64,000 nucleotides of DNA from Candidatus Omnitrophota bacterium (GTDB taxonomy: Bacteria > Omnitrophota > Gorgyraeia > Gygaellales > Profunditerraquicolaceae): assembly GCA_041651035.1 (NCBI GenBank), contig JBAZKC010000001.1, positions 579,244-643,243 of the forward strand, read 5' to 3'. The position numbers were made by a program, and so were the translations under genes. Below the pieces are notes generated by a model. The model saw nothing but the letters and a program-made list of their open reading frames with translations. It was not told where the DNA came from and made no database searches. Numbering within the stretch: position 1 is the first letter of the stretch; each line of letters starts with the position of its first letter. Shown one piece after another: positions 1 to 64,000 of this stretch.

Positions 1-2
1 CT

Positions 3-3000
3 ACAGAAAACAAAGATAATTCCGAATCCAAAAAAGATTTTCATCCCGGTATAGATATCGCCGCAGATAAAGGCGAAGAAGTGCTCGCTGCCCATAAGGG
101 GGTGGTAGTATCCTGCGGTTATGATAATAATCTTGGTAATTACATAACGATAGACGACGGAGAATATGTCACCAAATACGGCCATTTAGATTCTATTTTA
201 ATCAAAGAAGGTGATGAAGTAGCTGCGGGAGATATGATTGGGCTTGTAGGCGACACCGGTTTGCTTTGTACAGGGCCCCATTTGCACTTTGAAGTATACC
301 GTAGAGTTGGAAATAATTTAGTTCTCCAAGATCCCATGGCATATCTACTTGACATAGTGCCTCCGGATGAAGAGGAGCAGTTGGAAATAGCCAGGCCGAC
401 GGGAGCACTTATAAATACTCTTGATAATATCGCTCCAGACGGTATAAAGGCCGCTCCGGAGGATTTAAAGGAACAGGCTGAAAGCGCTAAAGAGGATAAA
501 GGCTGGGCAGAACTACAGACGAGGTTTAATTCCAAGGATGAAGAAGGGTTTGTCATCGTTTCTATAGAAGAAGGTAAAACGTATGAGGTGGTAAGGAAGA
601 TTCCCGATACCAGAAGGCTTTTAAAGCTTATCTATGACCCCGAAACGCAAATAATAATGTTCCCCGTGTCTTATCAGCCCAGGACGCCGGCGGAAGCAGA
701 GGGTATACTTAAGAAATGGCGTGCTGAGCCCAGCCCCAAGAAGATTGAAGAAGGAGAGAAGAAATTCCAGTATTTCTATGTCTGGATTAAGGGTGAAGAT
801 AAAGATGGCCCTTTTGAAGGCATACTGTTTGGCGGTAAAAAAGCTGCAGAAGAGAAGATGAAATTTACCGCTGATTATTTAAGCGACGCTAATTTCAAGA
901 ATAATATCATGACAGTGCTTAATATTGACGATCCGGTACTGCAGGTTGAAAAAATCAAAGAATTATTTGGCTTGGATGTTCCCGCGCCTAAAAATCCATT
1001 TGTCGCCGTAGAGGTAAAGAGAGATGAATTAGGGTTGATTATCGGCATAGAAAGATTTTATAAGGATAATGAAATCAAAAGCGGCGTGAGGAAAAATTCG
1101 CTCTTAAACCGTTCGGAATTTTATCTTAGCGGCCCCGGCGGAGAGAGAATCTGGTTGAAATACTGGCCGTTTACCGTAGACGATGTCCTGTTAACATTCA
1201 GCAAAAAGATACAGCCTGAGCTTGATGCTGAAGAAAAGGCGCCGTACCGCGGAGATGAATATTTTGAAGATGAAAAGAATCCGTTTGAAAGAGGCGAAAT
1301 CATCCTCGGCAGGGATTATCTTAAGGCTCGTTTTATAGAAACCGTGTGTTTAGACCAACTCCTTGATATGGAAAAAGAGTCTTTGAAGAAATACAACGAT
1401 TATTTAAAGAAAAAGATTATTTTAGAAGTTTTTCTTGCTGGCGCTAATATTGCTTTATCCGCTACAGGAGCGAATGTCCCGGGTGCCGCGATAACCGCTG
1501 CTGCCAGAGGCATTTTTGATTTAATTACCCGGCCGGATAAGATATTGCCCCGTGCGCCTTCAGAAGACGAGAAGAATGAATTCTTCGCTAAGTATGTATT
1601 GATGCGTGATGAATTAGAAAGGGAAAAAGGCAAGGATTACAGTTCTCTTTCTGAAGAGGAAGCAAAAGCCTGGGATGCCGAATTAGAGAAGAGATGGAAT
1701 GACTCAAACGATAAGCAAAAATATATAGAAGAAGCCAAAGGGCTTTTAAATAATTTCACCGCGGAAAATGAAGCAAAAATGTACCATTATGTTGAGCGGC
1801 GCAGCAAGGAAGGCACAGGGTTTTTTATCATGAATTTAATCTCCATAACCGCCAATATCGCAGGAAGCGTATTAAATGAGGATGTGGGGAACGCGTATAA
1901 ATATAGAGTATTAACAGATGTGCTAAATCAGAAGTATGTTTCTTTCCTGGGAGAAGTAAATATACCTCAGGTTATTTCATTAGCTAGCGGTGGCAAGGGC
2001 CTTAACTTTGTTGCCTTAAAAGACTTTGACAAAAGTTATTATTCTGTTGCCGAGAAGTTCTTTAGTATCGTAGGAGTAACTTTGGATCTTAAGTCTGTAA
2101 TTAATGATTTATATGGAATGTTCGCGCCGGTAGAGAAATCCGGGGATGTGCCTTTTACGACTGCCGCCGGTTCGCCGAGGCTGAAACTGTATATCTTTGG
2201 TTTCCCCGTGAGCCTCCTTTTTGAGAAGCAGCTGAATATAGATGTTGAGAAAGCAATTACCGGCTGGGGATTTGAAATAAAGAAAGGGTGGATTAAGTCC
2301 GAAGTCAAGGTCTATGATAGCGAAAGAGATATTGAGATGCTTCCAAAGATGGCTGTGGAAAAACGCATATCTATTGGAAAGATGGAAGTAGGAGAGAAAA
2401 GTTTGACACTGCCGGTATATTTAATCGTAGATGAAGCTCCGACTTCAGGCAGGCGTACTTTCAGGGTACTGGTGCTGGGCGAAAAAGCAGTAGAAAAGCA
2501 AAGAGAGATGATAGAGAAGGATTTGACCAGGTATGCCGATTATACAAAAGCCCTTGAAGAAGCAGGTTATGTAATCCAGGAATCTCCGTGGGGCGGGACG
2601 TATTGGCAGAGATTGTGGAATCATATGCTTATGTCCCATGATTATGAATCAGTCGGGACAACTGCATTCAGAGCAAGTAGTTATACCTGGGATAATCTTT
2701 TATATGTGCATAGATTGCTTCTTTCTGGAGATACTGCAGACGCCGATATCGCCAGGAAGAAACTGGAATTCTTTAAAGATTATGTAGAGGCCACAATGAA
2801 ATATAATAAAGAATTTAGAGGGCTTCCCGCGGCATTTAACGCTTATACCGAGAATGGCGTGGAAGGCCCGACTGTGGCTGTAACGGCGATGTTCGGGATT
2901 GAGATGCTTTATTATGAAAATCATACCGGAGATAAAAATTTCCGTTATGTTGAAGTGGATGATGGAAAGAGGAAGACTACGGTAGATGTAATAGAGGAGG

Positions 3001-6000
3001 TCAACAAGTGGCTTGCCCAGATTCAGAGAGGTTCCGAAGGAGGGGGTGGCTTAAAGTTATTTGCCACAGCCGGAGAACTCAAGAAAGTGTCGGGAGATAC
3101 TTATAGGGTCGCCGAACCGAACGCAATTGTTTATGCTTTCTATAAAGCCTATGGCAATGAAAGAAGCGCGGAGAAAATCCTTAATTGGATTGTGGATAAA
3201 GACACAATGTGGGATGGAACAAGAGGCTTAATCCGCGCTGAAGAAGGCAAGGATTTATATTCCCTTGACGCGCAGACACGTTGGATCCTGGCTCTGGGAA
3301 TTGAGCAGTTTATGAAAGAATTCAATATGAGCAATGAAGATTTTGAAGATTATCTTACCCGCATAGAAAAAGAATTCGGGGTTAAGGTAAGATATACTAT
3401 GCGTAATGGAATTGTTATAAATGACGTAGTTGGATTTGATTTAGCAGATGACTATACGGCGCGGGCATCCAGAAAAATAAACAAAAACGGGGTTGTTGAG
3501 CGGGCGATATTCCCCGAAGCCACAGGGGAAATGATTTTGGTTTATAAGATGGCTTATGAGTATTTTAAAGACGGGCAATATAAAGAAAAAGCGGAACTTT
3601 ACAATGACCAATTAGAGCGCATAGAGGATAAAAACGAATACAGCTGGCCCAGGGCAACGGAACACGCGATATACACAGGTTTTGGCATGGAAAGGACGCC
3701 TTTAGGGTTTTCTGCCATTGCCTCCGGATTGCAGATTGATATTACTGCTTATGGAGATGATGTCCTGACTCCTTTTAAGACAGAAACATTCCTGGGGACG
3801 GGCATGCCGTTATCTTCTATTACCAACGATTACAGGTGGCCAAAAGCAGAGTTAAGCCAGGATGATGTTGTTAATCCAAAGATTGTCATAGGTGAAGATA
3901 ATCGCGCGGTAATGAAAGATTTATTTGAAGTCTTAACTACCGAGAATAACTTAAGAAGGATAAATAATTCCGGAGTAGCCTTAACTGAGGAGCAGCAGCG
4001 AAGGCTTGAGGGGTTGCAACCGAGAAAAGAGCACCTTGTTTATTCTGATCCCTATGCCGGGAATCAGTTTGTCTATATTGATGAAAATGGAACAAGGAAA
4101 CGCATCGTGTTTATGTATTCATTAGATGAAATAAATGAAGGATATAAGCGTGCTCTTATCTCGTATAAGGCTGCTTTAGGATTATCCGATACCTACAAAG
4201 GAGAAACCACAAACGGAGCAGAGGTAAACGGGGCGGTGATACTTAATGAGTTGGTTAAGGTAGAAGGAAGATTAGAAGTAGGCCCGCCTATTTTGGATAA
4301 AGATGGCAATATTGTAAGGGTGGATAAAGATTATGTTAAATCCATACTTGATAAAGTAAAAGAGTTGCCTATTACCGAAAGAATCATTATCCGGTATAAG
4401 CATTTTGCTAATTTCGCGTTGGATGTAGACGGGGATGGCAAGAAAGAGCTCGTAACAGTAATTTTCCCCGTGAACAAATTGACATGGGTGGATGAATATA
4501 ATCCTATAAGTGGCGTAACTGAATTAAATGCTTATCAGGATGGGTTATGGAAATTTTCTATTAGCGAAGACAGAATTACCAGGATATTTTATGATGATAA
4601 AGAGGTAGAAACATATTCTGCGAGTTATGCCAATCCTTTCAAGGATAAGGCTAAGGCGCGGGATACAATAGGCAATGCTGCAGATGTTGACGCGTGGTTT
4701 AACGATAAGCGCATGATAGAGACGACAAAGACGGTGGAATTTTGGTATCCGGACCTAGAGAAAGAAAAGATTGACCTTGCTGCTCCGGTTATCGCGAAGT
4801 TAAAAACAAATATTAAGGGAGAAACTTCATTAGAAACCTATGGTTTATACCCTGAGCCTGTAAAGATTGTTGACGATATGTATATCACCGAGAAACAGTA
4901 TAATGATTATGGAATATTCAAGAGCTCGGTGAGCTACGATAATGGCAATAATGAGAGCGAATTCTCACGGTCGTTAACTGCTAAGCTGCTTAACCCTATT
5001 AAAGGCAAAGAGTGGTTTATCTATACCGCGGATATCCCTCAAGATAAGTTAGCAGAATTAAAGAGCCTTAAAGAATACGGATATAAGAGCACGGTTTTGA
5101 GAAAAGATTTAGCCCATGATGTAACGGATCCCCTTGTTTTTGATAATAAGCATTTTGGAAGGAAAGCGGAATACTTGTATACGGACAGACTGATTGATGC
5201 CTCCGGCAAGGCCAAGGATATTGCCGTGAAAACGGAATATTTATATTACAGTGATTTATCCGATGAGGCCAAGCGGGAACTTATAAATAGCGGCAAAGAT
5301 CCGGTTCTTTTTGAGCTCGTCCCTTATATCACGCGTGTCGTTAGCGCGAATACCGGTAAATTATTGAATGAAGTTAAAACAACCAGCTATGACGCCAATA
5401 CACGCAGGTCAGAAGGCATAGAAACAGACTACACAGGCAAGAAATCCACGAAAACCTGGGATTATAGATGGGAGAGGCCGGTTAAAATCATAAGCAGTGA
5501 TGGCAACTGGATTACGGAACTTGAGCATAACCGGGAGGAAACCAGCACTATATCTACTACTTACTATAAAGGCGAGAAAGTAATTGATTCTCTATCTGAA
5601 TATAACAAGGGAAATCATCAATGGAAACAAAACGATAAATACTTTTATTGGTGGATAAACAAAGAAACGAAAGACAAAGAAGCGAAGTTTACTTTAAATA
5701 CGGAGATCCTGCTTAGCGCTCATGGCATATTAATCCACAGGGATAGCTTGTTTAGCGATGGCATTACGAGAAGATATATTCCCGGATATGATGAGAGTGG
5801 AAGAGAGGTTTACGGCAGGGGAGACAAATCCAATCCTCAGACTAAGAACTGGGGCCATGAATTTGATTACCGCGATTATGATTGGAACAGCGGCGGGTTG
5901 ACTAGGAAAGCAGTCAATAAGATGCGCGGGGATAAATTGACCGGGGAATCATTTGACGACCAGGGCAGGGCTACAGAAGAGATACCGATTACCGTAGAAC

Positions 6001-9000
6001 TGAAGCACATTGGTCGAGGGGAGTTCCTGATAAGCAAGGCCTACCTGCGGGTAAGGTTTATATATGAAGATGACGGCACAGGCTTAAGCTGTCCGTTTAT
6101 AGCGAATAATGGAGAGACAGAAATAGTGGTTAAGGAAACCGGGAAGCCGGAAGAAACACTACTTTGGGTTAAATCTGAAACCGTTGATTTGAAGGTAACC
6201 AGGGATGTAATCAAGGAGGGGCGTTTAGGGGAAGCCAGAGAAGCGGCTATTACAATAAAACTTGATGATTCTCTCAGGCATTTGACTTGGTATGAGACTA
6301 AAGATATTCTACGGCGCAACAGGGCGGTAAAATCTGAAATGTATCTTGATTTCTATGGCGCTACTACTGATGCTGAAAGCCCGGCCTGGACGACCAAACA
6401 GGCTATTGAAAGCGAATATGACGACGATACCAATATACCGCTGTTTACGTTCTATATTGATGCGCCATCCCGTAATCGTGTCATTAATTACTATAAGATT
6501 AGTAATATTATTGTTAAAGATACGAAGGATTATAAGAAGTCAGTTGTAGTAGAATATGATCCTGGCACTGGAGAGCTTACTACTATCATCACCAATAATA
6601 TCTCCCACCGTGTATATGAGGAAGTTAAGGATAAGTATAATAGGTTAAGCGATGTGTATAACGGCGAGCTTGATAGAAAAGGAAGCTTCATTCGCGAAGA
6701 GCACAGGCAGTTTGAATATATAGGCATACCGGGTTTAATCAGCGTACCTCCTACCGGCGGCGCGGCTTCCTTAGTTCCTGTTTCAGGCAAAATACAAGCT
6801 TTAGTTGAACAAGATGGCAGGTTGAAATTGGTAGGAGGGGAATCGCGCTTATTAGGGTGCGACGGGAAGCCCATTAACCCCAATTTACTTGACGATGTGA
6901 AAAGGTTGTTTGATGACAGAGGAAGTGTTACATTCGAAAGCAAGGAAAAATATAGTGTTAATAATGGAGAGCCGGTAGAAATTATCAGCAATATAATTAC
7001 CAATAATTTAGGCAATCCTGAAGAGCGGAGTTATTTTGTCATTAATGAAGACGGGAAGCCGGTACATATATCTACGGTTTTTTCTTTCTATGAATATGGA
7101 AAAGGCAAATACGGCCAATACGACACCATTCAGGCATCTGTGATGATTGTTATAATCGGGGGTGAAGAATATGCTCATTCCATATCCAATAATGCCCAGT
7201 TAATGGAGGACGGGTCAATTGAATTTAAAGTAAAGATAGGTTCTGTAAGGGATGCCGCAGAAAATATCCTGCCTCTTTCAGCTATACGTACTTTTGCTAA
7301 AGACCTTCCCGAGTTTCTTTATTACGAGCGATTAAGAGGCATTCATAAAAATATACCGGGATTTTCTTCCGAACGTTCCTATAAAGAGATCTTGGATAAA
7401 TATGGCAGGCCCGTAATAACATTAGAGAATTATCCAGATTTTGATGAGCATGGTTTCTTCGCCGGCACTCCCAAATATATAAGTTTCCGGTCTTATCCCG
7501 CCTATCCGTTCATTAACATAAGCACAGAGTCCCGTACCTATAAGTATGACCCTAAGAAGGGATACGACCCGGCAAAATACGGCAGATTCCTTTTCGTACC
7601 GTATTTAAAATGCTGGGATAACGCTCCCTGGCAGAACAAAGGTTGGATAGCTTATAGCCATAACTTAGAAATCAGAAACAACAGGTTAATTTATGATACA
7701 AAGGATACAAGAGGGAACGCACGGAGCCTTATTAAGCGGCAGTTTAAATTGGATGGAAGGCTTGATGCTGAGTTATTCAGGGGGGACAAAACACTATATT
7801 ATAATAGTCTATGTTTTCCTACCGGCGGTTCTACAATTAAAGATAAGAAAGGAGAGTATCTTTATAGCACTTATAAGATTTTACGGTCACCAGAAGATAA
7901 CTCTACATTGATCGAGGAAAATGTCGTATCGCGCACACCTATGTTTAAAGCTACTGATGTAATTCTTGATAAGGCTGGTAATAAATGGAGCACGATAGAA
8001 AAAGGAGACTATTTTGTAAGGACAAATGTTGATAAAAACTCAGTCTTGGATCAAGTCTTTAACTCTCCGCCGGGATCTGTTATCGGAGCAATTAGGGGAG
8101 GCAGGTACTTAAAAGACGGTAAGGATGTAGAAGCGGTTTACGGTGGGCTCAAAACTAAGGGGATTGAAGTAAAAATGCCGGATGAGCCATCTATCAAAGA
8201 CAAAGATAAATTTGTTGATAAAGGAAGAGAAATGTTCAGCCATAGCGCCTGGGGGCTTCTATTGTTGCCTGTATTCTTGGTAGCTGTATGGTTTTATAAT
8301 TGGATGAAAGGCAAGAGAAAGGAAAAGAAGAATTTGAATTTACTTTCGTTTGAGACGCTGGTGCAGATTTTAGATAACTATGCAAAAAAGAATAATATCA
8401 ACTTAAATCTGGATATAGAGAAATTCATTGAGAAAATAATATTATTACGGGAGTTCTCCGGGCCGGTTGTTATCGGCAACAATATTCCTTCCGGCGAGGA
8501 AAAAGAAAGAAGAGCAGAGTCCTTGCGCTATTATTTATCAGGCTATGGTTTTTCTGAGGAAGAGGCAAATGTTTTAATCGGCCTATATAAGAGCGGTGAG
8601 ATAGAGCTGGAAGATAAGAGTGTTGACCCAAGGCCAATGCCGCGCGCGCCGCCACTGACAGGCAATGACGTTGTTAGTATTAAAGGACAAATAGAAGAAG
8701 CAGCCAACAATAAGCATTATCCTAAAGCAATAGCTATTTTGTTCCTTCTTAATAGCGGGTTAATTAACGATGAAGATTTAGCCAAGGCTATAGCTGAACT
8801 TTCGGGTAAGAATGGAGCAGTAAAGTGGGACGCGCTTCCTAAGGAATTAATCGTATTAGCCCAAAATAAAGTCTTGGCTGAGATTAAACATAATAATTTT
8901 AATAATGTAAGCAAGCTCCCCCCTACGCCAGAAGCCCGCCTCTTACAAGCATTACACGATAACATGCGCAATAAAAATAGTTTTGTTACCAATAATGAGT

Positions 9001-12000
9001 TCGTTGAGCTTGCTCAATGCTATTCTAACTTTACTAAATTTATCATATTTGGTTTTATAAAAGAAAAGATAATTCAGCCCATATTTAATGACGTATTTAG
9101 CAAAACTTTTGAAGGTAAAGTGCATAACGAAGTTAAAGATGAGATTTTCAAAGGCGTTTTTGCCATAGTGCATACTGCCATTTTGAGAAATCTTAGCCTG
9201 TTGCCTGCTGTAAAAGGGCAGGATATCGCATATAATCCTTATCCTATGAATAGAGCCATAGAGCCTGTTACGGTAAGAGAGCTGATTATCCTTAAATTCT
9301 TGCAATTGCCTTTCTCCTTTACGAATAAACATTCCTTATCTCAGTTATCCGCTATCTGGCCGTTTGCAATATATACTACAAGGAAAGTAAAGGCTATGCT
9401 TGATGAAGTAAAGGTCCAAGATGAAGGAAATGTCCAAGATGAAATCCTTGACTACGTTTCGCACTGGGTAGAGAAATTTAATAAGATTCTTTATGATGAA
9501 CTTGGCAAGCAGCAGAGTATCGTAGGCCGGGATCCTTCGGTAAAAACCAATGAAAGACTCGCAGGCGTCTTTACAGAATTAGATTTCGGAGATTTATTTG
9601 AACGGTTAAGCTTAGCTGGAGATTCAGAATATAGAGAGTACAAAGAGGAGTTAGAGCAGGAAGGTCTCAGTGGGCAGAGGTTAAGACAGGTCACGTTGGA
9701 ATTAGCAAAACAGTATGGCTCAAGATACGCGGCGGAAGAGGATGAAAGAACAGCCAAGGTTATGAGCAGGGAATTCAGGAATACCGTATTATGTATTGGC
9801 GGGATAGGCTTAATTATAGGAGCTATCCTTGCGTATGTTTCTCCTCTTTGGGTGGGGACAGCGGTAATATTAGCAAGTATCCTTGGAAGCCTGGGGATTT
9901 TAGCTATTAAGACAAACTTCGGATTAGCCTATTTCTATAAGTCAAGAATATTTAAGCCATTCTTTAGGTTAAGCAATTACTGGGGTATTGATTCTCGTAC
10001 GCGGAACACCAGACTTATACCAATAGTTACGGTAATGATTGCGGCAGGGCTATGCTTTATTTTTGCTTCTACCTATTTAGCTATAGGAACGGCGCTTATC
10101 TCTTTGGGGGTTATGGTTTCGCCGCTGATCTTGGGTAAGGCAAGTAATCCCAAAGAAAAGATCTTCTGGGCCTCAATCTTCTCAATTACGTCCCTGTATG
10201 TTTTCGGAGTATTGACCCATTTTCTTTTCTGGAGGGTTTCTTTAATTAGTTTATTTAGCCTGGGATTTATATTTACTGCCGGGCTGGTTCTTCTATCTTT
10301 TATACCTACGTTAATGTCTGTTTATCACGTTATAATTGCCGTAAGAAGTTATATGGCCCTGAACGAAGAACTACATAGCGATACCGCAAGGTCACTGGTA
10401 GGCCTTAGGTCTCTAGTTAGAGTTCGTGGTGGATTAACGCGGCGAGGTTTCTTTGAGGGATTCTTTAAGAAATGGCATAAAGAATTTAAGGATACAGAGG
10501 AGTCATATATGCCGCTTACTCCGAATGGCGAGACGGTTACGGAATATTTAGAACGCCTTGTCGTAATTCTCCATAGACGATATTTACTTTCTGACCAGGA
10601 GAAAAATTTATGGCTTAAAGCCTTGCGTGGAGATGAAGGTGGGAGGTTTATTAAACCCGCTTCGCCTAAGGCCGTTGAGATCCTGCGCGATACGTTCTTT
10701 ACCTTAAGTCAAAAGAAGCCTTGCCCGGATATTTATTCTCTTTTACAGTCAACCTCTACTCATGTCCAAGGCGTGGATGAATTGTATACTCATACTTGGG
10801 AAAACTCAGCTTTATTAGGGACTTTTGATAAAAACCCTAAGACAGGCAAGAAAACAAGTTTACTTGGTTATATGGCACGACATCATAAAGACGCCGAATG
10901 GAAAAATGTAATGGATTATATAGAGAGCCAAAAGAAGAAAAGGCACATGTCGTCTAAATATATAAACTATTTTATAAAAGAACTTAAGGATTTAGACGAA
11001 TATAAAGATATAAATAGTATTTTCATAAAGACTTTAAATAAAGTGACCCCGCAGAAGAAAGAGTTTGTGTATTTTATAGTAGACGCCTTAATGGCCTTGC
11101 TTAATGAATTACGGCCATCTAATGCTTCGGTTATTGAATCAATGCGCCAGGATTATATAGAGTATCATTTATATACCTCATATCAATTAGGAGATTTACA
11201 ATATCACCGAGCAGTAAGAGCAATTTCTATGCGATATGATTCTCTTGAGGATGCTTACAGTGCCCTGCGTTTGATCACGCAAAAAAAGAGAGAGCCGATA
11301 GAGAATATTTTTGTAGAGAATTATGAAACGTATCAGCAGCTCGTGGATATCAAACTCAGGCATATATTGCAGAATGTGTCCTTTTGGGCAAATGGGAAGA
11401 ACCCTAAATTTAATTATAATAAGAATTCTCACGAATTGGTATTTGAAAATTTCAACGCCCTTGACAATATCAAAAATTATTTTGAAGAAGAGGGGGCGTT
11501 TACTAGCGAAATTTTAGATTATAAGGGTAAGTCGCCAAAAGATTGGGCAAGAAAGTTTATAGAGTGGAGGAAAAATAATTATGGGAAGATGATGCTCTTG
11601 TTAGAGAAGTATTCTGAATTAGAAGACCCCAAATTAGCAGCAAGTTGGGATTTTGTTTGTCAATTAGGATTTAGTTTAATTGAGACAGAAAAATCTGATG
11701 TGATATGTTCTCTTTATTCCGGCAATCGTAAAAAAGGAGGAGATATTACTGAACGCGGAGATCATAATATTAACCTTGAGACGCCTAAGAATGCTCAAAT
11801 GGCAAATAATTTATGGTTGTTTTACGGCCAATCAGTAAATTATGATGCTCATGTAAGGAACTATCCCGGTCAGAATATATGGCGGATTAGCTGGGCAAGT
11901 TTAGTTGGCAGGAATCCGCATATTGCCGTGGTTAACCCGATGATGAAGATCTGGGCAGCCGACAGCAAGGCATTCCCGGCAACTAAAATCTATACCATAG

Positions 12001-15000
12001 CACAAGAGGTATGGACTTCTGATGTCCAGAGGGCAAGAAGAGGCGCTTTAACCGCCTACGGCAAGATGATGATAATTCCTCAGATGGTTTCTGTAATGAC
12101 ACCTCCAGGAGAGGATTCAGAGGCTTTTATGTACTTGCAGAGGTCCAATCCTCAATATGAAAGCACCCAGATTGACTGGTTTATGTTTGAATGGGGCCGC
12201 GCTGCGCTATTTGCTGAATCTATCGTAGGGACAGAAACGCGCTACGGATATAACTGCACACGCATGTTCTCTGACAGGGGCTCATTTGAAGTGTTGCTTA
12301 ATAAAGACCTGGGGTATGATAAGAAGTTATCCCATCTCTTTTTATTCTTCCATTATTTCGGGGCCATATTTTCACTTGCCCTTTTAATGACCCTGCCGTT
12401 TATATCTCCTTTCAGCGCTTTTGCTTTTCTCAAGCCGGCTATCGCATTTGCGGCTTCAGCCAATCTGTTAATGGAGGCAATAAATCTCTGCGATTTCATC
12501 AAGCATTTAAGGAAAACCGGATCTTTCTTGATGGCTATGGCATTTACGGTAAAGGATATTATTATTGCATTGCCGGTTTTTGTTTTCTTGATACCATACT
12601 TCTTTAGAGCTGTTTGGCTTGCTAGTAACGAAATTTTCAGTTTTATCCTGACCCGGAAAGATGCACTTTTACAGAAAGTCAGCAACCAGCAGCGTTGGGA
12701 TGATAAAGATTCTGGTATAATGCTTTTCCGTTTGGGAGGTAAAAAGAGATGGCCATTAAACGGTTTATTGGGGCTAATCGGGATAGCCGGCTGGTTAGTC
12801 AATTTGTTTACAGTAACTTCTTATGGCTCGGTAATTATTATTCTCTATTTGGCCGCGGGTATTGTCTTCTTATCAGGAATGTATGTTTGCGGTGCGTTTG
12901 TGGATAGAAAAGGCAATCTTAAGGGCTATAGCTTTTGGGCCATGTTTAAGATGCTGCCGTATTCGATTAGTAAAACAATATCATATTTTCCTGTGGTAGG
13001 TAAATATTGGGATTGGGTGGTTTATAAAATATGTAAACCTTTAGAGAAGGGGCTCATTAATATTCCAACTTCGTGGGGATTGAAAGCACGATTAAAGTTA
13101 TCCAGGCCATTAAAACCTTTTAGTTTAAAATCTCCCACGTTGGTAGGGCGTCTTAGTAAAAATATTGTTACTGGTGGGGTGTTCATTTTCCGAGCCATAA
13201 TCCGCACTATAACAGTTCTAATGGCTTTTGTTATTGGCTTTGGTCCAGCTTTATTAAGCGGGGTACTTAGTAACCCTATTAGCCTAACATTGCTTTTTAT
13301 ATCTCTGCCTTTGATGGTATTTGTCGGTTCGTTCTTTAATGGTTTATTCACTCCTTATTGGATATTGCGCGGAATCTTAAAAAATAATGAATGCCATACT
13401 AAAAAGCAACCCGCTGATTCATCTTCTTCGTCCTTGTCTTCTCCATCTGTGTCTTCTTCACCCTTGGTCTCTCCGCAGCTGGTTAAAAATTTAAGGTATA
13501 ATTCAAGCAACCCGGTGTCTAGTATTAATCCTGATAGAACTTATTTTGATCTAGCCGAAATGTATGCTAGCTCTAGCGCTATTATGAGTCCTTTAGGACG
13601 ATTAGAAAAGCTTTCCATAGAGGTCAATGTTCTTGATATACCAATTGAAAGAACGTCGTTTGGGAATCTGTTGATTAACAACGGATATTCCAAATCGTTT
13701 ATTCAATATTTACTTACTAATCCAGAAGTTAGAATATTTGAAGCTAATCGGGGAAAGTATGTTTCATATAGTATCTTTAAGTTGATAGAGAATTCTACTT
13801 TAAAGGAAGCGTTAGAAATAATAAATAAATATTTCCTACCTCTTAATGAAAATAATCCAGATATTTCTGCTTCGGTAGATTTTGAAGAATTTCTAGATTT
13901 ACAAAATAAATATAAATCCGGAGAACTTAATCTCAATCACAGTAAAGTATCGCAATTTGATGTCATTCTACCTAAAAAGCAAGTGAGGAGTTTTGAAGAT
14001 GCGATTTTACAAGAAAGGATGTTTTTGTTTAATCTTGATAACGAAGGAAAAAAGATGGTTGCAAAGGGAGAGATTGCTGAGATAGTCTCTGCTGGTGGCA
14101 CTTCTGGGAGATTCTTTGGTTATAAGGTAAATATACCTGAAAGTAGAAAAATAAAAGCCATTGTTCCTATCTGGAAAATTATGGGACGGCTATTAAGTAA
14201 TGTTGAAGTTCGTATGAGATATTTGAAATATCTAGTGGAAAATACCGGCAAAGGGCATATACCTTTGGTGATTATGGGCAGTGGTAATAATATTGAGTAT
14301 TTAAAAGAAATAACACGAGGCTATAAAGTTTATCCAGAGGGAGATTTATATTTTTATTCTCAGGGTGAAATAGCAAGACTAAATCCGGCTGAGAAAGATA
14401 TCAGATATTCGGGCGCTCCAATTGATGATGGGAAATATAATCTTCCCCATGGGGAAGACGCAGATGCAAATGTGTCACAATGGTTATCCGATAATGGTGA
14501 GATAGGAGGTATTTTCAGAAATGATGACGGGACATATACTGGAAAGCCAATTGGTCCTTTTGATATTTTTGCTAGATTGGTTTTAAGTAGAAGGCTACTT
14601 GAGTTAAGAGAAAAAGGAGTCAGGGTTATCCATCAAGCAAATGGTGATAATGTAGGGGCTATTTTAGATCCAGCCAAGGCAGCCTATTTGATGAAGAGAC
14701 GCGATATTGACATGTTGGTGCTTTTTGTAAGGAAAAATATGATTTATAGTTTAAGCAAAGATAGCCAAGTTTTTAATGAGCAGATAAGGACTAATGATCA
14801 TTTTGCTTTCCAAAATGGCGTAAAGGATTTCATAGTTATTACCAGAGATGGAAGAGTTATTAGCCATAATTTGCCAAAAGGAGTCAAGCCTATATTAAAA
14901 GAAAGTAAACTATCTCTTACATTTAAAGAGGAAGCTTTAATATCTAATATTGAAGGGCAAGGTGAAAAAGGCGGAGTTCTTGTTCATGCTCTAGGAGAAG

Positions 15001-18000
15001 ATAAGGATATCATCCTAGAACAGCCGTTTTCTGGAGGACAGTACCTCAGCTGCGGGCAACTTTATATCAAAGTAGAATCACTTTTGAAAATGTTCGGCTT
15101 AAATCTAAAAGAATATAGAGATATTTCTCAAGATTCTTTAATGAAAAAAATAAAGGCAGTAGCAACTAATATGAGAACCTATGTTGAGATAAAGCCAATC
15201 AATGTAGGGGATAATAATACAATAAAAATGAGGCCAGCAATACAATTTGTCAGGACTATAGAAAACTTTATAAGTTTAAAAGGAATAAATACCGAGTACC
15301 TTTTAATCAATAGGGATGCTTCTAATGATAGAGAAGGCTATTGTCCAGTTAAGAGCATAGGAGATATTGAGTGGAATATCCCAATCGTCTATTCTATATT
15401 CAGACTCGATAATAATGGGAATTTACAAAAGAATTCTAAATTATTTTCCGAAACCGTTGCCTCATCTCCAACCATAGCCTTGAAAGCTAATGGGTTAAAT
15501 AAAATATCCCCTGAAGATTTAGCAAAGTCATTAGGGTTCAAGGTTGTTGACCGAGAAGCCGGATGGATAACATATCGTGAAGATTATCGATATAGTTTAA
15601 ATGATGTCGAACTCGTAATAGTCCCGCATGGTTTAACCGATGCAGATGTGGAGGGAGTACTTCAGGTTTCTAATAAAAATGATGATCCTAGATATGGATT
15701 AAATGAGACAGGCTATAGGCAAGTAGCTCAAGGAGCTAAAATACTTTGGAATAAATATTCAGCAAGAATTAGAGCAGGGCAACTTGTTTGTTATTATAGC
15801 GGCGTAAATAGAACCGTCCAGACTGCACAAGCATTTTTAGATTATGCTAAAAAGATATGCCCGGAGATTGTTATGGATATTAGGATCTCCGATGCGATTA
15901 GAATGAATTTTGGTGCTTGGGAAGGCACCAAAAAATCTCAGATTGATACAATTCTTTCTGAAGAGGAGAAGATTAGAGCTAAGAAATTTATCGGAAAGAA
16001 TGCGTTTATTAGTTCCCGGGACGGTCAGAGTTTTATTGAATATCTATATGTCGTGAAAGAATTCCTAAATAGTCTACAAGAAAAGCATAGAGGCAAGACG
16101 GTTATCATATTCGGTCATGGAATTTTTATCAAGGCAGTTAGAATTATTTTGCGCACAGGTGGTATCATCTCTGATCCATATTTGGATTGGGATAAAGGCG
16201 CACGAAAGTCTTACAAGTTGGGGATGCCGCTAGTTATGAATGATTCTCAGTTGGAAAATGAAGGTAAGATAGAGATTGCTAATATTTGGCGTAAGAATAT
16301 GGCTTACAGGCATTCATCGGAAGAATTAGCTGCTCATGCTGCAAAAATTCGTTTAGAAAGTTTGAAAATATGGCGTAGGCTTAAAGGTCCGCTTGCAGGA
16401 TCTATGTCGGTGGTTGAGCTTTATACTGTTCTCTTTTTAGATTATCTCAACCCTGAGAATTTCCTTTTCAACCATCCTAAGAGGCTAAGGATTATTCCAA
16501 AAGGTTCTGCAGCAAGCACTTTATATGCCGCAGCGGCGCTTACTGGTTTTCTTGATCCGGAGAGAATAAGCAATATTGATAAGGCTGATTTGGAAATTGT
16601 ACCCACTAGATTTACCCTTAGCGATGCTAGTCTTTATAAATTGGGTACTAGTCTAGAACAAGGAATCGGGCTCGCCTTATCTGGCAAAATTAAGAAAATC
16701 GATTTTCCTGTCTTAATTTTCTTATCGGATGGTTCTATGCAGTTAGGTATCGACCATCAAGCAAAATTTGCTGCTCACATGAAACTTAATAATCTCGCTG
16801 TGGTTATTGATATTAACTATTTACAGAATGCGTATAAAATTGAAGATGTCGACCCGACATTGATATATGATAGTTCCGGTTGTTTAGAAAGATTGAGCGC
16901 TTTATGGGAAGCTTATGGTTGGGAAGTCTTGGAAATTGATGGGCATGATTTTGAGCAAATTCATAGTGCTTATGAAAGAATTGGCCAAGGCGAGAAACCA
17001 TTAGTTATTCTAGCAAGGACTATAAAAGGACGGGGAATCCCACAAATAGAAGGCAGTTTGGGTTATAGCCACAAATTCCCTTCCGAAGATGATTATCAAG
17101 ATGCCCTAAACGCATTACAAGATGAGGTTAACAAATATCAGAAATTGGGATATAGCATAGAATATCCTGAATGGGTGTCGGCGCAAAAAATGGTATTTGA
17201 TAATCAAAAACTTACATTGCCCGAGCTTAAGCTTTTTGGAGACCATGGTTTGATACCCATCGCAGATCCAGTATTATTACAGAAAACCCATTTAGAGAAT
17301 ATCCTTAGAATTTGGTTAGAAGAATCTATCTTGTTGAATCCTAATAAAATATTTGTTTTGAATACAGACAATCCATCTCCCTTTGACCTTACGACGCCCA
17401 TAATGTCTCCGGATAATCATTCGTTTCTTATTTTTACCGGTATTAACGAGAGATTTGCCTTAAATCTAGCAGGTGGTATGTTCATTGAAGGATTGTTTCC
17501 TATCTATATCGGACCAGCAGCCCATATGCTTATTAATGCAGAGGACTGGAAAATGTTAGGCTTGGGTAAGCAAAATATCTTAGTTATTTCTAGATCAGCA
17601 GGATCGGATTTGAGTCATTGGGGACCAGGGCATTTAATTTATGAAGATATAGAGTTTTTTAAGAATCCGTGGTGTCAAGTCTTACAACCAGCCCATGCGT
17701 GGGATTTACTATTGATTCTTGAAAATTACTATAGGAAATACTCTAATGGGAAACCCACATATTTAAGGATGCAGGAGATTTATCCTTTTCAAATCCGGGC
17801 AGATTTGTTTGATACTGAGCAGAAACGTAGAAAAATATACGAGGATGGTTTTTATTTAGCTGACTCATTTGAAGAAAATGCTCCATCAGAGCCAGTTGTA
17901 TTTATTGTTAGCGGTAAAACTGTTTTAGAAGCCCTAAAGGCAGGTCAAACTTTGCGTTCTATGGGGATATCTTTTAGAATATTCAATATCATAAATCTGT

Positions 18001-21000
18001 CTTCAATTAACAAAGAAGAGTTACAAAAATTAACAGCTGACGCTAATAGAATTGTTACTGCGATAGATGCTTTACCTCAGAGTCTTTCTTCGTTGATTTA
18101 TGATACTTTACCAGATAAAAGGTCATGCGTTTTGGCATTTGGTATACGGGATGGCGGAGGGTATGAAGCCGAGGCGGATATTTTTTATAGAAATAAAATC
18201 AATGCCCAGAGTTTTGTTGCTTTATGTTTAAATTCCAGTAGCCCAGTCTCTATAAATATTTTTACCACCAAAGAACTTAAAGGGGAACTAGAGATATTAA
18301 AGGGGAGAAAGATTCATATTGATTATCAGAAAGATGTAGATGGGCCTCAGACTGCTGCTAGATTGGTTAAGGATGTTTTCCGACAAGTAGGAGTTATTCT
18401 TAAGGAGGCCAGCAAAGAATCTGAGGTTTGTGTTTGGATTGGCGAGAGTGACGAGTATATGCAATTTTATTTTATCATCTCCGATTGTTTAAATCCAGAA
18501 AAAAGCGTCAGATTTGAATGTGGGCCGCGCGAATTAACAGCATCAATCATGACAGCAGTTTGCCTGTTCTTCAAAGAAGAAGCAGCCACCCATTCTACAA
18601 ATATTATGCAGCTTATTCTTCAACTCGATAGTACCAATAGGGAGCAAAGACAGCAGGCCGGGGACCTTCTTGTAGGACAGTCACAAGAAGCTATTAGGGA
18701 AATCTTGCGTTCTGTAAATGAAATTAATAGGGTAATAATGACAGCCGCGATTTCCGGCGATTTACAAAAGGCGATAGATGGCATGTTATTGTTAGGGCGT
18801 AGGATTGAGATATTAGGCCGCATAGGCAGCGTTGAAGGCATAGAAGCCATCTTAGACGCGTTGGCAGACTCGGCCGTTGCTTTTACAAACACAGGCTTAA
18901 AAGAGGCTGAAGCGCTTAATAAAATTGCCCTTAACGCAATCGTAAATATAGGCAAGCCCGCGGTTCCATACTTAAAAAAGCATATAAATGATTCACGCCG
19001 GCCCGTACGGCAAACAATCTCGTTAGCGCTTTCGCGCATAGAATCTGCCTCTTCACCAATTAGAGGCCTAAGTTATACCGAAACCCTGCTTGACGGCATT
19101 CGGATAATTAAAATAATAATTAATCCAAGCCATTTCAGGCTCAGGGCGTCAATTCAGGGAAATCTTAGTAACAAGATGCACTGGGATGGCCTTGAAGGTA
19201 TTGTTTATGCGGGTAAAGAACCGCTTTTAGACATCAGCAGTCGTATTTGGAGTATTGATAATCATAAATCCAAGATGGCCCCCGGATTTATTGGAGTTGT
19301 TCCTTTCGGCAATATATTATGGCATCCATATTATGTTCTTTATCAAGATGGACGGGCTTATCACAGATACGGAGAAGAAACGAATATCGCGGCGCGCATG
19401 CGTTATCCCACTTTTGTGTTTTATAAAGACGGGACTTTTAAGTTTGAAGATACTGATTTTAACACCATAGATAGGGGTAATGTTCAAACAATTATAGGTA
19501 CTAACTTGGCAATAATACGCGATAGCAGAGAGGCAGCCTTGCGGGATATCCATTTTGAAGACATACGGCATGTTTTTCGTTTCCCTATAATAAAGGTGAA
19601 GTCAGACTCTAAGAGCGCTTACGGCGGCGATATTGCTATCGGCCGCAAAATTATTTATGGAGATGAAGAGGCAAGAATGAAGGCTTACGCCGGCAGGCCT
19701 CTTGAAATTGAACTCAGCCAGTATGGCATTGATTATTTACAGGCTAAAAAAGCTATAGAGTTTGCCAGTTACCGGATGGTGGAAGACAGGAATAAAGTTT
19801 TTGCGCGCGGCGACGCATATTTAGATGCCAGACAGGGCATAGTTAATATTATATTCCAATATTCGCCATACCCGCAGTTTATTATGACTCGGGATGATGA
19901 TTCTAATTTAGTATTTTACGCATTTGGCGGAAAATCAGGGCAGGAAGGCTTAACATTAGGCAGAATCCAAGATTATCTTATTACTGAAGGAGCCAAAGAT
20001 GCGCTGGTGCTTTGTAACGGAAGCGATGTGTTTGTTGAGCTAAATGGCGCTACTATAATGCCAAGCTGGAACGGGAGGGATCGTTTTACTTCGTTGCTGT
20101 TTGTTTATCCTGAAGGAGTAAATAATTCTTTACCTGTTAATAATAAGAAAGTTCCGGTAGGTAGGTTAAAAGTTAAAACCAGTTCTCCTCTCGGCGCCCT
20201 TATATGTACTGAAGGAATTCAGCGGATACTGGCAAGTTCGCCAATAATAATGATACAAGATAATAATTTCCAGCAAGTCTTAAATCAGATAATCGGCTCT
20301 TCATCCCATCCTTCAAACGCACCGCCTGTAATAAGTATCAGCAGTTCTCCCCTCATCCACCGCATCGCTGTTCTCACCGGAGGCGGCCCAGCCTCAGGGC
20401 ATAACGAGGTAATCTACTCCGTGGTCAAGCAAGCCTCAGAGTACGGCATTGACGTAATCGGCATACCTCAAGGATGGCTGGGCTTAGTTGACGAATCACT
20501 GTTAAAAGAGCATAAGGTGCTTACCTTAAGCGACGTAGAGCCTCACCGCTATGAAGGAGGGACTATCCTTGGCACCAGCCGCACTAATCCTTATCTCAGC
20601 AAAAAAGACCCCAAATACAATATAGAGAACTACAACAGCAAAGAAGCGGCCCTAAAGGCATTCCAGGATGATGAACTCAAAGCCAGCCAGCTCTTGCTTA
20701 ATAACCTGCACAAGTTACACATAGATGCCTTGGTTACATGTGGCGGAGACGACACCAACTCCGTATCCTATATGCTCTTTAATCATACCGGCTTCCCGAT
20801 CATCGGTATGCCTAAGACCATGGATAATGACATAGCTTTCCCTGAACCAGACGCAGACACCTACGGTTTTGACAGCTTCGTGAAAGCGGCAATTCCCATG
20901 GTGCAGGCAGGCATAATTGATGCCCAATCCACCAACCGTCTCTTACTGGTAGAAGTCTTTGGCCGTAACGCCGGTTTTGTGGCTATGGCCATAGGGGCAG

Positions 21001-24000
21001 CGGTAGGAGCTACCCGCACCTTGATTCCTGAAGAAGGTAAACTTGATATAGCCAACATTGCCCAGCAGATAGCCGCTTACCATAAAGAAAACAACTATTC
21101 TGTGGTTATCCTCTCTGAAGGTATCAAGGTCATCCGCGACTTTGCCGACAATAACCGTATCCTGGAAGCAGCTTTTAGCAATGATCCTTTAGCCAGGGCT
21201 GCCTATGAGATGGCGGCAAAGTCCGCACCTGACCAATTCGGCCATCCCAAGCTGCAGAATGCAGACATCATCATGGCCGCAGCCTTAAAGGCAGCCTTCA
21301 AAGAACACAAAGAAAGAATAGATATCAGCCGTTCAGGCAAGTTAGACTACCTTATCCGCTCCGCTCCCACCTCAGAGAAAGACCTCAACATGTGCCGCCT
21401 CCTGGGTGAATCCGCTGTAGAAATGCTCTTAGAAGGAGAAAAAGGAGCCATTGTCTACTACCACCAGGGCCAAGCTAAGACCTTAGCGCTTACTCCTAAA
21501 TTAGGCGGCAGGACAGTTGACATAGAATCAGCCCATAGAGAAGAATACCTTAAGGCTAATCAGGCGTTTAAGATAATAACCAGCTCCCCACTTGGCTCCC
21601 TTGTCCGTACTGAAACAAGACAGTCAAGTTCTCCCTTTTCAAAAACCCTGCTCACTTTCTCTTTAACAGCCCTACTGTTTATATTTTCCTTCTTCCCCAC
21701 CTCCGCCTTTGCCCACTACTTCAAGGACACCCCCCAGGGTAGGGTAGCGGTAGTGGAAGAATGGTCCTCAAAGGATCCCCAGGTAAACACCTTAGGCGGC
21801 ATCGGCAAGGATATACTGGAAGCAAGAGGCGAAGAAGCCACCCTGGAAGCTCTTTACGGCAAAGACGGCAACAGTGGCATAGTAAGAGAGCTTAAGGATG
21901 TTAATAATCTTCCCACTGACTTAGTTTCCCCTGGCCAAGAAATCAAAGTGCCAGCAAAAGATGTCCCTGTAGCAAAAGAACAGCCAGCCCCTTCCCCTAA
22001 AGAAGAGATTAACGAGTCAGAGCGACAAGTTAAATCTCAAGATAAACAAGACAAGAAAGAAGCAAAAGAAGTGGCAGGCAAGCATAGAAGTTATCTTCTC
22101 TGGGCCTTGTTTGGCGGCGCTGTTATTTGCTTAGGTTCAGCATTCCTTCTGATATTGGGTAAGTTCAAGTCTAAGAAAAAAGTAACGCCGCCAGCAGAGA
22201 AAGAAAGTGGAAAGCTTTATACTCCAACTCCTACTGCAGACTGGTCCTCCAAGCTCGGCCTTCAGGAATCCGACCGCATCCATATGACCGGCCTGCAGCG
22301 TAAGCAGCGTAAACTACAGTCTCTGACCCCAGATGAGCAGTCAAAACAGCAGTTGGAGATCGGTGCAAACTTTCTGCCCTCCGCGCTCTTAACAGACCAG
22401 CAGCGCAAAGAAAAGCTCGGTGCCGAAGAATTTACCGTCATTGAAGAAGATACAGAAAATGCCTCTTTTGCCAAAGACAACGTAGCAGTTAGCTGCCATC
22501 CCATGGATGGAGGCTTAGGCACTGGCGTTGTCCGGGAAGACTACCTTGAGATTGATTTAGGGCGCCCCAAAGATGATCCTAAGACTAATCGGGCAAAGCT
22601 AGGGGCCAAGGCCACAGACCTTTTTATTGACTTTATCGCAAAAGGAAAAGACGCACAAGGTAATCCTGAAGATGTCCCGGTAAAAGTCTCTATTGCCGAA
22701 ATCAAGTTCCTGCGTGTCATAAAGGATGCCCCGTTATTTAGCGAAGTAGTTTTCCAGCCGCTGGTAAATGACGACTCCGCGCCTTCCTACCATAAACTTT
22801 TAGACAGTGTTTACCTGGAAGATGTCATTGATAATACCGTCAGCGAAAAGAGGGCCTACAGGCAGGTCCTGGCAGAAAAGGGCATTAAGCTTGCTAAGGG
22901 CGACAATGATGAGGTGATGCTTTATCAGAAGGACTTACCTATTATAGATATCGAGACCGGGGAATTGACCGATAAGTTTACCGCACCCGGCGGCCATGGC
23001 CAGTGGGGGGTAAGGCTCTTATATGAGGCCTTAGGCTTCAGGCAGCCTGAAGGTGATAAGAAAAGCTATATCCGGGCCTTCTACAACGGCGACGGCATTG
23101 CCAACTTCCCGCCTGCCTCTGTCTTAGGCTGGATGGCCAGAAATAAGGTTCCCATCATTATGATCTCTACCACCAAGGCAGGGTTAGATAAGAAAGGCGG
23201 TCAGATTGGTATTCAGAGACTGCCTGACGGCAGCTTCCGTATACAGATGCTTGAGTTAGCCCAGGCCAAGAAGCCCGGCAAAGATCATGAAGAGCTTTTC
23301 TACTCTATCGGCCTGGAAGGAAATCCCAATATCCCGGGCAAAGATATCCTGGGTAAGGATCCCGAAAAAGACTATACCTACACCAACCAGCCAGGGGCTC
23401 AGTATTTTAACACCAATATCGCCTTGATTAACTACAGCGTGCTTGCTCCTATACTCCAGGAGCTAGCCAAAGAAGAAAACGTAGAGTTTGAAGGAGAAAC
23501 CTTAAGCGGCAGAGAGCTCATTGAGCGCATCATTTCACCTGATTTGATTGAAAACGTCAAGGACAAGAAAGACGGCCGCAAATACACCCAGTTAGAAGGG
23601 GCTATCGGCTCAAGCCTACTTAATCTGAATGCCTTCCTGACCAGCCGCGGTAAGCCGATCCTTAGGGTGGTAAATGTACCTACCGATCTAAGGAGTGAGG
23701 TCTTTACCCCGGTAAAGAATGCCTTTGATTTCATCTTCCAGAACCTTTCTGATTACTATGTGGTAGACCAGGAAAACTGGACTCTACGCGACAGAAGCAA
23801 GGGCCAGGTGCCCCCCTTGGTGGACCTTAAAGAAGATAAATTCTACGCCAATGTCCATAACTGCATCAATGCCTTCGGCAAACTCGCGCTTATTAGCTTA
23901 GAGCATTTGAGCATTGAAGGCAGGGTGCAGCTAAAAGATGCTACCTTAAAGGGTGAAGTTAAGATAATCAGCAAATACCCAGAGGTATTTGACTTGAATT

Positions 24001-27000
24001 CCCCTGAATCCAGAAAGCAGCTTAATCAGGAAGGCGAGCAGCCGTTAATCCTTGAAGATATTAAAATTAACATTAGTGAAGATGGGAAAATGGACATAAG
24101 TGGTGCAAGTTCTCCTCTACGGGTTCCCTTGCAGCAAGTCCGCTCCAGCAGCCCGATAGATTTATTTACCATTAAAGATTTTGTATCCCAGCATCCGATT
24201 TTAACTGTTATTGCTGTTTATGTATCGTGGAAATTATTGAAATTGGTCGGTAAATGGCAGAGAACTATGGCAGCAATAATGCATTATCGGCTTAAACCGC
24301 AAGAACTTAAGTATTTAAAAAATAAGTACCCTACCTTTTTGCAAAATGAAGGGTATTACAGGAAGGTTCTTGATAGATTAGTGTGTGATAGAATAAACTC
24401 TGGAGATTGGGGTAAAGTTTTAAAGGGTGTAGAGGTTATTAATAGACGTTGGGAATATGTATATAATCCTCAAGAGTCCATCTCTTTCAAATATGTTATC
24501 AGCCGACCCGAACCCTATATGTCGAAACAGTTAGTTGTTAAGAAAATGACTTTCTATCCCCATTTTATAGAGCGTCTAAGTCTTCTTTATGAGGTATGGC
24601 CGGAAATGGCAGAGGAAATAATAGATGCAATGCTTACTCATGAAGAAGGCCACCTGCGTAACTATTACAAATTTATGGAAGGCAGTATATCGGGAAAATA
24701 TCTGGACGAAAATGATGAAAAACTCGCCTTTGATCATCTTAAAAATGAAAAAGGAGAGAGGGCCATGGCCCTGACAACATGTTGGTTCCAGGCCTATATG
24801 AATCCTTCTTATGAGCTAGAGATGCACTCTCGGGAGTATTTCTCTGAGTTTAGGCCGATTTTCTTTACTTTAACCCCTCAGGTCTTGGATTTAATTTTAG
24901 GCATAGAAAGAGAATATCAAAAGAGATTGGCTTTATCTAGACTATCGAAAGAAGGGGGTGTCTCTAGTAGCCCCATTGTAACAAACGGCGATCTTTACGG
25001 CTACTTGTCGGCTCCACTCAAGACTATCAGCCCAGCCATTAATTACGATGTTAGTCCTGAAGAATACCAGGAACAGCTGAATAGGAATTTTGCGGATAAA
25101 GACGCCGAGACAGAAAAAGTCCTTAAGCTTTCGCAGGCCAAGCTAAACCGGCTGATGCAGAAAAACAGAATGGTTTTCTTGCCTACCTTGGAAAGAAACC
25201 GCGAGCATTCTGCGTTCATAAGCATTGATCTCGGAGACGCTATCGCATTAAATAGATACGCATTGGATATTCAGGGCATAGTTCTGCAAAGTATCGGGGA
25301 TATAGACAAGATAAGGTTTAGTGATGTATCTAAGCTGCACGTCAGCTTAGTCAATAATACGATTGGCAATCAGACTGTAGATATCAGCAATAAGGCGCTA
25401 AGCACTCTTTATTTAGAACACATGGAGGCTTTTGCATCCCTTACTGCCTTTGATGTGAATATTTGCGGCCCACATCTTATGCCGCCCCTATCCATTGTGC
25501 TTGAGGTGAGAACTAATGCTCCTCAGCTTAAAGCTTTTAGAAAGCAAGCCCAGGAGATTTTGGACAGAACCGCCCCTCAAGAAGGCGTCATTGGATTCGT
25601 CCCTGATATCACCCATATATCCTTAGGTTATATTGTTGAGACACAGCGCAGAGAACTACAAGAGCTTTATCGACTCTTAGAACAGATAAAGAAAGACGCC
25701 GTGCCGTTTCCGGTGACCGCATCTCAGGTCCAGATAATCGCGTCAATTAATAAAATGATGGTAAATGATGGGGCAATAACAGTTACCTTGCCATGCTCCT
25801 CCAGCCCGCTGGAGAAGAAAGGCTCTTTTGTATCCAGCCTGAAGCGGACACTACGATCCCTGCTCAAGCAGGTCAGCAAGCTGCCCATAGATAAGATACT
25901 CAATTTAACTCCTTTAATCGGCTTAACCCTGTTGTTCAGCGCCTGTATTGTTATAGATAATGCCCCGCGGGATCCGGAAGTCGAAGCGCTTAAAGCCAAA
26001 GCGCTCAGGTACGGACTCCTCTTTGCGTTCGTTGTGGCGTTCTTACCTCTGTACCTAGCGCCTATTGATAGAGCTGTACGCTATATTGCGCGCTCTATTA
26101 AATCCCTGATGACCATAGAAAAGAAAGGTCCACCCGCTGCAACCCCTGGGCAAAAGACCCCCGCGGCAAGAGATAAGGATAAAGCTTCCTCCAACCCGGT
26201 ATCCGTTATTAATAATGAAAATATTCCTTGTGTTATTTGTGGATCAAAAAATATCACTGTCCTCTTAGAGAGATATTTAAATGATCATTACTGCCGGTTA
26301 GTTAAATGCAATGAATGCGGTTTAGTTTGTGCCAACCCAATGCCTTCATTACAGCAATTAAGAAAAATCTATTCAGAGGGTTACTTCTTAAGTGCGAATC
26401 CGCACATTATAGGTTACAGAGATTATTTAGAAGAGAAAGATATAAGGATTAAAAATTACAGTTATCTTTTAAACATGTTAAATGAATTTAAAGCTCAAAA
26501 AGGCAGATTATTAGATATTGGCGCAGCTTTTGGCTATTTCCTGGTTGCCGCAAGAAACGCAGGCTGGCAGGTTATTGGCACGGAGATTTCTTCCTATGCC
26601 AGGGGTATGGCAAGAACTCTCTTTGATCTAGATATATTGCCTTTAGAAACTATAAAAACAGCGGGATTCCCCAGCAACACATTTGATGTAATTACGTTAT
26701 TTGATGTGTTGGAGCATTTCTCTAATCCATTGGAAGAACTATTAGAAATAAACAGAGTTTTTAAAAAAGACGGTGTTCTTCTATTGAGGGTTCCTGTATT
26801 AGATGATCGTGGGCTAGAAGGCCCTATAGTGAAAGCCGGTCACTTATTTTATTTTACCATTCCCACGCTTGAACTCTTGCTTCGAAAAGCAAATTTTAAA
26901 GATTTAAGAATTTACGGTGATCCTTTTAATAGCGATATATCCCATGTAGTTATTGCTGGAAAAGTTTCGAAGAAAGCTTCTGCGCCGGCGACTCATAAAG

Positions 27001-30000
27001 AAAAATCCAGTTCTCCCTTGGGGGCGCTGCTGTGTACCCAATTGAAGCAGAAAGGTCGCTCCAGTCCTTCGACTCGCTATGCCAATAGGATGAATAGCTC
27101 GCTCAGGACTAATGGCGAGCGAAGCCGAACCACCAGCTCGCCGGTTATAATACTTCCCTCAAAGAGACAGCTTAAGAGTTTAACCTGGGGGTTCTACGTA
27201 TTTGAAATCCCTGAATCCCAGGTAGGCGGCATTGCCGATGTTGCCATGGGCCTGCCCGAGGAAATAGTAAGGGCAGAGACCGGCGACGGAAGGCCGCACA
27301 GGGTATTCAGGGTTTCTCCTTATTATCAAGGCATGGAGGCCATGACCAATGGCGTTCCTCTTTCAAGCCTAAAGGAAGTCTGTCAGTATCGTATTCCTTA
27401 TCAAGAAGGTATCGAGATTGTAGAGGTGTTTAAGCGAACGCTTGACAGCGGGATTACCGATTATTTCCTGGTAAACCCGATATTTAACCGCGCTTATGAT
27501 AAGTCCGACCAGAATAATCCTGACGGCGCCATCAAAGAAATAGCCCTCTTTAATATGGCCTCTGCCATGCTGCTTATTTCAGGAGAGACAGCTGCGGATG
27601 TAATGTTTTTAGCTGACTGGCAGACAGGATTAGTTATCCCCTACCTTAGAGAAGAAGCCTTGTCTGAGTCGCGGGCAGCATTGAGAAGAATAGAGATCAT
27701 GAAGGGCTTCCGAAAATTTAAGGCAGCTAGTTTGGTAGATGCTTTTATAAACAGAAGGTCGCTAGAGAAAATAGTGCCTATCTGCTGGATTAATAACGAG
27801 GCCTATCGCGGACAGTTCGCGATTACCGGAAAAGAAGATTTTGAAAAGAAGACCGGACTATTCGGCCAGGAGAATTTTGAATGGGCGCGTTGGACTACTC
27901 CGGGTCGGGAAGACGAAGTCTTTATGGTTATCCTAAAGCTGGCTGTGGAAAGCATTGCTGCCACAGGAGGAAGGATAGTTACGGTAAGCGATACTTATGC
28001 CAAGGAAATTATGGGACAAGACCTTTATGCCGGAGAGTATCCGGGGATGTTGCACGGAGTTTTAAGACGCACCAAGGTAACCGGGATCTTAAATGGCGTA
28101 AGTCTTAACTGGAGATATGTCCATGACATCAGGGAAAAAAGAGAGAAGAAATTAGCCCTGCAGGGAAGCCTGGGATTAGAGAGGGAAGGTTCAAGCAGGC
28201 TGGTCTTTATGGTAAGCCGGCTGGTGAGCCAAAAGGGTATATCCTTGTTTGTGGACGGCGCAAAACAGATAGCCTTTTTACTTAAGAGATATCCTAAAAT
28301 GCAACTGGTTTTAGGGGGGCCGCCTGAAAAGTACTGGTTGAGCCGCTTGGAAGGACTCAAATCATTTTTACAATCAAAATTTCCGAAAAGGGTAAAAATA
28401 ATTTTGGACTTCCTCCCCGCGGAAGGTTTAACCAAAGATCTTTTAATCGGCGGAGACATCAATCTGTTTCCTTCTCTATATGAGCCTTGCGGTACCGTAG
28501 GCAAAGCAGCCATTAATATGGATGTAACTATAGCTCGGTTGACCGGAGGTATTCGCGAGAGCGCAACGGAAGTAGATATTCTTAAAAATACAGGAAATGC
28601 CTTTACCTTCGAGGATTATACGCCCGAAGCACTTATTGAGGCCTGGCAAAGAGGTATGGATTTAAGCCTGGATGAAGAAGTATGGCAGGGTATACAGGAA
28701 GCTACCCCCCAGACAGTAATAACATGGGAAACGCAATTCCAGAAGTATGCCAGATTAATATATGAGGCGCGTAGGGCTAAAGGGCTGGAAGCCAGCTCGC
28801 CGCTGGCGGCCCCTGACAAGGCCGGATTATCCTGGATCCAGCGGCACGCGCCGCTTTTAAAAGATAAGATCATAGTAACCATTTCTATGGAGGGCAATAT
28901 TCCTGAATTCGTCGGTAATATTGCCCAGGATGCCAATACCAAGGGCGGGTTAGGGGCGTATTTTGGAGATAAGCTTGAGGGTCTGGCTAAAATAGGCATG
29001 CAGGCCTTTGGCATACAGCCGGCATATTCCATTATGGAAAACGAAGGTAGAGGTGTAAAGCTGGCAGTGGATTATGAACAGCTTATTCGGCAAGGCATTG
29101 TCCAGAGGCTTCTTGATAAGAATGGCAATCCGATGGTGCTTTCTGTAACGAGCTGGTATGACAATAATAATGATAATGACAAGAACGGGCTTCATCAGGA
29201 TCGCTGCGTAGAGATGCAAGTCCTTAAAGTCAATCGCGGAGGAACTCCGCTGTTTTTATTAGTCTGTCCCGAAGTTTTTGACGTGCTTTATACCACCAAC
29301 AGGGTGCACCGTTTCACCCAGGAGATGGTTTTCGGAAAAGCTGTTTATCAGTTATTGACCAGGCTTAATATTGTCCCGGATATTCTGCATTTAAACGAAG
29401 CGCATACAGTAGTAGCCGCGGCTAAAATAAGAAGCGACGATAATTTTAAGAAGACCAGGGTCGTCTATACCAACCACACTGTTGTTCCTCCGGGAATGGA
29501 AATTTTCCGTGAAATAACCGAGCAAAAGATCGTCAACCGCATGATGTATTTAATCGATGAAAGTCACAAGCTTAATGAAAAATTCATCAAAAAGGGCATT
29601 GTTGATTTCTGTTATGCTGCCACTCAACTGGCAGATATCATTAACGCAGTCAGCGATGAGCATGCTCTCAACACTAGGAAGCTCTTTGAGAATGTATACA
29701 AAGAGCAGTACGGGGAGGAATTTGACAAGCAAGTTATCGCTATCTTAAACGGCTCAGGGGATTTCTGGCTGAGCGATGCTTTGGTGGTGATTCATAACAC
29801 AGGAAGGCTGGCTACTAGAGAGGAAATTTGCAGCATCCATGAATCCTCAGAGAAAGAGGCCCTGGAAGAAATCAGGGTACGCACAGTTAGTTCCTATGAT
29901 CCTGAAGGGATAAAGCTTGACCCCAACAAGCCGACCATTTGGGCAGTAAGAAGAATCGTAGACTATAAGAGTCAGTATCCTATGTTGCGGTTCCTGGTGC

Positions 30001-33000
30001 ATCTTATCTGCGCTGACCGCGACAGGCACTTCACCAGGGATGAGCTTAAGAGGCTGTGGTTTAGGGATATAGGAGGCTTGGCTAATGCCTACCGATACAA
30101 CCAATTAGGGTTGAGGGAAACAGTAGAGACTGTCCTTGACCGTCTTTTTATAGGCAGAGATGAAATTAATGGTTTGGGTGGGCAAATAGTGGTGGGTGGG
30201 CCTACCTTCGGCAGTTATTTGCAGGAGTGGGTAAGCGAATTTAAGAAATGGACTTATAATGTTGAGGATCTGCGCGGAAGATTCGTGTATGTCCCTTGGT
30301 CTGATGCCAAGTTGCTTAAGATGCAGGCAATCGGCGCAAATATCTGCGTTGATTTTCCCCCCTATGGCGATGAGGCTTGCGGAACTTCCCATCAAAGGAC
30401 AGCGCTTAACGGAGGTATCGTTATTGCTATAAATGGCGCCGGCCCTGCGGAAATGATGTCGATGTCGGAAAAGATAAGGCGTTTTCTTTTTGGTCCCTAT
30501 GTCATTCAGACCAAAGACGGACTGGTGAGTGATAATAAGGCCTTCTATAATTGCGCACCGCCAGACTTGTTTGGGAAGCTAGAGATGGTTACCGCGGATT
30601 TCTACGATAATAAAGAGGCGTATAAAGACGATATGTATAGTTTTTATCTGGCCTCCCAGAAAGTTACGGCCCAGGCCATGGAAGAGCGGTATACAGAGCA
30701 GGCTTATCTACCCTTAGTTGATAAGGCCGCCAGCTCTCCGGTGGGGGCGCTTGTAGGATTGCGGTTAGATATCAGAAGAGACCACGCCAGCGCATCATTA
30801 CAAAGATATAACCATCAGCAAATTCTAACTCAAATAATCGGTTTTCCAGCTCATGCTATCCATGCTCCGCCTCTAGCTAGCAGCAGCCCGCTTGCATCCC
30901 AGGCCACAACTGCCCCCGCAAGCTCCCTGCTGCAGAGAATAGCAACATCTGCCTCAAAGCCCTTAGCCGTCTTTATTCTAACCGTCCTATTAACTATCTT
31001 TTCTTTCCTCCCCACCCCCGCCTTTGCCCACTACTTCAAGGATACCCCTCAGGGCAGGGTAGCGGTAGTAGAGGAATGGTCCTCTAAGGATCCCCAGGCA
31101 AACACCTTAAGCGGCATCGGAAAAGACATGCTGGAAGCAAGAGGCGAAGAAGCCACTCTGGAAGCCCTTTACGGCAAAGACGGCAACAGTGGTATAGTAA
31201 GAGAGCTTAAAGGTGCTAATAATCTTTCCACTGACCAAATTTATCCCGGCCAGGAACTTAAGTTACCAGCAGAAAATACCCCTATAGTAGAAGAACAAAC
31301 AACTCCTTCTAAAGATCAAATTAACAAACCACAGGTCAAGCCTCAGGAAAAACCAACCAAGGAAGAACAAACCAAGGAAGCCCCAGCCAAGCGGAAAATC
31401 CATATCTTCTGGGCCGTAATCTCTGTCTTATTTACTGGTATCCTTATATACCTAGGCAAAATATTGCTCATTAAGATACTACGCAAAGTTAAACCCGCCC
31501 CAGCCCCTGCTGTTCAAACCCCCGATATCAAATTCGGCACCTCAGGTTGGCGCTGGGATGAATACAACGAATATACAAAAGACGGCGTATTCATGGATGA
31601 CTGGTTCTTAAACGACTTCTATGCCGCCATACAGGCCTGCGCAGAGGAAATATTAAAGCAGGAACAGCTTAACCCCAAAAGAAAAGGCGTTATCATCAGT
31701 GGCGATACCCGCTCAGTAGGCCCCTACACCAACCTTGACCTGGTGGAGATGGCTACAGATTACTTAGGCAAGGCAGGAATATACGTAATCAAGCTGGAGC
31801 AGTATTGTCCTATTCCGGCAGTCTCCTGCCTGATCAGCCGCCTTAATGCCGCCGGTTCCATATACTTCACCGCTTCGCATAACCCGGGTAAGGGTTATTC
31901 TATTACCAAAGAAGACGGCTCTACCATGCAAATCAATAACGATGGCATAAAATTCAACCCTGCTGATTCCGGGCCCGCGGGAGAAGAAATCACCGGCCCC
32001 ATAAACCAGCGCAGCAATGAATTAAGGAAGGCAAGCTTCGGCACCAGATGGTGGGAGGATATTATCAACCGGCAGGAAAGTGTTACGCCGCTGAGTTATT
32101 TATTTACTACGGCATCTATAGAATATATTGAATCTCTTAAAGAAGTCATTGATTTTGACATAATTAACAAGGCATTTAAGCAAGGGGATATAGATTATAT
32201 TGTCATTGATACCAAGCACGGCGCAGCAGTGGATTATTACCGTGCTATTATTGAATATTTAGGATTAGAAGAAAGTAAGGATTTTGAGATCATCAACGCC
32301 GAACACGACTCAAGCTTTACCCAGCTGGTTGACCCTGAAAACAACATCTCTCGTCCTGACCGTCCAGAACCGGATGCCAAATACTCTAAGCATTTAATAA
32401 CAAGAGTAAAAGAGCTCAGCAGCCAGGGTAAGAAAGTCATCGGTGTTGCCTGCGATGCTGATGCTGACAGGAATGGTATTGTAGACAGCACAGGCACCTT
32501 CCTTGACCCGAACATGACCTTAGCCATTATCTCAGAGTATGCCTTGCAGCAGGCCTTCATCAACTGGCTGGAACTTAAGTATCCGGAAAAACAGCTAGCC
32601 TGCGATGATTTTATAGAGACAGAAGACAGGCGGGAACAGTTCAAAGCCTTGACCCAGGAATTTATCGCAGAGCAGAATGTCGGACTAGCCAAGACTATAC
32701 CCACATCCAACATGATCAATGCCATTGCCGCTATCTGGGGCTGCCGCCTTGAAGAGACCAAGGTAGGCTTTAAATGGTTCAGGCCCTACTTATTGCCTGG
32801 CTCTGAAAATCCAGTCCTGGTTGCCGGAGAAGAGTCCCAGGGTCTAAATATCCGCAGCCAGAGAGAAAACCCCAGGTATATAGTCCTGGAAAAAGACGCC
32901 CTGGTAGCCGGCTTAAAGATGCTGGAAATAGCCTCCAGGACCGGCCTTACTCCGCTACAATTATCCGATAAATTACAGGAAGGAATAGGCTACTTCGCCT

Positions 33001-36000
33001 ATAACCGTGGCGGCGTAGACCTGCGCACTAAGACCGACCTGGATAAGATAGATACCTTAAAAGCTGCCCTAAAGAAACAACTAGATGCTTTAAAAGATAA
33101 GATATCCAAAAAAGAAACAACAGAAATCTCCGGCAAAGCCATTGCCCAGCCTATCTTTGATGACGGCTACAAGCTGGTATTTGCTGACGGCTCCTGGCTA
33201 TGCATACGCTTCTCCGGTACAGAGCCCGTAGTAAGGCTATACACGGAAGCCAGCGGCAAGACACCCGAAGAAGCAGAAGCTACTCGCCAGGTTAACCAGA
33301 AGATCGGTGAAGAGCTATTGGAGTTAAAGAGTAGTGAGCAGCAAGAGGGGGAAGAAGATTCAATAGCTCTTGCCACCGATAGTTCTAATGTGTATAATAA
33401 TAATATGGAAATGGATATTGCAAACGAAAAACAGCAAGGCGCTATTGTCGCCGAAAAACTCCGTACTCCGCTTAATACGGCTGATGAGTCAATGGCCAGC
33501 CATTTCTTGGAAGGCGGATATGGTCAGGTTGGTTATGGCGTACCTGATGGCGCAGCAGTGGATGGTTCACATACCTTTGATGAAGAGAGTATCCAGGGAT
33601 ATTATGCAGGTAAGGCCGGCAAACAGGCATTCTTAAAGACAGTAAATGCGTGGAAAGTTTTCTTTGCGAGTAGAGCAGAGAAATTAGGTAAGCGTATTAT
33701 AATCATAATTAAGATCGGCATCGGAGGGCAACATACGCCATTTCAGGGTATTGCTAGCGGGATTGAAATAATTGATGCGACGACTGGTAAGATTATAGGC
33801 GAATATGAATTAGGCAAGGATTTTGAATCTGCTATAGCCAGCATATTAAAACAGTTTAACGCCGGTTGGGACCAAATTGCGGTTATTCCCAGCTCCAAAT
33901 CAGGTTCCACTGATGAATCTATGATGGTATTCGTTGAGATCCTGTATGTTATTTTAAAACACATTGCGATGCAAAAAGGTATCAACGGAGAACAATTTGC
34001 CAACACCGTTTTAAATACGTTGCATGAAGTAAACTTTATAGATGGCAAAGAACGCGCAGGAAGAGATTTATTTAAGGGCTTTAACCTCAAGCTGATTAGC
34101 GATAAGATAGGCGTGGACGATAGTTTAGTTAAAGAAATATTCGGCATAGTCTTGGGTAATATGTTCTTTGAGACTACGGACAGGCCTGATCAGAGCCGGC
34201 TTTCCGCGTTTATCCGTAATTCCGGGTTGGATGAGGAATTAGGCGAAGATGCCCCGGGATTTGGGGCGATGTTTGATAATGTGGGCGGCCGCTGGACAGG
34301 CGACCTGCATATGATGGCGTTTCTGGCATTCCATAAGCTTAACGCCAAAAAATACTGGAAGAAGCGTTATAATGGCATAGTTAAGGTTGTTAAGGGAAAA
34401 CATGCAGGGAATGTTTTAGGGAATAAAATACTTGATGAAATAATTACGGATATCGCATTAATTGTTCCGGACTGGCTATTCTGGTTCGGTAAGTCCTGTG
34501 AGCAGAATTTCAACGAAAGTATCTGGCAGCTAGGATTTGCCAATTTAGTAACCATTAAACAGAGCCATTGGGATATGCAGAAGAGGCATTATGAAAACAA
34601 TCCTCACAAGCTGGTAATCAACCTATGTGGTATTTCTATCCCGGATACGTTTAATGTCTTTAAGGTAAAATTACCTAAGTTAGAGAAAGTTAATAAGCAG
34701 AAATTAGTAGGAATATTTGCGGAGCTTTTTACTACATTCTATGGTATGACCAATACCGTAGGCACTCGCCTTATCGCCCGCGCTTTAATAAAAGCAGGAT
34801 TTACGGCTTCTGACGTTGATATGAATGATTTGGATAAGGACGCCACTAAAATTGTCCAGCAAAACCTTTTCTTACGGCAACCGTATGTAGAATTGGGTAA
34901 GGTCTTATTAGAGAAGAGACTAAAAGAATTACAGGAAGAAGAAGCTAAAAAAGCAGGAGCGATTGGAAAGGCATTAGAAGAGGTTAAGCGCTTGGCCAAA
35001 GAAGGAAAGCTTGAAATTAGTATCCCCGGTATGAACGCGCCTGCAAATATTAAGAACGTAGATGAGCTTGCGGAAGTAATGCGCCAGGCAATTAGTTTTG
35101 CTAAGACTAATAACCGCAAATTCGTGCCTTTCATTTACCTGGAAGGCGAGAGATTCTATGGCTTGAGAGATTATTTAACAGAATTAGGAATAGAATGGGT
35201 TATGCAAGGTACTGGCGACCAGCATATCAGTTATCAGCAGGTATTAGCCCAGCCGCAGAAATACCTGATGTTTATGATTTCTTTCGTTCCAGAACAGGCT
35301 CTCCCCGGCAGGCCGGCAATTGGTTTTGCCAAAGGTTATCTGAATAAGATCAGCCCCAATATGGTGCGGGATTATTTTGCCGAGGCTTCTTATAAGGCCC
35401 TGACTGAACTGCGTAAAGAAGAAGGCGGGAGAGGCCTATTCTTAAGATTAATTGATTCTGTCGATAATTATGACATGTTAAAAGACGCTATGAAGATAAG
35501 CACAGCAAAAGAATCTGAAAAAAGAGCTAATGCTGCTTATCCTTTAGCTGTTGATGCTGAGGCCCAAAAACAAGCCGAACAAAAATACGGCAAAGGGAAA
35601 GTTTTAACCGATATTAAAGTAACAGATTTTAGCCTGAAACAGCCCAAATCATTTTTGGATAACCACTACGAAGTTTTAAGACAAAGGCTAGAACAGCTAG
35701 AGCAACTCTTAGGCCGCGCGCCTCCGGAACTCGCTAATTGGACTCTTGTTATTACCACCGATTTATCCCTCACCCAAGACAATGTCGCTGCCTGCGATAT
35801 CACCACAAAAACAGTCTATCTCCATCCATATTTCTTTAGTCTCCCTGAAGCCAAGCAATTAGAGATTCTCTACCATGAACTTATCAGCCACATTACAAAA
35901 GGCATAAGTGATGAGAAAACAGCAATACAGGATACAAAAGAGTTTGCTGAAAATGAGCTTGTTCTTAGTCGAATTATAGATTCTTTAGAGAAGATCATTA

Positions 36001-39000
36001 ATTCCGACCCAGAATCTGATATTCCTACATTTCTTAGGGCTAAGACTGGTTGCAGGGATATAAATTGGATGAGGGCAGTGTTAGTAGCTAGCCGGGGTTT
36101 GAATAACTCCTCCAGTTCTCCGGTAAAGAAAGAAATACTTGCCGTTGAGACAACCAGAAGGACTTTCGTAAAGTTGTCGCTTGCCGCCGCCGGCGCATTA
36201 GAATTATTACCTATATCTGCCTGCTCAAGAGAAACTTCTTCTCGGAAAAATATCCCTCCCGGTCAAAGAATTCCCCAAAAAGCCATTCCCGTAAAGCAGT
36301 TATCAGGGATAAAATCTTCAGAAACTCCGGCTTCAAAGCCACAACCCGAAACCACCGTAGAGGAAGTTAAAGAGCTAACCACTGTCAGGCTCATTACTGG
36401 GGTTAATGGGCAATGGTTTGACCCTAAGGATAAACAGGGATATACCGTTTGGCTAAACGCCAGAGGCGGAGTAGGAGAGATGTTTGATTTATCCGGCGTT
36501 GTTGCTTTACGCATAACATTCCCCAAGGAAGCGGTCCATAGGAAATTCGTTGTCAGCCTGCTTCCCGTAGGAGAGAGTACGACTCTTTTCACGCCCGTAG
36601 GCTTAAATACCAATATTTATACTGTTCCCGAAAGCCGTGTTGTAGAAATTCCTATTTCAGAATTCCCGCTATCAAGGAAGGAATTGAAGAAGATACTACA
36701 AATTCGTATCCATTCCGGCTCAAGCGCAGGGGATATCCCATTATATCAGAGTCCGGATGAAGAGGTGAGATTTGGGAAGATAGAGGTAATCATCCCCACT
36801 AGACTGTTAAATCGCCCCTCAACCAGACGCGACCTTTTTGCAGAATTGTTCCTGGTAGGCATCCGTCGTAGTCTAGACCAGCCTATAGATTCAACGGTCG
36901 GCTCGTTGGTAGCTATGAATGGCCATAGCAGTTCGCCTCTAAAGAAATCCGCATCTTTGCCTCAAACAAACATAAGAAAAGTCAGCAAAAGTAATTTTCT
37001 AGAGAAATATCGCGGCATAGCTTACGACGAGGATGGATTCTATTATCGCGGTGAGAATGAAAAACCGGCGCAATTTGTAGATGTGCTTAATGAGGCCCTC
37101 CAGCAAATAAAAAGTATTATTCCGTTTCCTCTCGGCCCTCCTTTAGAAGTGAATGTGGTGTCTAATCTTGGCGTGCCGGCAGGTAAATATATCAGTCCTT
37201 CTCAAGAGGTGTCACTTGTATTCGATGAGCTCTATGTTGAGAGCCTGCTTGGTAATAGGTATTTTTATCCCCAGCTTACCGTAGCCATTTTATCGCTTTT
37301 AATCGCCCACGAATTAAAGCATACCGACGAATTCCGTTCTGGCTGGAGAGAGAAGATAGAAGAATATTCTATAATTTCAAGAATAGATATACCTGTTTAC
37401 AGGAAATTAATTGCCCATCTGGGCCTTGAATTAAAAGCTCTCCTTAGAGTAAATTCTCTAGCTCATCTAAAAAGTTACATTACGGAATTAGAACAGCTAA
37501 GCAGCATGAATTCTATCAGCCGCTCGCTTAGGCTTATTAAATTAGTTAGAGATAATTACAAGCCTTTAGTTATAAAGAAGGTAAATCTAAAGGTGGCGAG
37601 AAATTCCATTCTTCAGGTAGTTGACCTTTTTGTGGCAGCTACTTTGTTTGGGATTTATTTGGTTTATCCTGGAGTAGCGTTACTTAAACCCGTCGTACTT
37701 TTCTTTACCTATTATATTACATCCTCATTTACTAAGGCGATAATGTCATTTGCGCAGGAAAAACAGCTGGTTAAATATATAATTAAACCAGCCGGCTTAT
37801 TATTTTTATTCATAGAGAAAGCGCTTTCAAGGCCTTATTCCGTTCCCCTTATCTTCTTTGGTTCATTGACAGTTTTAAGCTTTATCCGTGGAGATATGAA
37901 TGATGCGGCTCTATATACGATCTTTATGGGTTTCTCATGTTTATTCCCATTTTTATTCTCATCAGGAAAGATAGAAAACGTCAGCTCAGAGCTTTCTATA
38001 AAATGGGGAATTAAGCCTTTATCTAATGGGGAAAACGGAGCCCGTTCCAGCTCGCCACTAGGAGTGTTGCTGCGTAGTACCCGATTGAACTGTAACAGCC
38101 ATCCCGAAGACAGCCAATCTATGTCTGCTTTTCAGGATGAAACGGGGATTACAAGTTCTTATCCGGGCATAATTACCCAGGATAGGCAAGCAAGGGGAAT
38201 CGTTATAGATGAAATTGAATTTCTTTTACGCGCATTAAAAATCGATTTATCGAAGGATCAAACGGATAAGATTTGTAAATTTAAAATAGATGGAACTATA
38301 ACCCAAGAATATGACGAAGCAGAAGACCTTTATTATAGAAAATTATTTTTTATTGGTTTTACACTTTTAGCTTGTTCAATATCTGCTATTATTTATCTTC
38401 TCATTTCTGTATCGTCGTCTATTATTCTTATCGGCATTTCCCTTGTCTTCCCCTTTATGTTGGCTTTTTTTGCTTACCGGTATGTTACGAATAAAAATCT
38501 TGGTCCAAATCAAATTGATAATTCATTTTATGTATCCGGGTTCGTAGAGTATAACGGGGGTTGCGCAATAACTATAAGAGGTTATAGAAATAGAAGAAAT
38601 GAAAATGCTTATGGTGTTAAAGGATTGCGGAAAACAATAGCGCATGAGTTTATTCATATGCTGCGATTAGCGGGAATTATTAAAAGCGATGAATATGCAG
38701 TAACGGTTGAGGAACTTCGTGCTGCAGAGTTAAAAGATACTCATAGTTCGTATCAGAGAGATGGGATTATTAATAAAGGGAGAGAACTTCGTCGTTCTTC
38801 AATAACTTTACAAGAGGCCGTTATTTTAGCAAGAGAAGAGGCGAGTGGGCTGGATTTGGCTTCTCCTAATTGGCTTTTTATGGAAACTGGGGAGCAACTG
38901 CTTAAAGAAAATTATTCTTCTTACGTATTTGGAGCATATATAGCTGGTATCCTTTTGGAAATGGGGAATATTGTTGAAGCGTGGGAAATACTCCGTAGAG

Positions 39001-42000
39001 ATTTACTGATGGTAAAGAATAGAAGGAGTCAACAAGTTAATTCGGACTCAGGTCGCTCCAGCTCGCCGGTAGAGGCAGAAACCGAGCATCCGGTGTTAAC
39101 TGAGTTTAAATCAAGGATGCGCTGTGATGGGCTTGAGATTACAGGAGGAATGCAAATAATAAATAAATGGCCGACAACGCAATCTTCTCTCCTGTTGGAA
39201 GATGGAAATTCAATAGAATGGTATTTGTTTAGGATAAGTGACTCCAGATTTCATGAGATATTCGTAGATTTCGGAAGAGTAATTGGTTATGCAGGCGTCT
39301 CAATAACGGCGGATAACGAAGCAGGATTGCTTTTTAATGCTTTTTACCGAGGTAAAAAGATAACTTTTTGGCGGCAGGTTTATACGAAGAGAATAAGGGT
39401 TTTGTCGGAAGAATTAAGGAATTTAGGGTTTGGTATAGTTGATTTCGTTGTTCCTTATCATCAAGTTATCAGTAGTCCCCAACTGGATTTAAGAATTCAT
39501 AAGTATTGTTCTGATAAAAAAAGGCCATATAGTACCTTGAAGGATGCTATCGCAAGGATTAATACAGCCATAGAAGCTGGCCAGCCTATTATTGATACTC
39601 AAGACATAGAAATGGCTACATATAGCGGTTTTCCAGGATATTTCTCTTTTGTCCCCGCAGCCAAATTCTATTTGAGAGAATTGCCTAAGGATTTCGGGAT
39701 ATTGTTTGAAACTAGGTCTGATAAAGATAAAACAGAGGTAGAATTAAGCCGGGAAGATGAAAGTATTATTCGGGCAATACTTGCGGTTAATAACGAAGTA
39801 AGAGAAATAGATATAATTAATTTTCTGTCGGGTAGAATGCTTAAGCTCGACTTATCTCTGGCTTCCAGCTCACCGGTAAGAATTTTGACGAGAGCCAAGG
39901 ATGCCTTCTACGGAAAATTAGCGGACTCCAGGCGCAGCGAGGCGATTTCTTTATTGGCTAAAGCCAAAGAAGGTATTACATCAGCGAGAGTCAAGGTAAG
40001 TAATGAAGAATGGGAAAAATTAGCAATACAAGGATGCAAAGATATTTGGCAGGCAGCCACTGACTATAGAAAAGCCGCAAAGCTTTGCAAGCTAATAGGT
40101 AGCTATAGAAAGGCAAAATTATTAGAGCGCGCAGCTTCAATCCTAGAAAAAGAAGAAATTAGAGTCTGGGAGGCGCTTGTTTCCGGCAGAAGAAAACAGC
40201 CAAAACAACGGATAAACCTGGGCAAGGTTGTCTTAGGGCCTCTTGACACGGATCCCTCCATCATCATCCTTAAGTTTACGGATGAAGATGCCGCAGGGGC
40301 AAGCCAAGGTGAGCAAGGCCGGACCGCCAGCAGCCCCATTGCTACTATCTTACCTATGTTTTTTGCCGCAGGCATTGACTGGTTGGCTAAGGAAGGATTT
40401 TTGGGCCCCGAATTTACCCCGATTATGATCAACGGGCGGCCGCTTTCTGCTGATGATATACGTATCTGCGAAGAGCTGGGTGGGCAATACCGGGAAAGAA
40501 TCGGAGATCCTAAGCGCTATATCCGTTATTGCCTACCCGTATTATTAGCTAAAACCAGGAACATGTCCAAGCTGCGCGCTTGGAACCAGGAGATAATAAC
40601 CTGGATTAAAGACTATCAGTACACGTATCGACTCGGTAAGCCCAGCCTTTATGTCCGCAATTGCCTGCCTGTTTTATTAGACAGGGTTAGAGATATAGAC
40701 GAGTTAAACGCCTGGAATAAGGCAATAATGAAGCTGATTCAGACCTACAAAGAAATGTTCTACAATCCTTATTATTATGTTAAGAATACGCTGCCTGTTT
40801 TATTATCCAGAGCCAAAGACATAGCTGAGCTGGATTCCTGGAGCGAAGAGATGATGAAGCTGCTGGAGGAATCTTGTCTTCACGGCTTCAAGTCCGTAGA
40901 AGATCGTCTGAATCAGCTTATCGCAAAAATCCGGGGAGATAATCCATCGGACAAAGGCAGCCGAACAGGCTCCGGTCCTTCGGCTTCTTCGCCTTTGGGC
41001 GCAGTAGTGCTCATAGAGGCAAGCCAGCGGGAGCGCGCCAGTTCGCCGGTGGTATTAAAAAATAGAACCGCCCCCGCATCAAATCCATCCTCTCCATATC
41101 CCGAGCTATTTATAACAAGACGATTCAGGGAGACCGATACCCAGTTTAACCGGCAGCTCTCAAGGACAATAAATAATAGAATTACCGAGAATAATGCCCG
41201 CGGCAGCACAACCAGGGTACTTTGGATTGGCCCGGGCAGGGGATATGAATTATATGAACTGCTATATTTAATTGATCATGAGTTTGGGTTTAGATCAGAT
41301 GCCATAGAGCTCTTTGCGTTAGACAAACGGGATTTGCTGGAAAAAGACCGGGATAATTTATTGGATTTCTTTAAGAGGGAGATGAAAAAAGAATTATCAC
41401 CCGAGGTAACCGCAGTTTATCTGGCGCGCGTAAAGCAGGCGCTGCACAGTATAGATTTGAACGAAGCAAACCCACCTTTTAGAGAAGGCTTCTTTGATGT
41501 TATCGTAGTGGGTCATGATGTAGGATTATATTTTAGGGATAAAGTAGCGATATATAACAAGCTTAAAAGAACATTAAAACAAGATGGAGTTGCTTTCGCC
41601 GACCTTTATCTTATTAAGCCGATAGAGCTTAAAGAAACAATTGGCCAGTGGGGGAGCGACTTTAATTTTCTTCCTTCCATAGGCTTACAGATAACTAATC
41701 ATAACCCTTTGTTAATGATTCCCCTAGAATTTCTGAAGTCAAAGCAGATTGCGGTAACAGGCGACCCCATATTTGCAAGCTATTACAGTTTATCAGCCAG
41801 CTCGCCGGTAGAGGGAAAACCGGGGTTACTGCCGGGGTTAATCGTTGCTATTTCGCTGGCGGATGTAGGAGCAACGATAGTAGTAGCAAAGGATGGTGAG
41901 CAGGTACTTGAATATTCTGGTTCATTACTAAAAGTCATCGAACTGCTGCCGTATTTAAGGAACAGCGGAGCAGCAGGCATTTACCTCTACGGGGGTCTTT

Positions 42001-45000
42001 TTCCGCAGAGCGAACTCTCTAAACTGGTGCATACGCAGCCTGACCGCGGAGAGCATCTTATCCAGAGTGGTAATGCGTATGTGTTAGTAAAAGACTACCA
42101 AGGTAAAAGAATAGAGGTAAACGGTATTATCTTTGACGACATAAACGGCAATCCATTTTCGCATATAGGTATGCTGAAAGATATTACTAATCTGCGAAGC
42201 GGGTTAAACATAAATCCCAAGCTCTCCAGCGATAACGCAAGCAAGGATTTTAACAGGTTAATCAAGGCGGCAGCCAAGTTAGGGATGAAGGTATATGTTG
42301 ATTTTATCCCCTGGCTTTCTCCGGATGCGGTGAATGGGAGAAATTATAAATTGACCTTCTATCGTGAGCTCGAATCCGATGCTTGGGAAAAGGCAAAGCG
42401 CGAACCAGCTTTCATCACTCAATTACTGCGAGATAATAGAACATGGGCGGCAGTAAAGATTACAGAACGTGGCACTGAGCGTCTAATCTTAGTAAAATTA
42501 TGCCCATGGAATAGCGCTGACCAGGTCATGCTGAACTTCTGGCTGCCTGAAGTTCAGAATTATTTGGCTGCGGCAGCTATAAAGTTATACAAAAGAGGGG
42601 TGCGCGGCCTGCGTGCAGACCTGGCAGCATACATGCTCAATAGGAATATGCAGGATTTTGCCGGCTTAAGAGGGGATGCCGATTTAAGCGGTGAACCTTG
42701 GTCCAAGATTATCAGCAGGGTGAAGAAAAAGACCGACAATAATGACGCGATGACCTGGATCATGGAAGCTTATGAAAGAGACTATGATCATCCCGGAGTT
42801 CCCCTCCTGCTGAAACTAGGCCCTTCGGTGAAGGTATATTACAAAAACCTGCATGACGATTTCGTAAGATCCAATCCGGAATGGTTTTTTGGTTCATTGA
42901 AATTCGCATGGGAAAAGCGCGGCTATTACGTTATTTTTCCCACTATGTACGACGATATGTCTCTGGCCGGCCTGAGCGGTTCACGCGAGGGATTCCTGAT
43001 GATACTTTTGGCCATGGCTTATCTTGGCGTACCGGTGATGATTGATCTGCGCGAGTGGTCAGGGCATCATGGGCAGATGATTACTATGCCCGGAGGGATA
43101 AATCAAGATACGCGCAAAGTCTGGCATCCGGTAGTCACAGAGAAAGAGCTGGAAATGCGCAAAGATTTCGGTGGATTCCAAAAGGCGTTGGCGGAAGGTC
43201 CGGTTAACAGGTTGATTAAAAACTTCTTTAATACGGTGTCAGGTAGCAGCCATAAAGACGTAGCCATATATTGGCAGGCTAATAATATCCAGGTCTGTTT
43301 TAGGGGGCAAGAAAAGGCTGAGACTTTTACCGTGGATATGAATTTTAAGTCCACGCATATTCCTTGTGAATGGTCTATCAGCGTGTCGCCTCGGAGCAAT
43401 TGGATTAAAAAGCATGCGGGGGGATTAAACGAAAGATTGGAGGAATACGCGGTAAGTTTGAGCGGGCTGGAGGCTACGAGCAAGCTAGTAGAGGATGCGC
43501 GCAGGCTGATAGAGGAAGACCTAAGTTTATCCGAGGCAGCGAAAGAAGCAGAAAGAGAAAAATTAGAGGGAAGATTGGAGCTGTGCGGCATAGAGAACCT
43601 AATCTTATCCGAGGCGGATAAGATGGAGATTAAAACCCTCATAAATATAATTTATGATACGCTACATGCGAATAGCGCCGAGATTGAGAAAATAGCGAAA
43701 GGCGCGATACCCCCGGCAGAAGAAACAGCAATCTTAGAAAGAATACAGAAGAATATCCTGCAGTGTTTTACGAGAATAGAAGAATATATGCAGCCCGGCA
43801 AATTTAACAAAGAGGTGAGCGAAAAGGTGGCTGGGATTGTCGATGAGGCAAAGAGAGGGGTTCTTTTAGACTTAGAAAAATTAAAGACCAGCTCTCCGCT
43901 AAAAATTTTAGGCGTTCGTGAAAACGCTTACAAATCAAGGGACACCCTCCCGATTAGCAAAATGGGTGTCCCTGCTCTGGGTGGAAGGGTGTCCCTAGTT
44001 AAGGCATCTTCGCCGGTAGAGAGCGCAGATTATCGTCAGGCCGAGCCAGAAACTTCCGGGGATGCAGAGAAAGGAAATTTTTGCCATGAGCTGGAAACAA
44101 TTAGACTTTTTGGAAGTTATCGCGATGTCTCTCTGGATCAGAATTTACCGGATAGCCCAAAGGGTCCGGATGATCGTACACTCATGGATTTACTCCCTTG
44201 CGAGGGGATAGATCCTTTTACGCTCGCAGCTCTTAGGGAATATTTTCGCAAAATGCTGGCTGACCTTGCCTGGCTTGCAGATATAAAGAAAAAATACTAC
44301 AAACAAAAACCAGTAACTCTCAGCAATAGGCAATTACTTATTTTCACTCTCCTATGCAGGGCAATTATGGAGCCTTTTCTTGTGGGCCTCATAAAGAAAG
44401 AAGACATCTTGCGTAGTTGCCAGGTGCGAGAGGAGAAATTTATAAATGATCTTTCAGATTTGCTGGATTTAAGTTACGAGCGGGGGGAAACATTAACAGG
44501 ATTAGAATTGAGTAAAATCTTCGGGATCCCTTCTGGAAGGAGTGGAATCTTGATGATAGAAAGCGTGGCAAGAAGAAAAGTAGGGTTGTTTGCTTTGTTA
44601 AAGCCCGGTTTATTCTCTTCTGACTTTTTTAGCGAGATGCCTTCCAATTCTTCGACTCCGTCCAGGATTGGCCCTAAGCGAGGCCAAAGGCCGGGTCGAA
44701 CAACGGTCAGCTCGCCTTTACAGGACTCCCTGCCGGACTCCACACAGTCGCCGCTATATTTGCTCAATGCTCCTAAGCAGCCGGCAGGCTTATTGCCCGG
44801 CATTCCTAATCCGCCGGCAGGTTTACTATCCGATGTGCCCGAGGTTTTCAGGCTGGAATTTGATAAGCAGGATTTTTACCTCTTTATGCGTGAGGGCGAC
44901 CACCGCAGGGTCTATGAAAAATTAGGGGCGCACTTAGCACGGCAGAAAGGTGAGAGGGGGATATATTTTGCGGTCTGGGCGCCTAATGCCCAGGATGTAT

Positions 45001-48000
45001 CGGTAATCGGAGACTTCAATGGCTGGGATGATAATAGGCATCACATGGATAATAATGGCGGCATCTGGCACATCTTTATCCCGGGTGTGGATAAGGGCTG
45101 CCGCTACAAATACTGGATCAGAGGTCAGGACGGCTGGGGCCGGATGAAGATTGACCCCTATGCTTTCTTTAGCGAATTTCCCACCCAGGCTAATCTACAC
45201 ACTACCGCTTCTATTGTCTGGGATATTTCTTCCTTTGAATGGCAGGATCAAGATTGGATGTCTAAGAGAAAAGAAATACAGGCATTAGATAAGCCTATCT
45301 CGGTCTATGAATTGCATTTGGGATCCTGGCGCCGCCATAAGGACGGCAGCTGGCTGAATTACCGCGAACTTGCCCACGAATTAGTTGCCTACCTAAGAAA
45401 TGAGGCTGAAGACTCCGGCCTGGAATACACCCACGTAGAATTAATGCCGGTAGCAGAGCATTTTTTCTATGGTTCCTGGGGTTACCAAAACAGCAACTAC
45501 TTTGCGCCTACTTCCCGTTACGGCCGGCCAGAGGATTTTATGTATTTTGTAGACTACCTGCACCGGCATAATATTGGTGTAATTATTGACTGGGTCCCGG
45601 CGCACTTCGCCAAACTTAATGAGACAAAAGAATATGATCAGGGCTTGACTTATTTTGACGGCAGCGAACTCTATTCACACGATAATCCGCAGGAGGGCGA
45701 CCATCCGGACTGGGGAACCAGGATATTCAATTACGGCCGCCACGAAGTCAGAAGTTTTCTTATCAGCAACGCCTTGTTCTGGCTGGATAAATACCATATT
45801 GACGGCTTACGGGTGGACGCGGTTGCCTCTATGATTTACCGCGACTATAGCCGTAAACCTGGCGAATGGGTAACCAACGAAGACGGCGACAACGAAAACT
45901 GGAAGGCCATAAGGTTTCTCCAGATGTTTAACATTGCCGCATACGCAGAATATCCGGGAATTCTGACTATTGCCGAAGAGTCGACAAATTGGCCGGGGGT
46001 TTCCCGGTCTATTGACATAGAAAGGCTTGAGAAAGAGAAAAGGCTTGAGAAAGAGGGAAGGCTTGAGAAAAAGGATCGGGTAAAAGAGTTGGGTTTTTCC
46101 ATGAAGTGGGGCATGGGCTGGATGCATGATGTCCTGAAATTCTTTGCCCGAAATCCGGAGCATCGCAGCTATCACCTTGGCGAGGTTACTTTCTATCTCT
46201 TGTATGCATTTACGGAGAATTTTATCCTGGCATTATCCCACGATGAGGTAGTACACGGCAAGGGTTCTATAAAGAATAAGATGCCGCCGAAAGATGCCTG
46301 GCAGCAGTTTGCTAACATTAGACTTTTATTAGCACTGCAGTATCTCATGCCAGGCAAAAAACATGATTTTATGGGCATGGAATTTGCCGCGCATAAAGAA
46401 TGGAACCATGATGATCAGCTAGACTGGTACCTTTTGCAGTACCCGTTGCATTCTTCTCTAAAGCATTTTGTCCGCGAGTTGAATATATTTTACCGCGATA
46501 ACCCAGCATTGTATGAGATTGATTTTGATTCCCGCGGTTTTGACTGGATTGACTGCAGCGATGGAGATAATACTATAATCAGCTTTATCCGTCAGGGCTA
46601 TTGTGCCGAACAGCCCTTAGTGGGAGTTTTTAACTTTACTCCGGTGGTACGGCGCAACTACCGTATCGGCTTGCCTTTTGGAGAAACATGGAAAGAGGTT
46701 TTTAACAGTGATTCCGAAGTTTATGGCGGCAGCAACGTAGGTAATCCGGGAGTAATTCAGGCAGAAAATATCCCCATGCATCAGCGTGGCCACTCAGTAT
46801 ACCTTACCTTGCCTCCTTTGGGCATGACGGTATTAAAAAGAAGATCCAGTGAAGTGGACGCCTCCAGCTCGCCGATGCTTGGCAAGATCAGAGAAGAAGG
46901 AATCGCCGAAATGATAACAGCAGGCTTTAAGCGGCCATCTAAGTCTGGGATTAGCAGGGTAATAAGCGCGAGGGTCGTTAAGCAGTATACTTTACCTGAC
47001 AGAAAGCCCCGCCCGATTGAGCAGCTGGCCGGAGAAATAGTCCACATTGCTGCCTTGGTGGCTCCATATATCCTGCGTTTTATAGCAAATAACGGAATAG
47101 ATTTTAACCAACTTAGAGCTAATGAAGAAGCATCTATCAGAATGAGCCACCTCCTTATCAATTTCTTCCGGAATAACCCGTCATTCAATGGGGAGATTGT
47201 AATAGGAGAAAAGCAGAGATATGGTATCCCGGCTATCATGAGCTTAGGGAAAAAATTTGGCAGAGGTATAATAAGATTGCTTTTAGCCGCTGATGTTCTT
47301 GAACAATCCGGGAATCTGGTTGATACTAATGCGGGGTCTTTAACTTCGGTAATAATGATAATGGAAAAGAGAAGATTATCTGTTTGTCCGGATGACCCCT
47401 ATATGGATAAAATGGTTATCGGCAGGACCGAGCAAGAGATAGAGTTAAGATTGGATATGAGCGAAAATGAATTGATAGAAACTTTATGCTCCGGATACGG
47501 AGTTACTAAGGATAATCTGGCCTTTGCGATTTTATTTAGAGACAGGCACAAGCCCCTGATTGATAAATTGATAGAATTGGGGATTAAGGTTGAGACCAAG
47601 GATTTTATAAAAATGAGAGAAAAAGTCAAGCAGGATCGCGTTTATAAAAACGGAAACCTTTATCTTTTAGACAACGGCGATCTAATTCCGTTCATCGGCT
47701 TGCTTACCGGAAAGATACATTGTTTGTTGGGAGTAGGTAAGCCTGCCGAAGGAGAAATCCTCAGTAATTTAATAGGTATGTTAGGCGGCAAGATGTACCG
47801 TAGAGTAGCCAGCTATGAATCGTTAACAGGGGATAAATCAATTGACTTATTTTCTGACCGGCAGCGGTTTAGTCCTATAGAAAAGGCGTTTTTAAGAAGC
47901 GCGAACCTCATTGACCCGCAATTATCCCTCAGACAGGGGCAGCAATCATGGGACAGGGTTTGTAGAGAGTCAAGGCCTAAAGACGGAGTTTTTGCCGCGG

Positions 48001-51000
48001 CCTTTGTAAAAGATTGTATCTGGGATGAGCATATCAAAGGGGTAAGGATTGACAAAAAGACCGGAGAAATTAAAGTAATGGTGTTTTTAGCCGGCGCCTC
48101 AGGTGAAGCAAAGCTTGTTGAGATAACCTATGAATCCGAAATAGGGTTGTTACAAAATAAGATTAATAAGAGTGTCAAGAACGATACCCGGCAAGCCGAA
48201 CTCTTCTTTCGTCTTTCTCTGCAGTATCTCCGCTTTGGTTTGTTTGGACATGCTATCAGAGCCATTAAACAAGCGCGTAAATTTCCAGTTACCGAAGAAC
48301 TAAAAAATAAATATCAGTCTGTCTTATATGAAATCCAAGCGAACCTAAGCCTGGTCAGAACAGAAAAGAAATTTGTCATAACCAAAGCAATCCGCCATCT
48401 CAATTATACGCTAAAATTTAATCCTGTTAATCCTTTTGCCCGGAATCTGCTGCGTAAGATATATAATTCTATGGCTGATTATCAGCGCAGAGAAGGAGAT
48501 GCTACCGGTGAGGCAAAATACTTTGTTTTAGCGCGGAGAAATTACCGCAAGGCTTTAAAATATTTTCCTCCTAAAAAAGACAGATCTGAGCGAGAGAGTT
48601 TTGAATACGGCTTAGTGGAATTGCAGGTTAGGGAGATGTGGATTAAACAGAATCCGGAGGATACCCAGGGATATTTTTATAATTTAGGCCAGATCTATAT
48701 GGAAGAAGCGCAGCTATATCGGGATTCAGGCTTTAATCACAGGGCAATCACTTATTTTGGTAAAGCCATGGAGGCCTGGAGACAGGCAGGCGGATTTTCC
48801 GGGATGTTTCCTTTGACCACCAAGCTTGAGATGGCACGGTATTATGAGCATGAACTCAGATATGAAGAGGCGATGCAGGCATATCTTGATTTGTTAATCT
48901 TTGAGAGGACCTTGAGATTATATGCATCGGATCTGAAGGATGAAGAATTTGATGGAGAAACTGAAGAATCCTTCGGGAAGGGGCTTTATTTATTATATCA
49001 TAAGAAGGCCCTTGCTAAATATATTATCTGCCTGCTTTTACTGCATAATATCGAGCTAAAGGGCAAAGAGGCGGCGGAAGAGAGCTTAAATCAACTTATA
49101 AATACAAAATTGTTATTCGTCTCTAAAGGTGCCATCTGGTTTAAAAAAGACAAGAAGGCAAGAAAAAGAAAGTTGTATGATTTAAACGATGAGGCGTATC
49201 TGGCGCCGGAAAAAATCGCCTCTTTTGTTAAGGCATTTTCTCTGGATAAAATCGGCAAGAAAAGCAGCGCCAGCTCGCCGGTGGATGCCGGGAAGGCTGT
49301 TAGTGGACGTAGTATTATGATTGAGCGTTATAAAGATATCGCAAAAGAAGGGTGGGGTAAATCTGGGGTGGGAACCTTTTCCGCCCTCTATCCTAATTTT
49401 AGGAAATCTATAGCTGAAAGGATTGGCGAGGGCAAAAAGATTCTTTCTATTGGTTGCGGCTTTTGCGAACTGGAAGAGGTTTTAAGTAAAAAAAATATCG
49501 TTATAGGCTTGGATATTAGTTTTGAGATGATTAACGCAGCCCGCCTTAAGATGATTAATACAACTTGCATTGGGATGCTTAAGGCCGGCCGCTTTGAGAT
49601 GTTTAAGGCTGGCCGCGATGAATTTAGTTTACCGAATTTGTTCGTAGGCGAAGGGGGACATCTTCCTTTTCAGAACGGCAGTTTCAACGCAGTTGTATTT
49701 TCTGAGTCCCTAGGCCATATGATGTCTATGGATTCGGCCCTGGAAGAGGCAAACTATGTATTGGTGGCGGGAGGGGAGTTATTTATTACTACCTATCCAC
49801 CTACATCCAAAAATGGATTGTTTGAGCTGAGCAATAATTATTTTAGATTATACAAGGAGGGGTTGGTTGAGATTATCAAATCAAAAGGATTTACGGTCAG
49901 AGATGAAGATGTAAGAGAAGAATTTTGGTTTGCTCCAAAGGGCTCAACAATCGTTCTTAACGGAAGCACTATTTTTATCAGAGCGACCAAGAATATTGTA
50001 TCACCAAATATAAATATGGCATGCACGGTGACGGTTACAAAGCGTTTAGCAGATGGAATAGCAAGGTCCAGCTCACCGCTGAATATAAATTCGGAACCGC
50101 TGATTTACGTTCAGCTCCACTGGTACATATGGAAATTGAAAAACTCTGCTTCTTACATCGTCCGCGCGAATGCAGCTAAAATCTTAGGTAACATCGGCTT
50201 TGGTCACGAGAGAGTAATTAAGTTATTGATCAGAGCTTTATCCGATTTTTCTTCTGAAGTCCGCGCTAAGGCAGCCAGGGCCTTAGGCAGGCTTAGGGCT
50301 GCGGAAGCAGCAGATTTTCTAATTAACGCTTTGGATGATCTATTCTGGGTGGTCCGTTTAGCCGCGGTCATAGCCTTAGGCAGGTTAGGCGAGACAAAAG
50401 CAATCGAGCGCCTGCTTGAGCTTTTAGCCAATGATTCAGACCATAGAGTTTTTAAAGCTACGGACATAGTTTTAAAGAGATTAGGCGCTAGTGAAGAGCA
50501 GCTACAAGCCGGATACCTTAAAGCCTTAACCAGCCCATATCCTGATATCCGCGCGGAAGCAGCTAAAGCCTTAGGTAATCTTGGTGCTGCGGAAGCAAAA
50601 TGCCCCCTAAAAGATATTTTAGCTCATGATCCAAGCAGACGTGTCCGTAAAACTGCAGGTTTAGCCTTATTTAAAATAATCATTGTAACTAGCAGCTCGC
50701 CCGTAATTTTTAGCGAAGAAGCATACCAGGAGGCGCTTACCCGTGTTCCTCGGTTTGCGTTTGATCCGGGCAACCCCACCCTAATATTTTCATTTCTCAA
50801 GAATCCGGTTTCCGTAAAAGATGTTCGGCGCCTATTTAATTTACTGCGCATGCCAGGCCGTTTAAGAAAAGACAAGTTGCTTTTCAGAAAAACCATTATT
50901 CAGCGCCTATTTAATTTCCTGCGCGTGCCAGGTTTATTTAAAAGAATTATTTTCAAGAAGTCCGATGCAATGCTAATTTTTGTTAATAAACATTCAGATA

Positions 51001-54000
51001 TTCTACGAGTAGAAACAACTCCTTATCATTGGGGATGGGTGCCCAGAATAATAGCCATATGTTCCAGAGGGCATATTATTGAGAATACTCTTACGGGAAT
51101 GGGAAAGAAAGTGCGTAAACATGATATTATTACGTATTGCATCTCAACAAATATTAAAGCAGTCCTTGATTCCGCCTTAAAATTGCTTAAGAAAGCAAGA
51201 TCTGTAATTTTGGTAACTCATCCTTTGCATGTGTTAAGAGTAAGGGCTGCAGCCAAAAGCTGTTATAAGCGTATACATTTTATAAGTTACGATATCCCTT
51301 CTTCATTTTATCTTGATGTTTCTAAGTTGATTGGTGACCAAACACAATTACAGGATTTGTTAAGAGAGGCCGTAGAAGAACTGGAGAAGATAAAGATAGG
51401 CATAGAGAATGGGAGTATAGATGCACGACTGATAAATCCTCGTGAATTCTCTTATTTGAGTAGAATTTTTGTTCCGGTATCTTCCAGCAGCCCGATTAGC
51501 GCTGATGCTGCAGCCAAAACTCCTTCTAGTTCGCCAATTATGGCTATTCTTCAAGTACAGTGGCATATATGTAGATTGAGGAGTGATAAATTTTATGTCC
51601 GCGCACGCGCAGTCATCGCTCTAAGTAAGCTTGGCGGCAGGAGAGCGCTACGGCATTTGATCAAAGCCTTAAATGACCAATCTTGGGTCGTTCGTAAGTT
51701 CGCGTGCGCAGCTTTAGGCATATTTGGGAATCAGAGAGCGATTGGGCCTTTACAAAATGCTTTAACTGACCCAAACCAGAATGTCAGCTTAGCCGCAACT
51801 AAGGCTTTGGCAAGAATACTCTATGCCACTCTAGGTATGGCAAACGCAAGGGATTTTGTAAACCATGGAGGCATAAGGGGCTCGCCTTCCAGTCCGCAGG
51901 GGATTATCCATCGTATTATCCGTAAAATAGCCCGCATATTTTTCATCAGTCTTTTTCTCGCTTTTATCATACCTATAATGTCAGCTACATCACTCGCCCA
52001 AGAAAAAGGTTTCGCAACTCCCTACGATTACGTTTGGGAAGGTCTAACTCTCTGCGAAAAACGAAATCCTGATTATGAAACAGCGATTGGAATGTTTACC
52101 AGGGCTATTGAACTTGATCCAGCCTGTCTTGACGCATATGAGGCCCGTGGATATATCTACTTCAATCGCGGAGAATATAAAGAGGCGATAGTTGATTTTA
52201 ACAAGGTTATAGAATTTAATCCAAGGTATACTGTAGTGTATAACGACCGTGGGCGCGCTTTTTATTATCTTGAAAGATATAAAGAAGCAGCGGCTGATTT
52301 TACTACGGTTATTAAACTTAAACCAAACTCTGTTAATGCATATATCGGCCGCGGGGCCGCCTGTTATTACCTTGGTAAATATGAAGAAGCGAGAGCTGAT
52401 TTTTGTGAGGCGTTTAAACTCAACCCAAAAAATACTAATGTGCGCGAATGGATGGAGCTTGTTAATAAAAAAATTGGTGTAAAGAAACAAAGTCTTCCTT
52501 TTGACCGTTCGACTCCATCTAAAATACCTCCGTTTTGCTCTTCCAGCCCTATCGACTCCGGCTTTATAAAGGAATACGAGAACAATATAAAAGACAGGAT
52601 TATGGCAGATTTGCCTCGTTCTCTCGCTGAACATTTTGGCATAAGCGAAGAGAAGATTTCTTTAGCCATAGATGGTGTTGGAGTCAAATATTTAGGAGAA
52701 GGGATAGAAGAACGCGTAGTTTGTTACGTGGTTATTAAAGAAAGGCCATATTTCATAAAAACCGCAAGGCCCGGAGAACAGGAAGTACCCGGCTCCAATA
52801 CCCTAAAAGCCCTATACCTGCCTAATCCAAATACTGAATTCGTGATGGGCTCAGATTACAACTATTACGTGTCTGTTTATATGGGCAATGTGAACTTTAC
52901 TACAAGCCCAGCCGACAATCTCAAAGAAAGAACATTCAGGGAATCTTATGCCTATCAACTTGGCAAAATGGCGGCGGCAGCCTTTATAATAGGCTTAGCA
53001 GATAGAAACCTTGCTAACTCTGTAGCCTTTATGCGCGGCAATATAATCTGTGAGATTGTCAATGTTGATTTGACCACATCTTTTACTTATCTAGATAAGG
53101 AGCCGCTTGATGCCCTTACTGAACAGATAGCTTTATTAAAAGAGGCTATCGTAACCTTAAAAGAAAACGGTCTTGGCGAATATGTCAAGACCTTTAAGGC
53201 AGACTATCTGGCTGGATTTAAAGAACAGATATATGAAACCTGGCTCTTGTTAAATTCAGATAAGATAGGTATTGAGTTATCCCTATCAAAAGCAACTGGC
53301 AGGTGGCGGGAAGTTTTGACTCGTATTAAGACTGCTAAAGGACAGTTGCATTTATTAAGCTGGCAGATATCCGTTGCTGTTGTTTTTTCTGACCCAGCCG
53401 CATCCAGCCCATTGAATCAAACATCCAAGGATAAAATCGGCGCGGTGGTTAAAACAGTCGGCGATATTGTCAATTTCTATTATGCTAAATTTGTTGTTTG
53501 TTTGGTGGGCATAGACCTGGCAATTCAATTTTTAATTATGCGCCTGTGGGATAAACCAATACATACCGAGTGGTATTATGAGGATATCCCTACTGGAATA
53601 TTTACTGAAATTAATGGTTTTGATTTAGGCTTCCTTCCATGCTTCCATGCTTCTAATACGTTGGATATATTCTACAAACTAATAGTTTCTCTGCCGTTTA
53701 CTTTCTGTATGCTTTATTTTGCATACAACAAGATCAATGCTTATAAATCTACAAGATTAAGGCTCAGTTTATCCGCCGCCGGAATTTTAAGCAGCGCAAT
53801 TTCGCTTATAACCGGTAGTGGCATATTGGGTATATTTTATCTGCCGTTTACTTTCTGCATGTTTTATTTTATCAATGCTTCTAAATCTATAAAATTGGGG
53901 CTTAGTTTAGCAACCGCCGGCATTTTAAGCAGTGCAATTTCGCTTATAACCGGTGGTGGAAAATTGGATTACTTGGTAGTGCCTGATCGCTATGGCGTGG

Positions 54001-57000
54001 CTTCCTGGGCAACAAATCTTGCCGATATATTGTGGTATTCAGGACTGTGCATTACCGCTTTATCTTTAGCCGTATCTTTTATTACATTCATATTAAAATA
54101 TACAATAGAGAAGGTTACTCCGGTAGATGTTACTGCTGTTGGTTCTAGTAGAGAGGGATCTAAAAAAGGCGCTTCTCCGGCTGGCCCTGTTTCCTCCAGC
54201 CCGCTGGGCCGCTCTCTCAGAGACACATTCGGCACGGTGGTGAGAAATCTATCCGAGAATTCCTCCAGCTTGGTCCATTTAAAAGACATTGCCACAAAAG
54301 GATTAATTCGTGCAGGTCCGGCACGGATACTCAAGAATGTAATTGCCTTAGCGGCATTAGTAATTATCGGGCTGTTAACTCTATTCGCTGCTCCAACCTT
54401 AGTTAATAATGCCTCGGCAGTTGAATATAAAGATCAGGCTGAAGTCAGAGAAGTATCTCCTTCCCAGATAGAAATCCCCATACGTATTATCTACTCTAAT
54501 CACAGAACAGAAGCAGACTTTAACACATTGGTTCCTGCTTTGGACGAGGCGTTTAAGGCTGCCAAAGATAAGAACCAGAAAATCCTGTTGTTCCTGGAGG
54601 AGTGTGTTTTTCCAAGCGAGTCAGCAAGAGAGGACTTCAAAAAGATATGCCCTGGCTGGGATATTGATAAAGTTATTAATGATCCTGTAGATCGGGAGCA
54701 CTTTGAAGAAGCTTACTTATCGTATTTAAAAGATGAACAAGAATACGTCCGAACACTGTGCAGTTCCACAGATTGGCTCAAGGATTATAAAGAAAATACA
54801 GACTTTGCCACAGCTCTATTACGTTATATTACAGAGAAAATAAACAGCGGAGAATATGAAATTCAAATTTATCTTGAAACTCCGCCATTTGAATATATTT
54901 TGCATGTTCTACAATATTCAACATTAGAGTACTCTGCTGATGTCAAGCTTAGGGATGAGGATTTATTTAAGGATATAAAACAAATATTAGTAACTTCTTC
55001 CGACAACAATAGTGTCATTATTATCAGAGGGGAGCTTCATACCTATCTGGGTAAATTGTTTGAGGAAAACGGATATAAAGTTAATTATTCAAACGGAGAA
55101 GGTTACGAAAATCTTGTTAAATGTTTTGAAATTATTGGAAAAATGCAGAAAGATCATGATATATCTGCGCCATCTGTCGCCTATACTCAAGAGATTAAGA
55201 CCTGCGAAGGCCATGATGCGGATTATTGGATGATGCAACTTACAGATGAGCTGCCGTTTACTCGTAAAGATGCTGCCAGAGCCTTAGGTGAAATAGGCGA
55301 TCCAAGGGCAGTGCCGGCCTTGATAGAAGTTCTTAAAAAAGACAATAACTGTTTTATAGTATCCGCAGCTATCAAAGCCCTTGGTAAAATAGGCGACCCG
55401 AGCGCAGTTCCAGTATTGATTGAAGCCTTGGAAAACAGTGATAGCGGTATAAGGAAATCCGCTGCCAGGGCCCTTAAAAAACTTGGTTGGGAACCTCAAA
55501 ATCAAGAAGAACAAATAAAATACTTTTTTTCCATAAGGGATTGGGATGCTTTGGTTAAAATTGGTAAACCAGCAATAGAATTATTAGAAAACAAGGGCTT
55601 GAGCGACGGTGACTTTAAAATAAGCATTCCAGCTCTTGAGACTCTTAGAAAAATCGACCCTGATTGGCGGCCGACAGGAGATTTTTCTTTGGCTCCCCAA
55701 GAGAAAGACGCAAGCGATTATATTTTTATAGTAGTCGTGGGAGCTGGCGTATTTATAATCATTATAGGTTTCTCTGTGCTGGCCTGGATGCGCCTATCAG
55801 AGTTGAAAGCTGCTGAAAAAGAAAAGCGCGGAGAACAACAAGAAACCAGCTTTATCGGCGGCACTACCTTTATTAATATTGAAGAGCGTAAACGTGCTTC
55901 ATCTCCGCTAAGCAGTAAACAGCAGTACCAGCAGTGGACCGATGAACTTGAAGAGGCAAAATCAAGCTGGAAACTATTTGAGATTGTCAGAAATATCGGA
56001 GAAAGCCTTCTTGATAACTCCGAGCTTCTGGAGCCGGTTATTAGTGTCTTTCTTTGGGCAAAGTTAAATATGGCTCAAGCACAGTCAAATATGATTGGGG
56101 AGAGGCTTGCCGGATACATTAAGCAACTGTTTTATCATAAATCCGATTTTAAGCCAACTTTCAAGCAACTAAGTTTTCTTATTAGTATCTTTTCTCAATT
56201 AAATTTAAGCGATGATACCCGAAAAAGCATTGGCGAAGCCATTGAGCAGGTTTTTATCAATAATCCCGATATTTTAACCCCGGTTTTCGTTTGGGTGAGC
56301 TGGAAAAACTCGGCTAGGGTGCGGAATGGGGCTGCTTATTTAATTAAACAGGCTATTAACAGAAATCCTGAGAGCCTTATGCCTGTATTTATTTTAGGGC
56401 TAAGTGATCCCGATGTCAGGAAAAGTCCATACCTTCGAGATATTGAGAAAAGAATACTAAGGGAAGGCAAGGGCAGAGGCGCCTCATCTCCGGTAATCTG
56501 TGTTTGGCAGCAACTAAGAGGCCGGATTAAGGCTCTTGAACAGGCAAGCTCGAACTGGGAACAGTATCAGATTGCTATAGAGATTGAGGATGACCTTATT
56601 GATAATGTCAATCTTCTAACCCCAATTCTTAATGTTATTCTCCGGACAAAATCGAATATTATCCAAGAATGGCTTGTTGAGGTTATTGAACAAACGTTTC
56701 GCGACAAAGCCGAATTTAAAGTGGCCTCCAAGCAGCTAGGGATCATTATTAATATATTTATCAAAGCAGGTTCAGATGATATTCAGGAGAGGCTTGCCGG
56801 TACTATTGAACGGATTCTTTGCAACAATCCAGACCTTAGGTTAACCCAAAAGCAGTTTGATAATCTGGTTGCCGTATTTGTTCAGACAGGTTCAGAGAGC
56901 ATACGACAAAAACTTGCCGGTGTTTTTGACCAGGCGCTTAGCAATGAGCCTGAAATTATACCAATTATCGTTCAAGATAGGCTTATTGGTGTTTTTGCAG

Positions 57001-60000
57001 ATAAGCCCTGCAATAATACTGATCTTAAACCGACCTTTGAGCAGCTGGATATCTTCGTTACTACCCTTATCCAAACACAGTCACACAATATCCGGCACAG
57101 GATTGGTTGTATTATTAAGCATATACTTCGCGGCGATCCCGATATTTTAATCCCGGGTCTTGCCGCTTTTAAACAGGCATATCCATATAAGTGTGTTGAT
57201 GCCCAAGAGGAATTTATTATTGCTGTTGGAAGAGCTATTAGCAGCACCCCTAAACTTTTAAATCTCGCGCTTGTTGCTATTGTCGAGACAGACTCGGATA
57301 AGGTTAGATATTGGCTTGCCCGTGCCATTAAAAATGCCCATAATTATAATACTGATTTTAAACTAACTTATGAACAGGTAAATATTCTTCGTATGGCTCT
57401 TGACCGGGCAGGCTCGGATATAGCCAGAGTTGAAATTGCCGATACTATTGGAAAAGCCTTTAGCAGAAACCCCGGGTTTAAGCCAAATCTAGAACTGTTA
57501 GATACTTTTGTTACTGTTATTAGCCGTGTAGATTTAAATGCTGCCGAGAGGGTTACGTATGCTTTTTTAAGGCTCCTGGTTAATAAGCCGGTTCTTTTAA
57601 CTCCGCTTATTGCCGTCCATACCCAGACAGGCTTAGCAGATAATGTTTGGAAGAATCTTACTTATTTTCTTATGCATGTTCTTATCTGTGACCCAAATCT
57701 CTTAGGTCCAATCCATATTATTCTTTCTCGGCCTGGCTCGGATGAGGCCTTGTATTGGTTTTCCGGAATTATTGAACAGGCTATTCTTAATGAGCCCGAT
57801 ATCTTAATCTCCATCCTTATTATGCTTACTTGGGCAGATTCGTATAGTTTACGGGAGGGGTTTACTTACGCCATTGAACAGGCACTTGGCAGAAGCTCCC
57901 AAAGGCTTATGCCCGTATTTATATCGGGGTTGGATGATCCTGAAGTCAGGATAGGCCAAGACACCAAAGAAAGGATATTTACGTATTTAGCATCTAAAGG
58001 TATCTATCCTCAAGCAGAAAAAGGCGAAGCAATGAACACTTCGTCTCCGCTGGAGCGTTCCAACTCACCTGTAACAATCCTCTCTAATTTACGGACTTTA
58101 TGGATCCGCCTTCAAATTGAATGGCATGGATCAAGGCTATGGTATAGCTCAAGACTAAAGAGAAGCTACAATCCTTATATCTGCATACGCGCAGTCAGAG
58201 CTTTAGACAAACTTGGAGATCCGGGAGCAGTTGAATATCTGGGTATGGCTTTAATTAGTCCAAATGGGGAGGTCTGTATAGGCGCAGCCGAAGCATTAGG
58301 TAATATTGGCGCCCCAGAAGCAATCCCGTTCTTGATCGATGCTTTATTACGTGATGATTCAGATTCTGATGTCTGCGAAGCGTTAGCCAAAGCCTTACTA
58401 AAAATCAACCTTACCTCTAAAAAAGCTGTTATAAGAGCTTTTAAAAAGTTAAGGCAGAAGGATATTGAAGTTTTAATAATAATTCTTACCCGAAACGGAG
58501 TAATGCCGCTAGCAGAGTTATTCTTAAATTCCGGCCGCCGCGAATTAGAAGAAGTGGCAAGAGAGTGGGCACCAAAACACAGATACGTTATTAAAGAAGA
58601 TCCGGTTACCAGACATTGGTCATTGAAACCTTCGGCCTCAAGCCCGCTAACCAGTGATTCAAAGGGAGTAGAAGCCCTTGGAAAAGAAATCAGTCCTATA
58701 ATTTCCAGCTCGCCGGTGGGTTATGGCCCTATAAGGAGAGAGCGGATAGAAAGCTATGGGGAATTTATCCGTTCAATGGGGCTCACAGCGGAAGATATCC
58801 AGAGTCTTCCTCCTAATTTAAGGCAGGTATTCTATAAGCTGAAAGATATAATTGCGGAGGCCCGCGCTATTATTTATTCTATAGAAGATATAGAAGATAT
58901 TAAAGTTGAAATTGAGCAAGAAAAAGGCATGCCCAAGAATCTCACAGATAAAATAAATGAAATTAGCAAGAGATTGAACTTGGGTGGAGTTAGATATCAT
59001 ACAAAGAAAGAGATAAAAGCTAAATTAGCCGAAGTAAGTAATGCTTTACCCGGCCAAACTTCAATTATTAAGGAGTTGTTGAGGTTGATTAGCCTCTTAG
59101 GGGAGAGATTGAGCAAATTAGAGCGGCAAATAGTTTTATTTAACCTGCGTACTGCTCAGGGCTTGGATAAGCACAGAGCCGATATTTCAAAAGGGCTCCC
59201 AGTTTCTTATTTTTCTCCCCAAGAAACCGCCGTTATATCTGCTAACCGAGAATTTCGTCTATGGAAGGAACAGGATAGAGAGTCACAATTACCCGAAAGG
59301 ATAATCAAATATCTTCAGGTATGTTTGAGTTTTCGTGTCAGAGCCCCTCCTGCGTTGAGAGATATAAATGCTATCCTTGACGATCCCCAAGTAACAAAAC
59401 TGATTGATATGCTTCTTGGTTTTGACCCCGAGTTTGATGCGCTGTCCATCCTCGAGAGATCCGCAACAGTTATTAAGATTGCCAAAGAGAACAAAATCAG
59501 CGACGATGAAAGATATATCTTTCATCTTATCAGCTTTACTCCTAGAGAATATTACTTTAGGCAAAATGTCCCTCTTCAGGTAAGAGAATATATTGCTGGG
59601 CGTATTGAGAAGGATTATGGGATAGCATTACTTAATCCTGAGACTAGGCTGGAGATTGAATTTTCCGGGGATGGAACAGAAGAAGGAGTATTTTTAAAAG
59701 CATGCTCTCTTGATGAAATAACAACTAGTGAAAGAGGAGTACCATTTTATTCGATACCCAATAAGAGGCAATTGGCAAAATGGTTTAAAGATACCTTTGG
59801 GGAATTAAAGTCAATCAAAGATAATAAAGAATACCGGGAAGCTCTAGCAATTTATAATAATTATCGTAGACATAGGATCCTTCAAGGAAGAATATATGAA
59901 CTCAAAAAACAGATTTATCGAATTACGTATAAAACCTTATCTGGAAAGACTGAATCCGTAAATTTCATTTTCTATAAAGATACTAAAACCGGTGTATTTT

Positions 60001-63000
60001 GTTCCAGCAGTTCCAGTAATTCTGCTTCTTCGCCAATAGCCTCGCCGCGCATAGCACAGCTGTTCCCAGGGTCAATCAAAGACGGCCACCAAATAGTTTT
60101 GACCAGAGAACAATTTGTGCGATGGCTGTTATGTGAGCCAAGCGGTATTTCTTATAAACTGAAGGCAGAATGGGGTAAAGCCATAGAAGAGTTTTCGTTA
60201 TTTTTTGCTGATGATTATACCCGTGACCACTGCGCCAGGGTTTTTGCTTATGCTTGGCAGATAATTGAAGAACTCCGCCGTCAGGTAAATAGAAAGAGAG
60301 AAAACGGAATAATAAGTCCTGGCAGAATAAATATAGACGTTAATTCATTGTTAATTGCTGCCCTTCTCCATGATATAGGAAAATTACAAATCCCGACAGA
60401 CATACTATGCAAGCCAAGCCGTTTGAGTGACGAAGAATTCAAGATTATACAGAGGCATCCCATCATTGGTTCGCAGATGCTTAGTTTCCTTGGGGAGATG
60501 GTTGCCAGAATGGTAAAAGAGCACCATGAAAATTATGATGGCAGCGGTTACTATGGCTTAAGATATGAAGAAAAATGCCTGGGTTCTTCAATTATCAGGG
60601 TCGCGGATACACTTGATGCCATGTTAAATGAAAGGCCCTATCAAAAATCCCATCTTTTAAGAGATGCCATCAGTGAAATTATAAATTACAGCGGCACCCG
60701 GTTTAATCCTGCGGTAGTAAAAATGCTCTCCCACCTTTACGAAACAGGTAGGCTTTTTCATTTAGTAATAACAGATGGAAACGCCAAAACGCTCTCCGTG
60801 GCTGGCCAAGACAAAAATCCCGCAGTAAGCGGCCGGGTTCACTTTGAACGGTTGATTGCTGAACTTGAAGGTGCGCAATCAGCTTGGAATAAGCAGTTAA
60901 CTATTATAGATATCGAGCAAGTCCTTATTAATAACCCTAATATATTGGTTTTGGCTCTTATCGCCTTTGGTTATGCAAAGGCATATAGTATACAGGATGG
61001 GCTTATTAATTCCATAGAGCAGTCTATTAAGCGTGCCCCAGGCAGGTTAATACCCGCATTCATCTCAGGATTAAATAATCCCTATCTTAGAAGAAAACAA
61101 GAAATCAAGGCAAGGATTCTTAATTACCTGTTAGCTAGCTCTATCTACCCCCATCGTCATTTACCCGGTTGCAATCAGCCTGAATGGGCAGCTATTCTCG
61201 CCAGTATACCGGAAGACCTATCCATGCCGTTGCTTACAGCGGATAATAATAAAGCCTATTTAGGCATCCTGCTTGCTGAAGACGATAAGGATGCCTTTAA
61301 GAAAGCCGCGTTTATAAAACTACAGGCCTACAAGAATCATATCAGAAAAACACTAGGTAAGGAATTAGGAGAAAGCCTGCCAGGGCAAGGGTCTTTATAC
61401 AGCGGCAGGTTTAGTTTGCCTTGGAAAGACTTTGTCATAGATATGAATGACCGTGCTCAAGAAATAAGCACCTCATCTCCGGTAACGATACCGCTTAATA
61501 CCGGATCAAGCCCGTTGATAGTAGCGCCAATAGAGCATCATCGGCAGGCGGCGGCCTTAATCCAGCAATACGCGCCAAAAAGAAAAGTTCCGGTGTTAAT
61601 ATTTGATTATCATTATGACGGAGGTTGGTTTTTGCATGAGGCGATAGACCCTAATCCAAATGATTTTAACTGGATAGACTTCATAAAAAGCAGGGTTGGG
61701 CAAATATATCTCTTCAGGCCATCCTGGGCAAAAGCAGAAGATTTACGCGGTTATCTAGATAGCGATGTCAAAGTGTTATATGATCCAGAAGGATTGGACT
61801 TACGCGGCCAGGAAGTAATTATTACCGTTGAGTATGATTATTTCTCGGTGAAGCTGCTTATTGATGGCACCCCCAATATTAAGAACAGGCCGGTTCCCGC
61901 CGAAATAAAAAGCAGGGCAGATCAGATAATGAGGGTCGTGAAGGAGAAAGAGCTTCGGCCATACCTATTTATTCCCTGCGAGGGGCTCGAGTATATTTAT
62001 AAGAAGGACGCTTCGGAAATTACCGAGAGCTTGTTCAGTGCTTTTTACCGAAATTTTCCTACTGCCTCTTCGCCTTGCGGCTCCAACTCGCCGGTATTTT
62101 CTGGCGTCGCTTCTTTAACCGTCGGCCAGTTGCTTAAACCTCAGGGATGTATTGCCGCGAAAGATAATATGCGTATACCGGTTTCCATGGTGCGTTTACC
62201 TATAGTGGAAGTCGGCGCATTAGATAGAGCAACAAAAGAGAAATTAGCCGTAAGTCTCCAGCGTTGGCTTGATTACAAAGGCAGGTATCCCGCGGTACAC
62301 ATTCCAGACGTATGCTTATTCATTGCTTTTCTAAAAGGAGAGCAGAAAGAAGGTGAAGAGATATTCCGGGCACTCTTGGAAAAAGAATCGCAGTTGTATT
62401 GCGCAATATCTTATCGTAATTCCCAATTGGAGACAGAAGGCTGGGTCCACATTAATATAAGTGACCGCAGCCGGATGAGTACCACAGTAATTAGGCCGGC
62501 ACTTATGGAGATAGCTCCATGGAACAGAGGTGATACTGCCGCAACTCCTTATTTTAGCGGAGTAGGCACGCAATTAAGAACTTTTGGTATCAGACTATTA
62601 CTTGAAGGTATGGAAGGCCATCGTGATCCATTTATCTACGGATGTATTCAAACCCTGGGTTTCCGCAGCGAAAAGGAAGATGTGTTTTCAGAGGGTGTTG
62701 ATCAGGGATATATTGAGGAATACTTTGGGGGCGCAAAATATACCGAACAAGAAGGCATAGATCAATATGGTTGTCTGGAAGAATGCCTTTGCCGTTTGCC
62801 GGTGACTCCGCTCAGGACTGATGATGAGCGAAGTCAAGCCAGCAGCAGCTCGCCGGTGACAGATTTTACCCGCAGTAAAGATTTTAAGACTGCACGTGTA
62901 TTAGATAGGATTAAGAATGAATTGGTTGATCTTGATGTCAGGCTCCATAGCAGCGAAACAGGCAATTTTGAGGCCCTGCGGCAGGAGTTGCGGACGTGGC

Positions 63001-64000
63001 TTGATTATAAAGATGGAAATCGGCAATTCGATACTTTTAAAACCGAGGAGGGGCAAATACGCCGGATCCCGTTTTTGCGAGACATCGTAACAAAGATTGT
63101 CAACGATGGCTTTGCCCCGAACGAAGTAATTATCGGAATATGGGATAACAATAATAAGCTCATCGCGTTCCAAAGAGCTGTAATGGAATTCCATAAGAAA
63201 GATCCTTTACGATTAAGAAGAACTCTTGCGATAGCAACTGCTGCGGCGCCATTTGTCCGTAAAACAAAACAATATGATACCGGCACGTTAATAATGGCTT
63301 TATTTAAAGCCGGCATATTATTTAACAGAATGTACGGTATACAGGTGATGCGTGGTACTACAGTCAATAAAGAAATTCTAAACCATCTTGTTAAACACGG
63401 TGCCCGAATATCTAAAACGATATTTAAAGGAGAGCCATGTTACATTTATGTTTTGCAAAGTATGCAGGTAAATACATATCTGAAATTTTGCAACCGGGTG
63501 GAGAAACTTTATGATAGCGGTAAATTTATCGATTATTTTAGGTTGATTCCGGAAGGAAATAATGATGAATTACCGATTCCACAAGCAATGGCTCATATCA
63601 GAATACGCTTAGGGCAAGGATCAAGAGCTAATATAGGAGGCTTGGGCAAAGACGCAGTTAGTTTACAAAGGGTTTTAAATTTAGAAGAATTTAACCACAG
63701 GGCTATTGATAGGCTCATTTTTACCGATGAATCATTTACTAGGGCCGGATTGCGGGGGGACTTGAAGGGGCCAAAGTTTAGAGATGGATTTGTTCTTCAG
63801 CTCTACAAGGAATCTCCATTTTTGTTTTCGGTGGTAGACAAACAAAGAGGAATAATAGGTATAGATGCTGCCCTTGAGAGAATAAGGCCGCTTGCTTTCA
63901 GAAGAATATTGATAGCGGTAGGCATTCAGCATTACCTGAGGGAAATATTCAGTAAAGACTGCCTCAGGGATATTATCAAAGAAGATATTAAGCATACTTT
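3..64000 (+). CDS. Internal fragment of one giant multidomain ORF, partial at both window edges (at least 21,332 codons in view). It carries cell-wall-binding and hydrolysing domains, membrane-spanning blocks and a chain of carbohydrate-metabolism enzyme domains.
   Basis: Codon-by-codon reading of frame 3 (codon starts at positions divisible by 3) found no in-frame TAA, TAG or TGA across the window. Recognisable protein motifs occur along its whole length. The ORF track has no frame-3 plus-strand entry, consistent with an ORF open at both edges, and all other-frame and minus-strand ORFs are short (196 aa or less). Confidence 0.85.
30..330 (+). other. M23 / LytM-family metallopeptidase domain (peptidoglycan endopeptidase fold)
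   Basis: Translation HPGIDIAADKGEEVLAAHKGVVVSCGYDNNLGNYITIDDGEYVTKYGHLDSI...GDTGLLCTGPHLHFEVY contains the HxxxD and HxH zinc-ligand motifs of the M23 family. Confidence 0.8.
8245..8315 (+). other. Single transmembrane helix followed by a Lys/Arg-rich stop-transfer stretch
   Basis: AWGLLLLPVFLVAVWFYNWMKGKRKEKKN: about 20 hydrophobic residues, then a basic cluster. Confidence 0.55.
9780..10350 (+). other. Polytopic membrane block (about 5-6 predicted TM helices)
   Basis: Long hydrophobic runs, e.g. TVLCIGGIGLIIGAILAYVSPLWVGTAVILASILGSLGILAI, LIPIVTVMIAAGLCFIFASTYLAIGTALISLGVMVSPLIL and IFWASIFSITSLYVFGVLTHFLFW...FIFTAGLVLLSFIPTLMSVYHVIIA. Confidence 0.55.
12320..13500 (+). other. Second polytopic membrane block (6 or more TM helices) ending in a Ser-rich low-complexity linker
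   Basis: Hydrophobic runs LFLFFHYFGAIFSLALLMTLPFISPFSAFAF, FLMAMAFTVKDIIIALPVFVFLIPYFF, LLGLIGIAGWLVNLFTV...IIILYLAAGIVFLSGMYVCGAF and VFIFRAIIRTITVLMAFVIGFGPALL...LLFISLPLMVFVGSFF, followed by ADSSSSSLSSPSVSSSPLVSP. This linker holds the first occurrence of the SSSP punctuation motif. Confidence 0.55.
14050..15110 (+). other. UDPGP-family (UTP-sugar-1-phosphate uridylyltransferase-like) nucleotidyltransferase domain, copy 1 (divergent)
   Basis: AEIVSAGGTSGRFFGYKV...KGHIPLVIMGSGNN...IHQANGDNVGAILD resembles the L(A/N)GG(Q/L)GT(R/S)(L/M)G pyrophosphorylase signature and the later family motifs. Assignment is from memory only. Confidence 0.35.
15600..16170 (+). other. Histidine-phosphatase (phosphoglycerate-mutase-like) domain with Arg to Pro in the RHG motif
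   Basis: LVIVPHGLTDADVEG...YYSGVNRTVQTAQAF...IIFGHGIFIKAV matches the branch-1 histidine phosphatase pattern (RHGxT ... R ... GH). Here the motif reads PHG instead of RHG. Confidence 0.5.
16325..18210 (+). other. Transketolase-like domain (TPP-binding, pyrimidine-binding and C-terminal parts) with the catalytic histidines replaced; probably non-catalytic
   Basis: GPLAGSMSVVELYTVLF...IIPKGSAASTLYAAAALTG...GSLEQGIGLALSG...LSDGSMQLGIDHQAKFAAHMKLNNLAVVIDINY aligns to the TktA N-terminal motifs (GHPG, SxGHGS, GPLGQG, GDGCxMEG, DDN). The two conserved His positions read G and S here. A TK C-terminal-like segment PVVFIVSGKTVLEALKAGQTLRSMGISFRIFNI follows. Confidence 0.55.
18600..19060 (+). other. 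Alpha-helical HEAT/armadillo-like repeat segment
   Basis: Periodic Leu/Ala-rich helices, e.g. ILLGRRIEILGRIGSVEGIEAILDALADSAV...IALNAIVNIGKPAVPYLKKHINDSRRPVRQTISLALSRI, resemble PBS-lyase HEAT repeats. Confidence 0.35.
20350..21590 (+). other. Phosphofructokinase domain, PPi-dependent type (GGDD signature)
   Basis: IHRIAVLTGGGPASGHN...LVTCGGDDTN...PKTMDNDI...VEVFGRNAGFVAM reproduces the PFK family motifs (GGGPAPG-N, GGDGS/GGDDS, PKTIDND, MGR). GGDD with GGGPA is typical of PPi-PFKs. Confidence 0.75.
21640..22170 (+). repeat. Module copy 1: signal-peptide-like hydrophobic segment (AFA-HY) - LysM-like domain - Pro/Lys-rich spacer - TM helix
   Basis: LLTFSLTALLFIFSFFPTSAFA HYFKDTPQGRVAVVEEWSSKDPQVNTLGGIGKDILEARGEEATLEALYGKDGNSGIVRELKDVNNLPTDLVSPGQEIKVP, then SYLLWALFGGAVICLGSAFLLILGKFKSKKK. 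About 235 bp (21,690-21,925) are roughly 90% identical at the DNA level to 31,008-31,243. Confidence 0.7.
22290..23990 (+). other. UDPGP-family (UTP--glucose-1-phosphate uridylyltransferase-like) domain, copy 2
   Basis: VSCHPMDGGLGTGV...IAEIKFLRV...FYNGDGIANFP...KAGLDKKGGQIG...NTNIALINYSVL and a C-terminal beta-helix-like tail are consistent with the eukaryote-type UGPase/UDPGP fold (GGLGT motif). Confidence 0.5.
25900..26090 (+). other. Pair of TM helices
   Basis: LTPLIGLTLLFSACIVI and YGLLFAFVVAFLPLYLAPI hydrophobic runs. Confidence 0.4.
26215..26990 (+). other. Class I SAM-dependent methyltransferase domain with an N-terminal Cys4 zinc-ribbon
   Basis: CVICGSKN...CRLVKCNECGLVC (zinc ribbon), then LLDIGAAFGYFLVAARNAGWQVIGTEIS...FDVITLFDVLEHF...KKDGVLLLRVP (MTase motifs I, II and post-II). 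Confidence 0.65.
27180..28800 (+). other. Glycogen/starch-synthase-like GT-B glycosyltransferase domain (GlgA-like), with the KTGGL lysine replaced (QVGGIADV)
   Basis: N-terminal FYVFEIPESQVGGIADVAMGLPEEI aligns to the GlgA KTGGLGDV/ADV motif. The C-terminal half (RLVSQKGISLFVDGAKQI...LVLGGPPE...INLFPSLYEPCGTVGKAAINMDVTIARLTGGIRESATE) matches the GT4/GT5 C-terminal E-x7-E region. Confidence 0.6.
28840..30735 (+). other. Alpha-glucan (glycogen/maltodextrin) phosphorylase domain, GT35 short type; the PLP-binding Lys position appears to be Arg
   Basis: ANTKGGLGAYFGDKLEGLAKIGMQAFGIQPAYS (GGLGxLAGD), LHLNEAHTVVAAA (NEGHAA), VYTNHTVVPPGMEIF and RRIVDYKSQYPML. EACGTSHQRTALNGG aligns to EASGTSNMKxxxNG, with R at the Schiff-base Lys position. 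Confidence 0.65.
30955..31500 (+). repeat. Module copy 2: signal-peptide-like segment (AFA-HY) - LysM-like - Pro/Lys/Gln-rich spacer - TM helix
   Basis: LAVFILTVLLTIFSFLPTPAFA HYFKDTPQGRVAVVEEWSSKDPQANTLSGIGKDMLEARGEEATLEALYGKDGNSGIVRELKGANNLSTDQIYPGQELKLP ... IHIFWAVISVLFTGILIYLGKILLIKILRK. A near-identical DNA stretch occurs at 21,690-21,925. Confidence 0.7.
31520..33330 (+). other. Phosphoglucomutase / phosphomannomutase family domain (all four signature motifs intact)
   Basis: IKFGTSGWRW; catalytic-Ser loop FTASHNPGKGY; metal-binding GVACDADADRNGIVD; sugar-binding LVAGEESQG; phosphate-binding tail IRFSGTEPVVRLY. Confidence 0.8.
33600..35470 (+). other. Glucose-6-phosphate isomerase (PGI)-like SIS-domain segment
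   Basis: IIIIKIGIGGQH...VIPSSKSGSTDESMMVF resemble the PGI signatures (G-I-G-G-S and SKSGTT-ET). Domain length of about 600 aa fits PGI. Confidence 0.55.
36130..36245 (+). other. Internal Tat/lipoprotein-like signal segment (RRxFxK twin-arginine-like motif and lipobox-like ISAC)
   Basis: VETTRRTFVKLSLAAAGALELLPISACSRE sits immediately downstream of the punctuation motif NSSSSPVKKE. It looks like the N-terminus of an independent secreted lipoprotein but lies mid-ORF. Confidence 0.45.
37600..38480 (+). other. Membrane block (several TM helices, two clusters)
   Basis: VVDLFVAATLFGIYLVYPGVALLKPVVLFFTYYI, AGLLFLFIEKAL, LIFFGSLTVLSFI, LYTIFMGFSCLFPFLFS and later FFIGFTLLACSISAIIYLLISVSSSIILIGISLVFPFMLAFFAY. 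Confidence 0.45.
40505..40885 (+). repeat. Three tandem copies of a 126-bp (42-aa) in-frame repeat
   Basis: YIRYCLPVLLAKTRNMSKLRAWNQEIITWIKDYQYT / YVRNCLPVLLDRVRDIDELNAWNKAIMKLIQTYKEM / YVKNTLPVLLSRAKDIAELDSWSEEMMKLLEE, with matching DNA-level similarity (gcctgcctgttttatta recurs). Confidence 0.7.
41200..41630 (+). other. SAM-dependent methyltransferase-like Rossmann domain (second of three)
   Basis: RVLWIGPGRGYELYELLYLI...FDVIVVGHDV...LKQDGVAFADLYL: glycine-rich motif I, acidic motif II and a post-II loop. Confidence 0.4.
41880..43100 (+). other. GH13 (alpha-amylase superfamily) catalytic-domain-like segment
   Basis: ELLPYLRNSGAAGIYLYGGLFPQS (region I-like), AKLGMKVYVDFIPWL, GVRGLRADLAAYM (region II GFRxDAA with the catalytic Asp) and WIMEAYE (region III Glu candidate). 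Confidence 0.5.
44835..46850 (+). other. 1,4-alpha-glucan branching enzyme domain (GlgB, GH13_9) with intact catalytic triad motifs and an inserted KE-rich tandem repeat
   Basis: [21 protein letters not shown] (CBM48), VYELHLGSW, IGVIIDWVPAHF, IDGLRVDAVASMIY, ILTIAEESTNWPGVS, MKWGMGWMHD, LALSHDEVVHGKGS and a C-terminal all-beta tail VYLTLPPLGMTVLKRR. Confidence 0.85.
46019..46072 (+). repeat. 18-bp x3 tandem repeat (gaaaggcttgagaaagag-like) encoding ERLEKE KRLEKE GRLEKK, inserted in the GlgB catalytic domain between the WPGVS and MKWGMGW motifs
   Basis: Three consecutive near-identical 18-mers are visible directly in the sequence. Confidence 0.85.
49320..49900 (+). other. Class I SAM-dependent methyltransferase domain (third copy) containing a 24-bp x2 tandem duplication
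   Basis: KILSIGCGFCELEEV...VIGLDISFEMIN...FNAVVFSESLGHM...ANYVLVAGGELFITT. An internal repeat atgcttaaggccggccgctttgag / atgtttaaggctggccgcgatgaa at 49,575-49,622 encodes MLKAGRFE MFKAGRDE. Confidence 0.6.
50070..50680 (+). repeat. Cassette: punctuation motif - Trp-rich helix (LHWYIWKL) - PBS-lyase-type HEAT repeats (first of four such cassettes)
   Basis: RSSSPLNINSEPLIYVQLHWYIWKL...VRANAAKILGNIG...VRAKAARALGRLRAAEAADFLINALDDLFWVVRLAAVIALGRLGETKAIERLL...IRAEAAKALGNLGAAEA...VRKTAGLAL. Similar cassettes occur near 51,500-51,840, 55,230-55,500 and 58,040-58,420. Confidence 0.6.
50820..50950 (+). repeat. Two direct copies of a 45-bp element about 78 bp apart (cgcctatttaatttnctgcgcntgccagg)
   Basis: VRRLFNLLRMPGRLRK ... 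IQRLFNFLRVPGLFKR are visible at both the DNA and protein level. Confidence 0.6.
52025..52470 (+). other. TPR repeat domain (about 4 repeats)
   Basis: AIGMFTRAIELDPACLDAYEARGYIYFNRGEYKEAIVDFNKVIEFNPRYTVVYNDRGRAFYYLERYKEAAADFTTVIKLKPNSVNAYIGRGAACYYLGKYEEARADFCEAFKLNPKN is a canonical 34-aa TPR periodicity. It is preceded by a signal-peptide-like FFISLFLAFIIPIMSATSLA QEK. Confidence 0.75.
53685..53970 (+). repeat. Tandem duplication (about 150 bp) encoding a hydrophobic TM hairpin
   Basis: SLPFTFCMLYFAYNKINAYKSTRLRLSLSAAGILSSAISLITGSG / YLPFTFCMFYFINASKSIKLGLSLATAGILSSAISLITGGG; the DNA is near-identical over about 120 bp. Confidence 0.7.
55900..58000 (+). repeat. Array of a novel alpha-solenoid repeat family (unit about 40 aa, consensus x-x-E/Q-R-L-A-G-x-I/F-E/D-Q-x-L-x-N-x-P-D/E-L-x-P-T-F-E/K-Q-L), organised into larger modules with conserved start and end cap motifs
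   Basis: Units: IGERLAGYIKQLFYHKSDFKPTFKQLSFLISIF, IQERLAGTIERILCNNPDLRLTQKQFDNLVAVF, IRQKLAGVFDQALSNEPEIIPIIVQDRLIGVF, IRHRIGCIIKHILRGDPDILIPGL. Start caps: SWKLFEIVRNIGESLLDNSELLEPVISVFLWAK and NWEQYQIAIEIEDDLIDNVNLLTPILNVILRTK. End caps: IEQAINRNPESLMPVFILGLSDPDVRK and IEQALGRSSQRLMPVFISGLDDPEVR. A third short module lies at 60,880-61,130. Confidence 0.55.
60200..60760 (+). other. HD-GYP-like phosphohydrolase domain (variant signature HHENYDGSGYYG)
   Basis: HCARVFAYAWQII...LLIAALLHDIGKLQIP...IIQRHPIIGSQML...VKEHHENYDGSGYYGL...IIRVADTLDAM matches the HD and HHExxDGxGYP motifs of HD-GYP c-di-GMP phosphodiesterases, with GYY in place of GYP. Confidence 0.6.

Follow-up and report, generated by a model that had tools for sequence, protein, structure and literature searches.

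Predicted export signals located downstream of a recurrent Ser-Ser-Pro motif within a giant open reading frame of an Omnitrophota bacterium

We analyzed a 64,000-nucleotide stretch (hereafter, the window) of a contig from a Candidatus Omnitrophota bacterium (JBAZKC010000001.1, assembly GCA_041651035.1), in which forward frame +3 contains no stop codon in 21,332 codons, whereas the other five frames contain 718-2,002 stop codons each. The open frame runs off both ends of the window, and Pfam domains lie in this frame all along it. It encodes a chain of gene-sized units that include PFK, UGPase, glycogen synthase, PGM, GlgB, GlpX, methyltransferases, HEAT/TPR proteins and membrane proteins. The closest relatives were found among Omnitrophota MAGs and Ca. 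Velamenicoccus archaeovorus LiM, with direct homology of 59-67% in the UGPase unit, and they are likewise giant ORFs. Relatives are designated below by L or P numbers; L002 and L003 are Ca. V. archaeovorus.

The units are separated by a five-residue motif, [S/A/T]-S-S-P-[L/V/I]. The tripeptide SSP occurs 54 times against 4.1 expected (in 200 shuffles the mean was 4.2 and the maximum 10), and the full motif, scanned as [SAT]SSP[LVIMF], occurs 45 times against 0.23 expected. Position -1 is S23/A18/T6 and position +1 is L21/V15/I9. The Ser codons mix AGY and TCN, indicating that the constraint acts on the peptide. SSP is the most enriched tripeptide in the window and also in six relatives (11-20 fold; L002, L003, L004, L006, L007 and P0007), with lineage-specific variants, [IVL]SSP[ASTG] in LiM and SSS[IL] in others, a pattern that a co-evolving protease and site would produce. 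The features of the window are collected in Table 1.

Table 1. Features of the window, in window coordinates; all are on the + strand. Signals 1 to 5 are those of the earlier note, and an arrow marks a predicted cleavage site.
Coordinates	Feature	Supporting observations
3-63998	Stop-free reading frame, part of a giant ORF of an Omnitrophota bacterium
13437-62855	Punctuated zone: SSP tripeptides cut the ORF into gene-sized units (120-1,744 aa) and short spacers (11-50 aa); the first 4,478 residues of the window have none
21627-21713	Motif (21627-21635) and signal 1 (21636-21713): SSP-FSK-TLLTFSLTALLFIFSFF-PTSAFA↓HY, 17-residue h-region; predicted SPase I site after 21713	Homologues keep A(-1), a small residue at -3 and HYF (+1 to +3) although the h-region has diverged
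21714-24107	Predicted mature product of unit 1: LysM-type domain (about 21873-22010), linker, stop-transfer helix (22089-22160, followed by KFKSKKK), UTP-glucose-1-phosphate uridylyltransferase	About 100 multi-LysM proteins match query residues 80-125; Pfam LysM E = 0.028; Pfam UDPGP; flank charges
24147-24239	Motif, short tail and N-terminal anchor helix (24195-24239), predicted N-out/C-in, an orientation that needs a free N-terminus	C-flank positive (+4), N-flank acidic; the homologous unit in P0007 also starts right after SSSP
25800-25946	Motif and a sixth signal, of lipoprotein type (25809-25946): SSP-LEKKGSFVSSLKRTLRSLLKQVSKLPIDK-ILNLTPLIGLTLLFSA↓C, positive n-region, Cys codon 25944-25946; then a return helix (26004-26066) and a SAM methyltransferase	Lipobox scan; flank charges +3 / -3; Pfam Methyltransf_23
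30882-31028	Motif (30882-30890) and signal 2 (30891-31028), a paralogue of signal 1: ...ATSASK-PLAVFILTVLLTIFSFL-PTPAFA↓HY, 17-residue h-region; then LysM, helix (31398-31481) and phosphoglucomutase (about 31527-33263)	Repeat D1, 85% nucleotide identity; Pfam PGM_PMM I-IV
36114-36224	Motif and signal 3 (36123-36224): SSP-VKKEILAVET-TRRTFVK-LSLAAAGALELL-PISA↓C, twin-arginine motif (36153-36173), weakly hydrophobic h-region, lipobox ISA↓C (36213-36224); unit ends at the next motif (36930) with no return helix	Pfam TAT_signal hit at residues 13-28, below threshold (13.4 bits against 22.7); AF2 model of the mature part, low confidence: disordered stretch of about 45 residues, then a beta-sandwich
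51888-51998	Motif and signal 4 (51897-51998): SSP-QGIIHRIIRKIAR-IFFISLFLAFII-PIMSATSLA↓QEK, 12-residue h-region; a TPR protein follows, ending at the next motif (52542) with no return helix	Pfam TPR_1, TPR_2 and others
53847-54066	Weak match to signal peptidase II (LspA) inside a multi-helix unit (53403-54194)	Pfam Peptidase_A8 E = 2.3e-4, 21.8 bits against a cutoff of 25
54195-54419	Motif (54195-54203), variant SSSL (54261-54272) and signal 5 (54273-54419): ...LIRAGPARILK-NVIALAALVIIGLLTLFAA-PTLVNNASA↓VEY, 19-residue h-region; HEAT repeats, then a stop-transfer helix (55719-55790) 33 residues before the next motif (55899)	Pfam HEAT_2 and HEAT_PBS

An earlier note, made from the sequence alone, had proposed that five segments within this frame, each shortly after a punctuation motif, resemble the starts of independent exported proteins. 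That observation was confirmed, as all five segments lie where the note placed them. Each has a positive n-region, an h-region of 12-19 residues ending in Pro, and either a small-x-small site or a twin-arginine motif plus lipobox. All five have a net positive N-flank (+2 to +4) and a neutral or acidic C-flank, and the distance from the preceding SSP to the start of the uncharged h-region is 3, 23, 17, 13 and 44 residues for signals 1 to 5, respectively. The distances for signals 2 and 5 are long for an n-region. The ordinary stop-transfer helices of the same ORF, starting at 22089, 31398 and 55719, look different: they have 24-28 hydrophobic residues, no Pro/small-x-small tail, and a K/R cluster directly after them. 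The sixth signal was not listed in the note.

To ask whether this placement exceeds chance, we scanned the whole ORF for signal-peptide architecture using explicit rules (n/h/c regions and the -3/-1 rule), such that the classification of all six segments rests on these rules and on comparative data. The scan gave 9 sites, of which six lie in the 10% of the ORF that is within 46 residues after an SSP (binomial P = 6.5e-5). Also counting two twin-arginine regex hits that lack any hydrophobic region gives 6 of 11 (P = 3e-4). By residue composition, [ST]RR.F[LIV]K should occur about 0.006 times in an ORF of this length, and the scan found it once with a hydrophobic region, at signal 3. None of the roughly 17 hydrophobic segments in the motif-free first 4,478 residues has true signal architecture.

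The units between motifs are complete proteins. The Pfam PFK profile starts (position 1) 3 residues after an SSP, the GlgB C-terminal profile ends 8 residues before one, and no Pfam domain spans a canonical motif. UGPase homology starts 3-10 residues after the motif in P0003, P0004, P0006, L004 and L006, each with different upstream neighbors, and unit order is shuffled between relatives with breakpoints at the motif. The note had offered two readings: a polyprotein whose processed fragments are exported, or formerly separate genes fused with their signals retained. The second is probably true as history, but it does not explain why the signals are maintained.

A stronger form of the fusion reading, in which the signal-like segments are non-functional relics positioned after the motif only because old gene starts lay there, draws some support from the gene-like behavior of the units and from units 3 and 5, for which no homologues were detected and which therefore lack comparative support. 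We consider it very unlikely. In P0014, L011, P0068, P0100 and L012, the h-region has diverged but stays hydrophobic, the n-region stays positive, -3 is A or S, -1 is always A, and +1 to +3 is always HYF; this n/h/c architecture and -3/-1 site persist in homologues with 26-33% identity to the window copy. In P0014 and L011 the signal again starts 1-2 residues after SSP. Within the window, paralogous signals 1 and 2 differ at 8 of 23 residues, against 12 of 82 in the mature part, all hydrophobic-for-hydrophobic or small, yet AFA↓HYF is kept. The downstream domains (LysM, and a predicted lipoprotein-type tether plus beta-sandwich) fit export, and relic hydrophobic segments inside soluble fusion proteins would be harmful and should decay. 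An independent example of a motif followed by a signal occurs in L007, where SSP-ITRRDALRRF...LLNA↓CGGGGG forms a Tat-lipoprotein-like signal directly after the motif.

We next considered whether a single uncut chain could accommodate these signals. In this alternative, the ORF gives one giant membrane protein, uncut or cut only in the periplasm, the signal-like segments act as internal start-transfer helices, possibly cut on the outer face by signal peptidases I and II as host signal peptidase cuts flavivirus polyproteins, and SSP is only a flexible linker or modification site, leaving the cytoplasmic enzyme blocks fused and membrane-tethered. Signals 1, 2 and 5 and the 25.9 kb signal are each followed by a return helix, keeping parity locally, and P0068, P0100 and L012 carry the SP-LysM module without a nearby SSP, suggesting either that another punctuation exists there or that the signal works without scission. 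Giant Omnitrophota ORFs with tens to hundreds of helices have also been read as membrane-anchored proteins (10.64898/2026.06.07.730766), and an internal Tat-dependent helix occurs in actinobacterial Rieske proteins. However, several junctions give impossible topologies for an uncut chain, although these arguments depend on crude helix prediction and the positive-inside rule. L011 has a true N-terminal signal and then a second N-in/C-out signal with no return helix between them; P0004 has Met, a signal and an exported domain, then SSSP and a UGPase with no helix between. In the window, the 24.2 kb helix is predicted N-out although it follows the cytoplasmic UGPase, and the absence of return helices in units 3 and 4 would put downstream units on the wrong side. 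In addition, a plain linker would not need a five-residue motif conserved across lineages and placed exactly at native protein N-termini and shuffling breakpoints. We regard the uncut chain as unlikely.

There is no sign of separate initiation: none of the 22 in-frame Shine-Dalgarno-plus-start combinations lies within 100 nt after a motif, and half of the residues after SSP use codons that cannot start translation. Separation during translation, in the manner of viral 2A "stop-go" peptides or by some other non-canonical ending and restarting, would also free each N-terminus. Pro is invariant in the motif and is a poor peptidyl acceptor, the motif prefers rare TCG (35% against 8.7%) and CCG (50% against 27%) codons, and +1-frame stop codons are weakly enriched right after it (20 of 45 against 29%, P = 0.02), though this last signal is largely explained by the L/V/I preference. 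Conversely, no NPGP-like motif (the defining D(V/I)ExNPG↓P of 2A) is present and no upstream context is conserved beyond position -1/-2, whereas 2A needs about 18 residues; codon choice in the motif is heterogeneous, Rfam finds no structured RNA, and 2A-type skipping is not known to have been shown on bacterial ribosomes. This possibility appears remote.

Taken together, the interpretation in the note was partly supported, with the evidence favoring its first reading. In the explanation we prefer, with moderate confidence, the giant ORF works like a polyprotein: dozens of complete proteins (cytoplasmic sugar-metabolism enzymes, membrane proteins and exported proteins) are encoded head to tail in one frame without stop or start codons, and each junction is marked by the pentapeptide, often as a pair enclosing a spacer. 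The chain would be separated at or next to the motif, most likely by a dedicated endoprotease acting in the cytoplasm, probably while translation is still going on. Separation would turn the six segments into genuine N-terminal signals, four of Sec/SPase I type (1, 2, 4 and 5), one Tat lipoprotein signal (3) and one Sec lipoprotein signal (25.9 kb), directing their own units across or into the membrane while neighboring enzyme units stay in the cytoplasm. Units 1 and 2 would mature into bitopic proteins with a periplasmic LysM domain and a cytoplasmic UGPase or PGM. The open frame, the motif, the unit boundaries, the signal architecture and its conservation, and the association of signals with the motif are results of the analysis, whereas the scission itself, the exact bond cut, the protease and actual export are inferred. 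No protease was identified; the HExxH units at 24.6, 37.3 and 38.6 kb are only candidates.

The description of either reading as unusual for bacteria, made in the note, needs qualifying. Giant Omnitrophota ORFs are already known ("Archaeovorin" of Ca. V. archaeovorus and the "multi-enzyme metabolic" giants of Gorgyraeia), and they share with this ORF a length above 20 kb, many helices and sugar-metabolism Pfams (starch synthase, PGM, methyltransferases and HEAT). Cleavage into several products has been suggested, without cleavage sites (10.1101/2023.11.21.568195). Both preprints on these ORFs treat them as single giant membrane proteins, and one explicitly deletes internal signal-peptide calls as chunking artefacts (10.64898/2026.06.07.730766). 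Among the papers we could search, none describes cleavage sites, internal signals, the SSP punctuation, the exact unit boundaries or the motif-then-signal arrangement.

Parallels exist in other systems. In flavivirus and pestivirus polyproteins, one ORF also encodes many mature proteins, short conserved junction motifs lie on the cytosolic side and are cut by the viral protease, and internal signal sequences with small-x-small sites, cut by host signal peptidase, decide which products face which side of the membrane. Here, however, the ORF belongs to a cellular genome, is at least 21,000 codons long and encodes housekeeping enzymes, Tat and lipoprotein signals are included, and the signals seem to need a free N-terminus rather than alternating strictly with stop-transfer helices. 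Picornavirus and potyvirus polyproteins (3C / NIa proteases with 5-7-residue sites) likewise carry a short recurring motif at every junction between complete proteins, but their products are not exported through internal signals, and x-S-S-P-hydrophobic resembles no protease site known to us. Viral 2A peptides also separate products of one ORF without a stop codon, with Pro essential. The Rieske helix shows that a twin-arginine motif can work away from the N-terminus, and Atl autolysin and gingipain/HagA show that bacteria cut some precursors into separate proteins, although these cases involve one protein family and two or three products, with no universal junction motif.

The LspA-like match in Table 1 is a possible in-ORF partner of the lipobox signals, but it remains unconfirmed, as NCBIfam and PDB sequence searches were negative and an AF2 model was unusable. 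In favor of the preferred explanation, peptides of the LiM giant ORF have been detected by proteomics, as cited in PMC10066038.

Frame +3 has no stop codon in 21,332 codons, whereas the other five frames carry 718-2,002 stops each, and the ORF runs off both ends of the window. Its translation is not repetitive filler. Pfam searches identified, along this one frame, an M23 peptidase, a histidine phosphatase, transketolase-like sequence, phosphofructokinase (PFK), UTP-glucose-1-phosphate uridylyltransferase (UGPase), three SAM methyltransferases, glycogen/starch synthase and a second GT5-like unit, phosphoglucomutase (PGM), an amylase-like unit, the branching enzyme GlgB, a GlpX-type fructose bisphosphatase, HEAT and TPR proteins, and an HD phosphohydrolase. 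In total, at least 15 distinct enzyme or repeat families occur, with native-like N- and C-termini at unit borders. As Pfam domains lie in this frame along the whole window, we rejected an assembly artefact or a non-coding ORF. The only homologues of the UGPase unit were fragments from Candidatus Omnitrophota MAGs (designated here by P numbers), and a scan of reference genomes returned Omnitrophota MAGs and two places in the giant gene of Ca. Velamenicoccus archaeovorus LiM (59-60% identity). These loci (L001-L007, including L002 and L003 from LiM, NZ_CP019384.1, 73-107 kb) have frames open across the whole locus. The ORF, which exceeds 20 kb and has many helices, therefore belongs with the giant ORFs of Omnitrophota genomes. 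A metagenome scan with the unit comprising signal #2 and PGM found no relatives, and a scan of viral contigs with the UGPase alignment found none.

The tripeptide SSP occurs 54 times in the ORF against 4.1 expected (mean of 4.2 and maximum of 10 in 200 shuffles), and the full motif, [S/A/T]-S-S-P-[L/V/I/M/F], occurs 45 times against 0.23 expected. An unbiased k-mer test ranked SSP as the single most enriched tripeptide in the window and, independently, in six related giant-ORF fragments (11-20 fold). The motif has lineage variants, SSS[IL] in some MAGs and [IVL]SSP[ASTG] in LiM, where the hydrophobic residue precedes the SSP rather than following it, and it is absent from a few fragments; the lineages of P0068 and L001 are among those without SSP. 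The UGPase unit is present at least twice in the LiM giant gene, each time directly after the motif. Information is confined to positions -1 to +4 of the motif. The two Ser positions use both AGY and TCN codons in several combinations, so the constraint acts on the peptide and not on the DNA, although there is a secondary codon bias (TCG 35% against 8.7% background, CCG 50% against 27%), with the rare Ser codon TCG 4-fold enriched at the second Ser. About 15 copies share the DNA string CCAGCTCGCCGGT, which may reflect codon choice, a copy-and-paste origin and spread of the junctions, or a programmed translational pause at unit borders.

A DNA or RNA signal is unlikely as the main cause of the motif, given the codon heterogeneity and an Rfam scan that found nothing. 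Separate translation of each unit is not supported: no Shine-Dalgarno-plus-start combination lies within 100 nt after any motif, Met is not enriched after the motif (6 found against 12 expected), and about half of the codons following SSP cannot initiate translation. A frameshift into a hidden +1-frame stop gained little support, as such a stop overlaps the L/V/I codon after the motif in 20 of 45 cases against 29% for other L/V/I codons (P = 0.02), a weak effect that is probably a by-product of the GTA/CTA codon preference. A 2A-type ribosome-skipping peptide lacks its defining sequence, D(V/I)ExNPG|P, as there is neither an NPGP nor a conserved upstream context.

The motifs delimit whole proteins. 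Unit sizes are 120-1,744 residues, with short spacers of 11-50 residues between paired motifs, and unit borders coincide with native protein ends. Position 1 of the Pfam PFK profile aligns 3 residues after an SSP (by our reading, SSP-LIHRIAVLTGGG corresponds to MIKKIGVLTSGG of E. coli PfkA), and the C-terminal profile of GlgB ends 8 residues before one. In relatives P0003, P0004, P0006, L004 and L006, the conserved start of the UGPase unit lies 3-10 residues after the motif while the unit upstream differs in each, so gene-sized modules have been shuffled with breakpoints at the motif. In L006 and L007, sequences that we read as the N-termini of phosphoglycerate kinase and cytidylate kinase follow the motif directly. 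In contrast, the first 4,478 residues of the window contain no SSP at all; this stretch, with an M23 peptidase domain and about 17 hydrophobic helices, is either one truly giant unit or a region with different punctuation.

All five segments that the earlier note had picked out as resembling the starts of exported proteins are present at the stated coordinates, and its observation is thus confirmed and, with a sixth signal, extended. Each has a net positive N-flank (+2 to +4), an uncharged h-region of 12-19 residues that ends in Pro, and a neutral or acidic C-flank. Segments #1, #2, #4 and #5 conform to a Sec-type signal cleaved by signal peptidase I (SPase I): the Pro lies at -6 to -9, small uncharged residues occupy -3 and -1, and +1 is not Pro (AFA|H, AFA|H, SLA|Q and ASA|V, respectively). 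They depart from it in placement, as they lie, as encoded, 7,211-18,090 residues into an open frame and have no Met, and would become N-terminal only after an inferred scission at the motif. Segment #3 instead has a twin-arginine motif, TRRTFVK, matching the consensus S/T-R-R-x-F-L-K and followed by a weakly hydrophobic h-region, LSLAAAGALELL; by our calculation from residue composition, roughly 0.006 chance occurrences are expected in the whole ORF. Its match to the Pfam TAT_signal profile fell below the gathering score (13.4 bits against a cutoff of 22.7, E = 0.078), although the profile is short and the hit lies at the expected place, residues 13-28 of the unit. Segment #3 ends in a lipobox, ISA|C, that fits [LVI][ASTVI][GAS]C, whereas the sixth, lipobox-type signal at 25.9 kb has F-S-A-C, a looser fit with F at -3. 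The stop-transfer helices of the same ORF are clearly different, with 24-28 hydrophobic residues, no Pro/small-x-small tail, and a K/R cluster immediately after them.

A rule-based scan of the entire ORF identified nine sites with signal-like architecture: the five reported segments, the sixth signal, and three others (the helix at 22089 and two weak hits). Of these nine, six lie within 46 residues after an SSP, a zone covering 10.0% of the ORF (P = 6.5e-5); counting two twin-arginine pattern hits that lack any hydrophobic region gives P = 3e-4. None of the roughly 17 hydrophobic segments in the motif-free first 13.4 kb has genuine signal architecture.

Comparative data lend support to the signals. 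Signals #1 and #2 are paralogues (300 nt at 85% identity); 8 of 23 residues differ within the signal, all hydrophobic-for-hydrophobic or small, against 12 in the next 82 residues, and AFA|HYF is kept. An exhaustive HMMER search with the module of signal, LysM, linker and helix yielded three large proteins that match across the signal. Together with two metagenome loci, these five homologues show an invariant A at -1, A or S at -3, invariant HYF at +1 to +3, a positive n-region, and a diverged but hydrophobic h-region, the usual evolutionary signature of a working signal peptide. Such conservation is hard to reconcile with the reading that the segments are relics. In two of the five, P0014 and the metagenome locus L011, the signal again begins 1-2 residues after SSP, and a different unit in L007 starts SSP-ITRRDALRRF...LLNA|CGGGGG, a Tat-lipoprotein-like signal directly after the motif. 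The same search matched about 100 multi-LysM proteins over residues 80-125, which would make the passenger of units #1 and #2 a peptidoglycan-binding, extracytoplasmic type, though the Pfam LysM match is weak (E = 0.028); unit #4 is a TPR protein and unit #5 has an unknown domain plus HEAT repeats, neither of which is diagnostic. Units #3 and #5 have no detectable homologues, and a search of 5.8 billion proteins found no stand-alone ones. An AF2 model of the mature part of unit #3 (pLDDT 55.6) gave only weak jelly-roll matches (TM-score up to 0.31, E at or above 1e-3), which are not informative.

We next considered whether a single uncut chain could accommodate these signals. L011 shows the true start of such an ORF: an N-terminal signal (...SWA|GATE), a domain of about 440 residues, SSP, and then a second N-in/C-out signal, LysM and a helix followed by RRRQR. 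Two successive N-in/C-out segments without a return helix cannot coexist in one chain without violating the positive-inside rule twice, and cutting at SSP resolves this. P0004 has Met, a signal and the same exported domain, then KKSSSP and a UGPase, with no helix between them, such that a UTP-dependent enzyme would, if uncut, follow the exported domain outside. In the window, the helix at 24.2 kb has flanks of -1 and +4, predicting N-out/C-in although it follows the cytoplasmic UGPase, which is feasible only if its 16-residue tail is a free N-terminus. Units #3 (Tat lipoprotein-type) and #4 (signal plus TPR) end at the next motif with no return helix. These arguments rest on simple hydropathy and charge rules and are supportive, not proof. 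The flavivirus-like single-chain model with processing only in the periplasm remains the main rival: it fits signals #1, #2, #5 and 25.9 kb, each of which is paired with a return helix, but it does not fit #3, #4, L011 or P0004, and it leaves the motif unexplained.

We therefore favor, with moderate confidence, a model in which the ORF is translated as a polyprotein and separated at or next to the S-S-P motif, probably by a dedicated cytoplasmic endoprotease acting during translation. In this view, the freed N-terminal signals would engage Sec/SPase I (#1, #2, #4, #5), Tat plus the lipoprotein pathway (#3), or Sec plus the lipoprotein pathway (25.9 kb), while enzyme units would stay in the cytoplasm and units #1 and #2 would become membrane-tethered UGPase and PGM with a periplasmic LysM domain. 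Our analysis establishes the frame, the motif, the unit borders, the signal architecture, its conservation and its link to the motif, whereas scission, export and the machinery for either are inferred. The interpretation in the earlier note, which had weighed a polyprotein with exported fragments against fused genes retaining their signals, is thus partly supported, with individually exported products of a polyprotein as the best reading. No protease family with specificity for the motif was found; the M23 domain and three units that combine transmembrane helices with an HExxH motif are present but unlinked to it. The HExxH units gave no significant family match (a weak Tox-MPTase2 hit for the last), and are only candidate membrane-associated metalloproteases and possible processing enzymes encoded inside the polyprotein.

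Giant ORFs over 20 kb are common in Omnitrophota, where they take up a large part of the genome and their products are a puzzle, and peptides of the LiM giant ORF have been detected (PMC10066038). West-Roberts et al. suspected cleavage because of C39 and S8 peptidase domains. A 2026 preprint (10.64898/2026.06.07.730766) describes 'multi-enzyme metabolic' giants with starch synthase, PGM, methyltransferase and signal-peptidase-II domains, reads them as single membrane proteins, downgrades every internal DeepTMHMM signal call as a chunking artefact, and concludes that the metabolic content faces the periplasm. Read as single chains, these ORFs give odd results, such as ATP-, UTP- and SAM-dependent enzymes predicted to sit outside the cell. 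In the literature that could be searched, no paper combines Omnitrophota with polyprotein, cleavage site or internal signal peptide in this sense. The ORF class is therefore known, whereas the junction motif and the motif-then-signal grammar appear to be new, and they change how these ORFs should be read.

A junction motif with export signals directly behind it offers a concrete alternative, in which the units are released and sorted one by one. If correct, this would supply the missing cleavage sites, the lack of which stopped earlier structure-prediction work on these proteins, would allow hundreds of giant ORFs to be re-annotated into ordinary proteins with sensible locations, and would point to an unknown protease or ribosomal mechanism. 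It would also show that polyprotein expression, so far a hallmark of viruses, is used by cellular life for housekeeping functions. In its broadest form, which we consider about as likely as not, Omnitrophota would express a large share of their proteome (glycolytic and glycogen enzymes, membrane proteins, lipoproteins and secreted proteins) from virus-like polyproteins cut at a five-residue S-S-P motif, each product then being sorted by its own Sec, Tat or lipoprotein signal. This would be a mode of gene expression and protein targeting not known in any cellular organism, and would provide a usable grammar for splitting ORFs of 10,000-147,000 residues into their real proteins.

Positions of features in the window (nt unless marked kb)
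Feature	Position	Remark
Stop-free frame +3	3-63998
Stretch without SSP	3-13436	M23 peptidase domain at about 40-300
SSP before PFK	20343
PFK	20.36-21.43 kb
SSP after GlgB	46866
SSP motifs, examples	39060, 41799, 49272, 58707
Motif pairs or triplets with short spacers	20181-20351, 21582-21635, 24108-24155, 27009-27143, 30732-30890, 40986-41096, 51486-51536, 58638-58715, 61473-61514
Conserved spacer peptide	20.28 kb, 30.83 kb	also in fragment P0006
38-nt repeat	27100-27137 and 62809-62846	82% identity
LysM-helix module with UGPase	21714-24107
LysM-helix module with PGM	31029-33300
Stop-transfer helices	22089, 31398, 55719
Helix predicted N-out/C-in	24.2 kb
Sixth signal, lipobox type	25809-25946	F-S-A-C ends at 25946
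Unit #3	36114-36938
Twin-arginine motif of segment #3	36153-36173	TRRTFVK
Lipobox of segment #3	36213-36224	I-S-A-C
Unit #5, as searched	54195-55199
Units with transmembrane helices and HExxH	24147-24965, 36930-38048, 38049-39059	HEEGH, HELKH, HEFIH
Multi-helix unit with LspA-like match	53403-54194	tandem duplication, 53682-53829 against 53832-53967

The multi-helix unit directly upstream of signal #5, in an ORF that carries two lipobox signals, has a sub-threshold Pfam match to signal peptidase II (LspA), and its GGGKLD and WATNLAD sequences resemble the two catalytic-Asp motifs of LspA. NCBIfam and PDB searches were negative and the AF2 model (pLDDT 44.8) did not confirm this identity, which remains a lead.

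Motifs often come in pairs or triplets, the first motif of a pair usually being SSP[LV]G[ASV]L.. and the second [ST]SSP[LVI]. A conserved spacer peptide, QQ[IVL]L.[EQ]QIIG...H...P..SSSP, occurs twice in the window and in the unrelated fragment P0006, and could be a released peptide, a protease docking element or a former intergenic region. Junction sequences also seem to be reused, as a 38-nt repeat lies immediately upstream of two distant motifs, encodes ...LRT[ND][GD]ERS..SSP, and contains a short inverted repeat (CGCTC...GAGCG). Finally, UGPase and phosphoglucomutase, normally soluble enzymes, are each fused behind a module of LysM domain plus one transmembrane helix, suggesting sugar-nucleotide enzymes tethered to the membrane with a peptidoglycan-binding ectodomain; the related sequences P0001 and L001 keep the HYF...helix-UGPase arrangement.

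Follow-up and report, generated by a model that had tools for sequence, protein, structure and literature searches.

Organization of the giant open reading frame

The window, a 64,000-nt stretch of Omnitrophota DNA, is occupied by a single forward-strand open reading frame (coordinates 3–63998) that encodes at least 21,332 aa and is open at both ends. Frame 3 contains no stop codons across the window, whereas each of the other five frames has 718–2002, and Pfam domains are present along its whole length, with M23 (aa 13–100; 94.5 bits), PFK, UDPGP, methyltransferase, GT5/GT1, PGM, GlgB, FBPase, HEAT, TPR, and HD domains represented. The motif [ASTG]SSP[LIVMF] occurs 46 times in the frame (0.3 expected). 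All of the features described here are on the forward strand.

Two copies of a membrane cassette (A and B) are set among enzyme domains. Directly upstream of cassette A is a phosphofructokinase (PFK) unit (20361–21428; aa 6787–7142; Pfam PFK 180 bits) whose closest relatives score 236–413 bits, compared with ≤143 bits for ordinary PFKs, and include three proteins annotated as Omnitrophica/Omnitrophota and one as Auribacterota. In five Omnitrophota/Auribacterota multidomain relatives the homology starts at aa 6780–6785 in four and ends at aa 7189–7191 in three, with P0152 and P0155 extending to 7226 and 7228, respectively; P0155 is a fragment that starts at 6934. These limits place the unit between the motifs SSSPL (6780) and TSSPL (7193). 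Between the cassettes are a UDP-glucose pyrophosphorylase-like region (23529–23936; aa 7843–7978; Pfam UDPGP 39 bits, cutoff 22) whose PDB phmmer matches are UDP-glucose pyrophosphorylases, a SAM-dependent methyltransferase domain (26481–26906; aa 8827–8968; Pfam Methyltransf_23, E 1e-21), a glycogen/starch-synthase-like GT5 plus GT1 region (27204–28643; aa 9068–9547; Pfam Glyco_transf_5, E 3.7e-30, and a weak Glycos_transf_1 match), and a divergent alpha-glucan-phosphorylase-like region (28941–30503; aa 9647–10167) with a weak but real signal (Pfam Phosphorylase, E 0.005; PDB phmmer matches to alpha-glucan phosphorylases, E 1.5e-5). A phosphoglucomutase with domains I–IV (31527–33263; aa 10509–11087; Pfam PGM_PMM_I–IV; NCBIfam pgm, E 7e-35) begins ~17 aa past the closing transmembrane (TM) helix of cassette B. 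The Pfam and PDB phmmer matches thus bear out the original prediction that the two copies bracket a UDPGP–MTase–GlgA–GlgP block.

The domain content and nearest homologues point to the window being part of an Omnitrophota 'Archaeovorin'-type giant gene. Like these giants (West-Roberts et al. 2023, bioRxiv 10.1101/2023.11.21.568195; Nielsen & Lui 2026, bioRxiv 10.64898/2026.06.07.730766), it is a very long single reading frame with many TM helices; HEAT, TPR, GT5 glycogen-synthase-like, GT1, PGM, and FBPase domains are common to both, and Omnitrophota-annotated proteins are among the nearest homologues. SecA-DEAD and C39/S8 peptidase domains are reported as common in Archaeovorin-type proteins and none is seen within this 64-kb window. 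LysM has no occurrences in either report, and neither describes the signal–LysM–TM cassette or the [AST]SSP[LVI] junction motif.

Anatomy and divergence of the duplicated cassette

The cassettes are ~200 aa long and have five parts: a [ST]SSP[LF] junction, a signal-peptide-like helix running to AFA|HYF, an 81-aa domain, a Pro/Lys/Glu-rich linker, and a TM helix (TM2) followed by a Lys/Arg-rich stretch. In cassette A the junction contains the double motif TSSPLGSLVRTETRQSSSPF (21579–21638; aa 7193–7212), which aligns with SSSPLAS of copy B. It is followed by the hydrophobic, charge-free signal-peptide-like helix (21636–21713), organized as F-S-K / TLLTFSLTALLFIFSFF / PTSAFA and then H7238, with Ala at -3 and -1 and Pro at -6; the AlphaFold model has a helix at residues 7–25 and then a break at PTSAFAH. 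The LysM-like domain (21714–21956; aa 7238–7318) leads into a Pro/Lys/Glu/Gln-rich linker (21957–22091), much of which is predicted to be disordered (model residues 117–158 have pLDDT <50 and 112–141 are without secondary structure, followed by a long helix). TM2 (YLLWALFGGAVICLGSAFLLILG; Kyte-Doolittle 2.28) with the stop-transfer-like KFKSKKK (22092–22181) has six Lys/Arg among the next 15 aa and falls within the long predicted helix (model residues 142–187), such that the order in the full-cassette model is helix, break, domain, disordered linker, and long helix.

Cassette B has the SSSPL junction (aa 10293–10297), a 22-aa n-region, and the helix PLAVFILTVLLTIFSFL / PTPAFA (30879–31028), followed by the LysM-like domain (31029–31271; aa 10343–10423), which is 86% identical in amino acid sequence to that of copy A, and by a linker, TM2 (~aa 10467–10490; Kyte-Doolittle 2.38), and KILRKVK (31272–31493), as positioned by alignment with copy A. 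Both copies therefore have the module order first proposed (signal/TM, LysM, spacer, TM), and the peptide quoted at that time, the preceding hydrophobic segment, the Pro/Lys/Glu-rich spacer, and the later TM helix are present in each.

A repeat search of the window finds one direct-repeat family (21664–21963 and 30979–31278; 300 nt, 85% ungapped identity, spacing 9315). Within it, 21690–21925 pairs with 31005–31240 at 89.8% nucleotide identity with an offset of 9315 nt, or 3105 codons; the best of 200,000 random pairs of 236-nt windows reaches 39%. A module duplicated 9.3 kb apart at about 90% identity had been anticipated and is confirmed by this self-comparison, although the copy B coordinates implied an offset of 9318 and were 3 nt out of register, since identity at that offset is only 32%. 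The high-identity tract (copy A 21680–21920; ~90% identical to 30995–31235) has abrupt edges, with identities in 30-nt windows of 87–97% within ~21680–21920 and 23–50% within ~60–90 nt on either side. The wider protein homology spans aa 7193–7395 and 10293–10500 (64% identity), and an hmmsearch --max of the window's 21,332 aa with the cassette profile finds no third copy.

A profile of the two copies matches 444 proteins in a 1.84-billion-protein set. Most of the 150 matches listed align via the same C-terminal stretch, and the only other full-length cassette among those listed is in P0107, from a Candidatus Omnitrophota MAG, where the parts follow in the same order (ASSPV, n-region, h-region, ALA|HYF, domain, linker, TM, and RRRQR). 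The window itself has no counterpart in the genome and metagenome collections searched.

Assemblies commonly go wrong at repeats within long genes, and a reading frame across a chimeric join here would stay open because both copies share the frame. It nonetheless seems very improbable that an assembler produced one of the copies, or joined the two, by collapsing or bridging the repeat. The copies differ at ~10% of positions with the mismatches evenly spread over the tract, they share no exact run longer than 26 nt, a length under that of the larger k-mers on which assemblers normally end, the flanks are unique, coherent, and different (PFK/UDPGP as opposed to GlgP-like/PGM), and the cassette architecture is independently present in another MAG. 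An artefact at the repeat thus looks unlikely from the sequence.

The duplication had been proposed to be recent, with gene conversion as the alternative. Synonymous divergence within the core is already considerable (dS 0.34, dN 0.039, dN/dS ~0.12) and elsewhere in the cassette synonymous sites are close to saturation (pS 0.70), which argues against a recent event. The two parts differ in pS (0.27 in the core vs 0.70 elsewhere; bootstrap CI of the difference 0.24–0.63), and among codons with identical amino acids 13 of 62 differ in the core compared with 27 of 54 elsewhere (p = 0.0016, Fisher), although the low core value comes from 69 codons and might be due to constraint on synonymous sites instead of conversion. 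An old duplication followed by gene conversion of a core of ~220–240 nt fits this pattern better, and the tract at 21680–21920 is the candidate conversion tract. It is unlikely that the whole cassette was duplicated once, fairly recently, without conversion, and that the core was kept alike by stronger constraint; amino acid identity does parallel nucleotide identity (93% in the core vs ~45% in the linker and TM2) and the core dN/dS is in keeping with such constraint, but uniform synonymous divergence would be predicted, zero lies outside the CI of the difference, and a core dS of 0.34 is itself not recent.

The LysM-like domain

Identification of the 81-aa domain as LysM had been part of the original prediction, and it holds in the form of an atypical LysM, with Pfam scores at the borderline. 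Pfam PF01476 matches copy B at 20.9 bits, exactly the cutoff, through model positions 21–43 only (half of the model), and copy A has no Pfam match. Other comparisons nonetheless favour LysM. An hmmsearch of the PDB returns only LysM proteins (LytE and the 4uz2 LysM domains), and six top profile matches checked against Pfam each contain 7–10 LysM repeats with 397–556 bits for LysM. The AlphaFold model of the domain has a pLDDT of 90.4, and six of its nine top Foldseek matches in the PDB are LysM structures, the top matches being 4uz3/4uz2/4xcm, CEBiP 5jce, AtlA 2mkx, and MltD 8rhf; the best has a probability of 0.84 and a target-normalised TM-score of 0.66, with every E-value 0.2 or worse. The assignment in cassette A draws on the AlphaFold model and on the Foldseek, PDB, and representative-library profile matches, and that in cassette B on the Pfam match and identity to copy A.

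The best fold matches are thus canonical LysM domains (PF01476), including those of the Thermus thermophilus NlpC/P60 protein (4uz2/4uz3), Enterococcus faecalis AtlA (2mkx), and Pseudomonas aeruginosa MltD (8rhf). The alignment shows both canonical signatures retained: alpha-1 reads NTLxxIG where the canonical domain has GDTLxxIA, and alpha-2/beta-2 reads NNLxxDxxxPGQxxK(V/L)P where it has NNLxxDxIYVGQxLxI. However, the cassette domain is 81 aa rather than ~44 aa; a predicted 19-residue insertion with an additional helix separates alpha-1 from alpha-2, and the N-terminus carries a further beta-hairpin. It is also a single domain between two TM helices, unlike the tandem repeats on secreted hydrolases. 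Bacillus subtilis YneA-type small bitopic proteins (NCBIfam NF010723) likewise have one membrane helix beside one extracytoplasmic LysM, and both copies match this family weakly (E 4e-4 and 2e-3); however, the scores of 18–20 bits are far under the 60-bit cutoff, so that the cassette is not a member, and its LysM has a helix on each side and belongs to a multi-enzyme giant protein. The combination of an M23 domain with LysM-like domains recalls the NlpD/DipM-type LysM plus M23 hydrolase regulators, but here the M23 domain is 7,100 aa from the nearest cassette and nothing connects them.

Conserved in all three copies are AHYF, PQG, AVVExW, NTLGGIGK, and ALYGKDG, which are mostly family-specific and not canonical LysM sequences. 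In P0107, which is without any Pfam match, the canonical NNL...PGQ is less well preserved than the insertion (ALYGKDG) or the N-terminal hairpin (HYF, PQG, AVVExW), and the C-terminal LysM signature is degenerate (ENQIPNPDLLKANQQISI). Together with the Pfam scores at or below threshold, these features are compatible with a lineage-specific periplasmic domain that has a LysM-like C-terminal hairpin and is non-functional as a LysM, having another ligand or acting as a pure spacer. We regard this as improbable, as each independent comparison gives LysM and little else, and (N/D)TLxxIG, the alpha-1 signature, does not vary among the three copies.

Membrane topology and processing

All charge-free hydrophobic segments from PFK to PGM fall into three pairs, at aa 7215/7368, 8633/8670, and 10321/10472. 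The first and last belong to the cassettes and the second is a plain TM hairpin between them (25899–26066; aa 8633–8651 and 8670–8688; two charge-free segments scoring 2.1). Their pairing between enzymes fits a topology in which the enzymes are cytoplasmic and only the LysM loops are periplasmic, although only TM2 of copy A has a clear positive-inside signal. The expectation that one reading frame would cross the membrane repeatedly is supported by this arrangement and by the uninterrupted frame.

A possible but less probable elaboration is that the cassette is a processing site, with the first helix a true Sec signal peptide cut by signal peptidase I after AFA (ALA in P0107). The giant polypeptide would then be severed at that point, yielding downstream a type I membrane protein with a periplasmic LysM, one TM helix, and a cytoplasmic enzyme; this extends the in-out-in reading and does not conflict with it. 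Small residues occupy -3 and -1 in all three known copies (AFA, AFA, and ALA), a helix-breaking Pro lies upstream (-6 or -5), and positions +1 to +3 are invariably HYF, although identity to P0107 is only 43%; the c-region lies within the strongly constrained core (dN 0.039). The [AST]SSP[LVF] motif precedes the h-region by 3 aa in copy A, 11 aa in P0107, and 23 aa in copy B, and if the chain were cut at the junction, copy A would start with FSK-h-region-PTSAFA, a textbook 26-residue signal peptide. The AlphaFold helix break falls exactly at PTSAFAH, and in the literature on these giants cleavage is suspected, with the cut points unknown. However, folding of the first beta-strand could equally explain the AxA-HYF conservation, and the 17-residue h-region plus c-region is long enough to stay a stable TM helix.

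Cutting at internal signal peptides occurs in flavivirus polyproteins and in the Bradyrhizobium japonicum FbcH cytochrome b/c1 precursor, and the cassette resembles them in having an internal n-h-c region with AxA, an exported domain, a stop-transfer helix, and several functional units. It differs in that the cut is only predicted, and in its scale (>21,000 aa) and bacterial giant-gene context.

We consider it probable that these are paralogous in-out-in LysM membrane cassettes of an Archaeovorin-type gene that arose by an old duplication, the central 220–240 nt being later homogenised by gene conversion and now under strong purifying selection. The signal-peptide-like helix would lead the chain out of the cytoplasm, the 81-residue atypical LysM, whose most likely ligand is peptidoglycan or another GlcNAc polymer, would lie in the periplasm, tethered by a flexible linker of ~45 residues, and the second helix with its Lys/Arg-rich stretch would bring the chain back. 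Such a cassette would keep the flanking glycogen and sugar-phosphate enzymes in the cytoplasm but pinned to the envelope. Cassette A would open onto the UDP-glucose pyrophosphorylase-like region, the putative cytoplasmic enzyme of its unit, and cassette B directly onto phosphoglucomutase, enzymes of consecutive steps.

A stop-free reading frame and its relatives

Frame 3 of the plus strand (3–63998) contains no stop codons in 64,000 nt, compared with 718–2002 in each of the other five frames, and no other ORF in the window is longer than 196 aa. The frame is open at both window ends; the window is thus an internal portion of an ORF no shorter than 21,332 aa. For comparison, published work on such proteins defines giant as at least 30,000 aa and 'long' as at least 10,000 aa (West-Roberts et al. 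2023, bioRxiv 10.1101/2023.11.21.568195; Nielsen & Lui 2026, bioRxiv 10.64898/2026.06.07.730766).

Pfam scans identify plus-strand domains along the whole frame, beginning with a LytM-type M23 peptidase (aa 13–100, window 39–302; 94.5 bits), His_Phos_1 (~aa 5204), PFK (aa 6787–7142), UDPGP (aa 7843–7978), a methyltransferase (aa 8827–8968), a GT5/GT1 glycogen-synthase-like unit (aa 9068–9547) and a weak phosphorylase match (~aa 9817). These are followed by PGM I–IV (aa 10509–11087), a CheR-like methyltransferase (~aa 13705), a GlgB arrangement of CBM48, alpha-amylase and C-domain (aa 14973–15613), GlpX FBPase (~aa 15724), a further methyltransferase (~aa 16468), HEAT and TPR arrays (~aa 16700–17500 and 18400–18500) and an HD domain (aa 20075–20238). 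The phosphorylase-like assignment is confirmed by phmmer matches to alpha-glucan phosphorylases in the PDB (E 1.5e-5). The span 19503–50000 reads as one pathway neighbourhood along the ORF (PFK, UDPGP, GlgA-like, GlgP-like, PGM, GlgB and GlpX FBPase), with the histidine-phosphatase domain upstream of the string. HEAT-type segments that are 27–43% mutually identical are scattered over 3,700 aa (window ~50050–61120, aa 16683–20373), and are the only internal protein repeats in the window besides the cassettes described below.

The Archaeovorins of Omnitrophota combine HEAT, GT5, GT1, TPR, PGM and FBPase domains with many TM helices (West-Roberts et al. 2023). The window ORF is similar in having HEAT, GT5, GT1 and TPR domains, sugar-phosphate enzymes and many TM helices. 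Pfam scans of the window reveal neither SecA-DEAD or SecA preprotein-binding domains nor an N-terminal C39 or S8 peptidase, domains said to be common in Archaeovorins, all of which may lie outside the window as the ORF runs past both ends. Domain repertoire and nearest relatives point to membership of this established class of giant membrane proteins in Omnitrophota. A handful of proteins are closely related to the PFK unit, scoring 236–413 bits, compared with 143 bits or less for ordinary PFKs; all are multidomain, with three annotated as Omnitrophica/Omnitrophota, one as Auribacterota, and two without a name. At two of these loci (L003, Logan SRR22387811; L004, JGI 3300018425) the glycolytic enzymes are encoded by rows of long, separate, same-strand genes, one of them a GPI-TIM-PGK-enolase fusion exceeding 3,050 aa.

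A duplicated cassette with a probable atypical LysM domain

Between 20 and 33 kb the window contains a single direct-repeat family, with copies at 21664–21963 and 30979–31278 (300 nt, 85% identical, spacing 9315 nt). The original prediction of a duplication of about 90% nucleotide identity 9.3 kb apart is borne out, with 21690–21925 and 31005–31240 sharing 89.8% of positions. Its copy A coordinates stand, but those of copy B are one codon off, and the resulting offset of 9318 yields only 32% identity (39% is the best among 200,000 random pairs of 236-nt windows). The high-identity core (copy A ~21680–21920) has 30-nt windows that are 87–97% identical, and identity drops to 23–50% within ~60–90 nt on both sides. 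Protein homology is broader than the nucleotide tract (aa 7193–7395 and 10293–10500, 64% identity), and defines a cassette containing an upstream SSP motif, a first hydrophobic helix, a domain, a linker and a second helix. The predicted helix–domain–linker–helix anatomy is thus present in both copies. Copy A is organized as TSSPLGSLVRTETRQ-SSSPF, SK, TLLTFSLTALLFIFSFF, PTSAFA, an 81-aa domain (HYFKDTPQGR to QEIKVPA), a Pro/Lys/Glu/Gln-rich linker of ~45 residues, YLLWALFGGAVICLGSAFLLILG and KFKSKKK; copy B is collinear, with an n-region of 22 aa.

No third, diverged cassette is present in the window, as a cassette profile search (hmmsearch --max, all filters off) gives E > 2 for every other match. 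A larger segmental duplication was considered and rejected, the similarity in chunked self-BLAST being confined to the cassette and a short spacer ahead of it. A mobile insertion flanked by direct repeats was likewise rejected, because both copies are in-frame coding sequence subject to purifying selection, each opening a different enzyme unit as its functional start. The cassette regions fall in the most G+C-rich 2-kb bins (20001–24000 and 30001–32000; 0.48, compared with ~0.36–0.48 elsewhere in the window), and bins 20001–22000 and 30001–32000 are the only ones with negative GC skew, a pattern that probably reflects the Pro/Ser/Thr/Ala-rich coding of junctions and linkers.

Only one other full-length cassette was found, in a protein (P0107) from a Candidatus Omnitrophota MAG, with 43% overall identity. 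Homologue searches using either cassette A alone or a three-sequence alignment found no further proteins, and scans of genome and metagenome contigs returned only the Omnitrophota contig already known. The cassette is absent from the closest PFK-bearing relatives (L003, L004 and L005). In a partial Candidatus Omnitrophica protein (P0152, residues 769–844) the PFK unit ends with EYLKANQA, as in the window ORF, and is followed directly by a hydrophobic segment lacking both SSP motif and LysM, so that a membrane helix after PFK may predate the cassette.

It is very improbable that misassembly created one of the copies or their 9.3-kb arrangement, as artefactual copies would not readily account for mismatches that are evenly distributed, a longest shared exact run of 26 nt, unique flanks with coherent domains, or the matching architecture in the independent P0107 MAG. 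Recent duplication, one of the two options initially proposed, is not supported. Using the Nei-Gojobori method, the core (69 codons) has dS of 0.34 and dN of 0.039, and the rest of the cassette (116 aligned codons) has pS of 0.70, which is near saturation, and pN of 0.29; the bootstrap 95% CI for the difference in pS is 0.24–0.63. Codons specifying the same amino acid differ at 13 of 62 positions in the core, compared with 27 of 54 outside it (Fisher p = 0.0016). Purifying selection accounts for the low dN of the core but not for its low dS. The best reading of these values is an old duplication with later gene conversion of ~220–240 nt, the conversion itself being not very recent; the alternative is that synonymous constraint, rather than conversion, lowers dS in the core.

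Pfam gives no clear verdict on whether the 81-aa domain is a LysM, as originally predicted: against PF01476 copy B reaches 20.9 bits, equal to the gathering cutoff (20.9 bits) and covering model positions 21–43 only, and copy A has no match at E ≤ 0.01. However, in PDB sequence searches a two-copy profile matches only LysM proteins (LytE 8i2e and the Thermus NlpC/P60 LysM pair 4uz2). Searched against 1.84 billion representative proteins, this profile gives 444 matches at E ≤ 1e-3; among the 150 matches listed, most match several times through domain positions 56–80, and all six of the top matches checked contain 7–10 Pfam LysM repeats (397–556 bits). NCBIfam gives weak matches to YneA (TM + LysM) and a LysM muramidase. 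An AlphaFold model of the domain (pLDDT 90.4) has LysM structures as six of its nine best Foldseek PDB matches (4uz3, 4uz2, 4xcm, CEBiP 5jce, AtlA 2mkx and MltD 8rhf); the best match has a probability of 0.84 and a target-normalised TM-score of 0.66, with E-values no better than 0.2, a level typical of folds this small.

Aligned with canonical LysM repeats, the domain shows both signatures (alpha-1, NTLGGIG against canonical GDTLxxIA; alpha-2/beta-2, NNLPTDLVSPGQEIKV against canonical NNLTSDxIYVGQxLxI), and departs from them in a 19-aa insertion between the signatures (ILEARGEEATLEALYGKDG) and an additional beta-hairpin ahead of them. Profile, PDB and fold matches together lead to the conclusion that this is an atypical, insertion-bearing LysM, as judged from sequence comparison and a predicted model. 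In P0107 the canonical LysM C-terminal motif is less well conserved than AHYF, PQG, AVVExW, NTLGGIGK and ALYGKDG, and the ligand is therefore not certain.

Signal-like helices and membrane topology

The first hydrophobic segment of each cassette, at an internal position of the window ORF (aa 7212 and 10298), resembles a Sec signal peptide. By inspection there is a positive n-region, a hydrophobic h-region, small residues at -3 and -1, and no Pro at +1. The n-, h- and c-regions are FSK, TLLTFSLTALLFIFSFF and PTSAFA in copy A, ...QRIATSASK, PLAVFILTVLLTIFSFL and PTPAFA in copy B, and KAKVKK, TFIMAVLACAIFF and SNLQPALA in P0107, each followed by H. The three known copies share small -3/-1 residues (AFA, AFA and ALA) and a helix-breaking residue upstream, at -6 or -5; HYF at +1 to +3 is invariant. 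Within the repeat, constraint is strongest (dN 0.039) where the c-region lies. In an AlphaFold model of the whole cassette, the first hydrophobic segment is helical and ends in a break at PTSAFAH; the folded domain comes next, then a linker predicted to be disordered and a single long helix that takes in the second hydrophobic segment. As the n-h-c layout, AxA and HYF are kept in all three copies and the c-region is so constrained, signal peptidase I may cut here; we regard cleavage at this candidate AxA/HYF site as possible, if somewhat doubtful.

LysM domains are extracytoplasmic and act on polymers of GlcNAc, and the substrates of PFK, UDPGP, SAM methyltransferases, GlgA, GlgP and PGM are cytoplasmic. 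Charge-free hydrophobic segments occur between PFK and PGM only as three pairs (7215/7368, 8633/8670 and 10321/10472), such that enzyme domains are separated by either zero or two segments and never by an odd number. In copy A, 6 of the 15 residues after the second helix are Lys or Arg, forming a cluster. The chain would exit the cytoplasm at the signal-like helix, display LysM on a flexible tether outside, and re-enter at the second helix ahead of the Lys/Arg cluster; this in-out-in arrangement is the simplest consistent topology and is probably the correct one. The cassette could then behave as a membrane staple, with putative binding and anchoring by LysM fastening an array of cytoplasmic enzymes to the cell wall. 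Cassette B leads into PGM after ~17 residues and cassette A into the UDPGP unit, so that the steps from G6P to G1P to UDP-glucose would share this type of anchor.

The M23 (LytM-type) peptidase is normally a periplasmic enzyme, and parts of the giant protein beyond the LysM loops are therefore probably exported. Because LysM is extracytoplasmic, its position between two helices would provide a fixed topological landmark, assigning a cytoplasmic location to the adjoining glycogen and sugar-phosphate enzymes, whereas earlier predictions had such enzymes outside. The giant-protein literature acknowledges that the membrane topology of these Omnitrophota proteins is ambiguous, and suspects cleavage at points that are unknown.

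The SSP motif and a possible polyprotein

The ORF contains 46 instances of the motif [ASTG]SSP[LIVMF] (also given as [AST]SSP[LVI]), compared with ~0.3 expected from shuffles. They extend from aa 4484 to 20948 (window 13452–62858), with none in the first 4,483 aa; plus-strand examples are at window positions 20340, 21579, 21624, 27006, 27132, 28791, 30729, 30879, 36111 and 46863. None of the 46 lies inside a recognised domain envelope (11.4 expected; P = 2e-6), although a crude test shows no significant clustering near Pfam envelope edges (9 within 40 aa, 9.0 by chance). The motif is frequently doubled with a 10–55-aa spacer, and it precedes cassette A, cassette B and the P0107 cassette. Homology to PFK relatives starts at aa 6780–6785 in four of five cases and ends at 7189–7191 in three of five, and the PFK unit thus sits between SSSPL (6780) and TSSPL (7193). 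The motif is absent from L003, L004 and L005, and from the relatives with separate genes.

Two spacers of ~55 aa are bounded by SSP at both ends (20178–20354, aa 6726–6784; 30729–30893, aa 10243–10297) and are alike, with the pattern xSSP[LV]GAL...QQ[VI]L[NT]QIIG...SSSPL and ~31% identity by self-BLAST. Shorter SSP-bounded spacers are located at aa 7193–7212, 8035–8052, 9002–9048 and 13661–13683. The motif is preferentially encoded by AGC-TCG-CCG, despite TCG being the least used codon for Ser overall, and CAGCTCGCC is the commonest 9-mer in the window (11 copies, all in the same frame and none on the opposite strand); together with its extensions it provides the most frequent 9- to 12-mers. 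This bias hints at either a nucleotide-level constraint or shared descent of the junctions.

A different type of signal-like segment follows the motif at 36111–36230 (aa 12037–12076), which reads SSSPV-KKEILAVE-TTRRTFVKLSLAAAGALELLPISAC, then S. Ten residues past the SSP at aa 12037, TTRRTFVKLSLAAAGALELLPISAC contains a Tat-consensus motif and then a lipobox-like ISAC, with a moderately hydrophobic h-region. This is the only segment of the ORF with [ST]RRxF[LV]K.

SSP may mark junctions or processing points, and in combination with the targeting signals it suggests that gene-like units, carrying targeting signals of their own, are strung together. On this reading, which we consider unlikely, the ORF encodes a bacterial polyprotein in which SSP joins the units and the cassette is a reusable 'leader', the chain being cut or interrupted at junctions and by signal peptidases. 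The units would have kept their N-terminal signals, two being Sec-type with AxA before LysM and one Tat with a lipobox-like site (aa 12051–12075).

Giant Omnitrophota proteins are known, and neither giant-gene paper (West-Roberts et al. 2023; Nielsen & Lui 2026) mentions LysM or the junction motif; a search for literature combining LysM with Omnitrophota found a single paper, which was unrelated. The AxA/HYF site and the SSP motif are concrete candidate processing sites. If the polyprotein reading is true, dozens of separately localised proteins would derive from one ORF, and confirmed processing would explain how a chain exceeding 20,000 residues comes to be inserted and anchored, and perhaps divided into functional pieces. 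Without such confirmation, the finding would still be a neat case of an anchoring cassette evolving in concert within a single gene.

What the first reader, a model, noticed from the sequence alone, without database searches (positions are those of the whole stretch)
50070..58420. The same [SSSP - Trp-helix - PBS-lyase HEAT x3] cassette recurs four times
Four cassettes share one layout:
- Cassette 1 (50,070-50,680): RSSSPLNI...LHWYIWKL...VRANAAKILGNIG.
- Cassette 2 (51,490-51,840): SSSPIMAILQVQWHICRL...VRARAVIALSKLG.
- Cassette 3 (55,230-55,500): DYWMMQL...RKDAARALGEIGDPRAVPALIEVL.
- Cassette 4 (58,040-58,420): TSSPLERSNSPVTIL...LWIRLQIEWH...IRAVRALDKLGDPGAVEYL.
Repeated reuse of a motif-delimited cassette supports the idea that the gene grew by duplicating or inserting punctuated modules.
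Basis: seen in the sequence. Interest (0 to 1): 0.55.

Follow-up and report, generated by a model that had tools for sequence, protein, structure and literature searches.

The report
Four unrelated-subtype HEAT domains in giant gene
The four "cassettes" are real but ordinary HEAT-repeat scaffold domains scattered through a giant (>21,000-residue) Omnitrophota protein. Their shared look is the standard layout of this domain family, not evidence that one cassette was copied four times.

Summary
The whole 64-kb window is one stop-free ORF. It is a multi-enzyme giant protein of the Omnitrophota type, punctuated 45 times by [AST]SSP[LVI].

The layout holds only partly:
- c1 has six repeats, not three.
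- c3 has no SSP in front. It is the C-terminal part of a larger module bounded by transmembrane helices.
- The "Trp helix" is not a separate element. It is helix A of the first repeat, the family's N-terminal cap. It aligns in register with the alphaRep N-cap and with the extreme N-termini of free-standing HEAT proteins.

The cassettes are 31-39% identical to each other (33-51 bits), with no meaningful DNA similarity. Each matches outside proteins as well or better:
- c1 to P0141: 82 bits.
- c2 to P0228: 60 bits.
- c3 to Omnitrophota HEAT giants: 101 bits.

A tree gives no supported cassette clade. Recent duplication is not supported; ancient duplication of c1/c2/c4 cannot be excluded.

c1, c2 and c4 do look like complete small HEAT proteins set between SSP junctions. 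The junction motif is the more interesting feature, because it is conserved at orthologous module boundaries in other Omnitrophota.

The parts
3..63998 (+). Single stop-free reading frame (21,332 aa, open at both ends): a fragment of a giant multi-enzyme gene.
   Evidence: this is the only stop-free stretch of at least 300 aa in any of the six frames. Pfam map.
50067..50078 (+). SSSP junction in front of cassette 1 (aa 16689-16692).
50097..50150 (+). c1 N-cap helix PLIYVQLHWYIWKLKNSA, which is helix A of HEAT unit 1.
50070..50693 (+). Cassette 1: a complete SSP-to-SSP module with six HEAT_2 units and an 'LGASxEQxxxGYLKAL' connector. Its best match is the outside protein P0141 (82 bits).
51525..51536 (+). 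SSSP junction in front of cassette 2. A second SSSP lies at nt 51483-51494.
51528..51887 (+). Cassette 2: an SSP-to-SSP module with cap helix PIMAILQVQWHICR plus three HEAT units. It is alphaRep-like.
   Evidence: (pLDDT 85).
54312..54392 (+). TM helix opening the module that holds cassette 3, with positive charges on its N side.
55215..55667 (+). Cassette 3: cap DADYWMMQL, three HEAT units, a GWEPQ...DWDALVKIGKPA connector, then a fourth unit. There is no SSP in front. It is the sub-type found in other Omnitrophota HEAT giants.
55722..55790 (+). TM helix closing the cassette 3 module, with positive charges on its C side.
58038..58049 (+). TSSP junction in front of cassette 4.
58041..58637 (+). 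Cassette 4: an SSP-to-SSP module. The cap helix LWIRLQIEWHGSRLWYSSRL contains a WHGSRL/WYSSRL doublet. Three HEAT units run to about nt 58397, followed by an 80-aa C-terminal extension.
18804..19049 (+). Weak fifth HEAT-like stretch (about two units) at the C-terminal end of module aa 6079-6349. It ends exactly at the next SSP.
   Evidence: 20.6 bits with the cassette HMM. (HEAT_2 23.8 bits, below the 27.7 cut-off).

Best explanation
The four cassettes are four separate, anciently diverged domains of one very common family: the HEAT_2 / PBS-lyase HEAT-like repeat, the natural family on which the designed alphaRep proteins are based. They sit in a giant multi-enzyme membrane-threaded protein of an Omnitrophota bacterium.

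Each is a short alpha-solenoid of 3-6 helix-turn-helix units. The 'Trp helix' is helix A of the first unit. It acts as the N-terminal cap, where an aromatic pair (WY, WH, WH, YW) takes the place of the Pro-Leu of internal repeats and covers the exposed core. The shared layout is therefore the normal anatomy of a complete domain of this family, not the signature of a copied cassette.

The domains fall into at least three sub-types:
- c1 is a six-unit array with an 'LGASxEQxxxGYLKAL' connector, as in P0141.
- c2 and c4 are minimal three-unit arrays with a W[HY]xx[KR]L cap, as in P0228 and P0126.
- c3 is the TM-bounded 'GWxPQ...WxALVxIGxPA' type that fills other Omnitrophota HEAT giants.

Inferred function: protein-protein interaction or spacer scaffolds between enzyme modules. 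From TM parity, c1, c2 and c4 lie on the cytoplasmic side and c3 on the outer side of the membrane.

c1, c2 and c4 each occupy a whole SSP-to-SSP interval. That is, they are whole-protein-sized modules joined into the polypeptide at the conserved junction motif.
For: Shown:
- Pfam HEAT_2, HEAT_PBS and HEAT are above their cut-offs in all four.
- The AF2 model of c2 (pLDDT 85, pTM 0.73) has six helices, i.e. three units, and the first helix starts at the Pro of SSSP.
- Foldseek top hits are alphaRep structures 4jw3, 3ltj and 3ltm (40-46% identity, rmsd about 0.9 A over 90 residues), then CpcE/F 5n3u and deoxyhypusine hydroxylase 4d4z.
- phmmer aligns c2 'QVQWHICRLRSDKFYVRARA' in register with the alphaRep N-cap 'KVEMYIKNLQDDSYYVRRAA'.
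- The same cap lies at the extreme N-terminus of free-standing HEAT proteins: P0228 (MFETLKVWWYIRRLRADVYSVRRAA), P0239 and P0212. It lies just after a TM helix in P0126 and P0141.
- Outside proteins match each cassette as well as or better than its siblings.
- There is no meaningful DNA similarity between cassettes, and their GC3 does not stand out from the ORF average.
- The NJ tree is unresolved, with at most 32% bootstrap.
- Host context: the closest homologues of the GT5 module are Omnitrophota fragments (49-59% identity), and the related loci are all stop-free Omnitrophota ORFs.
- Literature: HEAT_2 is the most frequent domain in Omnitrophota giants (10.1101/2023.11.21.568195). Repeated Pfams with dissolved nucleotide similarity are the rule, and 'internal HEAT scaffolding' is described (10.64898/2026.06.07.730766).

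Inferred:
- The topology, from Kyte-Doolittle hydropathy plus the positive-inside rule.
- The scaffold function, from general knowledge of HEAT repeats.
Against: - c1, c2 and c4 share Q..W[HY]..[KR]L, which none of 270 outside HEAT proteins has in full. For the 14-residue cap alone, c1 and c4 have c2 as their best partner. A distant common origin inside the gene lineage therefore remains possible.
- Consensus-like outside sequences score high against any family member, so bit-score comparisons are biased against fast-evolving sister copies.
- No binding partner or function was tested.
- The topology is a hydropathy estimate on a truncated ORF.
Confidence: 0.7

Rival explanations
1. Ancient intragenic duplication. 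One SSP-bounded HEAT module with a W cap was duplicated early in the history of this giant gene, giving c1, c2 and c4. These then diverged to about 35% identity and changed repeat number. c3 was acquired separately.
For: - The motif Q..W[HY]..[KR]L is unique to these three.
- They align in register from the SSP through the cap into the repeats.
- Cap-only scores put c2 nearest to c1 and c4.
- All three are whole SSP-to-SSP modules on the same inferred side of the membrane.
- Genuine intragenic duplications exist elsewhere in the ORF, at 60% and 33-44% identity.
Against: - c2's cap and body are closer to P0228 and P0126 (41 and 34 for the cap; 60 and 58 bits overall) than to c1 or c4 (30 and 29; 44 and 43 bits).
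- c1 is closest to P0141, including a specific connector (82 bits).
- The tree gives no support.
- Repeat numbers differ: 6, 3 and 3 plus an extension.
Confidence: 0.2
2. The same motif-delimited cassette [SSSP - Trp helix - HEAT x3] was reused four times by fairly direct duplication or insertion, so the four copies are each other's closest relatives.
For: - The layouts are superficially identical and the quoted peptides are correct.
- Pairwise BLASTP E-values between cassettes range from 1e-4 to 1e-12.
Against: - c3 lacks the SSP and is 47% identical (101 bits) to a Ca. Gorgyraea atricola HEAT protein, against 23-52 bits to its siblings.
- c1 has six units.
- There is no meaningful DNA similarity.
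- Outside proteins score equal or higher for every cassette.
Confidence: 0.04
3. Polyprotein reading. The [AST]SSP[LVI] junctions are processing sites. c1, c2 and c4 are released as free alphaRep-like adaptor proteins of about 120-210 aa, and the cap helix becomes their true N-terminus.
For: - The motif occurs 45 times against about 1 expected. It uses mixed TCN and AGY serine codons, which points to selection at the protein level.
- It is conserved at both orthologous boundaries of the GT5 module in several Omnitrophota lineages whose GT5 is only 47-59% identical.
- It lies where the initiator Met of free-standing PFK and HEAT proteins would be.
- The literature suspects cleavage but knows no sites.
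Against: - There is no evidence of cleavage and no matching protease specificity. The window encodes M23 and a weak A8 hit, and neither is known to cut at Ser-Ser-Pro (my own knowledge).
- Other Omnitrophota giants lack the motif: 0 in 7,194 aa (L006), 0 in 3,810 aa (L009) and 0-1 in the HEAT giants.
- The motif could be only a linker or a helix N-cap box; the c2 helix starts at the Pro.
Confidence: 0.15

Closest known systems
HEAT_2 / PBS-lyase HEAT-like repeat domains (Pfam PF13646, PF03130). Solved relatives: the alphaRep designs 3LTJ, 3LTM and 4JW3, MTH187 (1TE4) and CpcE/F (5N3U).
   Same: - Helix-turn-helix unit of about 31 aa with the VRxxAAxALGxIG signature.
- Predicted alpha-solenoid fold.
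- N-cap helix in the same register as the alphaRep cap.
- 40-46% identity to alphaRep consensus designs.
   Different: - The domains are embedded in a polypeptide of more than 21,000 aa rather than free-standing.
- The cap carries Trp (W[HY]xx[KR]L) where alphaRep has Met-Tyr.
- Nothing suggests bilin-lyase activity.
Omnitrophota giant proteins: the 'multi-enzyme metabolic cluster' class with internal HEAT scaffolding (bioRxiv 10.64898/2026.06.07.730766) and the 'Archaeovorins' (bioRxiv 10.1101/2023.11.21.568195).
   Same: - An ORF of more than 10,000 aa.
- Sugar-metabolism modules: PFK, UDPGP, GT5 starch synthase, PGM/PMM, a GlgB-like module and FBPase.
- Also methyltransferases, HD, a weak signal-peptidase-II hit, TPR, many TM helices and repeated HEAT_2.
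- The closest homologues are Omnitrophota.
- Repeated domains without nucleotide similarity, as those papers report.
   Different: - The SSP junction motif is not mentioned in either paper.
- No SecA-DEAD, C39 or dockerin domain lies inside this window, but the ORF is cut at both ends.
- I infer that three of the four HEAT arrays are cytoplasmic, whereas the 2023 paper reports HEAT only in extracellular regions.
Omnitrophota HEAT-array giants: P0142 (MDD5436422.1, 6,021 aa), P0217 (Ca. Gorgyraea atricola MDP8230456.1, 3,534 aa) and P0265.
   Same: c3 shares their unit: a HEAT array with a GWxPQ...Y...WxALVxIGxPA connector, bounded by TM helices. Identity is 43-47% at 93-101 bits.
   Different: - Those proteins are made almost entirely of such units and contain 0-1 SSP.
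- Here a single unit follows an unassigned domain of about 265 aa.

Membership tests
HEAT_2 / PBS-lyase HEAT-like repeat (alphaRep-type) | Pfam HEAT_2 / HEAT_PBS score above the gathering cut-off. | tested here: met
   HEAT_2 scores 110, 63, 72 and 56 bits against a cut-off of 27.7. HEAT_PBS scores 69, 34, 67 and 38 bits against 20.9.
HEAT_2 / PBS-lyase HEAT-like repeat (alphaRep-type) | Tandem units of about 31 aa (helix A - turn - helix B) with the VRxxAAxALGxIG signature. | tested here: met
   c1 has 6 units, c2 has 3, c3 has 3+1 and c4 has 3.
HEAT_2 / PBS-lyase HEAT-like repeat (alphaRep-type) | Alpha-solenoid fold superposable on solved members. | tested here: met
   Tested for c2 only. 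The AF2 model has pLDDT 85. Foldseek gives alphaRep at rmsd 0.9 A and TM-score (target-normalised) up to 0.9.
HEAT_2 / PBS-lyase HEAT-like repeat (alphaRep-type) | N-terminal capping helix in register with the family's cap. | tested here: met
   for c1, c2 and c4. c3 has a shifted YW version.
HEAT_2 / PBS-lyase HEAT-like repeat (alphaRep-type) | Phycobiliprotein lyase activity (CpcE/F proper). | not testable with these tools
   Not expected in a non-photosynthetic host. Sequence similarity to 5n3u is only at fold level.
Omnitrophota giant multi-enzyme proteins | A single ORF of more than 10,000 aa. | tested here: met
   at least 21,332 aa with no stop.
Omnitrophota giant multi-enzyme proteins | Omnitrophota origin. 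| tested here: met
   the nearest homologues of the GT5 module and of c3 are Omnitrophota MAG proteins. The window's own genome was not found.
Omnitrophota giant multi-enzyme proteins | Many distinct Pfam domains, including a sugar-metabolism set, plus multiple TM helices. | tested here: met
Omnitrophota giant multi-enzyme proteins | SecA-DEAD and/or C39 peptidase domains, reported as common in full-length giants. | tested here: inconclusive
   None found in the window, but the ORF is truncated at both ends.
   only one off-register 40-bp match at 80% identity.
   c3 has no SSP, c1 has six units and c4 has an extra 80 aa.
   Q..W[HY]..[KR]L occurs in c1, c2 and c4 only. The core W[HY]xx[KR]L is also present in P0228 and P0126.
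Polyprotein with defined processing sites | A conserved short motif at module junctions. | tested here: met
Polyprotein with defined processing sites | Demonstrated cleavage at the motif and a cognate protease. | not testable with these tools
   Needs proteomics or N-terminomics. Only M23 and a weak A8 hit lie in the window.

The most novel reading that the evidence does not exclude
The [AST]SSP[LVI] junctions that bound c1, c2 and c4 are functional boundary signals of a bacterial polyprotein, either proteolytic processing sites or co-translational pause/fold signals. On this reading the giant ORF is a fused 'operon' of whole proteins, and the three HEAT cassettes are released, or act autonomously, as small alphaRep-like adaptors that assemble the neighbouring enzymes.
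Probability: 0.15. Interest if true: 0.8.

Novelty: new member of a known kind. Interest (0 to 1): 0.3.

Why it matters
Taken alone, the finding matters little. Repeated HEAT_2 domains are already described as the commonest feature of Omnitrophota giant proteins, and the 'Trp helix' is the family's normal cap.

Its value is as a clean test case. Three of the arrays are complete, free-standing-protein-sized domains that begin a few residues after a conserved junction motif. This supports the view that these giant genes are concatenations of whole proteins. It also gives candidate coordinates for the cleavage or boundary points that the 2023 giant-gene paper said were missing.

Tried and rejected
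- Orthologue searches for c1-DUF218-c2 found nothing useful. Genome contigs gave no hit. Metagenome contigs gave only a generic 1,069-aa HEAT protein on an ordinary contig, L001. The 5.8-billion-protein search was swamped by generic HEAT proteins. The 1.84-billion-representative search matched only the HEAT part of the query.
- The 881-aa non-repeat stretch between c2 and c3 had no hit at E <= 1e-5.
- A 4,220-aa query timed out.
- I looked for HEAT cassettes in eight other Omnitrophota giant-gene loci (about 31,000 aa) with phmmer. None turned up, so I could not test whether an SSP + W-cap cassette is general.
- The single-sequence AF2 run of c2 was useless (pLDDT 43). It was replaced by a run with a window-only alignment.
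- I considered the Trp helix as part of the junction motif and rejected it. Trp is not enriched in the 30 aa after SSP motifs (P = 0.43).
- I considered SSP+4 codons as internal start sites and rejected it. By my count from the codon table, 20 of 45 are codons not known as starts.
- I considered a genetic-code artefact and rejected it, because the frame has no stop of any kind under table 11.


Full report
CONTEXT

The whole window is one open reading frame on the + strand (nt 3-63998, 21,332 codons, open at both ends). No other frame has a stop-free stretch of even 300 codons.

Pfam finds the following along the ORF:
- Peptidase_M23, His_Phos_1, Transketolase_N, PFK and UDPGP.
- Two methyltransferases.
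- Glyco_transf_5 (starch synthase) and PGM/PMM domains I-IV.
- CBM48 + alpha-amylase (GlgB-like) and FBPase_glpX.
- TPR and HD.
- Weak DUF218 and Peptidase_A8 hits.
- Four HEAT_2 arrays.

About 35 hydrophobic segments look like TM helices.

The nearest homologues of the GT5 module are partial proteins from Candidatus Omnitrophota MAGs at 49-59% identity. The eight related GTDB loci are all Omnitrophota contigs that are themselves single stop-free ORFs.

This matches the 'multi-enzyme metabolic cluster' class of Omnitrophota giant proteins 'with internal HEAT ... scaffolding' (10.64898/2026.06.07.730766). It also matches the HEAT-rich giants of West-Roberts et al. (10.1101/2023.11.21.568195).

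From aa 4479 onward the ORF is punctuated 45 times by [AST]SSP[LVI]. SSSP occurs 23 times against 0.28 expected.

THE OBSERVATION

All four regions score far above Pfam's HEAT_2 cut-off. No other part of the ORF reaches E <= 1e-4 for HEAT_2. A fifth stretch below the cut-off lies at aa 6268-6349.

The claimed common layout holds only partly.
- c1 (aa 16690-16897), c2 (17176-17295) and c4 (19347-19545) each fill an entire SSP-to-SSP interval. Each begins with a Trp-containing helix 5-25 residues after the motif.
- Only 7.5% of the ORF lies within 30 residues after a motif, so three of four arrays starting there is unlikely by chance (about 1.6e-3).
- c3 does not follow an SSP. It is the C-terminal part of module 18065-18632, after a TM helix and an unassigned domain of about 265 aa, and a second TM helix follows it.
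- c1 has six repeat units, i.e. two three-unit blocks.
- c3 has 3+1 units split by a GWEPQ...DWDALVKIGKPA connector.
- c4 has three units plus an 80-residue extension.

WHAT THE TRP HELIX IS

In the alignment of the cassettes, the Trp helix is helix A of the first HEAT unit.

An AF2 model of c2, built with a window-only alignment, reached pLDDT 85. It shows six helices, i.e. three units, and the first helix starts exactly at the Pro of SSSP. Its best structural matches are the designed alphaRep proteins (4jw3, 3ltj, 3ltm; 40-46% identity, rmsd about 0.9 A). CpcE/F and deoxyhypusine hydroxylase follow.

A sequence search of the PDB aligns c2 'QVQWHICRLRSDKFYVRARA' in register with the alphaRep N-cap 'KVEMYIKNLQDDSYYVRRAA'.

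The same cap occurs at the extreme N-terminus of free-standing HEAT proteins from metagenomes:
- P0228: MFETLKVWWYIRRLRADVYSVRRAA.
- P0239: MGWWTDLRVRWLIRSLQ...
- P0212, from Ca. Scalindua: MWWRRRDKVERWIAKLKD...

It also occurs just after a TM helix in P0126 and P0141.

So the Trp helix is the family's N-terminal capping helix. It is not an extra element, and Trp is not generally enriched after SSP motifs (P = 0.43).

ARE THE CASSETTES COPIES OF ONE ANOTHER?

Cassette-to-cassette BLASTP gives 31-39% identity and 33-51 bits, with several off-register HSPs typical of repeats.

Unrelated HEAT_2 proteins score the same or higher.
- Against the 120 generic hits, the top scores are 82, 62, 75 and 45 bits for c1-c4, with medians of 36-52.
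- Restricted to the cap plus the first three units and compared in register:
  - c2 scores 44 to c1 and 43 to c4, but 60 to P0228 and 58 to P0126.
  - c1 scores 42-43 to P0228 and P0239.
  - c3 scores 69 to P0195.
  - c4 scores 52 to c3 and 49 to P0195.
- c1 matches P0141 at 82 bits over 168 residues. The match includes a distinctive 'LGASxEQxxxGYLKALxS' connector.
- c3 matches Omnitrophota HEAT giants at 47% identity / 101 bits (Ca. Gorgyraea atricola P0217) and 43% / 93 bits (P0142). The match includes the GWxPQ...WxALVxIGxPA connector.

A bootstrapped NJ tree of cap-anchored sequences is unresolved. No grouping of window cassettes exceeds 32%.

At the DNA level there is nothing beyond one off-register 40-bp match, and cassette GC3 does not stand out from the ORF average.

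Two things speak for a distant link between c1, c2 and c4:
- The motif Q..W[HY]..[KR]L occurs three times in the ORF against 0.003 expected, and not in full in any of 270 outside proteins.
- In a cap-only comparison, c1 and c4 score best with c2.

Against that, the core W[HY]xx[KR]L is also in P0228 and P0126, and c2's cap is closer to those two than to c1 or c4.

My reading is that recent duplication is excluded. Ancient duplication of c1/c2/c4 remains possible, at roughly one chance in five.

This agrees with the published finding that repeated Pfams in Omnitrophota long proteins are the rule and that their nucleotide similarity has dissolved.

HOW THE DOMAINS LIKELY WORK

As short alpha-solenoids, these domains most plausibly act as protein-binding or spacer scaffolds between enzyme modules. 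This is inferred from the family, not tested.

TM parity and the positive-inside rule suggest the following (inferred):
- c1 and c2 lie on the cytoplasmic side, after a SAM methyltransferase and before the N-in TM helix at aa 17309.
- c4 also lies on the cytoplasmic side, after the out-to-in TM helix at aa 18574.
- c3 lies between an in-to-out and an out-to-in helix, i.e. outside. This matches the TM-bounded HEAT units of P0142 and P0217.

WHAT SURVIVES OF THE 'PUNCTUATED MODULE' IDEA

c1, c2 and c4 look like complete small HEAT proteins dropped between two junction motifs. Their cap helix is the N-terminus of free-standing homologues.

The same holds for the PFK module. Free-standing PFK 5xoe starts aligning at its residue 3 with the residue four positions after the Pro of SSSP-L.

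The junction motif is the more notable feature.
- It uses both TCN and AGY serine codons at both Ser positions, which argues for selection at the amino-acid level. It also shows a skew towards nCC-AGC-TCG-CCG.
- It is conserved at both orthologous boundaries of the GT5 module in several Omnitrophota lineages. On the N side the forms are TSSPV, STSSPV, VSSPV and ASSPL. On the C side they are ASSPL, VSSPL and ASSPL. Two low-GC lineages have SSSL or SSSS instead, and two other sequences have nothing there.
- Some Omnitrophota giants lack it altogether.
- Neither giant-gene paper mentions it, and the 2023 paper states that cleavage points are unknown.

Whether the motif is a processing site, a linker or helix-cap box, or a pause signal cannot be decided here.

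VERDICT

The interpretation as one cassette reused four times is not supported. The cassettes are ordinary members of a known domain family in a known kind of giant protein. Interest in this finding alone is low. The SSP junction deserves its own follow-up.

Noticed in passing
window 3-63998 (+): The entire 64-kb window is one stop-free ORF of 21,332 codons, open at both ends. The first 4,400 or so codons have no SSP motif and almost no Pfam hit (only Peptidase_M23 at aa 13-100), but they hold two clusters of TM helices (aa 3261-3447 and 4112-4435).
   Followed up: partly
window 13437-62858 (45 sites; e.g. 50067-50081, 51525-51539, 58038-58052): The junction motif [AST]SSP[LVI] occurs 45 times against about 1 expected. 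Codons are skewed inside the motif: AGY at Ser1 in 30 of 45 (background 38%), TCG at Ser2 in 17 of 45 (background 8%), and CCG at Pro in 26 of 45 (background 26%). Both serine codon families still occur at both Ser positions.
   Followed up: partly
window 27132-27227 and 28770-28808; loci L002-L007; proteins P0272-P0276: The junction motif is conserved at both orthologous boundaries of the starch-synthase (GT5) module in other Omnitrophota whose GT5 is only 47-59% identical. Low-GC lineages have SSSL or SSSS instead. P0271 and L009 have no motif there.
   Followed up: partly
window 20340-20372: The PFK module begins SSSP-L-IHRIAVLTGGG. Residue 3 of the free-standing PFK 5xoe aligns four residues after the Pro, so the motif sits where the initiator Met would be.
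   Followed up: yes
window 21579-22169 and 30906-31493: This is the strongest internal duplication in the ORF, at 60% identity over 203 aa. Each copy has a signal-peptide-like hydrophobic segment (..FSFFPTSAFA/HYFKD..), a soluble domain of about 100 aa, a charged linker and a TM helix. By eye the soluble part looks LysM-like; I did not test that.
   Followed up: no
window 55899-56483, 56484-58040 and 60855-61172: These three segments form a paralogous family of alpha-helical repeat modules at 33-44% identity, with no Pfam hit. The first two start with SSP followed by a Trp-containing helix (..EEAKSSWKLF.. / ..EQASSNWEQY..). The middle copy is expanded by internal repeats. This is better evidence for intragenic duplication than the HEAT_2 cassettes.
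   Followed up: partly
window aa 6727, 7194, 9003, 10244, 12683 and 13662 (nt 20181, 21582, 27009, 30732, 38049, 40986): An extended form of the junction, SSP[LV]G[AS][LV][LIV]xx[TS]..., recurs six times. In four of them a second SSP motif follows 15-18 residues later.
   Followed up: no
window 18804-19049: A weak fifth HEAT-like stretch of about two units (HEAT_2 23.8 bits, below the cut-off) forms the C-terminal end of module aa 6079-6349. It ends exactly at the next SSP.
   Followed up: partly
window 58122-58157: The c4 cap helix contains a tandem six-residue doublet, WHGSRL-WYSSRL. This lengthens the turn before helix B relative to c1 and c2.
   Followed up: no
window 51888-52010 and 54195-54400: The modules that follow the SSP motifs at aa 17296 and 18065 begin with signal-peptide-like segments (RKIARIFFISLFLAFIIPIMSATSLA/QE and ARILKNVIALAALVIIGLLTLFAAPTLVNNASA/VE). 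They are the kind expected at the N-terminus of separate exported proteins.
   Followed up: no
L006 (JAKLFA010000005.1, 7,194-aa ORF): This Omnitrophota giant has no [AST]SSP[LVI] motif (only 2 SSP in 7,194 aa), but 'NSAV'/'TNSA' is over-represented (8 against 0.12 expected). It may be a different junction motif in another lineage.
   Followed up: no
window 52542-53402 and 54405-55200: Two SSP- or TM-bounded modules of about 265-290 aa have no significant family match. The only hits are PI3_PI4_kinase at E = 0.17 and Colicin_immun at E = 0.11. An 881-aa query spanning this region (nt 52542-55184) found no homologue at E <= 1e-5 among 5.8 billion proteins.
   Followed up: partly
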